Shown here piece by piece: positions 1 through 33,729 of a stretch of 33,729 bases of DNA. The stretch is from an uncultured bacterium. Lineage in GTDB: Bacteria > Chloroflexota > Dehalococcoidia > SM23-28-2 > RBG-16-64-32. Made by a program: the position numbers and the translations under genes. The stretch is taken from the NCBI GenBank assembly GCA_965369585.1, contig CBDURB010000001.1, positions 1 through 33,729 of the forward strand. Reading direction: 5' to 3'. The notes below the pieces were generated by a model, which was not told the origin of the DNA, ran no database searches, and was given only the letters and a program-made list of their open reading frames with translations. Positions within the stretch are counted from its first letter, which is position 1. Every line of letters starts with the position of its first letter.

Positions 1-163
1 CCGACTCCGGCCCCATCGGGACGTTGTCGCCGTGCTCCGTCGTGCGCTCCAGGCTCATGTCGAAGGCCAACAGGAGGAGCGACTCGTGGTAGCCCGAGTG
101 TACGGCGCGGGCGAGGCCGACGCCGTGCTCGTATCGGTCGCGCTCCCCCAGGCGGCGGCTCAT
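1..163 (-). CDS. hypothetical protein, 3' part cut by left window edge
   Basis: Minus-strand ATG at 163-161 forms an ATGA overlap with the stop (162-160) of the upstream gene. Reads MSRRLGERDRYEHGVGLARAVHSGYHESLLL... with G/C-rich third positions. Confidence 0.5.
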   Translation of the reverse strand, partial: MSRRLGERDRYEHGVGLARAVHSGYHESLLLLAFDMSLERTTEHGDNVPMGPES

Positions 164-396
164 TCGGGCTCGTCCTCCTCCGGCTCCACGCGCTGGATCA
201 GGTCCTCGCGCATCTGACCGATGCGCCCGGGCGGCACCTTCATGATGCGCCCCAGCTCCGAGCGACCCTCAAGCGCTCGCGGCTTCGGAGCTCTCGGTCG
301 GGCATCTGAAGACAGCCTCAAGATAGAGCGCAGATGGCGGCGTTCTGTCGACGTCAGCCACTTCCAGAACCACGGCACCCCGCTGGCGTTGGCCAC
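160..396 (-). CDS. small DNA-binding protein with sigma-70 region-4-like helix-turn-helix
   Basis: 78-aa ORF with a GTG start overlapping the upstream stop by 1 nt (TAGTG). SELGRIMKVPPGRIGQMREDLIQRV resembles a sigma region 4.2 HTH. High GC3. Confidence 0.45.
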   Translation of the reverse strand: MANASGVPWFWKWLTSTERRHLRSILRLSSDARPRAPKPRALEGRSELGRIMKVPPGRIGQMREDLIQRVEPEEDEPE

Positions 397-656
397 TAAT
401 CAGCTGGCTCCCTGCCGCACGTGGGGCACCGACCGACAACGCCCAGCGCGTAGCCCACGCCCCAGAGATTCGTGATGGCGTAGCCCTTCCGCCGGAGCTT
501 CATCACGTAGACCTTCAGCGCCTCTCGGTCGGTCGGCAGCGCATCCGAACCGTACATCGCTGCCACGATCTGGGTATGGGGGACGACGGCACCGTCCGCC
601 GCACGCAGCGCCTCAAAGAACTGGCGCTCCCGCCGCGACAGGTGAGGTCGTATCAT
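396..656 (-). CDS. stand-alone winged-helix DNA-binding protein (OmpR/PhoB effector-domain type)
   Basis: Trimmed the 145-aa ORF to the internal ATG at 656-654 (MIRPHLSRRERQFFEAL...). ALKVYVMKLRRKGYAITNLWGVGYAL fits the Trans_reg_C pattern. No receiver domain. Confidence 0.55.
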   Translation of the reverse strand: MIRPHLSRRERQFFEALRAADGAVVPHTQIVAAMYGSDALPTDREALKVYVMKLRRKGYAITNLWGVGYALGVVGRCPTCGREPAD

Positions 657-669
657 GGCCTGTACCGCA

Positions 670-894
670 TCAGGCTTGCGGGCCACCCGGTGTCCATAGG
701 GGCATCTGCGCGCCCCTGAAGTTGCCGGCGTTGCGTCGCTGTTGCTCTCGCTTGTTGCGCGCGTGGCGGAACGTCCCCGGCCGGCGACCGACGACGCGGT
801 TGTAGCGGCGCCGCCTGGGCACCTTGCCCGCATCGGCCCGGCGCTGGAAGCCAGCCAGAGCCTTTTCGATCTCAGCCTGTCGGGGGTTCGTCAT
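670..894 (-). CDS. hypothetical Arg-rich basic protein (uncertain gene)
   Basis: 74-aa ORF with moderate GC3. Its ATG follows the terminator U-tract directly and has no SD. No recognisable domain. Confidence 0.3.
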   Translation of the reverse strand: MTNPRQAEIEKALAGFQRRADAGKVPRRRRYNRVVGRRPGTFRHARNKREQQRRNAGNFRGAQMPLWTPGGPQA

Positions 895-896
895 CG

Positions 897-937
897 CAAA
901 AGAAAAGGGCCGCCCCGTCTCTCGACAGTGGCGGCCC
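897..937 (-). terminator. intrinsic terminator (minus strand) after gene 965..1159
   Basis: GGGCCGCC (907-914) and GGCGGCCC (930-937) form an 8-bp GC stem. On the minus strand it is followed by CTTTTCTTT (906-898). Confidence 0.65.
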
Positions 938-964
938 CGGTGCTCGGTAGCCTACGTTCTGGCT

Positions 965-1159
965 CTAGCTGCTGGCCCTCCTGGTAAGCCGGCGGACCCA
1001 CGCCCTGACCTGCTCTCCGAACTTCAACGTTTCCTCGATCCTGACCGTCTTGGGGATGCCGTCCTCGAAGTGGATGGTGATGTTGCCGTTCCCTCGCGCC
1101 GCGTGGAAGGCACCCAGGACAGGAAGTACGTCAGCTTCCAGGGTAAGACCCGTAGCCAT
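965..1159 (-). CDS. small protein, possibly YezD/DUF2292-like
   Basis: 64-aa ORF. GNGNITIHFEDGIPKTVRIEETLKF resembles the G-S-V-x-I-x-x-x-D-G...IE..K core of DUF2292. Followed by a terminator. Confidence 0.4.
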   Translation of the reverse strand: MATGLTLEADVLPVLGAFHAARGNGNITIHFEDGIPKTVRIEETLKFGEQVRAWVRRLTRRASS

Positions 1160-1168
1160 GCCGAATCC

Positions 1169-1174
1169 ATTATA
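1169..1174 (-). promoter_or_regulatory. perfect TATAAT -10 box (minus strand) 9 nt upstream of ATG 1159; near-leaderless transcript implied
   Basis: Plus-strand ATTATA at 1169-1174. No convincing -35 box and no SD between it and the ATG. Confidence 0.3.
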
Positions 1175-1277
1175 CGCCTAGATACGGGAAACGGGGTGCG
1201 GCTATCGGTGGTCGGTTCCCCGGCGCGTATTAGCGCCGCGCCTCCCGCGCCCGCTCGTTCGCGTGAAACTCACACCT

Positions 1278-1967
1278 TTACGATAGCCCTCCTAGTTCCA
1301 CTGCCCAATACTTTAGTTCGGCGCGTGCGACACCTATATGCGTGAACTTCGGATTCAGCAATGCTTCATTGTGCGTCGGCGATTCTTGCCACGCACGTAG
1401 CACGTCGGCTGCGCTCATCCAGCCCCTAGCAAGCACTTCGCCGCCTAATTCATCGCTCCAGCCGAATACAGCCTGCCTGCTCTTGATATCCCGACCCAGG
1501 GAATCAACATGGCTCAGAAATCCCCGCTGTGCTATATCATCGGCCATCCATTCAGCGGCATCAGTCAGCTCAACTAGGAGCGTCAAGCCGCCGAGGCCAT
1601 TCTCCGCACGATACGTTTGAACAAGCTCAAGCAATTCCAGCTCTTGTGCGTCAAGCCAAATGATCGCCGGATGAAATGTACGTTGCGGGATCGTTGTGGG
1701 GATCAATTCCCCGCTGGCCTCAACCGCTGTCGGGGCGGGGGTAACCTCCGGAGCGACTTTAGTTGTCTTCACCACGGGACTCGGCGTTGGAGTCCGTGTT
1801 GTGAAAATGGCTGGCCTCGGCGTCGGCGACTGAATGAGACGGGAGGCTCCCTCTGAAATCTCGGGTTCACTTGGCCTGTCGTCAATTGCCATCGCGATAC
1901 TGATAGCGATGAGTACCAGCACGGCCGCAGTTATAAAGATTAGCGCCAGTGATCGCAAGGGATTCAT
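1278..1967 (-). CDS. membrane-anchored CAP/SCP (PR-1-like) domain protein
   Basis: Trimmed to Met-27 (ATG 1967-1965, GAAGGGA SD upstream). N-terminal TM helix LALIFITAAVLVLIAISIAMA and a Pro/Thr-rich linker. C-terminal ...VLRAWQESPTHNEALLNPKFTHIGVA...YWAVELG matches the CAP-domain signature. Visibly lower GC than its neighbours. Confidence 0.65.
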   Translation of the reverse strand: MNPLRSLALIFITAAVLVLIAISIAMAIDDRPSEPEISEGASRLIQSPTPRPAIFTTRTPTPSPVVKTTKVAPEVTPAPTAVEASGELIPTTIPQRTFHPAIIWLDAQELELLELVQTYRAENGLGGLTLLVELTDAAEWMADDIAQRGFLSHVDSLGRDIKSRQAVFGWSDELGGEVLARGWMSAADVLRAWQESPTHNEALLNPKFTHIGVARAELKYWAVELGGLS

Positions 1968-2091
1968 TCGGCAGGTTCCCTTCGTGGGTGGCCATTCTAG
2001 CACAATCACTAGCCTACCAGTCGCTCCCTGTACCGCGCGGCGCATGACGGTACACGGACCCGTTTAGTTTGCCGATGTTGACGTAAAACCC

Positions 2092-2120
2092 TTGACACGG
2101 CGTTTGCGCTGTGCATAATA
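2092..2120 (+). promoter_or_regulatory. sigma70-type promoter for the Cro-like gene (TTGACA-N16/17-TGcATAATA)
   Basis: TTGACA at 2092-2097 and TG-extended CATAAT/ATAATA at 2112-2120. The predicted TSS at about 2126-2127 coincides with GTG 2127, giving a leaderless mRNA. A second TTGAC lies at 2078-2082. Confidence 0.5.
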
Positions 2121-2126
2121 GGGTGC

Positions 2127-2345
2127 GTGGTTACAAAGCACCGGCGCGACCTCCGAGCTGAATTGGTTCTGCGAGGCATGAACGCAAGCGATGCAGCCCG
2201 TCGTATGGGCGTCAACCCCAGTACCGTCAGCCGCCTTCTAAGCGGGGAGATTCCTTGGAGTGAGCGTAACGCCCGCGCCTTCTCCTTCGCCACCGGAATC
2301 CCCCTCGCCACTATTCTGCCGAACGGCCAGGAGTCCTCAGCATGA
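2127..2345 (+). CDS. XRE/Cro-type helix-turn-helix transcriptional regulator
   Basis: 72 aa. LRAELVLRGMNASDAARRMGVNPSTVSRLLSGE is a classic HTH_3 helix2-turn-helix3. No SD, and GTG sits at the predicted TSS. Confidence 0.7.
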   Translation: MVTKHRRDLRAELVLRGMNASDAARRMGVNPSTVSRLLSGEIPWSERNARAFSFATGIPLATILPNGQESSA

Positions 2346-2410
2346 TTCCAGCCACGTTCGTTCTCGACTATCTCGCAGTGAAGCGGCACGCAGAGCGGTA
2401 TCCCGATGGG

Positions 2411-2420
2411 TGTCGCGACA
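2411..2420. repeat. perfect 10-bp palindrome TGTCGCGACA (the two junction-cassette arms GTCGC/GCGAC abutted)
   Basis: Read directly from the sequence. Lies in the ORF-poor spacer downstream of the Cro-like gene. Confidence 0.6.
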
Positions 2421-2508
2421 GTCTCAGTAGTTGCGAAGCCTGCTGCAAGCGGCTCGCGTTCCCCGCAGGGCCGCCTGCCCCCAAGCGAGGCTATTACTTT
2501 TCGAGCAG

Positions 2509-2628
2509 CGGTCACCTCTATAGGCGGCCAGCGTGACCGTTCCTTCCCCCACCGTGACCTTACCCTCCCGTTTGGGCACCCGTACCTCTGGACGCGGCTC
2601 AGTCCAGGGTCACGGTGGCAGAAGGAAC
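2509..2628 (+). other. two abutting inverted repeats, candidate structured RNA or protein-binding region
   Basis: H1: CGGTCAC (2509-2515) pairs with GTGACCG (2533-2539). H2: GTTCCTTC (2539-2546) plus CCACCGTGACC (2549-2559) pairs with GGTCACGGTGG (2608-2618) plus GAAGGAAC (2621-2628), 19 bp in total with a 2x2 internal loop. Inner hairpin CTGGAC/GTCCAG at 2588-2607. Four GGTCAC/GTGACC half-sites. An orphan GAAAGGAGG at 2631-2639 follows. Confidence 0.5.
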
Positions 2629-2886
2629 ACGAAAGGAGGCGCACTGGATCGGGTTCCCTCAATCGGACGCGCGGAGGCCGGTAAGCGTGGGGCGCGAGCC
2701 GGCCTTCAGCGCGCCATCGCCTGCGAGCCGGATCGGAGAGGTTGGATGAGTTGGCCTTGCTATGGCCCCCTTGCTACAGCGCCTAGCTCTTCCTCACTTC
2801 CCTCTCCGGTCCAGCCCGCCAGCGATGGCGAGAACGCAAAAGCGACAGACGCCGGAACGCCTGCCGCTTAGAAAGGACGGTTGAAA

Positions 2887-3336
2887 ATGCCAACCATCCC
2901 TAGAGGGAACGATACACCCTCCGCGACACCAGAGGAAACCCGCGCCGAGCGCGACCCCCTGGACGCCAAGCTGCTCGCGGAGGCGCAGCCCGAGCTGAGC
3001 CAGCACACCCCGATCTGTGTGCCCTGTCAGCGCAACTATCGGTGTGAGCGCAACGGGATTTTCGTGCGGCTCGGCCCCGACGCCATCATCGACGCTGATC
3101 TGTACGAATGCCCCGGCTGTGGGCACCAGATCGTTAGGGGCTTTGCTCGCAAGGCCGTCGAGCGCCACGACAGCGACCCGAAATACCGAGAGGTGTTCGG
3201 CATCGAATCTACGCTGATGGGTGCTGCCACGATCACCGACCACACGGGGCGACCCATCACACAGGGCCAACCCGGCACCATCCCCGCCGAGGACGCGGCA
3301 GAGGCGGCGGGGAGCCAGGGGCACCGCTATGGGTGA
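2887..3336 (+). CDS. zinc-ribbon protein, function unknown
   Basis: ATG 2887 with AAAGGA about 9 nt upstream (trimmed from TTG 2881). CVPCQRNYRC...YECPGCGHQI four-Cys signature. Confidence 0.6.
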   Translation: MPTIPRGNDTPSATPEETRAERDPLDAKLLAEAQPELSQHTPICVPCQRNYRCERNGIFVRLGPDAIIDADLYECPGCGHQIVRGFARKAVERHDSDPKYREVFGIESTLMGAATITDHTGRPITQGQPGTIPAEDAAEAAGSQGHRYG

Positions 3337-3850
3337 GATAGCCTACTTCATCCTGGGCGACTTCCCGTGTTCCATCTGGAAGCATCCCGACCTTGGGACT
3401 CTCCAGGGCTACATTGGCGTGCCGCCTTCCCATCCCTGGTATAGGCAGGACCAAACCATCATGGGCGTTCTTGGCGGGATAGATGTTCACGGCGGAATCA
3501 CCCTTGCCTGCCACGAGAAGTCCTCACGGTGGCCGAGCGAGGAATATCGCGCCGCTATGTTGAAGGCACCCACTGGAGGGCCGTATCCCAAATTGGAGTG
3601 GGTAGACGTGCCGAACAAAGACGGCGCATCTTGGCCCCACGATACGGGGCAGGACGTTTGGTGGATCGGCTTCGATTGCAGCCATCTCTACGACCTTGTT
3701 CCAGCCCACCCGAACCCCGGCGACGTCTACCGAGACGAACGCTATGTCCGCAACGAGCTAGAGGGATTGGCTCGGCAGGCAGCGGAGGCGATGCGGGGCA
3801 TATCACCGGAGGAGCGGGCCGAAGAAGCCGAGCGCGAGGCCGTGCAATGA
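3329..3850 (+). CDS. hypothetical protein with His/Asp-rich conserved blocks
   Basis: Trimmed to ATG 3329 (MGEIAYFILGD...), with an 8-nt overlap on the upstream gene. Blocks VHGGITLA and WWIGFDCSHLYD suggest a metal-dependent enzyme, but I cannot name the family. Confidence 0.6.
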   Translation: MGEIAYFILGDFPCSIWKHPDLGTLQGYIGVPPSHPWYRQDQTIMGVLGGIDVHGGITLACHEKSSRWPSEEYRAAMLKAPTGGPYPKLEWVDVPNKDGASWPHDTGQDVWWIGFDCSHLYDLVPAHPNPGDVYRDERYVRNELEGLARQAAEAMRGISPEERAEEAEREAVQ

Positions 3851-4239
3851 GCACCCTAGAAGACATCCGCGGCTACCCGCCGGATAATCACCTCGACGAT
3901 CTCCGAGCCGACCATCTGTCGGACATCCGCCAGGACGGCAAGCGCGAGGACGCCGAGGACAAGCTGGAGCGCGAATCGCCAGAGCCATGCGGGTGCCAGT
4001 GGCTCAGTGGGTGCTGCGGCGCATCGCCCCACGCGGCCTCGCCGGACGTGAATACGGGCCAGCAAACGGGCATCTGCGGCCAGTGCCGTGACCATGCCGC
4101 CTTCGAGCCGTCCGACGAGAACACATGGAAGCTGACCTCCACGGGCGTCTACGGCGACGACGCGGACGGCAACCGTGGGGTGCCGCTGAAGGCGTGGGAG
4201 TGCCGCGAGTGCGGCCAGGAAGTAGAGGTGACGGGATGA
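3847..4239 (+). CDS. acidic Cys-rich protein, function unknown
   Basis: ATGA overlap at 3847. CGCQWLSGCCG, CGQCRDH and CRECG motifs. Confidence 0.6.
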   Translation: MSTLEDIRGYPPDNHLDDLRADHLSDIRQDGKREDAEDKLERESPEPCGCQWLSGCCGASPHAASPDVNTGQQTGICGQCRDHAAFEPSDENTWKLTSTGVYGDDADGNRGVPLKAWECRECGQEVEVTG

Positions 4240-4901
4240 GTACCGAGACAACACCCCGCGCACGACGGCACACCAGATACTACGACGGCTCCGGCACCCT
4301 GCTGCCCGGCGTCACGACGGTTCTCAACGTCATAGCGAAACCGGCCCTCATAAGTTGGGCCAACAGGATGGGCCTAGAGGGTATCGATACCGCCAAGCAC
4401 GTAGATGCCCTCGCAGGCATCGGCACCCTCGCCCACGCTATGATCGCCGCCCATCTAACCAAGAAGGAAATCGATATAAGCGACTACTCACCAAAGGACG
4501 TATCCAAGGCCGAAAACGCCTGCCTCTCCTTCTTCGAGTGGGCGAAGAAGCGGGAGATAAAGACTGTCCTCAGCGAAGAGCAGCTGGCGTCCGAGGAGTT
4601 TCGCTTCGGCGGCACCTGTGACTGGTATGGGAAGCTGGACGGAACCCTAACGCTCATCGACTTCAAGACAGGAAGAGGACTGTACGACGAGCACACCTAC
4701 CAGCTCGCGGCCTACGCCCACCTGCTGACCGAGAACGGCCACTCCCTCAAGGAGGCGCGGCTCCTCCGCGTCGGACGCACCGAAGATGAGGGCTTTGAGG
4801 AGAGGGTGTACCCCCTGGATGCCTTGGCGCCGTACTTCAACGTGTTCAGGTGTGCCCTGAACCTGTACGTGGCCACCAGGAACGTGAGGAGGTCATCATG
4901 A
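4236..4901 (+). CDS. PD-(D/E)XK (RecB/Cas4-like) exonuclease, recombination partner of Bet
   Basis: ATGA overlap at 4236. GGTCDWYGKLDGTLTLIDFKTG...YQLAAYAHLL gives the D...(D/E)xK...QxxxY nuclease motifs. Sits directly upstream of the annealing protein. Confidence 0.7.
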   Translation: MSTETTPRARRHTRYYDGSGTLLPGVTTVLNVIAKPALISWANRMGLEGIDTAKHVDALAGIGTLAHAMIAAHLTKKEIDISDYSPKDVSKAENACLSFFEWAKKREIKTVLSEEQLASEEFRFGGTCDWYGKLDGTLTLIDFKTGRGLYDEHTYQLAAYAHLLTENGHSLKEARLLRVGRTEDEGFEERVYPLDALAPYFNVFRCALNLYVATRNVRRSS

Positions 4902-5815
4902 CCAACGACGGCAAGGCGGTCGTCAAGCGCGAGGCCGCCATCGTCATCAAGGACACACCGGGCGTACAGAGGGCGCTGGTCTCACGCTTCGGCGAACGGG
5001 ACTTCGGGCAGGCCCTCAGCGTCTCCATGTTCATCGCCCTCTGCAACAAGTACGCCCTCAACCCCTGGATGGGCCATATCACACCCTTCGAGGGGCGCCC
5101 CTACGTCCAGCATGACGGCTGGCTTCATCTCATCAACCGCGAGGCACCCGGCCAACTCTTGCGTCTGGAGTCGCGGCCAGCAACGGACGACGAGTATCGC
5201 CTCTTTCGGGTTTCTACCGACGACTATTTCGCCATTGCCACCATGACCCGGCGCTGGCCTGGCGGCAACGAGGTCACCTTTACTCGGCGGGCGCTCATCC
5301 CGAAGCGACTCACGGAACCATCCGCCAATGAAGCGCGGGCGGTGCAGGAGCGTCCCGGCACGGCCAAGACCCGCCCGCTCGTAGCGGACCCGTGGGATAT
5401 GGCAGAGAAGCAGGCCCGAGTCCGCGTCATGCGGATGGGGTTCAACGACTGCCTGGCGGGACAGTCGGCGATGCCAGCGACGGGGGCGCAGGAGGTGGAG
5501 GTGGATACGAAGACGGGGGAGATCATCGAGGGCGAGGCGGTGCCCGCCGAGAACGGAGCTGACTGGTCCCGCCTGTGGGTCGCCGCCAGTGAGCGCGGGA
5601 TGGATAAGGCCAGCGTCCACGCCCATTTCAACGCTGGCCCCGAGGACGGCGACCTGAAGGCATACGCCATCGACCGGGCGGAGAAGGACGACCTTCCGCT
5701 GCAACAGGTGGTGGAGGATATGGCGGACGAAGTGGGGGGCCTGGGGCAGGACGAGCCCCCGCCGCCGGACGGCGGCCAGCAGACAGAGGAGCCGGAGCCG
5801 ATGGAGGCCGAGTGA
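4898..5815 (+). CDS. bet: Red-beta/Bet (RecT-superfamily) single-strand annealing protein
   Basis: ATGA overlap at 4898 with a GAGGAGG SD. CNKYALNPWMGHITPFEGRPYVQHDGWLHLINRE parallels lambda Bet ANQYGLNPWTKEIYAF...VGVDGWSRIINEN. Confidence 0.7.
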   Translation: MTNDGKAVVKREAAIVIKDTPGVQRALVSRFGERDFGQALSVSMFIALCNKYALNPWMGHITPFEGRPYVQHDGWLHLINREAPGQLLRLESRPATDDEYRLFRVSTDDYFAIATMTRRWPGGNEVTFTRRALIPKRLTEPSANEARAVQERPGTAKTRPLVADPWDMAEKQARVRVMRMGFNDCLAGQSAMPATGAQEVEVDTKTGEIIEGEAVPAENGADWSRLWVAASERGMDKASVHAHFNAGPEDGDLKAYAIDRAEKDDLPLQQVVEDMADEVGGLGQDEPPPPDGGQQTEEPEPMEAE

Positions 5816-6141
5816 TGGACGCGGCACTCCAGGGCGGTTGCCGGTACTGCGGCCAGGTCATCGACCCCAACATGCAGGCCCACGCGATCGTCAACGAGGT
5901 CGCAGCCGAGCACCGGGTTCCGGTGGAGGATATCTACGGTCACAGCCGCAAGGCCTACATCGTTGATGCCCGCGGGTGCTCTATGCGGCGGATCAAGGCT
6001 GAGACGTCTCTGCCACGCGGGGACATCGCTGATCTCTTCGGCCTGGACAGGTCGACCCTCTATCACTATCTCAGCGAGAACGGGAACGGGAGGCGGGCGG
6101 CAGCCGCGGCGGCGGGGCAAAGTAGGCAGGCGCAGGCCTGA
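5815..6141 (+). CDS. DnaA C-terminal-domain-like helix-turn-helix protein
   Basis: TGATG overlap (GTG 5812 is also possible). EDIYGHSRKAYIVDARGCSMRRIKAETSLPRGDIADLFGLDRSTLYHYL resembles Bac_DnaA_C (..SR...v.aR..am...........IG..fg.rdHsTV.h). Confidence 0.55.
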   Translation: MDAALQGGCRYCGQVIDPNMQAHAIVNEVAAEHRVPVEDIYGHSRKAYIVDARGCSMRRIKAETSLPRGDIADLFGLDRSTLYHYLSENGNGRRAAAAAAGQSRQAQA

Positions 6142-6213
6142 CGCGCCGCAGCCTCGCGCTGGCGGTGGCGGTCCTGGTGATCGTCGCCGGCGCGGGAGCG
6201 ATTGGAGGGAACG

Positions 6214-6522
6214 ATGCGAACGATAGCGATGGCGACCTTCTTGGGCAGTTCGGCGATGACGGGCCTGGGCTTGACGCTCTTGTGGGGCTTGGCCCTACAG
6301 CAGACCGTGGCGCTGGTGATCTTCGGGCCGCCGCTGATGCTGCTCTCTGGCGGTATCGTGCTGGGGACACCGAGGGAGAGCCTGGACGACCAGATGGAGG
6401 AGAACCGAACGCACCTACGCCTGAGCCGGGGCCAGCCGCAGAGGCGCCCGCTGGGGCCGGTGAGGCTGCCGTCGAGGAACGGGCACCAGTGGCCGCGGAC
6501 AGCGCGGGAGGCCAGGCGGTAG
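6214..6522 (+). CDS. two-TM small membrane protein with Arg-rich tail (holin-like architecture)
   Basis: ATG 6214 sits 5 nt after GGAGG (6204-6208). MRTIAMATFLGSSAMTGLGLTLLWGLALQQTVALVIFGPPLMLLSGGIVLG. GC3 is very high in this frame all the way to TAG 6520-6522. Confidence 0.55.
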   Translation: MRTIAMATFLGSSAMTGLGLTLLWGLALQQTVALVIFGPPLMLLSGGIVLGTPRESLDDQMEENRTHLRLSRGQPQRRPLGPVRLPSRNGHQWPRTAREARR

Positions 6523-6767
6523 TCGATGCGATCTGCTCTCTGCCCTGGCCTTGCTCGGAAGCCGTCTCAGTGGCCGCTTGCGAATCGACGCTCCAGCCTT
6601 GGAGAACGAATGGCGACCACTACGGGCTGTATCAGTTACGAGGGTCCCTGCACGCTTGGCGCTGGCCGGACTTCTGGGGGACGTGGATGGAGCCTCTGAG
6701 GAACGCGCAGATGGCCTATGAACTGTGGTTCGAGCAGGGCTGGGCTCCGTGGAGCTGCAGGCCGTGA
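6489..6767 (+). CDS. Rpf-like / transglycosylase-like (lysozyme-fold) peptidoglycan hydrolase domain protein; start uncertain
   Basis: AACESTLQPW..NGDHYGLYQL...RNAQMAYELWFEQGWAPWSC matches the Rpf/Transglycosylas pattern (CES..G.W...GNG.YGGLQF...Q...A....G..AWP.C). Upstream of about 6480 this frame has poor GC3, so I start at GTG 6489 rather than GTG 6165. Confidence 0.6.
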   Translation: MAADSAGGQAVVDAICSLPWPCSEAVSVAACESTLQPWRTNGDHYGLYQLRGSLHAWRWPDFWGTWMEPLRNAQMAYELWFEQGWAPWSCRP

Positions 6768-6787
6768 CAAAGGAGGTCACCCCATGA
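6764..6787 (+). other. candidate relay mini-ORF MTKEVTP*
   Basis: GTG 6764 overlaps the upstream stop TGA 6765-6767 (GTGA). Its stop TGA 6785-6787 overlaps the next start ATG 6784 (ATGA). GTGAC/GTCAC arms flank the AAAGGAG SD. Confidence 0.3.
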
Positions 6788-7191
6788 GCCGCCTAGACAT
6801 ACTGAAGGTGGGGCCCACAGCTCTCGTGACCGAGGAGTGTTGCGCCTGTGGCGTGACCTTCGCGCTCCCCGAGAGTCTACGGGACAACCTCTACGCCAAG
6901 AGACGGGGGGCGACCTTTTACTGTCCCAACGGGCACGGTCAGTCCTACACCGGTAAGCCTGATGCTGAGAAGCTAGCTGAGGCTGAACGCAGAAATCTTT
7001 CGCTTCGGCAGCAGTTGGACCAGGTCGAGGCGGACGCCGCTCGCAAGGGGAAGCAGTTGGCATCGCTCAGGAAGCGAGTGAAGAATGGCGTATGCCCTCG
7101 CTGCCGGCGCCACTTCATGAACGTCCAGCGCCACATATCCAACAAGCACCCGGACTTCGCCGCGTCGCAGTCGGGAGAAAAGGCGACATGA
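6784..7191 (+). CDS. zinc-finger / coiled-coil protein, function unknown
   Basis: ATG 6784 after AAAGGAGG. CCACG...CPNGH, then a coiled coil, then CPRCRRHF...HISNKHP. The C-terminus ...ASQSGEKAT is junction-cassette copy 1. Confidence 0.65.
   Translation: MSRLDILKVGPTALVTEECCACGVTFALPESLRDNLYAKRRGATFYCPNGHGQSYTGKPDAEKLAEAERRNLSLRQQLDQVEADAARKGKQLASLRKRVKNGVCPRCRRHFMNVQRHISNKHPDFAASQSGEKAT
7164..7187 (+). repeat. junction cassette copy 1: GTCGC-agtcgggagaaaag-GCGAC
   Basis: Both arms exact, N14 loop. Read as ...ASQSGEKAT* (tail of 6784..7191). GCGACATGA creates the ATGA overlap with start 7188. Confidence 0.8.
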
Positions 7192-7520
7192 CCTGCGGGA
7201 AAGAGACCTATCGGCAGGTCTGGCTTGTCCGCTGTAAGGAGCGCGAATGGACGGTTCCTGCTAGTTGTCAGATCGAGGCGTGGGACGCCACAGTGGGCCA
7301 GCTATCGGAAGATGAGCTTTTCGACGCTTTGGGATTGATAGTCAGGGCGAGACCTGTAGAGGCAGAGGAAGACAGTGATATAGCGGTTCATGCGGTCGGC
7401 CTCGCCATCCGTTATGGCCACGACAATTTGGCTATTGCCGCCGAGGCGGCAGGGCTGCGTATAGGGATGCCATCGGTGAGACAGATTTATGAGGACAGAG
7501 GCGATGACTGGATTCGCTAG
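7188..7520 (+). CDS. hypothetical protein
   Basis: ATGA overlap. Trimmed from the 7092 ORF to MTCGKETYRQ... Confidence 0.6.
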   Translation: MTCGKETYRQVWLVRCKEREWTVPASCQIEAWDATVGQLSEDELFDALGLIVRARPVEAEEDSDIAVHAVGLAIRYGHDNLAIAAEAAGLRIGMPSVRQIYEDRGDDWIR

Positions 7521-7554
7521 CCCTGCGTCGCTCTCCACGGGAAAGGCGACGTAG
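7504..7554 (+). other. candidate relay mini-ORF MTGFASPASLSTGKAT*
   Basis: ATG 7504 lies in the +1 frame inside the end of 7188..7520. It reads through cassette copy 2 and stops at TAG 7552-7554, 2 nt before ATG 7557. Confidence 0.25.
7527..7550 (+). repeat. junction cassette copy 2: GTCGC-tctccacgggaaag-GCGAC
   Basis: Both arms exact, N14 loop. Intergenic, 6 nt upstream of ATG 7557. Confidence 0.8.
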
Positions 7555-7556
7555 CG

Positions 7557-8003
7557 ATGCAGATCATCTCGGCCTACGCCCCACCGACGTTCACGAAACC
7601 GGTGTTCGTGTGGGTATCCTGCCAGTGCGACGACACATGTGTAGAGGTCAACGGAGACATGGCCGAGGGGGCGCATATGATCGGCTGCTTCATCGACGCC
7701 CTGAATGTCGATCACGCGATGGAGACCGCTGGCTATGCCGTTAGTGAAGCACACGGCTCCGGCCACTGGTTCGAGATCGGGCGCTTCCCGAGCTGGTACG
7801 CCGCGATCGAGGTTCATCTCGCCATGGTGAAGGACATGCAGAACGGACGGGGGCAGGAGGCTTGGGAGGCTGGTTACGATCCGTACCTCAAGTTCTACAG
7901 CCAGTTCAAGGACGCTCCGGCCTACGACACCGTGGAGGATCGTGACCGCTTGAAGGCTGCGGCATCGCAGAAGACAGGAAAGGCGACGCGAGATGAAGGA
8001 TAG
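7557..8003 (+). CDS. hypothetical protein
   Basis: 148-aa ORF. The tail ...AASQKTGKATRDEG* contains cassette copy 3. Confidence 0.65.
   Translation: MQIISAYAPPTFTKPVFVWVSCQCDDTCVEVNGDMAEGAHMIGCFIDALNVDHAMETAGYAVSEAHGSGHWFEIGRFPSWYAAIEVHLAMVKDMQNGRGQEAWEAGYDPYLKFYSQFKDAPAYDTVEDRDRLKAAASQKTGKATRDEG
7964..7987 (+). repeat. junction cassette copy 3: ATCGC-agaagacaggaaag-GCGAC
   Basis: One mismatch in the 5' arm, N14 loop. 5 nt upstream of ATG 7993. Confidence 0.7.
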
Positions 8004-8181
8004 GGTCTATATCGGATTTGTTGACGGCAAGCCCCTCCGTGAGCCATACGACCCGTATGGCGTGAGGATGATACCAGTGTTCACTTCGCGGCGAGCCGCC
8101 CGTAAGTGCTTTCAGGATGTGCGAACCTTCATCCTCGTTGCGGAGAAGTCGCAGAAGGACAGAAAGGCGACAGGAGGATAG
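7993..8181 (+). CDS. hypothetical small protein
   Basis: 62 aa, 11-nt overlap with the upstream gene. The tail ...KSQKDRKATGG* contains cassette copy 4. Confidence 0.55.
   Translation: MKDRVYIGFVDGKPLREPYDPYGVRMIPVFTSRRAARKCFQDVRTFILVAEKSQKDRKATGG
8148..8171 (+). repeat. junction cassette copy 4: GTCGC-agaaggacagaaag-GCGAC
   Basis: Both arms exact, N14 loop. Followed by AGGAGG and ATG 8184. Confidence 0.8.
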
Positions 8182-8183
8182 AT

Positions 8184-8672
8184 ATGATCACAGTAATTCT
8201 CGTCACGGCAATCCTGCTGGCGATGCTCATGGTAGGGATCGCTCTTGCGGTGCGCTACCAAAGCGATTCCGCGCCGAACGTCATCGGGACGATCATGATC
8301 ATCATTGGGGCGCTTGGCCTATTCATTTGGGTTTTCATGTCCGCCCTCATTTACTTCAACAGCTTCGCCAGAGCTAGGGAACTGGAGGCTTTCTACCACG
8401 ACACGCGGTCTGCCTACGAGTACACGATCTCAGCTACCGAGGGGGTGGTGATAGACCCCTCACGCACCAGAGGTGACGCCATCACAGACCTCGCCTATCA
8501 GGAACAGGGTCAGGCTGTCAGCGAGCGCATCCGCGAGTTCCGCAACAAGATCACGTGGTACAACGAGGAACTCCGAAAGCTCCAGGGCAGGAACGAATGG
8601 TTCCTCCTCGGAGCACTCTACGAAGATGCCCCGGGGGATCTCAAGCCCATCCGCCTCGGGGGAGTGCCGTAA
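8184..8672 (+). CDS. two-TM membrane protein with cytoplasmic coiled-coil-like C-terminal domain
   Basis: Trimmed to ATG 8184 (MITVILVTAILLAMLMVGIALAV...IMIIIGALGLFIWVFMSALIYF). SD AGGAGG at 8172-8177. Confidence 0.65.
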   Translation: MITVILVTAILLAMLMVGIALAVRYQSDSAPNVIGTIMIIIGALGLFIWVFMSALIYFNSFARARELEAFYHDTRSAYEYTISATEGVVIDPSRTRGDAITDLAYQEQGQAVSERIREFRNKITWYNEELRKLQGRNEWFLLGALYEDAPGDLKPIRLGGVP

Positions 8673-8673
8673 C

Positions 8674-8697
8674 GTCGGCAATGGATACAAAGGCGAC
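8674..8697 (+). repeat. junction cassette copy 5: GTCGG-caatggatacaaag-GCGAC
   Basis: One mismatch, N14 loop. The alternative pairing ACGTCG/CGACGT gives 6 bp. Intergenic. Confidence 0.7.
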
Positions 8698-8701
8698 GTA
8701 A
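8681..8701 (+). other. candidate relay mini-ORF MDTKAT*
   Basis: ATG 8681 lies 8 nt after stop 8672. Its stop TAA 8699-8701 overlaps ATG 8701 (TAATG). Confidence 0.3.
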
Positions 8702-9090
8702 TGAAGGCCCTGACTCTGACTCAGCCGTGGGCGACACTCGTTGCGCTTGGCTACAAGCGGGTTGAAACGCGGTCATGGAAGACGCAGTACCGAGGACCGC
8801 TAGCGATTCATGCGGCAAAGGGCTACCCGGCGTCGGCGCGTCGGTTCGCCGAGCACTTCGGTGGCCTTGCGCGTACCCCGCGTGGCGCCATTGTCTGCAC
8901 CATCGACCTAGTGGACTGCCAGCTAACGGAAGAAGCCGCCCTGAGAATATCGGATTTGGAACTCCATTTGGGGGACTACACACCCGGCCGGTGGGCGTGG
9001 TTGTTCGACTCCGCATCGCTCCGCCTCCTACCGGACCCGATACCGGCGAAGGGCGCACTGGGGCTCTGGGAGTGGGAGCGCGGGCAATGA
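8701..9090 (+). CDS. ASCH-domain protein
   Basis: MKALTLTQPWATLVALGYKRVETRSW... is the typical ASCH N-terminus, and the ~130-aa size fits. Confidence 0.7.
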   Translation: MKALTLTQPWATLVALGYKRVETRSWKTQYRGPLAIHAAKGYPASARRFAEHFGGLARTPRGAIVCTIDLVDCQLTEEAALRISDLELHLGDYTPGRWAWLFDSASLRLLPDPIPAKGALGLWEWERGQ

Positions 9091-9239
9091 CTTCGCAGAC
9101 CTCGGCAAAGGCCAGAAGCTGGCCACCTAAGCGGTGGCCCTGCCCGTCCTGTGGCAGCACCTACGTTGCTGTCAGCCCGGATGGCGACCTCTGGCGTCAT
9201 CGCTGTACCCGCTGCGGCATCAGATGGAGCGCGTCATGA
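9087..9239 (+). CDS. small zinc-ribbon protein
   Basis: ATGA overlap. 50 aa with CPSCG...CTRCG. The N-terminus MTSQTSAKAR is a degenerate cassette copy. Confidence 0.55.
   Translation: MTSQTSAKARSWPPKRWPCPSCGSTYVAVSPDGDLWRHRCTRCGIRWSAS
9092..9115 (+). repeat. degenerate junction cassette copy: TTCGC-agacctcggcaaag-GCCAG
   Basis: Shares TCGCAGACC with copy 8. Keeps the N14 spacing, the AAAG and the reading frame. The 3' arm has decayed (3/5). Confidence 0.4.
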
Positions 9240-9514
9240 CGGTCTACGTTGACGAACTCCGCCGGACACAACGGTCGAAGGCATGGCACTACGGCGAGGC
9301 CTGTCATCTCGTCGCCGACGGCCTGGAGGAGCTACACGCCTTCGCGCGGCGACTCCGGCTGAAGCACCATTGGTTCCAGGATGGGAGGTTCCCTCACTAC
9401 GACCTGACGAAGCATAGGCGGCGCGTAGCCCTGACCCTGGGTGCGGAGGAGATCACGGCCCGCGAGTGGATTCGGCGGGCCCGGTCGCCCATGACAGAAT
9501 CGAAGGCGACATGA
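9236..9514 (+). CDS. DUF4031-family protein
   Basis: MTVYVDELRR...CHLVADGLEELHAFARRLRLKHHWFQDGRFPHYDLT matches the DUF4031 signature. ATGA overlaps at both ends. The tail ...RSPMTESKAT* is cassette copy 6. Confidence 0.7.
   Translation: MTVYVDELRRTQRSKAWHYGEACHLVADGLEELHAFARRLRLKHHWFQDGRFPHYDLTKHRRRVALTLGAEEITAREWIRRARSPMTESKAT
9484..9510 (+). repeat. junction cassette copy 6: GTCGC-N17-GCGAC (GTCGCC/GGCGAC 6-bp arms)
   Basis: Arms exact but the spacing is 17 nt. GCGACATGA gives the ATGA overlap with start 9511. Confidence 0.65.
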
Positions 9515-9699
9515 ACGAGCGCTGCGCCTGCCGCTGCAGCTGCGGAGACTACCGCGCCCGCGGTTGCAGCGACCTCTGCGCGGACTGCTGGCGCCTGTGG
9601 TGCCTAGCCGAGGGTGGGCACGGTCCCGGCGCCATCCTCGACCCTGCCGTGGTGGAGGCCGAGACGCCGCAGCTGGCGCTGCCGATGGAGGCGACATGA
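9511..9699 (+). CDS. Cys-rich small protein
   Basis: MNERCACRCSCGDYRARGCSDLCADCWRLWC... Ends ...MEAT* with GGCGACATGA, i.e. the cassette 3' half only. Confidence 0.5.
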   Translation: MNERCACRCSCGDYRARGCSDLCADCWRLWCLAEGGHGPGAILDPAVVEAETPQLALPMEAT

Positions 9700-9860
9700 G
9701 ATACATCGTGCTCGAAATCATCCTGTTGTTCGCGTTGCCAGCGATCGTCATTTGGCTCGGCGTAATCATGTTCAACGTGGCTGACATGGCTGACGACCTG
9801 CGGACGGTTGTGGACTTCATCGAAGCCTCACCTACGCCGAGCCCGGGTGGTGGCCGATGA
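9696..9860 (+). CDS. small single-TM membrane protein
   Basis: ATGA overlaps at both ends. MRYIVLEIILLFALPAIVIWLGVIMF... Confidence 0.5.
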   Translation: MRYIVLEIILLFALPAIVIWLGVIMFNVADMADDLRTVVDFIEASPTPSPGGGR

Positions 9861-10390
9861 GTTCGCCTACCCCCACAAAGGCGACGGGCGCGCCGACAGC
9901 TGCCGACATGCTGGCTGCCGTGCGAGAGACTCACCACAATCTCTCCTACCGCGAGTCGTGGGCGTTCTTCGATGAGTTGAGGGTCGGGACCGGCTTTGGG
10001 CGTGACAGTCAACAGAGCATCGACGCCTTCGCTATTGCGCTCTGGCCGAGTCACCACTGGGCCAGTCACGCCTACGAGATCAAGACGAGTAGAGCGGACT
10101 TCACGAGGGAGCTGCGCCAACCGTTAAAACGCCGTCCCGCTCTCCGCTACTCGAACATGTACTGGTTCGTGACCCCAGAGGGCATGGTGAAGCCGGAGGA
10201 GACCCCCATTGAGGCCGGCCTTATCGAGGTGACCTGGCGGGGGGGAGGCTTCCCGCGCCGGGAGGACTGGTTCACCAACATCGTCGTCTCAGCGCCCTGG
10301 CGTGACATACCGCCGCCGACTTGGAATCTGTTCGCCTCAGTTGCCCGCCGGGTGGCCCGGCTCGAGAACGGTAAGGGGAGCGAAGTCTAA
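9857..10390 (+). CDS. MmcB-like PD-(D/E)XK-fold protein (putative nuclease)
   Basis: AYEIKTSRADFTRELRQPLKRRPALRYSNMYWFVTPEG resembles the E-x-K..SR.DF...K....fyfv.P pattern of the MmcB family. The N-terminus MSSPTPTKAT is cassette copy 7. Confidence 0.55.
   Translation: MSSPTPTKATGAPTAADMLAAVRETHHNLSYRESWAFFDELRVGTGFGRDSQQSIDAFAIALWPSHHWASHAYEIKTSRADFTRELRQPLKRRPALRYSNMYWFVTPEGMVKPEETPIEAGLIEVTWRGGGFPRREDWFTNIVVSAPWRDIPPPTWNLFASVARRVARLENGKGSEV
9862..9885 (+). repeat. junction cassette copy 7: TTCGC-ctacccccacaaag-GCGAC
   Basis: One mismatch, N14 loop. Lies just inside the 5' end of gene 9857. Confidence 0.65.
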
Positions 10391-11052
10391 TGTCGCAGAC
10401 CGCACAAAAGGCGACGCCGCTCCTGCTGGACCTGTTCTGCGGCGCCGGCGGCGCGGCGATGGGCTACCACCGCGCGGGCTTCGACATCGTCGGCGTGGAC
10501 ATAGAGCCCCAGCCGCGTTACCCGTTCGAGTTCGTGCGGGCCGACGCGCTGACGTTCGCGCTGGACGGCTTCGATGCGATCCACGCGAGCCCACCGTGTC
10601 AGAAATGGCTGTCGTTGACTAAGGCTCCCTGGATGCCTGTCGCTCAACAGCAGCGGCAATACCCGGACTTCTTGACCCCGACCATTAAGCGCCTCGAGGA
10701 GCTGGGGACGCCGTGGGTGTGTGAGAATGTGCCCACGTCGCCGATCCGGCCGGTCCTGGTTCTGTGCGGGTCATCCTTCGAGCTGAAGGTGCGCCGGCAC
10801 CGTCACTTTGCGTCCAACATTCTGCTGTCCAGCTTGGTATGCAGGCACCGGGAACAGGGTCCACCTTTGGGCGTATACGGGAACAGCGGCCCAAAGAACC
10901 CGGGTGGCCGCGGTCGCCGCTACAAGAACCGTGCCGAGGCATCCACAGCGATGGGCGGACTCGACTGGATGACGCTTGTGGAGATGAAACAGGCCATCCC
11001 GCCGGCCTACACGGAATACATCGGGCGGCAACTCATGGCGGTGCTTTCGTAA
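10390..11052 (+). CDS. DNA (cytosine-5)-methyltransferase (short form)
   Basis: Motif I DLFCGAGG, motif IV HASPPCQ, motif VI CENVP. TAATG overlap. The N-terminus MSQTAQKAT is cassette copy 8. Confidence 0.8.
   Translation: MSQTAQKATPLLLDLFCGAGGAAMGYHRAGFDIVGVDIEPQPRYPFEFVRADALTFALDGFDAIHASPPCQKWLSLTKAPWMPVAQQQRQYPDFLTPTIKRLEELGTPWVCENVPTSPIRPVLVLCGSSFELKVRRHRHFASNILLSSLVCRHREQGPPLGVYGNSGPKNPGGRGRRYKNRAEASTAMGGLDWMTLVEMKQAIPPAYTEYIGRQLMAVLS
10392..10415 (+). repeat. junction cassette copy 8: GTCGC-agaccgcacaaaag-GCGAC
   Basis: Both arms exact, N14 loop. TAATGTCGC: the G of the start codon is the first base of the 5' arm. Confidence 0.8.
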
Positions 11053-11084
11053 TGTCGCCCTCCATGCAAAAGGCGATGCCGTGA
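11052..11084 (+). other. candidate relay mini-ORF MSPSMQKAMP*
   Basis: ATG 11052 overlaps the upstream TAA 11050-11052 (TAATG). Its stop TGA 11082-11084 overlaps GTG 11081 (GTGA). Spans cassette copy 9. Confidence 0.35.
11054..11077 (+). repeat. junction cassette copy 9: GTCGC-cctccatgcaaaag-GCGAT
   Basis: The 3' arm ends in T (a G-U pair if RNA). N14 loop. Intergenic between the two methylase genes. Confidence 0.7.
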
Positions 11085-12367
11085 CGGTCGAGATCATCTG
11101 CGCCGACGCCCGCGACGCCCTAGCCGCGATGCCGGACGGCAGCGTCCACGCCTGCATCACGAGCCCGCCGTACTGGGGGCTGCGGGACTACGGCATCGAG
11201 CCGGTTGTCTGGGGCGATGAGGACTGCGAGCACGAGTGGGGCGAGCCGATGGTGGGTGACACTCGGGACGACAACTTCAAGGACTGGACGAACCTAATGC
11301 GGGCCGGGGAAGCGCCGCCCGAGGCACCACATGTTAAGCGATCGCAGGGCGCCTTCTGTCGCCGCTGCAACGCCTGGCGCGGCTCGCTGGGCCTGGAGCC
11401 GACGCCGGAGCTGTACGTGGAGCACGTCGTCCAGGTGATGCGCGAGGTGCGGCGGGTGCTACGGGACGATGGCACGCTGTGGCTGAACCTGGGGGATAGC
11501 TACGCCGCCAGCCGATCCGGCCCGATCGGTGAGAACAGCACGCTCAACGGCAGCCGGCACGCCCCGGCAGAGAGCCGGCGGGCGAAGGAATCTGCTGGCC
11601 GGCCGAACTCGCGCTGGCGTTTCGAGCCGTGGGGCCTCAAGCCCAAGGACCTCTGCGGGATGCCCTGGCGAGTGGCCTTCGCGCTACAGGCGGACGGCTG
11701 GTGGCTGCGGTCGGACATCGTGTGGTCGAAGCCCAACCCCATGCCGGAGTCGGTGACGGACAGGCCGACGCGGAGCCACGAGTACGTCTTCCTGCTCTCG
11801 AAGTCGGCGCGCTACTACTACGACCAGGACGCGATTCGGGAGCCGGCCGCCAGCGGGCCGAGTGACATCAGGAAGATGCTGGAGTCAAAGGAGCGTATCG
11901 GCGGTCGCTACAAGGACGCCGAGGACCCGCTGATGAAGGCTTCGGGCAAGACGAACATCGGGCGCAAGCGAGCGGTCGGCGGGAAGCCGTATCGGAGCGG
12001 CAATAAGGCGCGCAAGGACCGCCACGATCACGGCGGGAACCCCGATCACGATGGACACCAAGCGTTCGGCGTGCCGTGGGAGGACAATGGCCTCGGCCGC
12101 AACCGCCGCTCCGTGTGGGAGATAGCGACGCAGCCGTATCCCGGCGCCCACTTCGCCGTCTTCCCTGAGAAGCTGGTGGAGCCCTGCATCCTGGCGGGCT
12201 GTCCAGAGGGCGGGACGGTCCTGGACCCGTTCGCCGGCAGCGGCACGGTCGGGCTCGTGGCGGAACGGTTGGGCCGGCACTCGGCCCTGATCGACGCCAG
12301 CGAGGACTACTGCCGCATGGCGCGGGAGCGCACGGCCCAGATGGGGCTCATGGAGGCCGCACGGTGA
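11081..12367 (+). CDS. DNA methyltransferase, N4-cytosine/N6-adenine type (PF01555-like, beta class)
   Basis: ITSPPYWGLRDY catalytic (S/D)PPY motif near the N-terminus. C-terminal VLDPFAGSGTVG AdoMet motif. GTG start. Confidence 0.85.
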   Translation: MTVEIICADARDALAAMPDGSVHACITSPPYWGLRDYGIEPVVWGDEDCEHEWGEPMVGDTRDDNFKDWTNLMRAGEAPPEAPHVKRSQGAFCRRCNAWRGSLGLEPTPELYVEHVVQVMREVRRVLRDDGTLWLNLGDSYAASRSGPIGENSTLNGSRHAPAESRRAKESAGRPNSRWRFEPWGLKPKDLCGMPWRVAFALQADGWWLRSDIVWSKPNPMPESVTDRPTRSHEYVFLLSKSARYYYDQDAIREPAASGPSDIRKMLESKERIGGRYKDAEDPLMKASGKTNIGRKRAVGGKPYRSGNKARKDRHDHGGNPDHDGHQAFGVPWEDNGLGRNRRSVWEIATQPYPGAHFAVFPEKLVEPCILAGCPEGGTVLDPFAGSGTVGLVAERLGRHSALIDASEDYCRMARERTAQMGLMEAAR

Positions 12368-12371
12368 AAAC

Positions 12372-12395
12372 GTCGCCTTGTCATGCAACTGCGAT
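12372..12395 (+). repeat. junction cassette copy 10: GTCGC-cttgtcatgcaact-GCGAT
   Basis: N14 loop. Shares GTCGCCTT and CAACTGCGATGGGG with copy 11. The ATG inside GCGATG (12394) is the ATP-grasp start. Confidence 0.7.
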
Positions 12396-13095
12396 GGGGA
12401 AGAGGAACCCGAACAGCTTGCTCTACTGGCTGCCGGCAGTTCAAGAGGCGGGAGTATCGATGCCCCGAACCGAATGCGTCGAGGTCGGGTTGGAGCACTT
12501 CGAGCGATGGCAGAATCACGAGGCACCCCTACCGAAGCCTGAGCGGTTCACGCAGGCGGCGGAGCGAATCGGCTACCCGCTGTTTCTCCGCACCGATCTG
12601 GCGTCTGCAAAGCACCACTGGCTCGATTCCTGCTATGTGGAGAGCCCGGATAACCTACTGCGGCACATCTGGGAGGTAGTCGAGTTCAACTTCATGGTGA
12701 ACATCATAGGGCTGCCTTGCGAGGCGCTGGTGTTCCGTGAGTACGTCCCCTTGGAGTCATCGTTCCGGGCGTTCAACGGGATGCCGGTGGCGCGGGAGCG
12801 TCGGTACTTCGTGAGGGGTGGAGTCATGGAGTGCCATCATCCCTACTGGCCCGAGGACGCCATCGCCACCCACGGCTCGCACAAGCCGATGTTGCCGCCG
12901 GACTGGCGGGCGAAGCTACGGGAACTGAACGCCGAGACAGCGGCGGAGGTCGAGCACCTGACACCGTTGGCTCAACGGGTAGGCGGGATCTTGGGAGGCT
13001 CCTGGTCCGTGGACTTCGCTCGGACGACCGCCGGAGAGTGGCTGCTGATTGACATGGCAGTGGCGGAGGAATCTTATCACGAGGTACATCCTTAA
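12394..13095 (+). CDS. ATP-grasp-fold protein (phage R2K-type), substrate unknown
   Basis: MGKRNPNSLLYWLP... and C-terminal ...GGSWSVDFARTTAGEWLLIDMAVAEESYH are typical of phage ATP-grasp proteins. GTG 12364 (GTGA overlap, in frame) would add MKTSPCHATA. Confidence 0.5.
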   Translation: MGKRNPNSLLYWLPAVQEAGVSMPRTECVEVGLEHFERWQNHEAPLPKPERFTQAAERIGYPLFLRTDLASAKHHWLDSCYVESPDNLLRHIWEVVEFNFMVNIIGLPCEALVFREYVPLESSFRAFNGMPVARERRYFVRGGVMECHHPYWPEDAIATHGSHKPMLPPDWRAKLRELNAETAAEVEHLTPLAQRVGGILGGSWSVDFARTTAGEWLLIDMAVAEESYHEVHP

Positions 13096-13133
13096 TGTCG
13101 CCTTCCCGTACAACTGCGATGGGGCCACGATGA
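13095..13133 (+). other. candidate relay mini-ORF MSPSRTTAMGPR*
   Basis: ATG 13095 overlaps TAA 13093-13095 (TAATG). TGA 13131-13133 overlaps ATG 13130 (ATGA). Spans cassette copy 11. Confidence 0.35.
13097..13120 (+). repeat. junction cassette copy 11: GTCGC-cttcccgtacaact-GCGAT
   Basis: N14 loop. Intergenic. Confidence 0.7.
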
Positions 13134-14152
13134 GCGACAAGAGCGCCATCGAGTGGACCGACGCTACCTGGAACCCCGTGACGGGCTGCACGAAGGTCAG
13201 CCCCGGCTGCGCCAACTGCTACATCGAGAGGACGCCGGCGTTCCGCATGACGGGCCAGCGGTTCGAGCGTGGCCGCATCCCCGTCCGGCTGCACCACGAT
13301 CGCCTGGACCAACCCCTTCACTGGCGGGAGCCGCGGCGGGTGTTCGTGGTGTCGATGGGGGATCTGTTCCACGAGGACGTGCCGGACGAGTTCATTGACC
13401 AGGTGTTCGCGGTGATGGCGATATCCCCTCAGCACACGTATCAGGTTCTCACGAAGCGCCCGGAGCGTATGCGGGCCTACATAGCCGCAGGGGAGCGCCC
13501 CGTTCGTTTCCATGATGGCTCACTCAGCCCCAGGCCCGCGAGTACTGCGACGAAGGTTCTCTGGGCTGCTCAGAACGACGGGCACGCGCTCTACAGTGAC
13601 GATATGGAATGGCCGCTCCCGAACGTGTGGCTCGGCGTCTCGGTGGAGAACCAGCGCATGGCCGACGAGCGCATACCGCTGCTGCTGGAGACGCCCGCCG
13701 CCGTGCGGTTTCTGTCCTGCGAGCCGCTGCTGGGGCCGCTGGACCTTGCTCGGTACATGACGCCAAAGCGCGAGCTAGACCGATATGAGGCGGAGGCCGT
13801 CAGCGCCTATGGCGGCAATCCGGCGTGGGGGCGATGGTGGGAACCACCCCTCGACTGGGTGATCGTGGGCGGCGAGAGCGGGCCAGGGCGGGCCGAGCGG
13901 AAGCTGGTGGAGCGGAACACTGATGCTGCTGGCGTTGACGCTAATCAGGCACCGCGTCATCTACCGGTATTGTGGGAACCCAAGTACGAAGCCTTGATGT
14001 GGCTGCGCTCCATCCGCGACCAGTGCCAGGCGGCGGGGGTGCCGTTCTTCTTCAAGCAGTGGGGCGGCCCCAGGCCCACGTCCGGCGGGCGGCTGCTGGA
14101 CGGCCGCGAGTGGAACGAGATGCCGCTACAGCGATCGGCGGTGCTGGCGTGA
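13130..14152 (+). CDS. phage Gp37/Gp68 family protein (DUF5131)
   Basis: Trimmed to ATG 13130. MSDKSAIEWTDATWNPVTGCTKVSPGCANCY is the hallmark N-terminus, and ...WVIVGGESGP... FFFKQWGG is the hallmark C-terminus. Confidence 0.8.
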   Translation: MSDKSAIEWTDATWNPVTGCTKVSPGCANCYIERTPAFRMTGQRFERGRIPVRLHHDRLDQPLHWREPRRVFVVSMGDLFHEDVPDEFIDQVFAVMAISPQHTYQVLTKRPERMRAYIAAGERPVRFHDGSLSPRPASTATKVLWAAQNDGHALYSDDMEWPLPNVWLGVSVENQRMADERIPLLLETPAAVRFLSCEPLLGPLDLARYMTPKRELDRYEAEAVSAYGGNPAWGRWWEPPLDWVIVGGESGPGRAERKLVERNTDAAGVDANQAPRHLPVLWEPKYEALMWLRSIRDQCQAAGVPFFFKQWGGPRPTSGGRLLDGREWNEMPLQRSAVLA

Positions 14153-14484
14153 AGGCGCGCGATCTCCGGCTGCGCGTCACGGAGGAGGATTACCAGCAGC
14201 AGATCGTTGACCTGGCGGGGTTCTACCGCTGGGACCATCGCTACCACACGCACGATAGCCGGCGAAGCGCCGCTGGCTTCCCCGACTTGGTGATGATCCA
14301 CGTCCGCAGCAAGCGGATTATCTTCACAGAAATAAAGGCGATGAAGGGGGAGCTCTCGCTTGATCAGCGGGAATGGTTGTGGGATCTTGCGACGGCCGGC
14401 GCCGAGGTCTACGTGTTCGATCCGGCCAACTGGAATCTGGTCGTAGACGTTCTGAGTGGAACCCATAGGAGCCCCAGCACATGA
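14149..14484 (+). CDS. VRR-NUC domain nuclease
   Basis: GTGA overlap. ...GFPDLVMIH...IFTEIKAMKGELSLDQREW gives the D...ExK...Q motif set of VRR-NUC. Confidence 0.75.
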   Translation: MKARDLRLRVTEEDYQQQIVDLAGFYRWDHRYHTHDSRRSAAGFPDLVMIHVRSKRIIFTEIKAMKGELSLDQREWLWDLATAGAEVYVFDPANWNLVVDVLSGTHRSPST

Positions 14485-14798
14485 GCGATGTAGCAAAGGA
14501 CATCCTGCAACACGTCGAGGACAACAAGGAGGAAATCGAGCGGCAGCTATCGCGTGACGGCCTAGAGGTGACGATCTCAACGAACCTCGGCAGTAGTGGA
14601 AGGAGAGCCCGCGTGAAGAACACCCGCACGACCCTGGATAGCATCAAGGTGAAGCCCGACGAGAAGGGGCCAGTCACCACCATCACCCTCAGGGCCCGCC
14701 TGTCCCGAGAGGAGCTAGCCGATCTCTACGACTTCCTACTGCTAGAGGACGGCGCCCTGGACGTGACCCTCGAGAGCAAGCAAGCGGCCTTCGCGTAG
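14481..14798 (+). CDS. hypothetical protein
   Basis: ATGA overlap. 105-aa acidic protein. Confidence 0.6.
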   Translation: MSDVAKDILQHVEDNKEEIERQLSRDGLEVTISTNLGSSGRRARVKNTRTTLDSIKVKPDEKGPVTTITLRARLSREELADLYDFLLLEDGALDVTLESKQAAFA

Positions 14799-14803
14799 CG
14801 CCA

Positions 14804-14959
14804 ATGGCCCGCAACGAGCGCTGGTTCGAGATGAACTGGTACGACGGCCACAACCGCAAGCCCGGGAAGCGCCGCAAGAGGTGGCGCCACCGGTTTATAC
14901 GCAGGTTTCAACGCTCTCAACGAAGGAGGTCCGCACAGCTCCAACTGATCCCGGCCTAG
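14804..14959 (+). CDS. small highly basic protein (51 aa)
   Basis: Not in the ORF track (<60 aa). MARNERWFEMNWYDGHNRKPGKRRKRWRHRFIRRF..., with near-uniform G/C third positions in the first ~30 codons. Confidence 0.4.
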   Translation: MARNERWFEMNWYDGHNRKPGKRRKRWRHRFIRRFQRSQRRRSAQLQLIPA

Positions 14960-15067
14960 CGCCGGACACATGCTGGCCCGCCTCGCCCGGATTTTGCTCC
15001 AGCACCTTACCGGGTGGGCGGGTCGGCTCCCGCACCGCTGTCGGCGCCGGCGGCGGAACAGAATAGC

Positions 15068-15091
15068 ATCGCCTTTCGGGACATAGGCGAC
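15068..15091 (+). repeat. junction cassette copy 12 (decayed): ATCGC-ctttcgggacatag-GCGAC
   Basis: N14 spacing is kept, but AAAG has become ATAG, creating an in-frame TAG. Upstream of the strong SD of gene 15116. Confidence 0.5.
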
Positions 15092-15115
15092 AAATAGAAA
15101 GGAGGTGATCAGACA

Positions 15116-15334
15116 GTGCCGATGCAATGGACAAAAGGACAGCAGCAGGATGCCGAGCGAGCCTACCTACTGCTGCAACAAGCGAAGAATACGAAAGTCG
15201 TCCGCCAAATCTTCCGCGACCATTATACCTCTGTTGGCTGGAAGGCTCTCTGCCGGATGTTCGTCCTGGATCAAAACCCTGAGGAGGCTCTACGTCTAAC
15301 GGACGGCTTCCGTCAGCACCATCAAACAAAATAG
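15116..15334 (+). CDS. hypothetical protein in AT-richer island
   Basis: GTG 15116 lies 10 nt after GGAGG (15101-15105). 72 aa. Confidence 0.55.
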   Translation: MPMQWTKGQQQDAERAYLLLQQAKNTKVVRQIFRDHYTSVGWKALCRMFVLDQNPEEALRLTDGFRQHHQTK

Positions 15335-15550
15335 AGCAGGCGAGAGGCGGCCGCAGGCTGACAACCGCGGCCGGAAAACGGCCTAGACAACTGAATAGAC
15401 CGAAGGCTACCGCTCGGGCGGCAAGGTGAGCGGGGAGGGTTGGGGACCCCTAGCAGCACCACAACCCCAGCGGCACGGTGGGAACGGCCACCATCGTGAA
15501 AAGTGTAACAATTCCTGGGGGGCAACCTTGCCCTGAAAAAGGAGTCGATC

Positions 15551-15859
15551 ATGGTTCAACCGGCACCTAGGCATGATGATGATGGCACACAAACAGTCAG
15601 ACAGGATGGATCTCATCATCATCAACGTCATCATGAGGCGACGTCCACGGAGAAACGGTTGGCGCGGTGGTTAGCAGCGGAACTCGGGTTCGATGGGGCC
15701 CTCGCCTTTGTGCGAGGGGCCGGGGCCCGCGCTGTGCTCACCTCGCTCAAGGAGGATCTGCTGGAGTGGGACAAGGGTTGGATCGTGCCGGAGCGGTTCA
15801 GGCAGCCGGCGGGGTTCCTACGGGAGCAGGTGCGGCACCGGCTGCAGCGGAGGGTGTAA
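15551..15859 (+). CDS. hypothetical protein with His/Asp-rich N-terminus
   Basis: ATG 15551 after AAAAAGGAG. 102 aa. Confidence 0.5.
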   Translation: MVQPAPRHDDDGTQTVRQDGSHHHQRHHEATSTEKRLARWLAAELGFDGALAFVRGAGARAVLTSLKEDLLEWDKGWIVPERFRQPAGFLREQVRHRLQRRV

Positions 15860-15864
15860 AAAGC

Positions 15865-16161
15865 ATGAGTGCCTTGGGATCTTTGACGGAAAAGCGCGTG
15901 GCGCGGCTGAGATCAGATCATCAGCGAGGCTGGCATAAGCGGCAGTGGCCCGAGTGCCTAATGTGTATGGTTGAGCCGGCAATTTCGCAGCAGGCCGTGC
16001 GTCAATCGCTCTATCCCGATCGGGAGGTGGTGCTGTGCGAACGGTGTCGCTGCTGGCATTTTTCACCAGGGCGGTGTTTCGCGGATGATGCAGCTTGGCT
16101 CGATTTCAAGTTTGGGGTAAACAGCTGGGGGCGGATTAGAAAGCCTAGCGGGAGGGTGTGA
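15865..16161 (+). CDS. Cys-rich small protein
   Basis: Trimmed to ATG 15865. CLMC...CERCRCWH. Confidence 0.55.
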   Translation: MSALGSLTEKRVARLRSDHQRGWHKRQWPECLMCMVEPAISQQAVRQSLYPDREVVLCERCRCWHFSPGRCFADDAAWLDFKFGVNSWGRIRKPSGRV

Positions 16162-16328
16162 TGAAGCTTAGGATATTGAAGATTCGCCGACAGATTGAGC
16201 GGCGCTGGCCGGGAAAGGTTAAGCAGATGACAGAAAGTGAACTCACCGTCCTCGCCAACGAAGCCTTCGCTGCTGGTGAGAGGGCAGTTCAGGATTTGTT
16301 GCATCGTCGCCTGAGGAGCCCGCGATGA
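16161..16328 (+). CDS. small basic protein (55 aa)
   Basis: TGATG overlap at 16161 and ATGA overlap at 16325-16328. Not in the ORF track. Confidence 0.45.
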   Translation: MKLRILKIRRQIERRWPGKVKQMTESELTVLANEAFAAGERAVQDLLHRRLRSPR

Positions 16329-16570
16329 GCGAGGACACGCAGCACGATCGCGTACTCCAGATGCTCGACGAGGCGGAGGCCGTGTGCTCCACGACATTCC
16401 TGGCCGAGTACATCCCCCGTGCCGGCGCCCGGATCTGGGACCTACGCCAGGAGGGCTACGTGATCGAGACGCGGCGCTGTCGGCAGCACAAGCACCGGAC
16501 ACGGCAGATCGAGTACCAGCTGCTGGCGCGGCCAGGGCAGCCGCGGCAGGCTGAGATGGCGCTGGCATGA
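16325..16570 (+). CDS. winged-helix DNA-binding protein (HTH_39-like)
   Basis: YIPRAGARIWDLRQEGYVIETRRC resembles the ..RLaaRI.eLR..G..I motif. Confidence 0.5.
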   Translation: MSEDTQHDRVLQMLDEAEAVCSTTFLAEYIPRAGARIWDLRQEGYVIETRRCRQHKHRTRQIEYQLLARPGQPRQAEMALA

Positions 16571-17007
16571 GCGACGAGGCGCGGAAGCTGCTGAAGCGGG
16601 AGAGCAAGAAGGCACATCGATGGGACGCCAGCGGCTCCTGTCGCGGACAATGGGATAGCTGCCCTGACAAGTGGTGCACGGAAGTCCGCGCCTACCTAGC
16701 CCAGCCCGAACCGGCAGCGCGGGAGGTGGTGCTGGTGGAGGCCATAAAGCACTCGGTCGGGGATTACGACGAACACATCGACTGTGAGACTGGTTACTGC
16801 TTGGCGTGTGCCCTTGCCGCCACCTCACCGGCTGCTGCGGCGCTGCTGGCCCAGGGGGAAGCGCTGAAGGCGCTGATAACAGATGCCGAGACATTCCTTG
16901 ACGTAGCCGACGACCGCTACGAACGGATGCGATGCCGCGAGAATCTCATGAGCGCCATCAGAGTTGCCCGTGCTACCCTAACCCCAGGGGACAAGGAGGC
17001 CGACTGA
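16567..17007 (+). CDS. hypothetical protein
   Basis: ATGA overlap. 146 aa. Confidence 0.6.
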   Translation: MSDEARKLLKRESKKAHRWDASGSCRGQWDSCPDKWCTEVRAYLAQPEPAAREVVLVEAIKHSVGDYDEHIDCETGYCLACALAATSPAAAALLAQGEALKALITDAETFLDVADDRYERMRCRENLMSAIRVARATLTPGDKEAD

Positions 17008-17020
17008 GACCCCTGCGGCC

Positions 17021-17047
17021 CGTGCGACCTGCGCGACCCGTGCGACC
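17021..17047 (+). repeat. three tandem 9-mers CGTGCGACC / TGCGCGACC / CGTGCGACC
   Basis: Read directly from the sequence. GCGAC cores lie at 17024, 17033 and 17042 (period 9), immediately upstream of TTGACA 17054-17059. Confidence 0.8.
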
Positions 17048-17053
17048 CAATGC

Positions 17054-17079
17054 TTGACACCGGCGTGATACGCTAATCT
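17054..17079 (+). promoter_or_regulatory. possible promoter (TTGACA ... TAATCT) upstream of the sigma-factor gene
   Basis: Perfect -35 hexamer, but the spacer to TAATCT is only 14 nt and there is no better -10 box. Confidence 0.2.
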
Positions 17080-17099
17080 GGGACGAAGTGTCCCCCGCT

Positions 17100-17124
17100 G
17101 GCCCGCTATGACGGCGGGCCTTTT
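17100..17124 (+). terminator. intrinsic terminator-like hairpin plus T-tract
   Basis: GGCCCGC (17100-17106) pairs with GCGGGCC (17114-17120) across a 7-nt loop, then TTTT (17121-17124). ATG 17133 follows with no SD. Confidence 0.6.
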
Positions 17125-17132
17125 CCGTTCAC

Positions 17133-17597
17133 ATGAACCCCATCCTCGAATACGCCACCTCCCACCGGGCCGAGGCCTGCGGCATCCTAATCGGGAACTA
17201 TGGCGTGTCTCCCGGCGACGTGGAGGACATCGTGCAGGACGCCATGATCAAGGTGTTACGCGCTGACCCCTACGATGGCCACCGACGGTCCTACTGGCTG
17301 TTTGCCGTGCGGAGCGCGCTGCATGATTACTGGCGTCGGCGCAAGCTGCGGGCCGCTTGGCCGTTCAACTACAGTGAGGATGGCGGCCTCCTGACGGACG
17401 TAGAGGATCACCGCCAGGACTGTGCGCGCCAAACTGAGGCGGCTGAGGCGATCCAGGAGGCGTGTGCGATAGCCACGGCCACACAGCGGGAGGCGATAGC
17501 AGTCCTAGCGGGGAGCGGGGGCTCGCTCAGCCCGAACATCATGAAGGTGCAGTTGCATAAGCTACGGAAGCGGCTGCGGGCGGCGGCGGTGGCGTAG
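17133..17597 (+). CDS. phage-encoded sigma-70-family (ECF-like, two-domain) RNA polymerase sigma factor
   Basis: Region-2-like DVEDIVQDAMIKVLRA...YWLFAVRSALHDYWRRRK and region-4-like ATQREAIAVLAG...KVQLHKLRKRLR. 154 aa. Confidence 0.65.
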   Translation: MNPILEYATSHRAEACGILIGNYGVSPGDVEDIVQDAMIKVLRADPYDGHRRSYWLFAVRSALHDYWRRRKLRAAWPFNYSEDGGLLTDVEDHRQDCARQTEAAEAIQEACAIATATQREAIAVLAGSGGSLSPNIMKVQLHKLRKRLRAAAVA

Positions 17598-17601
17598 GGT
17601 T

Positions 17602-18885
17602 TTGTCGGTTATGTCGGTAGGTCGGGCACCCCCTCAGATACGAGACCGGATCGTCGGGCTGCGCCGTGTGCGCGCCGACAAGCTGCTGCCGAACCCCAAG
17701 AACTGGCGCCGGCACCCGAAGGCACAGGGCGAGGCGCTGAAGGGGCTCCTGCGGGAGATCGGCTACGCTGATGCCCTGCTTGCCCGGGAGACGCCGGAGG
17801 GCCTGATGCTGATCGACGGCCACTTGCGGGCGGAGACGACGCCCAAGACGAAGGTGCCCGTGCTGGTGCTGGATCTCGACGAAGCCGAGGCGGACAAGCT
17901 GCTGCTCACGCTGGACCCGCTGGCGGCGATGGCCGAGATGGACGGGGCGGCCACCCAGGCGCTGCTGGAGGGCGTGCAGACCGAGAGCGACGGCGTGCGG
18001 GCGATGCTGGCCGGCCTCCAGGACGAGGCGCAGCGTCTGCTGGGCCCGGAGGAGGGACTGACCGACCCCGACGCCGTCCCGGAGGCCCCGGAGCCGGTGG
18101 CCAAGCGCGGCGACGTGTGGGTGTGCGGCGACCACCGGGTCATGTGCGGGGACAGCACGGACGCGGAGGACGTGGCGCGGCTGATGGCGGGGGAGAAGGC
18201 GAGGCTGATGGCCACAGACCCTCCATACCTAGTGGACTATCAAGCGGATCGACATCCGCAGTCATGGGCGAACGCAAAGTATAACAAGCGCAACAAGCAC
18301 TGGGATGACTATAAGGACCCGGAGACTTCGGTCGCCTTCTTCGTCGCATATTTGGAGGTTGCAATAGCGGAGGCGGTCCGAGAGGACGCCCCGATCTACC
18401 AGTGGCACGCGAACATTAGACAGGCGATCGTCGAGTTGGCATGGGACCAAGTGGGACTGCATCGTCACCAGATCATCATCTGGGTCAAGGCTAGGGCAAT
18501 CCTGACTCGCTGTCATTTTATGTGGCAGCACGAGCCCTGCCTTTATGGCTGGATCAAGGGTAATCAGCCGCAACGGCGGCCACCAGCGAACGCACGATCC
18601 GTCTGGGAGATCAACCAGCAAGGCGATACCGACGGGGTGCATCCGACGCAGAAACCTGTCGAGCTGTTTGCTCGGCCGATCGAATTTCATACGCAGCCCG
18701 GCGAGATCTGCTACGACCCCTTCCTCGGCTCCGGCACCACCATGATCGCCGCCGAGCGCCTGGGGCGCCGCTGCTACGGCATGGAGATCGAGCCGCGGTA
18801 TGTCGACGTCGCGGTCCGTAGGTGGGAGGACTTCACCGGCCGGGAAGCTGAGCTTCTTCACAACACTGAGGCGGTTCCGGCTTGA
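17602..18885 (+). CDS. ParB-like nuclease domain / DNA methyltransferase (N4/N6 type) fusion
   Basis: N-terminal ...LLPNPKNWRRHP...LIDGHLR (ParB/Srx fold). MATDPPYLVDY and YDPFLGSGTT methylase motifs. Start is TTG 17602 or ATG 17611. Confidence 0.85.
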   Translation: MSVMSVGRAPPQIRDRIVGLRRVRADKLLPNPKNWRRHPKAQGEALKGLLREIGYADALLARETPEGLMLIDGHLRAETTPKTKVPVLVLDLDEAEADKLLLTLDPLAAMAEMDGAATQALLEGVQTESDGVRAMLAGLQDEAQRLLGPEEGLTDPDAVPEAPEPVAKRGDVWVCGDHRVMCGDSTDAEDVARLMAGEKARLMATDPPYLVDYQADRHPQSWANAKYNKRNKHWDDYKDPETSVAFFVAYLEVAIAEAVREDAPIYQWHANIRQAIVELAWDQVGLHRHQIIIWVKARAILTRCHFMWQHEPCLYGWIKGNQPQRRPPANARSVWEINQQGDTDGVHPTQKPVELFARPIEFHTQPGEICYDPFLGSGTTMIAAERLGRRCYGMEIEPRYVDVAVRRWEDFTGREAELLHNTEAVPA

Positions 18886-18948
18886 CTTCCTTCCCGAACA
18901 GAGTGAGTAGTGGAGCACCAAAAGGACTCAGTAGCCAGGAGGTGCTCG

Positions 18949-19332
18949 ATGGCGATAGAGGACAGGAACCTGCAGGCCGGCACGAAGCTGGTCGCGCGGT
19001 ACAAAGGCAAGGACTACACCTGCCAGGTGGTGGATACGAAGGAGGGGCGACGCTACATCGTCGACGATGGCGAGGACTTCGTGGGCGGCGAGTTCAAGAG
19101 TCCCTCGGCCGCCGGCAGCGCGGTCATGGGTGGTCAAGCCTGCAACGGCTGGCGGTTCTGGAGCCTCGAGGGCCAGGAGCCGAAGCCGCGCCAGAGCAAG
19201 GCGACGAAGCCCGACACGGTGGACTTCCGGCGCATCCCTGGTGGGCGGGCGTGGTGCGAGGCATGCTGCAAAGCCTTCAAGGTCGAGGCTGGCACGACGC
19301 CGACCGTCTGCCCCGAGGGCCACACGCCCTAG
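18949..19332 (+). CDS. DUF2924-like N-terminal domain plus C-terminal zinc-ribbon protein
   Basis: Trimmed to ATG 18949 (AGGAGG SD). AGTKLVARYKGKDYTCQVV...FKSPSAAGSAVMGGQACNGWRFWSL resembles DUF2924. C-terminal WCEACC...CPEGH. Confidence 0.5.
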   Translation: MAIEDRNLQAGTKLVARYKGKDYTCQVVDTKEGRRYIVDDGEDFVGGEFKSPSAAGSAVMGGQACNGWRFWSLEGQEPKPRQSKATKPDTVDFRRIPGGRAWCEACCKAFKVEAGTTPTVCPEGHTP

Positions 19333-19358
19333 TCAGCCCCGGACAACCGGATACAGTG

Positions 19359-19386
19359 CGGGTCCCGCAAGGGGCCCGTTCCTCTT
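19359..19386 (+). terminator. terminator-like hairpin (8-bp stem, GCAA tetraloop) plus T-rich tail abutting the terS start
   Basis: CGGGTCCC-GCAA-GGGGCCCG (19359-19378), then TTCCTCTT, then ATG 19387. No SD for terS. Confidence 0.5.
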
Positions 19387-19842
19387 ATGGCTAGACCAAC
19401 GAAGCTGACCCCGAAGGTGCAGAAGACCATCGTGGCCTATATCCGCTCCGGCGCCTTCTCCTGGGTAGCCGCAGAGGCCGCCGGCATCGCCTCGAAGACG
19501 TTCGAACGCTGGATGAAGGCGGGCGAGCAGGGCGACGAGGAGTACCACGACTTCTACGAGGCCGTGCGGGTGGCGCGCGGAGAGGCCCGCGTCACCGCCG
19601 AGGTCGACGTCCGCAAGGGCAACCCCCTAGCGTGGCTGCGTTACGGCCCAGGGCGCGACAGGGGGCCAGACGCGCCGGGCTGGACTGACAGCAAGGACGT
19701 GACGGTGAAGGGCGACGAGGACGCACCGATCCCCGTGGTGCTCCAGGTCGGTAACGCACCGGCCAAGAGACCGAAGGATATGACGGATAAAGAGCTGAAA
19801 AATGCGGAGGAGCTGCTGAGTGACGACAGCGACGGAGACTAG
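19387..19842 (+). CDS. terS: terminase small subunit
   Basis: MARPTKLTPKVQKTIVAYIRSGAFSWVAAEAAGIASKTFERWMKAG is the typical HTH N-terminus. Directly upstream of TerL. Confidence 0.7.
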   Translation: MARPTKLTPKVQKTIVAYIRSGAFSWVAAEAAGIASKTFERWMKAGEQGDEEYHDFYEAVRVARGEARVTAEVDVRKGNPLAWLRYGPGRDRGPDAPGWTDSKDVTVKGDEDAPIPVVLQVGNAPAKRPKDMTDKELKNAEELLSDDSDGD

Positions 19843-21271
19843 GCGGGATCTCGCCCGCACGGCGATCGACCAGGAGATCAAGCGCCGGCGCTGCGCCCGC
19901 TCCTTCCGCGCCTTCCTACCGTTCTGGCAGTTCGTCAACCGCGAGACCGGCGCCGTCCAGTCCTTCGCTGATCCCTGGCCGGGGCAGCGGGAGTTGGCCG
20001 AGACCTACGGGGAGCACCCCTGGGTCGTCGCCCTCAAGGCGGGCAAGCTCGGCTTCACCGAACTGGAGTGCGCCTACGACGGCTGGGTAGCACTGTTCCG
20101 TCAGGAGAACGCCCGTGTCCACCTATTCTCCCGCGATGGCCGCGCCTCGAAGGAACTCCTGGGCTACGTGCGCTTCGGGCTGACCCATCTGCCGTCCTGG
20201 ATGCGTCCCAATATCCTGGAGGACGTGGCCGGCGGTGACACCACCCAGAGCCTGAAGTTCAGCATGGGCCCCGATGATATCCGCACCGTCGTCTCCTATG
20301 CGTCCGGGCCCCATGTCTCGGTCGACGTCTCGGCACAGCACGCCCACGTTGACGAGCTGGCGAGGATGCCCTTCATCGAGAAGACCTGGAACACCGTTGT
20401 CTCCACCGTCGCACCCGGCGGCACCTGCCACATCGTTAGCCGCGGCCACGGCGACACCAACTACCTGGCGACGCTCTGGAACGCCGCCGTGGAGGGCACG
20501 AGTGACCTTCACCCCTTCTTCGCTCCTTGGCAGGCGAGGCCCGGACGTGATCAGGGCTGGTACGCGATACAGGCGGGGAAGATGACCCCTGCGGAGCTGG
20601 CCTACTTCGCGCCGGCGACGGCAGAGGAGGCGCTGTCCGCCGACGACATGGAGGTGTTCATTCCCATCGAACTCTGGGACGCCTGCTACGATCCGATGCT
20701 GGAGCGGATGCCGCTGGACCCAGACACAGAGGGGCTGGCTGGGAGCAAGACGCCAGTGGTGATAGCGGTAGACGCGGCCTCGACGCACGACAGCTTCGGC
20801 ATCGTGGCGATCACCCGGCACCCGGAGCGGCACGACGAGGTGGCGGTCCGCGGCGTGCGGAAGTGGGACCCGCCCAAGAAGAAGGGCGGTGAGATCGACT
20901 ACTCCGGGCCGGAGACCTTCCTGCGCGATCTGATCAACCTATTTAACGTGCAGCAGATCGCCTACGACCCCTATCAGTTGACCTCGATGATGCAACGGCT
21001 GCGCCGCGAAACGGCCGTGCGATGCCGGGAGTTCAACCAGCAGAAGGAGCGACTAATCGCCGACCGTGGGCTCTACGACCTCATCGTCAACAGGCGTATC
21101 AGCCACGACGGCAACACGATGGTGCGGGAGCACATGCAGAACGCGGCGGCCCAGCTACAGACGAAGGACGACAGCAAGCTCCGCATCATCAAGCGGGCCC
21201 CGGACAAGAAGATCGACCTGGTGATCTGCATCTCTATGGGAGCGAAGGAATGCCTGAGACTGAACATCTAG
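19820..21271 (+). CDS. terL: terminase large subunit
   Basis: GTG start overlapping terS. Walker-A-like LKAGKLGFT, Walker-B-like HAHVDELA, nuclease-domain VIAVDAASTHDSFGIVAI. Position between terS and portal. Confidence 0.8.
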   Translation: MTTATETRRDLARTAIDQEIKRRRCARSFRAFLPFWQFVNRETGAVQSFADPWPGQRELAETYGEHPWVVALKAGKLGFTELECAYDGWVALFRQENARVHLFSRDGRASKELLGYVRFGLTHLPSWMRPNILEDVAGGDTTQSLKFSMGPDDIRTVVSYASGPHVSVDVSAQHAHVDELARMPFIEKTWNTVVSTVAPGGTCHIVSRGHGDTNYLATLWNAAVEGTSDLHPFFAPWQARPGRDQGWYAIQAGKMTPAELAYFAPATAEEALSADDMEVFIPIELWDACYDPMLERMPLDPDTEGLAGSKTPVVIAVDAASTHDSFGIVAITRHPERHDEVAVRGVRKWDPPKKKGGEIDYSGPETFLRDLINLFNVQQIAYDPYQLTSMMQRLRRETAVRCREFNQQKERLIADRGLYDLIVNRRISHDGNTMVREHMQNAAAQLQTKDDSKLRIIKRAPDKKIDLVICISMGAKECLRLNI

Positions 21272-23322
21272 GGACAGACGGCAGCGGCGAAAAGCAGGTC
21301 ACGCAGCCGGTTCTCGACCGCTCGGTTATCCAGACGCCCGAGGCGACGACGCATCCCACGACGGGGTCGACGGAGATGTTGTGGCTGCTGGGCCAGGTGG
21401 CCGATGGGATTACCCCCTGGGGCACGCTCCCCAAGCGACGGGACAAGGAGCTGCGGGAGTTTTACCCCACGGAGGATCACTTCAAGTCTGCGCTCGCCGT
21501 CGTGACGGCCCGCAACATGGCGTTCTCGTGGGCGATAGACGGGCCGCCGCTTACGGTTGCGCGAGCGCAGGACCTGCTTCTGAACGCCGACCAGGGCCGG
21601 GGCTGGGAGAGCCTGATCGCCAAGACCAGCATCGATCTCTACACGCAGGACACCTCCACCTGTTGGGAACTCGTCCGCGTGGCCGACAGCCCGGAGGCGG
21701 CTGTAATCGGCATCAACCATCTGCCCGCGTCAAACTGCTGGCCGACGGGCGACCCGATGGAGCCGATCCTCTATCAGGACAGCCACAGCAAGTTCCACCT
21801 GCTGAAGTGGTATCAGGTGGTGCAGCTGGCCGAACTCCCCGTCCCCAACACGAGGCCGAGCCGCACCGGGCCGGGCATGGAGGGGCTGCAACTGTGCGCC
21901 CTGACGCGGCTGCTACGGGCGGCCCAGATCCAGAAGAACATCGACATCTATAAGGAAGAGAAGACCGGCGGCCGCCATACGCGGGCGATCCACCTCCTCC
22001 AGGGCGTCAACATGAAGCAAGTCGATGACGCCCTGAAGAAGATGCGGCTGCAGGCTGACGCGAAGGGCCTGATGCGCTACCTGAACCCGCTGCTGATCGC
22101 CACGCCAGACTCCGAGGTCAGCATCGATGTCAAGACGCTGGAACTCACCAGCCTCCCCGACGGCTTCGACGCGGAGAAGGAGCTCAGGCACAACATCATC
22201 ATCATGGCGATGGCCTTTCTGACGGATGCACAGGAGTTCGCACCGCTAATGGGGGGCAGCCTCGGCTCAGGACAGCAGTCGCAGACCCTCCACCAGAAGT
22301 CCCGCGGCAAGGGTTCGGGGCTGTTTATGAAGCTCATAACCCACACCCTCAACGAGCGGGTGTTGCCTCAGAACGTTGAGTTTGGGTTCAGGGAGCAGGA
22401 CCTGGAGGCCGAGAAGGAGCAGGCGGAAGTCCGCAAGGTACGCGCCGAGACCCGCGAGATAAACGCGCGGGCGATGGACCTATCGCCTGAAGGGGTAAGG
22501 CAGGAGGCGCTGGACGACGGTGATATCAGCTTGGAGGTATTCGAGGCCGAAGGCGGTAGCGATATCACCCCTGACGTGACCGTGGATGACGAAGAGCAGG
22601 TGCCGGAGGGTGAGAAGGCGGAGCGCGCCGGCCCCTTCGACAAGGAACGGCTGGGCGATGAGCGGGCGCTGACCCGCGTCGTGGAGCGCGCCCTGGCCGC
22701 CATCGGCAAGGAAGTGCGGAAACGGCTGGAGCGCGAGGGGCGCGGACAGAAGGCGCTACCCGACGTTCCCGAGGACCAGGCGTTCTGGACCAAGATGAAG
22801 GATATCTTTCTGAAGACTGTAGGTGCCGTGCCGAGCCAACTGCTATCGCGCGGCGTGGGGCAGGCGTCTCAGCTTGGCCTAGCGGTGGACTTCGACCTGG
22901 TGAACACGGCGGTGCTGGAGCGCGCGGGAACGTTCATGAACGATTGGTGGGCCAACCTAGAGCGCACGACCCGCGAGGGGCTGCGCAAGGCGATCCAGGC
23001 CAACATAGAGACCGGCGCGCCGCTGCGTACGCTAATCAAGGACATCGAGCCCCTGTTCGGCAAGGCGAGGGCGAAGGTGATCGCATCGACTGAGGTCACC
23101 CGCCTGTACGCCGAGGGGAACAGCGAGGCCTACGCCTCGGCTGGCGTCGAGGAGGTCGAGTGGCGCACCGTGAACGACGCGCTGGTGGACCCCATCTGCG
23201 ATGCCCTGGCCGGGCAGCGGTCGTCGGTAGGCGGAGGCCAGACGCCGCCGGCGCACCCCAACTGCCGCTGCTGGCTGGCACCGGTGGTAAGCGACAAGCC
23301 GCTGGTGAAGGTGGTCGCCTAG
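21250..23322 (+). CDS. portal protein fused to a MuF / SPP1-gp7-type head-morphogenesis domain
   Basis: Trimmed to ATG 21250 (the ORF-track start 21022 lies inside terL). 690 aa. The C-terminal ...ASTEVTRLYAEGN...VEWRTVNDALVDPICDAL...PPAHPNCRCWLAP is the Phage_Mu_F signature. Confidence 0.8.
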   Translation: MPETEHLGTDGSGEKQVTQPVLDRSVIQTPEATTHPTTGSTEMLWLLGQVADGITPWGTLPKRRDKELREFYPTEDHFKSALAVVTARNMAFSWAIDGPPLTVARAQDLLLNADQGRGWESLIAKTSIDLYTQDTSTCWELVRVADSPEAAVIGINHLPASNCWPTGDPMEPILYQDSHSKFHLLKWYQVVQLAELPVPNTRPSRTGPGMEGLQLCALTRLLRAAQIQKNIDIYKEEKTGGRHTRAIHLLQGVNMKQVDDALKKMRLQADAKGLMRYLNPLLIATPDSEVSIDVKTLELTSLPDGFDAEKELRHNIIIMAMAFLTDAQEFAPLMGGSLGSGQQSQTLHQKSRGKGSGLFMKLITHTLNERVLPQNVEFGFREQDLEAEKEQAEVRKVRAETREINARAMDLSPEGVRQEALDDGDISLEVFEAEGGSDITPDVTVDDEEQVPEGEKAERAGPFDKERLGDERALTRVVERALAAIGKEVRKRLEREGRGQKALPDVPEDQAFWTKMKDIFLKTVGAVPSQLLSRGVGQASQLGLAVDFDLVNTAVLERAGTFMNDWWANLERTTREGLRKAIQANIETGAPLRTLIKDIEPLFGKARAKVIASTEVTRLYAEGNSEAYASAGVEEVEWRTVNDALVDPICDALAGQRSSVGGGQTPPAHPNCRCWLAPVVSDKPLVKVVA

Positions 23323-23705
23323 TGGTCGTCTCCCTGCGCGCCATCCGCGCCAAGCGGCCCATCGTCAAAGTGAATCGGCGCAAGGTGGTGGCCCGCCTGC
23401 GCGACGTGGGCGTGGATGTGGTGAACCGCATGTCGGATTACCCCCCGGCGCGCACGTCATATCGGCGCTCGGGCAAGCTGGGGGGGAACTGGACGATGGA
23501 GGGGCCGAAGGCGGAAGGTATAGGCCTTGTGGTCATCGCTGGGAACAAGACGACCTACGCCGGGTTCGTCGAGGGCTTCAGGCGCCGCAGGCCCAGGCAG
23601 CGGAAGCTGTTCCGTGGCTACGGCTGGCCCAACGTCGAGGACATCGGGCAGAGCGTGTGGAAGAAGCGGAAGGGCGCCATCATCGCGGCGCTACAAGGAA
23701 GGTGA
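23322..23705 (+). CDS. hypothetical head-module protein
   Basis: GTG 23322 (TAGTG overlap). 127 aa, basic. No recognised domain. Confidence 0.45.
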   Translation: MVVSLRAIRAKRPIVKVNRRKVVARLRDVGVDVVNRMSDYPPARTSYRRSGKLGGNWTMEGPKAEGIGLVVIAGNKTTYAGFVEGFRRRRPRQRKLFRGYGWPNVEDIGQSVWKKRKGAIIAALQGR

Positions 23706-25459
23706 TGACGATGGACTACGCGAAACTGAGCGCGAAGATGAGGGAGATCGTCGAGAGGGACGGCCTAGACGTTCAAGGCCCTGAGGCTGAGAGCAAGCTC
23801 TTCGAGGCCGCCACGAAGGAGCTGGAGGCCGAGGGCCAGAAGTGCGCCCAGTGCGAGGGCAAGGGCGAAGGCGAGAAGTGCAGCGCCTGCGGCCCGTCGC
23901 TGGTTGAGATAGCGCCCGCGCCGCTGGCCGGGGCCACTACCTTCGGCGAGGCTGATGACTACGATGAGGCCCAGGAGGTCGAGAGCTATGCCTACCGGCT
24001 GGAATCGCGCTTCCGGGCCATCGTAGACAATATCTTCGCCAGCGATGCCACCCTGGCCGAGAAGGCCAACGAAGTCAAGGCGGCGGCGGCCGAGATGGAG
24101 GAGCGCCTGGGCAAGCCGCCAGAATCAGGCAACTGGTTCGGGAAAGCCAGGGAGAAACTGGGCGAGGCCCTGGGCCTGGGCGAGAAGGCCACCAAGCGCG
24201 AGGACGGTAAGGACTTCCCCGCCTCCGCCTACGCCTATGTGCCGGACGCGACGAAGCCGAGCACATGGAAGCTGCGGCTCACCAGGACGCCGGGGGGCAA
24301 GCCCGACGCCGGCATCGTCGGCGCCGCCGTCGCCGCGCTGGGCAAGGGGTTCCGCGGCCAGAAGGTGCAGATCCCGGCCGCTGCCCTGGCGGGCGTGAAG
24401 GCGAAGGTGCGGACCGCCTGGCGCAAGGCCAACCCCGACAAGAAGCCCGCCGACATGCCCACCGCCATCAAGGAGGCGGCGCCGGGCGCGTTCTCCGCGT
24501 TCAAGGACGCGCAGGGCAACTGGCGCTGGATGACGCTCACCAGCAACGTCTGGCGCGACCGCGATGGCGAGATCATCCCCGGTGACGCGCACGAGGGTGC
24601 CGTGTCCTACGCCGAGCGCACCAAGGATATGCCGGATCTGAGGCTCTGGCACGTCCCCGGTAGCCGAGTCGGCGTCGCTGACTGGGTCGATTTCACGCAC
24701 GGCTTCGTGCTGCACTCGGGCTCGTTCGACAAGGGCATGGAGGACGTAGCCGAGTCGCTGGCCACCACTGAGGAGCCGCTGGGCGTTAGCCACGGCTTCT
24801 ACCATAACAAGGATGAAGACAGCGACACCTACCCGTGGTATCGGGACTTCGAAGTGAGCGTACTACCGCTGGAGAAGGCGGCGAATCAATGGACGGAGTT
24901 CACAGCAGACAACACGAAGGAGGTTGCGATGGGACTCACTGACGAGAGGCGCGGGTTCTTGGTCAAGCACATCGGTGAAGGCCGGGTGACTGCGCTAGAG
25001 AAGCTCCTGGAGGAGAAGGAGGAGGACCTGAAGTCGGGCAAGGTCGACTTCAAGGAGGTGCTGGCCGAGGCCATCGAGGCCGCGCCGACACCCGACCCCA
25101 AGCCTGCCGAGGGTAAGGGCGAAGGCGACGCACCGAAGGGCGATGACGCTATCGCCAAACTGGTCACGGTGATCGAGGCGCAGGGCACACAGCTCACCGA
25201 GATCGCCACGGCCCAGGCCGAGCAGGGGGAACAGATCAAGGCCCTGCAGGCATCCGACGACGAGAAGATCGCCGCCAAGATGGCTCCCCAGCGGCAGCCG
25301 CCGGCCGGCGGCGAGCGCCCGACGGACGACAAGGGCAACGTGCTCACCGAGGCCGAACTCAAGGCCAAGGGCATCGACCCCGAGGAGGCCCTCGACTCCG
25401 AGAAGTTGGAGAAGACCCCCGGCGGCAGGGCGCTGAAGCAGATCGCCGGCATCAAATAG
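23705..25459 (+). CDS. prohead protease (S78/HK97-like core) fused to scaffold-like coiled-coil C-terminus, with N-terminal Cys4 motif
   Basis: TGATG overlap. FKDAQGNWRWMTLTSNVWRDRDGEIIPGDAH...LRLWHVPGSRVGVADWVDF fits a prohead-protease core. Glu/Lys/Ala-rich helical tail. CAQCEGKGEGEKCSAC near the N-terminus. Confidence 0.55.
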   Translation: MTMDYAKLSAKMREIVERDGLDVQGPEAESKLFEAATKELEAEGQKCAQCEGKGEGEKCSACGPSLVEIAPAPLAGATTFGEADDYDEAQEVESYAYRLESRFRAIVDNIFASDATLAEKANEVKAAAAEMEERLGKPPESGNWFGKAREKLGEALGLGEKATKREDGKDFPASAYAYVPDATKPSTWKLRLTRTPGGKPDAGIVGAAVAALGKGFRGQKVQIPAAALAGVKAKVRTAWRKANPDKKPADMPTAIKEAAPGAFSAFKDAQGNWRWMTLTSNVWRDRDGEIIPGDAHEGAVSYAERTKDMPDLRLWHVPGSRVGVADWVDFTHGFVLHSGSFDKGMEDVAESLATTEEPLGVSHGFYHNKDEDSDTYPWYRDFEVSVLPLEKAANQWTEFTADNTKEVAMGLTDERRGFLVKHIGEGRVTALEKLLEEKEEDLKSGKVDFKEVLAEAIEAAPTPDPKPAEGKGEGDAPKGDDAIAKLVTVIEAQGTQLTEIATAQAEQGEQIKALQASDDEKIAAKMAPQRQPPAGGERPTDDKGNVLTEAELKAKGIDPEEALDSEKLEKTPGGRALKQIAGIK

Positions 25460-25480
25460 AGCGAGCAACAACCGGCATCC

Positions 25481-25500
25481 AGCCCGCCCCTCGGCGGGCT
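25481..25500 (+). terminator. GC hairpin between the protease/scaffold and capsid genes (attenuator-like, weak T-tail)
   Basis: AGCCCGCC-cctc-GGCGGGCT (8-bp stem), then TTGT. Followed by GAGGAGGAGGAGGA and ATG 25537. Confidence 0.45.
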
Positions 25501-25536
25501 TTGTCGTGGAGATGAGGAGGAGGAGGAAACGACGAC

Positions 25537-27006
25537 ATGAAGGACACATCCGTACTCGATAGCCTGGTGGCCGAGATCGAGGAAAAACTCGCCGCCAAGC
25601 AGGGGGGCGTCCGCTACAAGCACACGTCGCCCGGCACCCCGATATCCACGGGGTACTTCCACGGCCCAGGGGGGCTACTCAGCTTCCCTGGGGTAGATCA
25701 AGATCTGTTCCATACCATAGTGGGGAACAAGGGCATCATGAGTCAGCTCCCAGCGATCCCCACACTATTCACCGACCCGACCTTCTACACCCTTACGGGC
25801 GTGCAGGCGGGCGTTGGCGACCAGCCGACGACAGCGTGCGGCGATCCGCCCGTCGCTGGGCTCACCAAGGGCTGCCTCGTCACCGCGCCATTGGGCCGCT
25901 ACGAATATGCGACCCCGGAGCTCGACCTTAACCGGTTGAGCCAGCGAGTCGACCGTGCCGATCCGACGGACCTACGGATAGTGGGCTCTCCCATCGACGC
26001 CGACGGCTTCTGGGCCACCGGCCCCGGCGACCCGTCGGTGCCCAGCGACGTGCTGACCAACGCGATCTCGAAGTTCCTGTTCGAGCGTGGGGTCTTCGCG
26101 CATCGAGACCTGTCGCAGCGGCTCTGGGTCGATAGTCCCGCCAACAACGTGGGCTTTGCCACCCAGTTCAGCGGGTTCCAGGTCCTCGTCAACACCGGTT
26201 TCGTGGACGCCATCACCGGCACGGCCTGCCCGTCCCTGGATTCGGACGTCAAGGACTTCAACTTTGCCAACGTGGGCGCCAACTGCGCGGGCCTGGTCAC
26301 CGCCCTCACGAGCATGTTCCACTACCTGAAGAGCCTGTCCTCGCGCACCGGCGTGGACCCAGTTCGCTGGGTGTTCGTCATGCGCGAGTCGGCATTCGAC
26401 CAGATCGTGCGCTGCTGGCCCTGTAGCTACCTCACCAGCATGTGCCAGGTCACCAACGCCTCCGGCCAGCGCGTCAACGTCGACGCCGGCGACCAGGTCG
26501 CCATGCGTGACGCGATGATGCAGGGCAAGTTCCTGCTCATCGACGGCGCCCAGATCGAGGTCATCATCGACGACGGCATCCCCGAGAACAACTCGGCCCA
26601 CCCCAACGTGGGCGAGGGCTGCTTCAGCTCCGACATCTACATCATCCCCATGTCGGTCCTGGGCGGTACTTCGGTCACGTTCATGGAGTATTTCCAGTAC
26701 CAGACGGCCGCAGTCTTGGATGCCTTCGCCAAAGGTGTCCTGGGCGAGGTCGAGGGGCCCTGGCTTACGTGGCCGGAACAGAACCAACAGTGTTTCACAC
26801 TTAACTGCAAGATCGAGCCTCGGCTGATCCTGAGGACGCCGTGGCTTGCCGGTCGGCTGCAGAACGTGCAGTACTGCCCGCTGCAGCACGAGCGCGATCC
26901 GTTCCCTGGTCAGGGCTACCACGTCGACGGTGGCAAGACCAGCATCCCTGGTCCTAGCTACTGGGGTCTCTGGGAACGCGGTGGCGGAGGCACCGGCAGC
27001 CGCTAG
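25537..27006 (+). CDS. major capsid protein (presumed HK97 fold)
   Basis: 489 aa directly after the protease/scaffold. Exceptionally strong reiterated SD. Bracketed by stable hairpins. Confidence 0.75.
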   Translation: MKDTSVLDSLVAEIEEKLAAKQGGVRYKHTSPGTPISTGYFHGPGGLLSFPGVDQDLFHTIVGNKGIMSQLPAIPTLFTDPTFYTLTGVQAGVGDQPTTACGDPPVAGLTKGCLVTAPLGRYEYATPELDLNRLSQRVDRADPTDLRIVGSPIDADGFWATGPGDPSVPSDVLTNAISKFLFERGVFAHRDLSQRLWVDSPANNVGFATQFSGFQVLVNTGFVDAITGTACPSLDSDVKDFNFANVGANCAGLVTALTSMFHYLKSLSSRTGVDPVRWVFVMRESAFDQIVRCWPCSYLTSMCQVTNASGQRVNVDAGDQVAMRDAMMQGKFLLIDGAQIEVIIDDGIPENNSAHPNVGEGCFSSDIYIIPMSVLGGTSVTFMEYFQYQTAAVLDAFAKGVLGEVEGPWLTWPEQNQQCFTLNCKIEPRLILRTPWLAGRLQNVQYCPLQHERDPFPGQGYHVDGGKTSIPGPSYWGLWERGGGGTGSR

Positions 27007-27030
27007 TCTGGCTGAGACAAGAAGCAAGCA

Positions 27031-27063
27031 AGGAGGGGGCGGGCTCAGCCCCCGTCCCCTCCT
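27031..27063 (+). terminator. stable GC hairpin after the capsid gene (no T-tract)
   Basis: AGGAGGGG (27031-27038) pairs with CCCCTCCT (27056-27063). Inner GGGC-tca-GCCC stem. Confidence 0.4.
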
Positions 27064-27112
27064 ACCAAGGCAATCGAAACGATGAAGACCTAGTAGCCGG
27101 AGGAAACTGAAC

Positions 27113-27937
27113 ATGCCAAATGGTGGTGCGTCAGCTGAGTGGACGCTCGAGCAAATACGGCATCTCCTCACCACTCGCCTTACGCCTTTTGGCGACGACT
27201 TTCTCATTGAGGTACAGAAGGGCAGCATCCCCGGGCATTCGTTGGTGCACAAGTTCGGGAGGAACGATAACGTGCCGATGAACTCGTGGGCGTTCATCAA
27301 CTTGCTGGGCTTCACAGCTTGGCCCCTTTCTGCCCCAACAACCGTCCGGATAAAGGCTGGGGGAGATGCCGCCGACGTAGCTGGTGGGGCCGGGGCACGA
27401 GAGATAATCGTTCAGGGGCTCGACGACAGCTTCAACGTGGCCGAAGAGGCAATAGCCACGAACGGTATCAATGTCAGCGCGGCTACGGTGACGTCCTTCT
27501 GGCGTGTCCACCGGGCGTTCGTGTCAGCGGTAGGGATCTACGGAGCAGCGAACACTGCTGCGGTGACGGTGGAGAACAGCGGTGGTGGTACCGACGTGAT
27601 CCAAATCGGCGTCGGAGAGGGGCAAACGCAGTTCGGGGGCTGGACCGTACCAATAGACAAGACGGCCTATCTACTGAGTCTGCACATGCACGTGGACTCG
27701 AAAAAGATCGCTAACATTCGGATGTTCACGAGGGAGGACATCGACGATGTTGTGGCTCCGATGAAGAGCAAGCGGCTCGGTCTGTTCTTCGACGGTGTCA
27801 TTGGCAACGTCCCATACCGGGCCAAGGGGCCCGAGATGGCGATACCCCAGAAGACGGACATCTGGCTGGAGGCGTTCGGGGATGGAGCTATAGCGGAAGC
27901 TGCTTGCGACTTCGAGCTGCTGGTGGTCGATAACTGA
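27113..27937 (+). CDS. hypothetical virion-module protein (beta-rich), candidate decoration protein or glycan acceptor
   Basis: GGAGGA SD. 274 aa. ...GHSLVHKFGRNDNV...REIIVQGLDD...ATNGINV...FWRVHRAF... Its stop overlaps the dehydratase start (ATGA). Confidence 0.55.
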   Translation: MPNGGASAEWTLEQIRHLLTTRLTPFGDDFLIEVQKGSIPGHSLVHKFGRNDNVPMNSWAFINLLGFTAWPLSAPTTVRIKAGGDAADVAGGAGAREIIVQGLDDSFNVAEEAIATNGINVSAATVTSFWRVHRAFVSAVGIYGAANTAAVTVENSGGGTDVIQIGVGEGQTQFGGWTVPIDKTAYLLSLHMHVDSKKIANIRMFTREDIDDVVAPMKSKRLGLFFDGVIGNVPYRAKGPEMAIPQKTDIWLEAFGDGAIAEAACDFELLVVDN

Positions 27938-28872
27938 TGAAGGTTCTCGTCACCGGCGGGGCGGGCTTCCTCGGGCGCGGCATCCTGCGTCGCATAGAGC
28001 GCGGCGGCCTCGACTGGGAGGTGACAGCCTACAGCCGGGACGAAACGAAGCAGGACGAGTGCCGGCGGCGCTACCCCTTCGCTCGCTACATCCTGGGCGA
28101 CGTGAGGGATGCCGATCGGCTGAGGGTGGCCATGATGGGCCACGACATCGTGATCCACGCGGCGGCCCTGAAGTACATACCCGAGGCGGAGGTCAACGCC
28201 ACCGAGTGCGTGCGGGTGAACGTGGGTGGCACACAGGCCGTGATGGTGGCCGCGCAGGAGGCGGGCATCAAGCGAGTGGTGGGGATCTCCACCGACAAGG
28301 CGGTGCAGCCCGTCAACGTCTATGGCTGCTCCAAGATGGCGATGGAGCGGCTGTTCGCCGACACCGCCCAGTTCCAGGGCGGCCCCGACTTCACATGCGT
28401 CCGCTACGGCAACGTGGTGGGTAGCACGGGGTCGGTCATCCCGCTGTTCCGGCGCCAGGTCGAGGAGCTGGGCCGGGTGCGCATCACCAACCCCGCGATG
28501 ACACGGTTCTGGATGGCCGCGGACGAGGCGATCGACCTCATAATGCTGGCCCTGGAGCGGGCACGACCCGGCAGCATCGTGGTTCCCCAGGCGCGGGCTA
28601 TGACGATCCTTGACGTGGCCAAGGCCGCCACGAGTGACGACGTGAAAGTGGAGATCATCGGAGAGCGGCCCGGCGAGAAGCTGCACGAGATGCTGATCCA
28701 CTACGAGGAGTCGGTGCGGGCCGTGATCGAGCACGATCCGTTCCACTTCCAGCTCGTGCCGCCCGGCCAGCGGGTCGGCGAGGAGGCGTTCACCCTGGCC
28801 TCCCACACGCCGAATAGCTTCATGGCGATAGACGAGATGCGAGAACTGATAGCCGACGCCGAGGAGATCTGA
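27937..28872 (+). CDS. UDP-sugar 4,6-dehydratase of the PseB/FlaA1/CapD (Polysacc_synt_2) type
   Basis: VTGGAGFLG Rossmann motif. ISTDKAVQPVNVYGCSKMAMERLF (STDKA...YGxxK), VRYGNVVGSTGSVIPLF and ITNPAMTRFWM blocks are diagnostic of this SDR subfamily. Confidence 0.85.
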   Translation: MKVLVTGGAGFLGRGILRRIERGGLDWEVTAYSRDETKQDECRRRYPFARYILGDVRDADRLRVAMMGHDIVIHAAALKYIPEAEVNATECVRVNVGGTQAVMVAAQEAGIKRVVGISTDKAVQPVNVYGCSKMAMERLFADTAQFQGGPDFTCVRYGNVVGSTGSVIPLFRRQVEELGRVRITNPAMTRFWMAADEAIDLIMLALERARPGSIVVPQARAMTILDVAKAATSDDVKVEIIGERPGEKLHEMLIHYEESVRAVIEHDPFHFQLVPPGQRVGEEAFTLASHTPNSFMAIDEMRELIADAEEI

Positions 28873-28889
28873 TGCAGGAGTGCCCATAG

Positions 28890-29618
28890 ATGCAACTCCC
28901 GCCCATCACCGTCATCATGACGATGTTCATCCCGCCCATCGATGGCCCCTACGGCGGCTGGTCACGCCTACAGATGGCCAAGCAGACCATTATGTCCTGG
29001 GGTCGCCACATGAAGTACACCGGCGACCTGCAGCTACTCGTCGCCAACGACTCGGTCGCCATCGATGACGAGATAGCGAACCAGATGGCGGTCGACTTCA
29101 GTCCCTGGCCCGTCGTGGTGGGCCATACCCACGGCCGCGGCCTCGGCGGTGGCCTGAACCACGGCCTGAAGCGTGCCCTGGAGACATCCCCGCTGGTCAT
29201 CTACGCCGACGACAGCTATTCGCTCATCGAGGACATCGACCTGACGCCCTGGGCATCGGTGCTGATGAAGCATGAGGACCTCGGCGCCGTCTCGCTGATG
29301 CCGCCCCGCCCGGAGCAGCGCGGCGGTCGCGTGGCCTACTTCCACAACATCCGCACGGAAGGGGTCGCCGGCGTGACGTTCGAGCGGCAGGGCTACACCT
29401 GGAACGGCCGTCCGCTGATGTACCACAAGCGCTTCTTCGACGCCTACGGGGAGACACCGGAGGGCTGCACGGGCTACGAGTGGGAGCAACGGTACGCGGA
29501 GAGGTTCGTGGCCACGCCGGGGCCGGACATCCTGTTCGGGTTCATTGACCCCTGGCAGCACGTATGGGGCGTGCTGCTGGGCAACGCCCCGGCGGGATGG
29601 TCTGGGGAGAAGCCGTAA
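28890..29618 (+). CDS. GT-A fold (family-2-like) glycosyltransferase
   Basis: ITVIMTMF start strand, VANDS and YADDSYS (DxD-like) motifs. 242 aa. Confidence 0.5.
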   Translation: MQLPPITVIMTMFIPPIDGPYGGWSRLQMAKQTIMSWGRHMKYTGDLQLLVANDSVAIDDEIANQMAVDFSPWPVVVGHTHGRGLGGGLNHGLKRALETSPLVIYADDSYSLIEDIDLTPWASVLMKHEDLGAVSLMPPRPEQRGGRVAYFHNIRTEGVAGVTFERQGYTWNGRPLMYHKRFFDAYGETPEGCTGYEWEQRYAERFVATPGPDILFGFIDPWQHVWGVLLGNAPAGWSGEKP

Positions 29619-29761
29619 TGGCTTCAGTGACGCTCCTCCTGAATGTGTTCCTGCTTGAGCGTCCACTACCGCGCCCGCTTCCCCGTGAGTTAGCGGGCTA
29701 CGAGGCTATATGGGTTCCAGAGAAGCAGCAATATTTCTTCATCGTCGTGGAGACAAGCTGA
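29618..29761 (+). CDS. small hypothetical protein (47 aa)
   Basis: TAATG overlap at 29618 and TGATG at 29759-29763. Lower GC. Uncertain. Confidence 0.3.
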   Translation: MASVTLLLNVFLLERPLPRPLPRELAGYEAIWVPEKQQYFFIVVETS

Positions 29762-29922
29762 TGAAGTGTCCCGTCTGCCGCCAGCACTGCGGCTCTACGT
29801 TATCCAAGCAGTACGCCAAGGACTACCTCACGTCTAAGGTGCCCCACCATGTGCGGCTGTGGCGTCGGGTCAAGCGGACCCTGTCCCCACTGGGCTGGCC
29901 TGCTGCGGGGTGGACCCGATGA
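29761..29922 (+). CDS. small basic CxxC protein (53 aa)
   Basis: MKCPVCRQHCG... High GC3. Its stop overlaps ATG 29919 (ATGA). Confidence 0.45.
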   Translation: MKCPVCRQHCGSTLSKQYAKDYLTSKVPHHVRLWRRVKRTLSPLGWPAAGWTR

Positions 29923-30341
29923 AGGTTGACCTGGGCTGCGGCGTCAACAAGCCGGAGGGCTATATCGGCATCGACAACGTGACGGAGGCCGACATCCGAG
30001 CCGACCTGCGCGTTGGCATCCCCCTGGCCGCCAACAGCGCCGAGGAGGTGCGCGCGAAGGACTTCCTGGAGCACATACCGGACACCATCGCCATCATGAA
30101 CGAGTGCTGGCGGGTGCTGGAGCCCGGTGGCGCCCTGGAGATCATTGTGCCGCGCTGGCCGCACGTCGACGCCGTCAAGGACCCGACGCATATCCGCTTC
30201 TTCGCCGTGGAGACCTTCACGGAGTACTTCGCGGGGCCGGACCGGCTGGCCGGGGAGTACCGGATGCACATGTGGGACATCACCCAGCTAGTCTTCGAGG
30301 ATCACCGCATCTGGGTGACGCTCAAGCCGAGGGGTAAGTGA
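29919..30341 (+). CDS. class I SAM-dependent methyltransferase (Methyltransf_11/23-like)
   Basis: Trimmed to ATG 29919. VDLGCGVNKPEGYIGID motif I, FLEHIPD, ECWRVLEPGGALEI. Confidence 0.7.
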   Translation: MKVDLGCGVNKPEGYIGIDNVTEADIRADLRVGIPLAANSAEEVRAKDFLEHIPDTIAIMNECWRVLEPGGALEIIVPRWPHVDAVKDPTHIRFFAVETFTEYFAGPDRLAGEYRMHMWDITQLVFEDHRIWVTLKPRGK

Positions 30342-30847
30342 TGCGCGACGAGGTCATGGCCGCCCTCCGCGACTGGTATCCAGAGCACCTGTCGGAAGGG
30401 CGCGTCGTGCTGGAGCTCGGCTCCCGCGAGGTCTACGGCGGCGTGCCGCGGACGATCTTCACCGGCAACCACAAGTACACCGGTATCGACATGCTGGCCG
30501 GGAAGGGCGTCGACAAGGTGATGAACTTCCACGACTTGAAGACACGGTATAAGCCGCAGTCCGTCGACACCGTGCTGTGCCTGGAGACGCTGGAGCACGA
30601 CGACAGGTTCTGGCTGACGCTGGAACAGGTGGCGCGTGTCCTGAAGCGCGGGGGTCACTTCGTACTCTCGGTGCCGACGCTGGGCTACCGGATCTATCAC
30701 CCCTACCCCGAGGACTACTACCGGTTCACCAAGCCCGCATTCACGGAGGTGCTCCTCGACCCAGCCTTCTACGAAGCACTGGACATCAGGGAGATCAGCA
30801 CCAGCGACGAGGTGGACACCCTGGCGGCCATCGGGAGGCGCAGATAA
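30341..30847 (+). CDS. class I SAM-dependent methyltransferase
   Basis: VLELGSREVYGG...YTGIDM...LCLETLEHDDRFW...VLKRGGHFVLSVP. Confidence 0.65.
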   Translation: MRDEVMAALRDWYPEHLSEGRVVLELGSREVYGGVPRTIFTGNHKYTGIDMLAGKGVDKVMNFHDLKTRYKPQSVDTVLCLETLEHDDRFWLTLEQVARVLKRGGHFVLSVPTLGYRIYHPYPEDYYRFTKPAFTEVLLDPAFYEALDIREISTSDEVDTLAAIGRRR

Positions 30848-30851
30848 AGCG

Positions 30852-31862
30852 ATGGTGAAGAAGGTTGCGGATCGCGCGGACATTACCGTCGAGCGCGAGG
30901 GCGGTGCCGTGGTCAAGAGGGCACACACTGAGGTGGGCCGAGCGGAACTGGTGAATGAGCTGCGCTTCCTGAAGGCGCTGGCACCGACGCCGTTTGTGCC
31001 GCAGGTGAAGGGCTACGAAGATGGCGTGCCTGGTCTGATGGTTACCGTCACCGAGGACATCGGCGAAGACGAGCCCGTGCAGGACGAGGCCGCGTTCCTG
31101 CGGCGCTGCATAGCGCTGATCCATGCCTTCAGGGAGCGCAGCATACGCCACGGCGACCTAACGGCCAAGAACCTGATCGTGCGGGGCGACTACCCCGTGG
31201 CGCTCGACTTCGGCGAGTCGCGTTTCGCCGAAGAGGACAGCCCCGATAAGCGGCCCAAGCCGGACGCCTACTACTTCTGGCGGGCCATCAGCGAGAAGCA
31301 TCCAGGGATGCGCACCGTAGACCGTTGGATCGCCGTCAGGGGCGCGCTCGGCGGCGACGAGGACGGCGCGTGGGACTGCCTAGCCGGGCGAGATGTGCTC
31401 GATCTGGGCTGCCACACCGGTGAGACGGCGGCGATGGCCGCGGCGGAGGGGGCGCGGGCCGTGGGTGTCGACAGGGACGCCGATATCGTCGGGCAGGCCC
31501 GCGACTTGTGGGGCGGGTTCGGCGCCGACACGATCGGATGCCAGTTTCTCCGCGCCGATATTGTGGGCTACGAGCCGGAGGCGGCGGACATCGTGTTCCT
31601 GTTCTCTACCTGGGCCTACATGGTGCAGGAGCACGGCAGGCAGGCTGCTTTGGAGACGCTGGCCCTCCTGATAGCGCGCTCCCAGGTGCTGTTCTTCGAG
31701 ACGCAACTAAGAGGCGACGGCCCCGGCCCCGACTTCTTGCAATCCCACGCCGATGTCGGGGCACTGCTAAACCGCTACGGCGAGGCAGAGAGGCTGGCGA
31801 TGATCCCCGTGGCGGGCCGGGGCGCGTACCGATCCGTGTGGAGTGTGAAAGGAGGCCGTTGA
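30852..31862 (+). CDS. protein-kinase-like (Kdo/WaaP/APH-type) domain fused to a class I SAM methyltransferase domain
   Basis: IRHGDLTAKNLIVRGDYPVALDFGES gives an HxDLxxxN catalytic loop plus DFG. C-terminal VLDLGCHTGETAAMAAAEGARAVGVDRD...ADIVFLFSTWAYM gives the MTase motifs. Confidence 0.65.
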   Translation: MVKKVADRADITVEREGGAVVKRAHTEVGRAELVNELRFLKALAPTPFVPQVKGYEDGVPGLMVTVTEDIGEDEPVQDEAAFLRRCIALIHAFRERSIRHGDLTAKNLIVRGDYPVALDFGESRFAEEDSPDKRPKPDAYYFWRAISEKHPGMRTVDRWIAVRGALGGDEDGAWDCLAGRDVLDLGCHTGETAAMAAAEGARAVGVDRDADIVGQARDLWGGFGADTIGCQFLRADIVGYEPEAADIVFLFSTWAYMVQEHGRQAALETLALLIARSQVLFFETQLRGDGPGPDFLQSHADVGALLNRYGEAERLAMIPVAGRGAYRSVWSVKGGR

Positions 31863-31863
31863 T

Positions 31864-32256
31864 ATGGCCACGAAAAAGAAGGCAGCCCCGCGCAAGCGGA
31901 GCGCGAAGCTGAAGCCGCCAGCGGAGCCGCTGGTAGAGGTATCTGAGCCGGAACCGGTGGAGGGGCAAGGGCCGGTGGTGTCGCTGCCATTCGAGCCGAC
32001 GGAAAAGACGCCGCCGCCGGAACTCGATGTGCCCGCCGACGGCATGCTGATCCGAAGAGACGGCGCCCCCGTCGTGTACGTGATGGACAAGGGCCGGCGG
32101 CGACCGTTCGCCAACGCCGATGTACTCGAGGACTGTGTCCGTCTCCACCTTACCGCCGAAGGGGCTAGCTGGAACGAGGTCGTCGTGCTGTCGCATGAGG
32201 AGATCGACCGGATACCGCAGGGGCCGGAGGTCACGGGGCCAGCGGATCTGCAGTAG
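31864..32256 (+). CDS. hypothetical protein with Lys-rich N-terminus
   Basis: 130-aa ORF, 1 nt after the upstream stop. MATKKKAAPRKRSAKLKPP... Confidence 0.5.
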   Translation: MATKKKAAPRKRSAKLKPPAEPLVEVSEPEPVEGQGPVVSLPFEPTEKTPPPELDVPADGMLIRRDGAPVVYVMDKGRRRPFANADVLEDCVRLHLTAEGASWNEVVVLSHEEIDRIPQGPEVTGPADLQ

Positions 32257-32259
32257 GCC

Positions 32260-32967
32260 GTGATCGTCATCATGCTGCTCACCTACGACCGCCTGGACGT
32301 GGCGAAGATCACGATGGAGAGCGTCGCCGCCAACCTCAACACCCCAGAGGACGTGTGGATGCACATAGCGGACGACGGCAGCAGCCAGAAGTACCGCGAT
32401 GAGCTGCTGGAGCTGGCCCACAAGCACTACGGCGACAAGGTGAGCATCACCAACTCGGAGCGTAGGGGCTACGGCGGGAACTACAACACCGCCACCCAGA
32501 TCGTGCATCAGATCGCGGACATTGTGCTGCCCCTGGAGGACGACTGGAAGCTAACGCGGCTCCTGGACATCGTCCCCATCGTCGAGGTGCTGCGGGCTGG
32601 CGTCCTGGACTGCGTCAGGATGGGCTATATCGGCTACACCGATGAACTGCGCGGGAGGTTGCTGCATCACGGCGGACTGCACTGGCTGGAGTTCGATCCT
32701 GCGAGCCCGGAGCAGCACGTCTTCACGGGAGGTCCCCGGCTGGAGAGGGTGGCCTTTGGGCGACAGGTCGGCCCCTGGCCCGAGGGGATAGAGCAGGGTG
32801 CCACCGAGCAGGCCGTCGCGGCCCGGGCAGAGGCCCGGCTGAAGGTGGCGTGGCCAGTCGATATCATCCGCCCCACGGGCGATGCCTTCGTACACATCGG
32901 GACATACAAGGCGGGCCACCCAGAGGCTGGCGGTAGCGAGCACGCAATGCAGGCGGCGGAAGCATGA
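32260..32967 (+). CDS. family-2 (GT-A) glycosyltransferase
   Basis: IVIMLLTYDRLDVAK..., HIADDGSS, PLEDDW (DxD). Confidence 0.7.
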   Translation: MIVIMLLTYDRLDVAKITMESVAANLNTPEDVWMHIADDGSSQKYRDELLELAHKHYGDKVSITNSERRGYGGNYNTATQIVHQIADIVLPLEDDWKLTRLLDIVPIVEVLRAGVLDCVRMGYIGYTDELRGRLLHHGGLHWLEFDPASPEQHVFTGGPRLERVAFGRQVGPWPEGIEQGATEQAVAARAEARLKVAWPVDIIRPTGDAFVHIGTYKAGHPEAGGSEHAMQAAEA

Positions 32968-33729
32968 GCGATCTTAACGTTTACATCTATCCCCAATTCG
33001 GCGGGGAGGACCGAGGCGACGGCGGCATCCGGCGTGTGGTGGAGGCGCAGCTACGGCATCTCCCCGCCCGTGGCTGCAGTGTGGTGGATTCACCGGATGC
33101 TGCCGACCTCATCGCCGTCCACATCGCCGCCGACAAGCGGCTGCTGGAACGCTACCCCCACATACCTCTTATCGTCCACAACCACGGCGTGTACTGGGCC
33201 GAGTTCGAGTGGACCGCTGCTTGGTTCGCGAAGGCCAACGCGTCCTGCATGGAGTCGATTCGCCAAGCGGACGCGGTGACGGCCCCCAGCGAGTGGGTGG
33301 CACGATCCCTACGGCGCCACAGCCTGCGCCCCGTGAGGGCCATTGGCCACGGCGTTGATCTGGAAGAGTGGGAGCTTGGAGGGAATGGGGGATACGTGCT
33401 CTGGAACAAGACGCGCGTCGACCCCGTCTGCGATCCTGAACCCGTACACGAACTCGCCCGCCTTGCCCCAAAGGTGCCCTTCGTGAGCACCTACGGCAAC
33501 CCCAATATCCCGAACCTGCAGGTGACGGGGCTGTTGCCCTACCACGAGGGGAAGGACGCCATCAGCAAGGCAGCAGTCTATCTCTGCACGACGCGGGAGA
33601 CGTTCGGCATCGGCACCTTGGAAGCGATGGCTGCGGGCGTGCCGGTTCTGGGCTGGCGCTGGGGCGGGCAGGTCGACATCATCGAGCACGGCGTCACTGG
33701 CTGGCTGGCCGAGCCCGGCGACTACGAGG
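32964..33729 (+). CDS. GT-B fold family-4-type glycosyltransferase, 3' end cut by window edge
   Basis: ATGA overlap at 32964. Not in the ORF track because no stop is reached. ...TRETFGIGTLEAMAAGVPVLGWRWGGQVDIIEHGVTGWLAEPGD is the GT1/GT4 E-x-F-G...EAMA.G.PV motif. Confidence 0.75.
   Translation, partial: MSDLNVYIYPQFGGEDRGDGGIRRVVEAQLRHLPARGCSVVDSPDAADLIAVHIAADKRLLERYPHIPLIVHNHGVYWAEFEWTAAWFAKANASCMESIRQADAVTAPSEWVARSLRRHSLRPVRAIGHGVDLEEWELGGNGGYVLWNKTRVDPVCDPEPVHELARLAPKVPFVSTYGNPNIPNLQVTGLLPYHEGKDAISKAAVYLCTTRETFGIGTLEAMAAGVPVLGWRWGGQVDIIEHGVTGWLAEPGDYE

Follow-up and report, generated by a model that had tools for sequence, protein, structure and literature searches.

The short open reading frames (mini-ORFs) that lie between several early genes in the window, the whole 33.7-kb stretch of DNA analysed here, are in our judgement rather likely to be copies, free-standing or hybrid, of a portable cassette found at gene junctions, and not a purpose-built relay. 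The cassette is a ~27-bp element with the consensus (G/A)TCGC(A/C)G-N8-AAAGGCGAC, in which a left arm, a variable 8-nt spacer and the right arm AAAGGCGAC are followed, 0-12 nt further on, by the stop/start overlap. We find 12-13 copies, all within 7160-15092, where about one is expected by chance. The sequence AAAGGCGA occurs 11 times (0.75 expected), and TCGC-N11-AAGGCGA with at most one mismatch gives 15 matches at 12 loci, all in 7165-15090 (1.07 expected). A profile search of the whole window recovered no copy outside that region. All copies sit at gene junctions, they bracket almost every gene from g10 to g22, and four of the five mini-ORFs lie on them.

A repeated cassette at the junctions of the early operon

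By ORF and junction reconstruction, the early/middle operon (2887..14959, + strand) comprises 26 co-directional genes. Pfam and PHROG matches identify among its products a PD-(D/E)XK exonuclease, a Bet-like annealing protein, a DnaA_C-type HTH protein, ASCH, DUF4031, a C5-methylase-like protein, an N6/N4 methylase, an R2K ATP-grasp protein, DUF5131 and VRR-NUC; a search of the operon for + strand terminator-like sites returned none. The DNA is 64% GC, with rare stop codons. The genes are tightly packed. Neighbours overlap at 16 of 25 junctions, by 4 nt at 12 of them (ATGA/GTGA), by 1 nt at two (TGATG at 5815, TAATG at 10390) and by 8 and 11 nt at one each, and the nine gaps measure 72, 47, 16, 36, 2, 28, 28, 34 and 5 nt. 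The original prediction was right about the packing and about its five mini-ORFs, which are present and translate exactly as first described, whereas its statement that nearly every junction overlaps is overstated and 6142-6213 is not the only real break, since 6523-6569 also has no bridging ORF. Gene calls are ambiguous across 6523-6783. Gene g22 probably starts at ATG 12394 and not at GTG 12364, which would add one further gap of 26 nt, also with a cassette.

At most junctions the cassette amounts to no more than the final or initial ~9 codons of a real gene. On the + strand it forms the last 9 codons of g9 (7160..7191; ..ASQSGEKAT*), with the right arm AAAGGCGAC adjoining ATG 7188 (ATGA), and it lies within the 3' ends of g11 (7959..7990; ..SQKTGKATRDEG*), orthologous to the g11 end of the related phage L106 (..SQTTGKATP*), of g12 (8148..8172; ..SQKDRKATGG*), where a canonical AGGAGG and ATG 8184 follow, and, with a longer spacer, of g16 (9483..9514; ..MTESKAT*, ATGA). 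The 3' end of g17 (..MEAT*) carries the right arm only (9688-9695, GAGGCGAC). Other + strand copies lie at gene starts: a weak one with one mismatch in the first codons of g15 (9088..9114; MTSQTSAKA..), one in the N-terminal codons of g19 (9858..9887; MSSPTPTKAT..) and one at the start of g20 (10388..10419; TAATG, MSQTAQKATP..). Free-standing + strand copies occupy the 36-nt gap between g10 and g11 (7524..7554), where mini-ORF 7504-7554 ends at a TAG that in L106 terminates a real gene of 545 codons, and the 28-nt gap between g13 and g14 (8669..8702). A third (11049..11084, +) is nearly palindromic and hybrid, its left half matching the g20 start and its right half the junction of g11 end and g21 start in L106. 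On the - strand, copies are found at the g21/g22 junction (12369..12399, containing ATG 12394) and in the 34-nt gap between g22 and g23 (13093..13133, the cassette itself at 13093-13124). The last copy in the window (15064..15092), nearly palindromic and assigned to neither strand, lies in a ~150-nt non-coding stretch past g26 and is followed by AAAGGAGGTGA and GTG 15116. Two genes are bracketed by repeat pairs, g20 by D10 (10388-10419 and 11050-11081, 78% identical) and g22 by D9 (12369-12399 and 13094-13124, 84% identical).

The reading frame across the cassette may be that of the preceding gene (its 3' end), of the following gene (its 5' end) or of a mini-ORF, and its phase never changes; the gene-embedded copies (15/15) all read AAG-GCG-ACN in one frame (..S..KAT). 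TCG and GCG show no variation at synonymous positions, and two copies (12369..12399 and 13093-13124) are fully reversed. Judged from the sequence, the constraint is on the nucleotides and not on the peptide, and both observations argue against the "spacer peptide" of the original prediction. The likeness between two of the mini-ORF peptides is real; its source, however, is a DNA repeat, TAATGTCGCC(C/T)TCC...GCGATG. The complete asymmetric consensus of this repeat is found at 13093-13124 on the opposite strand, and the nearly palindromic 11049-11084 matches it on both strands. The right arm of the cassette occupies the Shine-Dalgarno (SD) position, 0-12 nt 5' of start codons, at distances that with one exception go in steps of 3, and the copies are strongly biased towards the orientation of transcription. 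Hairpin prediction gives a modest structure (mean z -1.6), and a search of the arm variation for covariation supporting it found none.

Mini-ORFs and translation across the junctions

All five mini-ORFs are on the + strand. Mini-ORF 6764-6787 (VTKEVTP*; GTGA...ATGA) lies off the cassette and spans the canonical SD of g9, AAAGGAGGT. Mini-ORF 8681-8701 (MDTKAT*), ending in TAATG, is inside cassette 8669..8702, 11052-11084 (MSPSMQKAMP*; TAATG...GTGA) is on 11049..11084, and 13095-13133 (MSPSRTTAMGPR*; TAATG...ATGA) is on a reverse-orientation copy. The fifth, 7504-7554 (MTGFASPASLSTGKAT*), has its 3' part on cassette 7524..7554 and starts 17 nt within g10 without an SD. The double overlaps are true of three (6764, 11052, 13095) and fail for the other two, as had partly been conceded. 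A direct-repeat pair of ~31 nt encloses g20 alone, and another encloses g22 alone; the downstream member is mini-ORF 11052-11084 in the first pair and 13095-13133 in the second.

When gap interiors were randomised with the flanks fixed, a bridging ORF arose in gap 6768-6783 in ~90% of trials, and mini-ORF 6764-6787 is therefore at chance level and uninformative. ATGA-type contexts are moreover very frequent in the operon, so that one might take all the short ORFs for chance open frames in 64% GC DNA beside ordinary ATGA/GTGA junctions. In the other four gaps, however, chance gave a bridging ORF with a frequency of only 0.04-0.15 each. Simple multiplication under loose criteria yields ~2e-4; the four events are not independent, however, each lying on a copy of the same repeated element. 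The non-randomness of these four mini-ORFs comes from the repeat, and similar cassette ORFs recur in relatives. A chance origin, rejected for these four and kept only for 6764-6787, almost certainly does not account for the set.

On the cassette reading, recombination between copies would move single genes in and out, possibly through the phage exonuclease/annealase pair (g4, g5). An ATG-bearing cassette, as at the starts of g15, g19 and g20, joined to the 3' half of a cassette in front of another gene would give a 6-12-codon ORF that inherits the upstream-stop/start overlap on one side and the stop/downstream-start overlap on the other. The cassette would double as a translational junction with its AAAGG as a weak SD, and, with the frame across it ending at or beside the next start, downstream genes would probably be translated mainly by termination-reinitiation. 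Ribosomes probably traverse mini-ORFs 11052 and 13095, and perhaps 8681 as well, a passage that would be a consequence of the cassette build and not a separately evolved architecture. The cassette may also help to keep the translation of neighbouring genes coupled.

Cassette-preceded starts pair weakly with the anti-SD (-4.4 to -5.3 kcal/mol in four of five, -7.4 at 7188). For the genes after the four cassette gaps the values are -4.4 to -5.3 kcal/mol, compared with -9 to -13 at canonical starts of the same operon, and these genes lie 28-36 nt from the upstream stop. Termination-reinitiation experiments have shown coupling to be largely lost beyond ~20 nt, hence mostly at 28-36 nt (PMC10666635). 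The TAATG start of mini-ORFs 11052 and 13095 is the arrangement demonstrably in use by the real gene g20 (10390). Because of the weak downstream SDs, the gap lengths and this shared start, a ribosome relay via the cassette mini-ORFs looks mechanistically plausible, more as a side effect of module shuffling than as a dedicated architecture.

That mini-ORFs of 6-16 codons are selected relay cistrons, imposing obligatory termination-reinitiation across gaps too long for direct coupling, is in our view unlikely. Besides the weak SDs and long gaps, such a relay could draw on cassette arms that might sequester the SD until a ribosome passes, on the earlier proposal that a short ORF "delivers" a ribosome (PMC12548453), and on strict double-overlap bridging ORFs in 8 of 20 gaps of 8-50 nt, counted in the window and its relatives only. 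Both strict cases, however, are duplicated repeat copies around a single gene, 7504-7554 is the vestige of a gene end, and the g9 start behind 6764-6787 has a strong independent SD (-13.0 kcal/mol). The peptide relatedness reflects a DNA repeat in opposite orientations, and most short gaps in relatives have a canonical SD and no bridging ORF.

The cassette in related phages

We find the cassette also in the related uncultured phages L300, L302, L106, L303 and L305, where it precedes different genes and where proteins are just 55-79% identical; the comparison covers a small number of relatives, for the most part short metagenomic contigs, which are not mutually independent. L300 has 4-5 copies, with gene ends ..GKATP*, ..GKATD* and ..RKATG* and an ATP-grasp gene starting VTSQTRTKAT. 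The copies in L302, L106, L303 and L305 are clear, those in the last two being few, while L301 has matches resembling the right arm only. In L219, a gene unrelated to window g20 begins MTSQTAQSVT. At the g11 3' end the cassette is decayed in L303, L305 and L306. Such sparse or decayed cassettes indicate that the element is not indispensable.

Between relatives, the boundaries of insertions, deletions and replacements coincide with cassettes. L106 keeps g1, g5, g7, g11 and g21 in window order and lacks g12-g20; a single cassette joins g11 directly to g21, its left part matching window 7964-7989 and its right part the window from 11078 onwards. Thus, relative to L106, the window carries g12-g20 (~3.1 kb) between two cassettes. 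This orthologous g21 junction is without any mini-ORF, which speaks against selected relay cistrons. At the L106 junction orthologous to window 7557, GGGGAAAAGGAGGCGTAGCGATG, a canonical SD stands where the window has AAAGGCGAC. In L219 a ~35-nt stretch of the DUF5131 3' end is duplicated and encloses a 46-aa ORF; the second copy reads as a double-overlap mini-ORF, VMPQREAVPA*, a clear scar. Also in L219, a 46-codon ORF whose ends are GTGA and ATGA bridges the gap of 133 nt before DUF5131. It counts in favour of a relay, as do the free-standing double-overlap mini-ORFs that recur in L303 (4957-4989; VTSVFTGKAT*, GTGA...ATGA) and L305 (7791-7811; MTGKAT*, ATGA...ATGA). The relay architecture originally proposed is partly supported: it retains its non-random cassette mini-ORFs, weak SDs and recurrence in L303 and L305, and is not upheld as a separate systematic device, given the L106 g21 junction and the chance-level 6764-6787.

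The cassette might instead be a double-stranded DNA operator (stoperator/ESAS-like), with a putative phage regulator acting on TCGC-N15-GCGA at a dozen sites and modulating transcription. The inverted core is invariant and has asymmetric conserved blocks on its flanks, two copies are fully reversed and two nearly palindromic, one palindromic copy (15064-15092) being non-coding, and the window encodes HTH proteins. Arm variation without RNA covariation was also the argument for DNA binding in the ESAS study (PMC3203893). Nonetheless, we regard an operator as decidedly unlikely. The tight placing before starts (0-12 nt, steps of 3 but for one case), the strong orientation bias along transcription and the canonical SD that replaces the right arm at the orthologous L106 site all speak against it, and an operator has no need of a single frame in 15/15 gene-embedded copies. 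On the operator reading, the mini-ORFs and the reading-frame regularity would be incidental.

Resemblance to known phage repeats

Two known kinds of phage repeat come closest to the cassette: the Start-Associated Sequences (SAS) and extended SAS (ESAS) of Cluster K mycobacteriophages, and PeSL cassettes in T4-like phages. Like the cassette, SAS/ESAS are short asymmetric repeats with about a dozen copies in the non-structural genome half only, placed a few nt 5' of start codons in the position of the ribosome-binding site (RBS), and they combine an SD-like core with conserved positions unable to pair with 16S rRNA (PMC3203893). They keep one orientation nearly throughout, with rare reversed copies, and are retained across related phages before genes of different families; their inverted-repeat component varies in a way that does not support an RNA hairpin, and in some cases the repeat contains the upstream stop codon (PMC3203893). 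However, the sequences are unrelated (TCGCAG-N8-AAAGGCGAC compared with GGGATAGGAGCCC in SAS), the phage lineage here is uncultured and unrelated to Cluster K, and the SD core of the cassette (AAAGG) is weak. Unlike SAS, the cassette is usually embedded in coding sequence in a fixed frame, with several copies 3' of the start codon in the first ~9 codons, and its copies bracket single genes as direct-repeat pairs.

PeSL (promoter-early stem-loop) elements of T4-type phages are likewise small repeats around individual early genes in a plastic region, the flanked genes are mostly small or accessory as they are here, insertion, deletion and replacement boundaries between related phages fall in the repeats, and inter-cassette recombination is the proposed mechanism (PMC2839356, PMC4122927). 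In contrast to the cassette, PeSLs lie between genes and signal transcription, each combining a sigma-70 promoter with a terminator stem-loop, and neither a promoter nor a terminator of this kind was found in the junction cassette. The cassette, roughly half as large, overlaps coding sequence and lies at the translation junction.

Stoperators are 13-bp repressor-binding sites that block elongation. Those of Cluster A mycobacteriophages (cited in PMC3203893) resemble the cassette in being many short asymmetric sites in one long transcription unit, in or near short intergenic spaces and oriented with transcription. They share no sequence similarity with the cassette and have no counterpart to its start-codon phasing. 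The relay first proposed would operate like known termination-reinitiation coupling. The tap-repA system of plasmid R1 is an example of ribosome delivery by a leader peptide. Junction geometries of -4 and -1 nt, a short-ORF stop overlapping the next start and weak, possibly structured downstream RBSs are common to such systems and the window (PMC6728339, PMC10666635, PMC12548453). The known cases are, however, single regulatory leader ORFs before one gene, whereas the mini-ORFs here are repeat copies shared with gene ends and starts, and a dependence of downstream genes on them is hypothetical. The invariant inverted core TCGC...GCGA and the two reversed copies would be at least as consistent with the site of a DNA-binding protein as with a translation signal.

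A cassette at the junctions of the early operon

The gene junctions of the early operon (genes g1 to g26 on the + strand, 2887-14959) carry a repeat of about 27 nt, here called the cassette. Site alignment gives (G/A)TCGC(A/C)G, 8 variable nt and AAAGGCGAC, with the consensus TCGCAG-N8-AAAGGCGAC, and reading of the junctions finds the right arm, AAAGGCGAC, recurrently just 5' of start codons. Within the window, AAAGGCGA was observed 11 times against 0.75 expected, and the composite cassette pattern gave 15 matches at 12 loci, all within 7165-15090, against 1.07 expected. A profile search over the 33.7 kb detected two further, weak copies (9088 and 9483) and no cassette elsewhere in the window, the total being 12-13 loci between 7160 and 15092 with about one expected by chance. 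From g9/g10 to g22/g23 all junctions have at least a partial cassette, except g15/g16; the g17/g18 junction has the right arm only. Orientation is mostly forward, with two copies reversed and two near-palindromic: 13093-13124 carries the full asymmetric consensus on the opposite strand, and the near-palindrome 11049-11084 matches the consensus on both strands. No promoter-like or terminator-like site was found at any cassette, and no Rfam family matched in the window. The cassette is a frame-locked junction element in SD position that brackets single early genes and marks recombination boundaries, and it is probably the crossover point for gene shuffling. The most palindromic copy (15064-15092), followed by AAAGGAGGTGA and GTG 15116, lies in a non-coding stretch of about 150 nt 3' of g26 (14960-15115), and this stretch may separate the cassette-rich early block from the next expression unit.

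The window has a GC content of 64% and holds phage or prophage genes, for which DNA comparison and protein searches with TerL and g11 recovered no close cultured phage. Pfam and PHROG matches identify the co-directional early operon as recombination, replication and DNA-modification genes, with products that include a PD-(D/E)XK exonuclease, a Bet-like annealase, a DnaA_C-type HTH protein, ASCH, DUF4031, DUF5131 and VRR-NUC proteins, two methylases and an R2K ATP-grasp protein. It is followed 3' by a ParB-methyltransferase gene, then by large terminase and portal/head genes. Three genes of the window are DNA methyltransferase-like (10390-12367 and 17602-18885), namely the cassette-bracketed g20 (220 aa, short C5-methylase-like, Pfam match limited to the N-terminal motif region, absent from the related contig L106), the N6/N4 methylase g21 and the ParB-methyltransferase fusion. 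The best sigma-70-like promoter match within the first 17 kb (TTGACA-16-CATAAT, 11/12; 2092-2119, +) closely precedes the earliest small ORFs of the + strand (from ~2127). The entire early operon may be transcribed from it; on the + strand, no terminator-like site was seen between it and 17000.

The original prediction described the early genes as an almost unbroken chain of overlaps, broken only at 6142-6213. The rebuilt chain has 26 genes and 25 junctions, 16 of which do overlap (by 4 nt at 12 junctions, by 1 nt at two, by 8 nt and 11 nt at one each), but nine are gapped (72, 47, 16, 36, 2, 28, 28, 34 and 5 nt), and a second unbridged stretch, 6523-6569, had been overlooked. Since -4 and -1 nt are the most frequent distances between prokaryotic genes (PMC10666635), the tight packing of this operon is ordinary. 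The chain also depends on 6523-6783, where gene calls are ambiguous and lack a clear SD; candidates are an ORF at 6526..6699 (ATG, frame 0, GC3 0.55) and one ending at 6767 in frame 2 with several possible starts (GTG 6489/6570, ATG 6687/6711).

Translation signals and coding frame of the cassette

The end of the right arm lies 0 nt from the start codon at 7188, 9511 and 9696, 3 nt at 8701 and 11081, 5 nt at 7993, 6 nt at 7557 and 12 nt at 8184, while four copies lie just 3' of a start codon as N-terminal codons. At the junction orthologous to 7557, L106 has the canonical SD AAAAGGAGGCG (AAGGAGG) in place of the window's AAAGGCGACG; the SD position is thus taken by the cassette motif. Anti-SD pairing, predicted with an assumed generic 16S tail, is a weak -4.4 to -5.3 kcal/mol for most cassette-preceded starts (-7.4 at 7188) and -9 to -13 kcal/mol for canonical starts of the same operon. 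Of 12 minimum-free-energy folds (-6 to -15 kcal/mol, with a mean z of -1.6), 11 pair the cassette arms in a modest hairpin without a T-run. No covariation was found in the arms, the four core pairs being invariant and the variation of outer pairs giving none. With such modest z-scores and covariation absent, an RNA hairpin may form but was not adopted as explanation of the cassette.

The 15 gene-embedded copies share one reading frame, AAG-GCG-ACN; ten sit at the 3' end of a gene, whose stop follows after 3-7 codons, and five at the 5' end of one. We infer that this frame lock reflects common descent of the cassettes, and that, between the motif and a stop/start that overlaps, indels would be limited to multiples of three. 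An exotic cause was dismissed, as common descent is sufficient. A peptide-level function, as an S..KAT tail or spacer peptide, was likewise rejected: TCG and GCG show no change at synonymous sites, two reversed copies read S-P..T-A-M instead, and the third position of the Thr codon is the first base beyond the motif. Synonymous invariance and the existence of reversed copies thus place the constraint on nucleotides, not on the peptide. Programmed frameshifting from g13 or g10 into the KAT frame would need inconsistent shifts (-1 and +1) and alternative frames of low GC3 (0.43-0.53), and was discarded.

A second recurrent junction type, (C)TGGAGGCG-N2-3-ATGA, reads ..(L/M)EA(Q/K/T/E)-stop and occurs in the window at 5815, 9696 and 12364 and in related contigs at 6707, 6988 and 7392 (L303), 9276 (L305) and 1159 (L306). 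Its canonical GGAGG has the phase and 4-nt spacing of the AAAGG of the cassette, and the core common to both types is AGGCG-NN-ATGA.

Relatives, module boundaries and known phage repeats

Relatives, all metagenomic contigs, were found by protein searches with g22 and g11, by contig look-ups and by one pattern match. The latter is L106, the one true relative among 120 single matches, almost all chance, in an exact-pattern scan of IMG/VR with TCGCAG-N8-AAAGGCGAC. IMG/VR scans with g11 and g19 gave no match, and scans with DUF5131 and the methylases gave matches of at most 54% identity, without synteny or cassette, save for a few shared genes. L300, with an ATP-grasp protein of 55% identity, carries 4-5 cassettes over 2.4 kb, with gene ends ..GKATP-stop (ATGA), ..GKATD-stop (TAATG) and ..RKATG-stop; its ATP-grasp gene starts with GTGACTTCGCAGACGCGCACAAAGGCGACC (VTSQTRTKAT), an N-terminus found again in L302. 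In L219 (ATP-grasp 86% identical) an unrelated HTH/sigma-r4 gene starts MTSQTAQSVT, compared with MSQTAQKAT of g20 in the window. L303 and L305 (g11 73-79% identical) have few copies. Being common to diverged relatives, the cassette is better conserved than the proteins, and it stands in front or at the start of different genes in L106, L219, L300 and L303. From 5216, after ..SPKAGKAT-stop and a GTGA overlap, L303 has GTGACCACTACCCGCGTACCCGCCTG, which matches the start of the L305 gene 8260 (MTVTRVSAC..); the 531 nt left without a call at this point are thus either a missed gene or a pseudogene.

L106 and the window share g1, g5, g7, g11 and g21 in the same order. In L106, g11 ends ..SQTTGKATP-stop and overlaps the g21 start by GTGA; a single cassette joins the two genes, g12-g20 being missing, and this junction equals window 7964-7989 on its left and window 11078 onwards on its right. 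By this alignment, the window carries g12-g20 between two cassettes relative to L106. Single genes are bracketed as well: g20 lies between direct repeats at 10388-10419 and 11050-11081 (78% identical) and g22 between 12369-12399 and 13094-13124 (84% identical). The probable start of the ATP-grasp gene g22 is ATG 12394, which lies within the reversed cassette, and not GTG 12364, judging from homologues that start MQSVKRNPNS (L219) and MKRNPNS (L220); with this start the g21/g22 GTGA overlap becomes a 26-nt gap, and the codons in frame 5' of the start derive from the cassette.

Of known systems, the SAS/ESAS of Cluster K mycobacteriophages comes nearest. These repeats have a similar copy number, are likewise confined to non-structural genes, stand at the RBS with extra conserved bases, favour one orientation, accompany different gene families and include an inverted repeat that shows no RNA covariation (PMC3203893). 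However, the SAS consensus is 5'-GGGATAGGAGCCC instead of TCGCAG-N8-AAAGGCGAC, the phage lineage differs, and coding-frame embedding and single-gene bracketing are features of the cassette that are undescribed for SAS. Because of the different consensus and the lack of similarity to cultured phages, the cassette is an analogue of SAS/ESAS and not a member. PeSL cassettes of T4-like phages likewise flank single genes and coincide with indel or replacement boundaries (PMC2839356), but combine a strong sigma-70 early promoter with a terminator stem-loop, neither of which the cassette has. The inverted core of the cassette and its reversed copies are suggestive of a stoperator-like role, in which a phage repressor would bind specifically and block transcription. 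By analogy, a SAS-type repeat and a PeSL-type recombinogenic cassette can be said to meet in one element. The early operon is a clean sequence-level case of single early genes being shuffled in an uncultured phage lineage, in which one cassette of about 27 bp ends one gene, provides the ribosome-binding region of the next and is probably also where crossing-over takes place.

Origin of the mini-ORFs and a possible ribosome relay

Five mini-ORFs had been proposed to bridge the gaps (6764-6787, 7504-7554, 8681-8701, 11052-11084 and 13095-13133), and all exist with exactly the translations predicted. When gap interiors were randomised with their flanks kept, a bridging ORF in 6768-6783 was nearly inevitable (~0.9 of randomisations), and the gap, which precedes g9, also holds a strong canonical SD (AAAGGAGGT, -13.0 kcal/mol); mini-ORF 6764-6787 is therefore uninformative. 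The other four have a chance of 4-15% each, and each lies on a cassette copy. Being on copies of one repeat, they are not independent events. The likeness noted between the peptides MSPSMQKAMP and MSPSRTTAMGPR is real, but its source is the repeated DNA TAATGTCGCC...GCGATG.

In both direct-repeat pairs the upstream copy is the start region of the bracketed gene and the downstream copy is a strict mini-ORF. Mini-ORF 11052-11084 is a visible hybrid: on the left it matches the g20 start (TAATGTCGC), and on the right it has the same sequence as the g21 junction of L106 (AAAGGCGAyGCCGTGACGGTCGAGATC). Mini-ORF 7504-7554 is a vestigial gene end, its TAG being the stop of a 545-codon gene in L106. The process is seen directly in L219, where a direct duplication of ~35 nt of the DUF5131 3' end (2415-2451 and 2586-2620; GATGCCGCAGCGGGAGGCrGTGCyrGCGTGAA) flanks a 46-aa hydrophobic ORF inserted 3' of DUF5131. 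Read as an ORF, the second copy gives the GTGA...GTGA mini-ORF VMPQREAVPA-stop, and the duplication is a textbook junction-duplication scar. The observation behind the proposed systematic relay was largely correct, while its interpretation finds only partial support, the mini-ORFs being free-standing or hybrid cassette copies.

A relay, in which a ribosome ending the upstream gene reinitiates on the mini-ORF and then on the next gene, may operate nevertheless. Termination-reinitiation is inefficient at gaps of 28-36 nt (PMC10666635), downstream SDs are weak at 7557, 8701, 11081 and 13130, and a short ORF serving only ribosome delivery has been proposed before (PMC12548453). The TAATG start of 11052 and 13095 is the arrangement that opens the real gene g20, free-standing double-overlap cassette ORFs recur in L303 (VTSVFTGKAT-stop) and L305 (MTGKAT-stop), and strict bridging ORFs occur in 8 of 20 gaps of 8-50 nt across the window and its relatives. 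Evidence against a dedicated relay is that the g21 junction of L106 has no mini-ORF and that most other short gaps of the relatives have a canonical SD alone. Double-end geometry, with a start reachable by a terminating ribosome and a stop overlapping or abutting the next start, is found at 11052-11084, 13095-13133 and the chance-level 6764-6787, but it is partial at 8681-8701 (start 8 nt past the upstream stop) and poor at 7504-7554 (start 17 nt inside g10). A stronger version, which we regard as unlikely, would make the cassette a portable, self-contained translational coupler: its arms would sequester a deliberately weak SD, and only a ribosome crossing in the fixed frame and stopping at the adjacent stop would open it and reinitiate. 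If so, each gene module moving between phages would bring its own plug-in junction, modules inserted elsewhere than at a gene end would keep, by selection, a mini-ORF of 6-12 codons that takes the ribosome through the cassette, the frame lock would be functional, not inherited, and the early operon would be one obligatory ribosome relay. If the cassette does couple translation, it would also be a compact natural part for constructing translationally coupled operons.

The origin of the mini-ORFs from cassette copies offers a testable reason why tiny double-overlap ORFs pile up in such operons. For annotation, it means that cassette mini-ORFs should not be called genes, that no peptide similarity should be read into them and that N-terminal and C-terminal "KAT" tails should be flagged as cassette-derived. 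In the ATP-grasp/DUF5131 gap of L219 (1403-1543), a 46-codon Ala/Gly-rich ORF with GTGA and ATGA ends was called as a gene by the JGI pipeline; its GC is flat over codon positions (0.72/0.65/0.65) and it is thus probably not a real protein gene. Its counterpart in the window is a 12-codon mini-ORF.

Follow-up and report, generated by a model that had tools for sequence, protein, structure and literature searches.

The 33,729-nucleotide stretch of DNA analysed here (the window) carries sugar-modifying and sugar-transferring genes directly after a phage capsid gene, which raises the question of what glycan they make and to what it is attached. We propose that the cassette is probably a phage-encoded glycan-assembly line, part of the virion module in a lineage of uncultured, siphovirus-like phages. 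That its glycan is made in the cytoplasm, methylated, capped and attached to virion proteins is, judged from homology and gene location, somewhat probable.

Gene content of the cassette

A sequence-only reading had listed these genes on the plus strand after a capsid gene, and family searches found them where it had placed them (Table 1). The 489-aa ORF had no family or INPHARED match in sequence searches, and its reading as the major capsid gene was borne out by the AF2 model (pLDDT 75.6), for which the top Foldseek PDB matches were only HK97-fold phage capsids and encapsulins (E about 1e-9); the protein family comprises 613 clusters at 50% identity. Genes for TerL, a portal-MuF protein and a scaffold-like protein lie, with the capsid gene, 5' of the cassette.

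Table 1. Features of the capsid-cassette region in the window.
Position	Strand	Feature	Basis
25537..27006	+	Major capsid protein, 489 aa, HK97 fold	AF2 model and Foldseek PDB matches
27031..27063	+	GC-rich hairpin, 13-bp stem, no U tract, ~25 nt past the capsid stop codon	RNA fold
27113..27937	+	p274, 274 aa, double beta-sandwich, phrog_8198	phrog_8198 at 1e-27; AF2 pLDDT 85.8
27937..28872	+	PseB/FlaA1/CapD-type (Polysacc_synt_2) nucleotide-sugar 4,6-dehydratase	PF02719 at 3e-77
28890..29618	+	Divergent GT-A (GT2-like) glycosyltransferase (GT)	Homology to GT2 at 32260
29619..29858	.	240-nt spacer with two tiny ORFs (29564-29761, 29710-29922)	Coding doubtful
29859..30341	+	Small class I SAM methyltransferase	Methyltransf_11 at 6e-6
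30338..30847	+	Second small class I SAM methyltransferase	Methyltransf_11, _31, _23
30852..31862	+	Kinase-like and SAM methyltransferase fusion, WbdD-like	APH/Bud32 (weak) and Methyltransf_25
31864..32256	+	130-aa ORF, Lys-rich N-terminus	GC3 0.80
32260..32967	+	GT2 (GT-A) glycosyltransferase	PF00535 (Glycos_transf_2) at 1.3e-7
32964..33729	+	GT4 (GT-B), N-terminal 255 aa, runs off window end	Glyco_transf_4 and Glycos_transf_1

The p274 model gave no confident match in the PDB, and its matches in BFVD were to uncharacterised Caudovirales proteins only. The protein is 87-95% identical in the relatives L027 and L036 and its gene has a GC3 of 0.71; homologues sit within the cassette in L037 and in tail-like modules of unrelated phages, and p274 is a mobile module, probably encoding a virion accessory protein. 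Its junction with the dehydratase gene is a 1-nt TGATG stop/start overlap, kept in L027 and L036, and not the 4-nt ATGA overlap previously read at 27937. The best PDB match of the dehydratase was H. pylori FlaA1/PseB (2gn4, 4e-65), with the STDKA and YxxxK motifs aligned, and its score against the TIGR03589 PseB model was 273 bits, under the cut-off of 407.75. Among relatives with a Polysacc_synt_2 dehydratase, most have its gene ahead of all other enzyme genes of the cassette; in L037 other genes separate it from the capsid gene.

Three GTs had been proposed and all three are present, but the last does not stand as a GT4 alone, since in relatives this domain opens a GT4-GT2-GT2 protein of 790-1090 aa; the portion within the window shares 79% identity with the beginning of an 879-aa protein of L027. 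The enzyme at 28890 had no Pfam or PDB match, and its assignment comes from alignment with the GT2 at 32260 (BLASTP 1e-6, with NDS/DDGS and DDS/EDD motifs aligned) and from cross-matches of its family to GT2 families (down to 1e-26); its gene shows a strong third-position substitution bias (10/8/38, against L036). The GT2 at 32260, which scored 32 bits against a Glycos_transf_2 cut-off of 23, shares 62-69% identity with its counterparts in L002, L027 and L028 and is a core cassette gene. The small methyltransferases are paralogues whose families cross-match; that at 29859, a probable sugar O-methyltransferase, has a 63%-identical homologue in the L031 cassette, and that at 30338 a 48%-identical one in L031. 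The Lys-rich ORF had no match in family searches, and only its C-terminal half is kept in L036 (57%). Two tiny ORFs had also been counted as genes, which is doubtful because their GC3 is low (0.62 and 0.68, against 0.83-0.90 in real genes) and they lack any third-position substitution bias against the 88%-identical L036; homologue searches returned only near-identical L036 DNA.

Position of the cassette in the virion module

The window ends within the cassette, leaving its own downstream flank out of view, and its left end (1-2700) consists of minus-strand genes of lower GC, both of which would suit a host genomic island or a lysogenic-conversion moron at a prophage end. Relatives bear directly on this reading. 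In more than 25 of them, with 31-96% capsid identity, a variable sugar-tailoring set, with SDR, GT2 and methyltransferase genes, comes 3' of the capsid gene, a linkage that holds down to about 31-35% capsid identity. Tail genes, including those for the tape measure and Dit, follow the cassette, as the sequence-only reading had suggested checking, and a block with the capsid gene on its 5' side and tail genes on its 3' side occurs in L032, in L037 and in 10 or more further viral contigs. Since tail genes come next in relatives, a host island or an integrase-side moron was ruled out for the cassette; in GC3 the cassette genes match those for the capsid and portal proteins, and the homologues found were all on metagenomic, phage-like contigs. 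We therefore regard an island or prophage-end moron as highly improbable.

The cassette thus lies inside the virion-structure module, and this part of an earlier claim that it is wired into the structural operon holds. A strong hairpin just past the capsid stop codon makes strict co-transcription with that gene less than certain. The fold of 27005-27112 has an energy of -40.7 kcal/mol (z = -2.5), and a 12-17-bp hairpin of different sequence occupies the same place in eight relatives (nine genomes with the window). It is possibly an attenuator, a terminator or an mRNA-stabilising element; if it terminates, the cassette might be a separate transcription unit, which would count against a virion glycan. 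Such uncoupling from capsid expression would also fit another explanation, that the product is a glycoconjugate outside the virion, either free or with some other target, such as an intracellular or secreted polysaccharide or a glycosylated non-structural phage or host protein. The glycan acceptor is a candidate only, which leaves room for this explanation, yet the conserved capsid-tail synteny speaks against it too and the literature searched offered no precedent, and we consider it, with the products named, quite unlikely.

The ends of the cassette are conserved and its middle varies, which we count in favour of a virion glycan because this pattern is typical of exposed-glycan loci. Of the 17 loci for which 5 kb or more of sequence extends 3' of the capsid gene, 15 have the block closed by the GT4-GT2-GT2 enzyme and all have at least one GT. 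A second SDR, a DegT aminotransferase, a GNAT and a beta-helix protein replace the GT-A and methyltransferases in L027 (capsid 75% identical), and L031 (capsid 51%) has nearly the same gene set as the window in a different order. Two observations count against the virion-glycan reading: the near-identical relative L036 has no GT4 gene at this junction, and a 4-reductase or aminotransferase that would finish a 6-deoxy sugar is missing from the cassette in the window, although relatives have them.

A proposed assembly line and its candidate acceptor

In the scheme that we propose from homology, the PseB/FlaA1-type dehydratase would convert a host UDP-hexose or UDP-HexNAc to a 4-keto-6-deoxy sugar; the two GT-A enzymes and the terminal multi-domain GT (a GT4 followed by two GT2 domains in relatives) would build the chain directly on a soluble acceptor; the two small SAM methyltransferases would O-methylate its sugars; and the WbdD-like fusion would phosphorylate and methylate the non-reducing end, so that the chain is capped or limited in length. 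The earlier argument for glycosylation of virion proteins or remodelling of the host envelope is upheld as to location in the structural module; attachment to the virion, like the acceptor and the sugar chemistry, is what we infer. The most likely acceptor, and the prime candidate among virion proteins, is the capsid protein, whose C-terminal tail is kept among relatives, is predicted to be disordered and bears the motif ...GGxTSxPGPSYWxLW with an invariant Ser. This tail is counted in favour of a virion glycan because it recalls the C-terminal glycan sites of mycobacteriophages.

The proposal that the fusion acts as a cap or chain terminator comes from its resemblance to WbdD, the bifunctional kinase and methyltransferase that terminates O9a O-antigen chains in E. 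coli (PMC3482155). With a profile of 39 homologues, WbdD was the top PDB match (6e-11, both domains matched), the individual domain matches being weak (i-E 1e-4 and 0.0095); the catalytic residues are invariant in the family, with H100, D102, N107, D119 and motif I among the invariant positions. Both systems have a kinase joined to a SAM methyltransferase, a multi-domain GT partner (WbdA, a GT4 polymerase, in O9a) and cytoplasmic-side action (PMC3482155). Unlike WbdD, the fusion has the reverse domain order, and lacks the C-terminal coiled-coil ruler, and its sequence similarity to WbdD is low; the weak domain matches, the swapped order and the missing ruler count against the virion-glycan reading. 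The setting here is viral, and the cassette lacks the ABC transporter and undecaprenol-linked initiation genes.

WbdD and multi-domain GTs normally act on membrane polyprenol-linked glycans, so a lipid-linked host-envelope product is conceivable. One possibility is therefore late-infection remodelling of the host envelope, in which a polyprenol-linked polysaccharide (O-antigen-like, teichoic-acid-like or S-layer-glycan-like) is built or extended and exported by host machinery; this could block superinfection or keep progeny from adsorbing to debris. Beyond the action of WbdD, the closest structural relative of the fusion, on undecaprenol-linked O-antigen, it would account for the likeness of the GT2 domains of the terminal GT to polymerising synthases (e.g. 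chondroitin and heparosan synthases), the GtrB-like or moron labels of the GT domains in PHROGs, a DUF1360 membrane protein 3' of the GT fusion in relatives, and polymer-acting beta-helix and C5-epimerase-like proteins in their cassettes. However, family searches found no flippase, polymerase, ABC transporter, initiating phosphoglycosyl transferase or ligase in the cassette, and its enzymes have no credible hydrophobic or membrane segment. Known conversion GTs adjoin the integrase and att site and act through GtrA/B/C-type membrane proteins; no integrase was found in the window, and no integrase, GtrA/GtrB-type or membrane protein in the cassette. The position between capsid and tail genes, fixed across deep divergence, would also be hard to explain. 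Envelope remodelling, and any of the envelope products listed, thus seems to us unlikely.

Another function known for phage GTs is glycosylation of DNA (review PMC12619734), here as an anti-restriction hypermodification, and DNA-modification genes abound in the window (three DNA methyltransferases and DUF5131). Against this, the annotated part of the window yielded neither a hydroxymethylase nor any other enzyme for base hypermodification, the cassette sits in the structural module apart from replication genes, and an oligo- or polysaccharide is the product suggested by five GT domains, a 6-deoxy-sugar dehydratase and a WbdD-like chain terminator; DNA as the target is very improbable.

Relation to known glycosylation systems

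The composition of the cassette had been thought undescribed. Cluster O mycobacteriophages carry GT and O-methyltransferase genes within the head operon (Cresawn 2015, PMC4351075), and the cassette is therefore a larger form of a known arrangement in a new lineage. What is new is its composition (PseB-like dehydratase, WbdD-like kinase-methyltransferase, tri-domain GT) and the lineage-wide conservation. Capsid and tail-tube subunits of mycobacteriophages are reported to be modified (Freeman 2023, cited in PMC11600133 and PMC12619734), with glycans placed at their C-termini (PMC12619734), where the capsid protein here has its conserved flexible tail. As in Corndog (Cluster O) and Che8 (Cluster F), GT and O-methyltransferase genes lie within the head-assembly region without a serotype-conversion architecture; in those phages they are transcribed with the structural genes, whereas here the hairpin may uncouple them from the capsid gene. 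The mycobacteriophage genes lie between portal and protease and not after the capsid gene. The cassette, in contrast to theirs, is about 6.6 kb long or longer and has as many as five GT domains, besides its own 4,6-dehydratase, kinase-methyltransferase fusion and tri-domain GT. Its proteins have no detectable similarity to the mycobacteriophage enzymes, which counts against the virion-glycan reading, and the lineage is uncultured, with weak evidence for possible Chloroflexota hosts. If a virion glycan coat is indeed made, self-glycosylation would probably extend well beyond a few mycobacteriophages, to an uncultured and widespread phage group.

Giant viruses (chloroviruses and mimiviruses) glycosylate their capsids with virus-encoded sugar-nucleotide enzymes and GTs (reviewed in PMC9614988 and PMC5408694). 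As with the cassette, the virus supplies a nucleotide-sugar 4,6-dehydratase, methyltransferases and several GTs that work in the cytoplasm, and does not rely on the secretory glycosylation of its host, although giant-virus hosts are eukaryotic, giant-virus capsids are double jelly rolls and the genes here, in a tailed phage of roughly 50-70 kb with an HK97 capsid, are not orthologous. Compared with bacterial islands for glycosylation of flagellin and surface proteins, the window lacks the PseC-PseI set and a Maf-type transferase, and its PseB score is under the equivalog cut-off. The first enzyme is nevertheless PseB/FlaA1-like, relatives add a DegT aminotransferase and a GNAT as in the pseudaminic-acid and bacillosamine routes, and in both cases variable gene content adjoins the gene of a polymerising structural protein.

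Capsid gene and its flanks

The cassette that follows the capsid gene is a real feature. The window has a GC content of about 64%, and from about 2.9 kb onwards nearly all of its genes are on the plus strand. A packaging and head module precedes the cassette, and further upstream are early and middle genes for a PD-(D/E)XK nuclease, an ASCH-domain protein, DUF5131, an R2K ATP-grasp protein, a sigma-70 region-2 protein and three DNA methyltransferases. None of the window ORFs that were scanned encodes an integrase.

Positions of features in the window and in related loci
Feature	Sequence	Positions (nt)	Remarks
Trans_reg_C regulator	window	396-833	in minus-strand left-end region
CAP/SCP-domain protein	window	1278-2045	in minus-strand left-end region
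Weak C5-methylase-like ORF	window	10390-11052	
N6/N4 methylase	window	11081-12367	
R2K ATP-grasp protein	window	12364-13095	
DUF5131	window	13049-14152	
Small sigma-70 region 2 protein	window	17133-17597	
ParB-N6/N4 methylase fusion	window	17602-18885	
RAMA-domain protein	window	18910-19332	
Large terminase	window	19820-21271	phrog_9 and TerL_nuclease
Portal-MuF fusion	window	ends 23322	packaging/head module
Scaffold-like protein, 600 aa	window	23657-25459	packaging/head module
Major capsid protein, 489 aa	window	25537-27006	
GC hairpin, 13 bp, no U tract	window	27031-27063	25 nt 3' of capsid stop codon
Beta-sandwich protein p274	window	27113-27937	
PseB/FlaA1-like dehydratase	window	27937-28872	
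First GT-A glycosyltransferase	window	28890-29618	
Kinase-methyltransferase	window	30852-31862	
Lys-rich ORF	window	31864-32256	
GT2 glycosyltransferase	window	32260-32967	
GT4 glycosyltransferase	window	32964-33729	cut by window end
Beta-helix/C5-epimerase-like	L027	18035-18976	
Beta-helix/C5-epimerase-like	L028	13241-14737, 4903-5718	
Beta-helix/C5-epimerase-like	L037	3349-5205	
DUF1360 membrane protein	L032	9601-9993	directly 3' of tri-domain GT
DUF1360 membrane protein	L037	16310-16624	directly 3' of tri-domain GT
p274 homologue, cyanophage Syn1	L033	5908-6699	between gp16 and gp17

The capsid protein had no match in Pfam, PHROG or NCBIfam or by PDB sequence search. It found none by tblastn in 50,697 GenBank phage records (INPHARED), and megablast of 25000-33729 against the same records was likewise without a match; searches for exact copies of two window proteins were also empty. 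An AlphaFold model built from 49 homologues (pLDDT 75.6) matched only HK97-fold phage capsids and encapsulins when compared with the PDB by Foldseek (E ~1e-9, probability 1.0), which confirms the capsid assignment made in the sequence-only reading. The family is large, unnamed and wholly metagenomic, with at least 526 close homologues and 613 clusters at 50% identity. Six of its cysteines are invariant and two nearly so (C101, C113, C231, C296, C303, C362, C419 and C447), and a C-terminal tail, FPxDPY.VDGGxTSRPGPSYYxLW, is conserved, contains an invariant Ser and is left disordered by AlphaFold. The cysteines and the tail may serve in disulfide or metal stabilisation or mark a site of modification, and the tail is a plausible candidate for the glycan acceptor.

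The capsid relatives comprised 30 loci (19 from IMG/VR, seven MAG-binned contigs and four longer ENA/JGI/Logan contigs with precomputed Pfam labels), to which L032, reached by walking downstream from L002, and L036 and L037, found via homologues of the kinase-methyltransferase, were added. Comparison at the protein level revealed a single recurring architecture across loci: the capsid gene, a hairpin, an SDR dehydratase/epimerase, a variable set of tailoring and transferase genes, and a GT4-GT2-GT2 glycosyltransferase (GT) of 790-1090 aa. Beyond this tri-domain GT are conserved proteins of ~420-460 aa and then ~500-520 aa, the latter with a BNR/Ycf48-like propeller, followed by a chaperone-sized protein, the tape measure (phrog_1533, 1e-66) and Dit. 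The genes from which the variable set is drawn encode a second SDR, a DegT aminotransferase, a GNAT, several methyltransferases, GT2s, beta-helix proteins and the kinase-methyltransferase. Among the 17 loci with at least 5 kb 3' of the capsid gene, the tri-domain GT is present in 15 and at least one GT in all, and the window GT4 matches the first part of an 879-aa protein of L027 with 79% identity. The cassette is thus a core and ancestral component of this lineage's structural module, placed between capsid and tail genes. The same flanks remove the reading of an integrase-side moron and that of a host island; the latter was considered and rejected as extremely improbable, as the cassette is a block between capsid and tail genes in the relatives.

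Within this frame the gene content changes readily. L036 (88-91% nucleotide identity, from TerL) matches the window gene for gene up to the GT2 stop codon. There (L036 12072, window 32967) similarity ends exactly at the start of the GT4 gene, and small ORFs of 154, 211, 153, 55, 107 and 171 aa, for which no informative family match was found, stand in its place; either recombination at a gene boundary or an assembly join could have produced this break. In L027 (capsid 75%, p274 87% and dehydratase 82% identical) the GT-A and methyltransferase genes are replaced by those for a second SDR, an aminotransferase, an acetyltransferase, a GT2 and a beta-helix protein, and L031 (capsid 51%) has nearly the gene set of the window in another order. 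Fixed flanks with an exchangeable middle are typical of loci for exposed, antigenically diverse glycans, such as O-antigen, capsule and flagellin-glycosylation islands. The MAG bins that contain capsid relatives include three of class Anaerolineae and also Gemmatimonadota, Paceibacterota and Thermotogae; Chloroflexota hosts are suggested by the former, tentatively, because the bins are inconsistent.

The sequence-only reading had these genes wired into the late structural operon. They do lie inside the virion-structure module; in view of the hairpin that follows the capsid gene, strict transcriptional coupling to it is putative. In the window, and likewise in each of the eight relatives inspected (L001, L002, L027, L028, L030, L031, L036 and L037), the capsid gene is followed by a strong GC-rich hairpin with a 12-17-bp stem and no U tract; the stem sequences differ, so it is the structure and not the sequence that is conserved. 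It is possibly an attenuator or a stabiliser of mRNA ends that sets the ratio of capsid to enzymes, or it may simply lower enzyme expression relative to the capsid protein. Scans for sigma-70 promoters and U-tract terminators gave nothing useful; they say little about a phage of high GC that itself encodes a sigma-like protein. The small sigma-70 region 2 protein is encoded just 5' of the ParB-methyltransferase and terminase genes and may be a phage sigma factor for late genes, which would account for the missing sigma-70 consensus promoters.

Enzymes of the cassette

Every gene listed in the sequence-only reading was found in the window. The 4-nt ATGA overlap that it placed at 27937 is instead a 1-nt TGATG stop/start overlap, and its two tiny ORFs exist as reading frames but are doubtful as genes: their GC3 is 0.62 and 0.68 against 0.83-0.90 in the genes taken as real, and compared with an 88%-identical relative they have no third-position substitution bias, in contrast to the adjoining GT-A gene (10/8/38). 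The dehydratase scores 260 bits against Pfam PF02719 (Polysacc_synt_2; cut-off 20.2; 3e-77). Its nearest solved structure is Helicobacter pylori FlaA1/PseB (2gn4, 4e-65), with which its TGGAGFLG (Rossmann), STDKA and YGCSK (YxxxK) motifs align. It is filed as PseB/FlaA1-like and not as PseB because its score of 273 bits against the PseB equivalog TIGR03589 (NCBIfam) is under the cut-off of 407.75. Of the partner enzymes of PseB, neither an aminotransferase nor an acetyltransferase was found in the window cassette; both are present in L027.

The GT2 has DDGS and EDD motifs and scores 32.2 bits against PF00535 (Glycos_transf_2; cut-off 23.3). The first GT-A had no match in Pfam, PHROGs, NCBIfam or PDB sequences. 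It was placed in the GT2 class (GT-A fold) because it is homologous to the cassette's GT2 (BLASTP 1e-6; the motifs for nucleotide binding and of DxD type align) and its family cross-matches GT2 families. The last gene encodes a GT4 with a Glyco_transf_4 N-domain and a Glycos_transf_1 C-domain (40.5 and 47.8 bits, above the cut-offs). The two small methyltransferases are paralogues of Methyltransf_11 type; the cassette holds three class I SAM methyltransferase domains, with putative O-methyl specificity. Searches of Pfam, PHROGs, NCBIfam and PDB sequences returned nothing for the Lys-rich ORF, and no convincing membrane segment was found in any cassette enzyme.

The kinase-methyltransferase has 50 homologues, all metagenomic and with the same two-domain layout. 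A profile of 39 of these matched WbdD best among all PDB sequences (4azw, 4uw0, 4ax8 and 4azs; E = 6e-11), the methyltransferase half (profile 181-282) aligning to WbdD 69-170 and the kinase half (20-117) to WbdD 275-385, with weak scores for the individual domains (i-E 1e-4 and 0.0095). K22, E36, H100, D102, N107, D119 and motif I D184-L-G186, which make up the kinase Lys, Glu, HxD..N and metal-binding Asp and the methyltransferase motif I, are invariant or nearly so in the 39 homologues, and both domains look active on this basis. The order of domains differs from that of WbdD, which runs from methyltransferase to kinase to a coiled-coil ruler; here the kinase comes first, and the protein ends after the methyltransferase and lacks a ruler. 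WbdD adds first a phosphate and then a methyl group to the O9a polymannose at its non-reducing end, which brings polymerisation to a stop (PMC3482155). By analogy, we propose that the phage protein caps a glycan or limits its chain length.

Proposed nature and destination of the glycan

The GT2 domains of the multi-domain GT resemble polymerising synthases and, combined with a WbdD-like terminator, suggest that the product is an oligo- or polysaccharide rather than single sugars. The best explanation of the data, and on balance a probable one, is that a methylated, capped glycan is assembled in the cytoplasm on virion proteins. The position and deep conservation of the cassette, its soluble enzymes and variable tailoring genes and the precedent in mycobacteriophages all argue for this, as does the absence from the cassette of functions for initiation, flipping, export and ligation. 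The chief alternative is that a lipid-linked glycan of the host envelope is remodelled late in infection. WbdD-type systems and polymerising GTs normally use polyprenol carriers, and the DUF1360 protein 3' of the GT fusion in relatives is a membrane protein; set against the soluble enzymes and missing export functions, we consider this rather unlikely. A product that is not part of the virion is given a still lower probability, and glycosylation of DNA was considered and rejected as highly improbable.

If the glycan is indeed placed on virion proteins, a tentative extension is that the HK97 capsids of this lineage, and perhaps the tails, are coated by a virus-encoded, length-controlled polysaccharide with a methyl-phosphate cap. 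Its synthesis would pass from the dehydratase to the GT-A enzymes, a GT4-GT2-GT2 polymerase and the WbdD-like terminator, all in the cytoplasm. The logic of O-antigen polymerisation and termination would then have been repurposed for glycosylation of virus-particle proteins, and each phage would owe a 'serotype' of its own to the hypervariable tailoring genes.

The DUF1360 protein, found in two distant relatives, is small and is the sole membrane protein associated with the block. Right-handed beta-helix proteins (weakly GH28/NosD-like) and a C5-epimerase-like protein are also encoded in the cassettes or head modules of relatives, which hints at modification of the glycan at the polymer level or at depolymerase activity.

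Self-glycosylation of phage virions is already known as a concept. For mycobacteriophages, glycans have been reported on the C-terminal ends of the capsid and tail-tube subunits (PMC12619734), and Freeman et al. 2023 is the reference that later papers give for the experimental proof, on both capsid and tail tube (PMC11600133, PMC12619734). The cassette resembles that of the mycobacteriophage Corndog/Che8 type in having GT genes, on the same strand, inside the module for virion structure and assembly: in the window it is 3' of the TerL, portal, scaffold-like and capsid genes, and in relatives tail genes are 3' of it. Accompanying methyltransferase genes are a further likeness. No sequence homology to the mycobacteriophage enzymes or capsid was found, and the matches of the tri-domain GT in the 50,697 records were partial (at most 34% coverage), none of them to a mycobacteriophage. 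Serotype-converting modules of the gtrABC type differ in being associated with an integrase and att site and in encoding the GtrA flippase, GtrB and the membrane protein GtrC, whereas the scanned window ORFs included no integrase, and the cassette has no membrane proteins and is situated between capsid and tail genes.

The sequence-only reading, which was aware of no described phage cassette of this composition, therefore needs tempering as to the concept; composition, scale and lineage are new. The lineage has no cultured member; the pathway is new in scale and autonomy, as it has a PseB-like dehydratase of its own, as many as five GT domains and three methyltransferase domains; new too are the putative WbdD-like terminator and the standing of the cassette as a core, ancestral and hypervariable part of the virion module. 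A PseB-like dehydratase occurs in six of the 50,697 INPHARED records, and as all six are unannotated (mostly fragmentary), there is no annotated isolate with such a gene beside its capsid gene. In a full-text literature search, virus-encoded 4,6-dehydratases were tied to capsid glycosylation for giant viruses only.

To our knowledge, self-glycosylation of phage particles has been shown so far only for a few actinobacteriophages, with small sets of GT and methyltransferase genes. In the present environmental lineage (613 capsid clusters at 50% identity) the glycan pathway is much larger and more self-sufficient and has a core, ancestral place in the virion module, and its tailoring genes are exchanged between close relatives as bacterial O-antigen genes are. 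If the glycan is on the virion, phage glycan coats would be older and more widespread than thought and phages would have a serotype-like surface diversity, for which host defences, grazers, adsorption to non-host surfaces and particle stability are possible selective agents; the soluble WbdD-like terminator and multi-domain GTs could then also serve as tools for cytoplasmic glycoengineering. A PseB-like dehydratase gene directly 3' of a capsid gene of this family provides a genomic marker for such phages.

The protein p274 and other window genes

The 274-aa p274, encoded directly upstream of the dehydratase, is a confident double beta-sandwich (pLDDT 85.8). Foldseek against the PDB gave only jelly-roll and beta-sandwich matches of low TM, BFVD only uncharacterised phage proteins, and phrog_8198 was the sole match among Pfam, PHROGs, NCBIfam and PDB sequences. 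A cupin-type sugar isomerase or epimerase was considered and dropped, there being no structural match in its support. The gene is compositionally foreign (GC3 0.71), and its product is better kept among relatives than the capsid protein (87-95% versus 75-88%). Stop/start coupling links the p274 and dehydratase genes in three genomes. In L037 p274 is inside the cassette; its position in the cassette shifts, and it is also present in L027, L036, L034 and L035. Unrelated phages carry homologues in tail-like modules, and T4-like cyanophages carry them between gp16 and gp17; the protein encoded 5' of these homologues in unrelated phages proved unrelated to anything in the lineage of the window. We regard p274 as a mobile virion accessory protein tied to the cassette, apparently a promiscuous structural module, which may act as an acceptor, a lectin or a decoration protein.

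The scaffold-like protein has a CxxC...CxxC motif in its N-terminal part. Compared with L001 and L036, its N-terminal third is ~55% identical and its C-terminal part 81-95%, and the gene is therefore a mosaic. DNA-modification genes are densely packed at 10390-14152 and 17602-18885. At the left end (1-2700) the genes are on the minus strand and GC falls to 0.58 at 1001-2000; the region may be regulatory or moron in character, or it may represent the genome's other arm.
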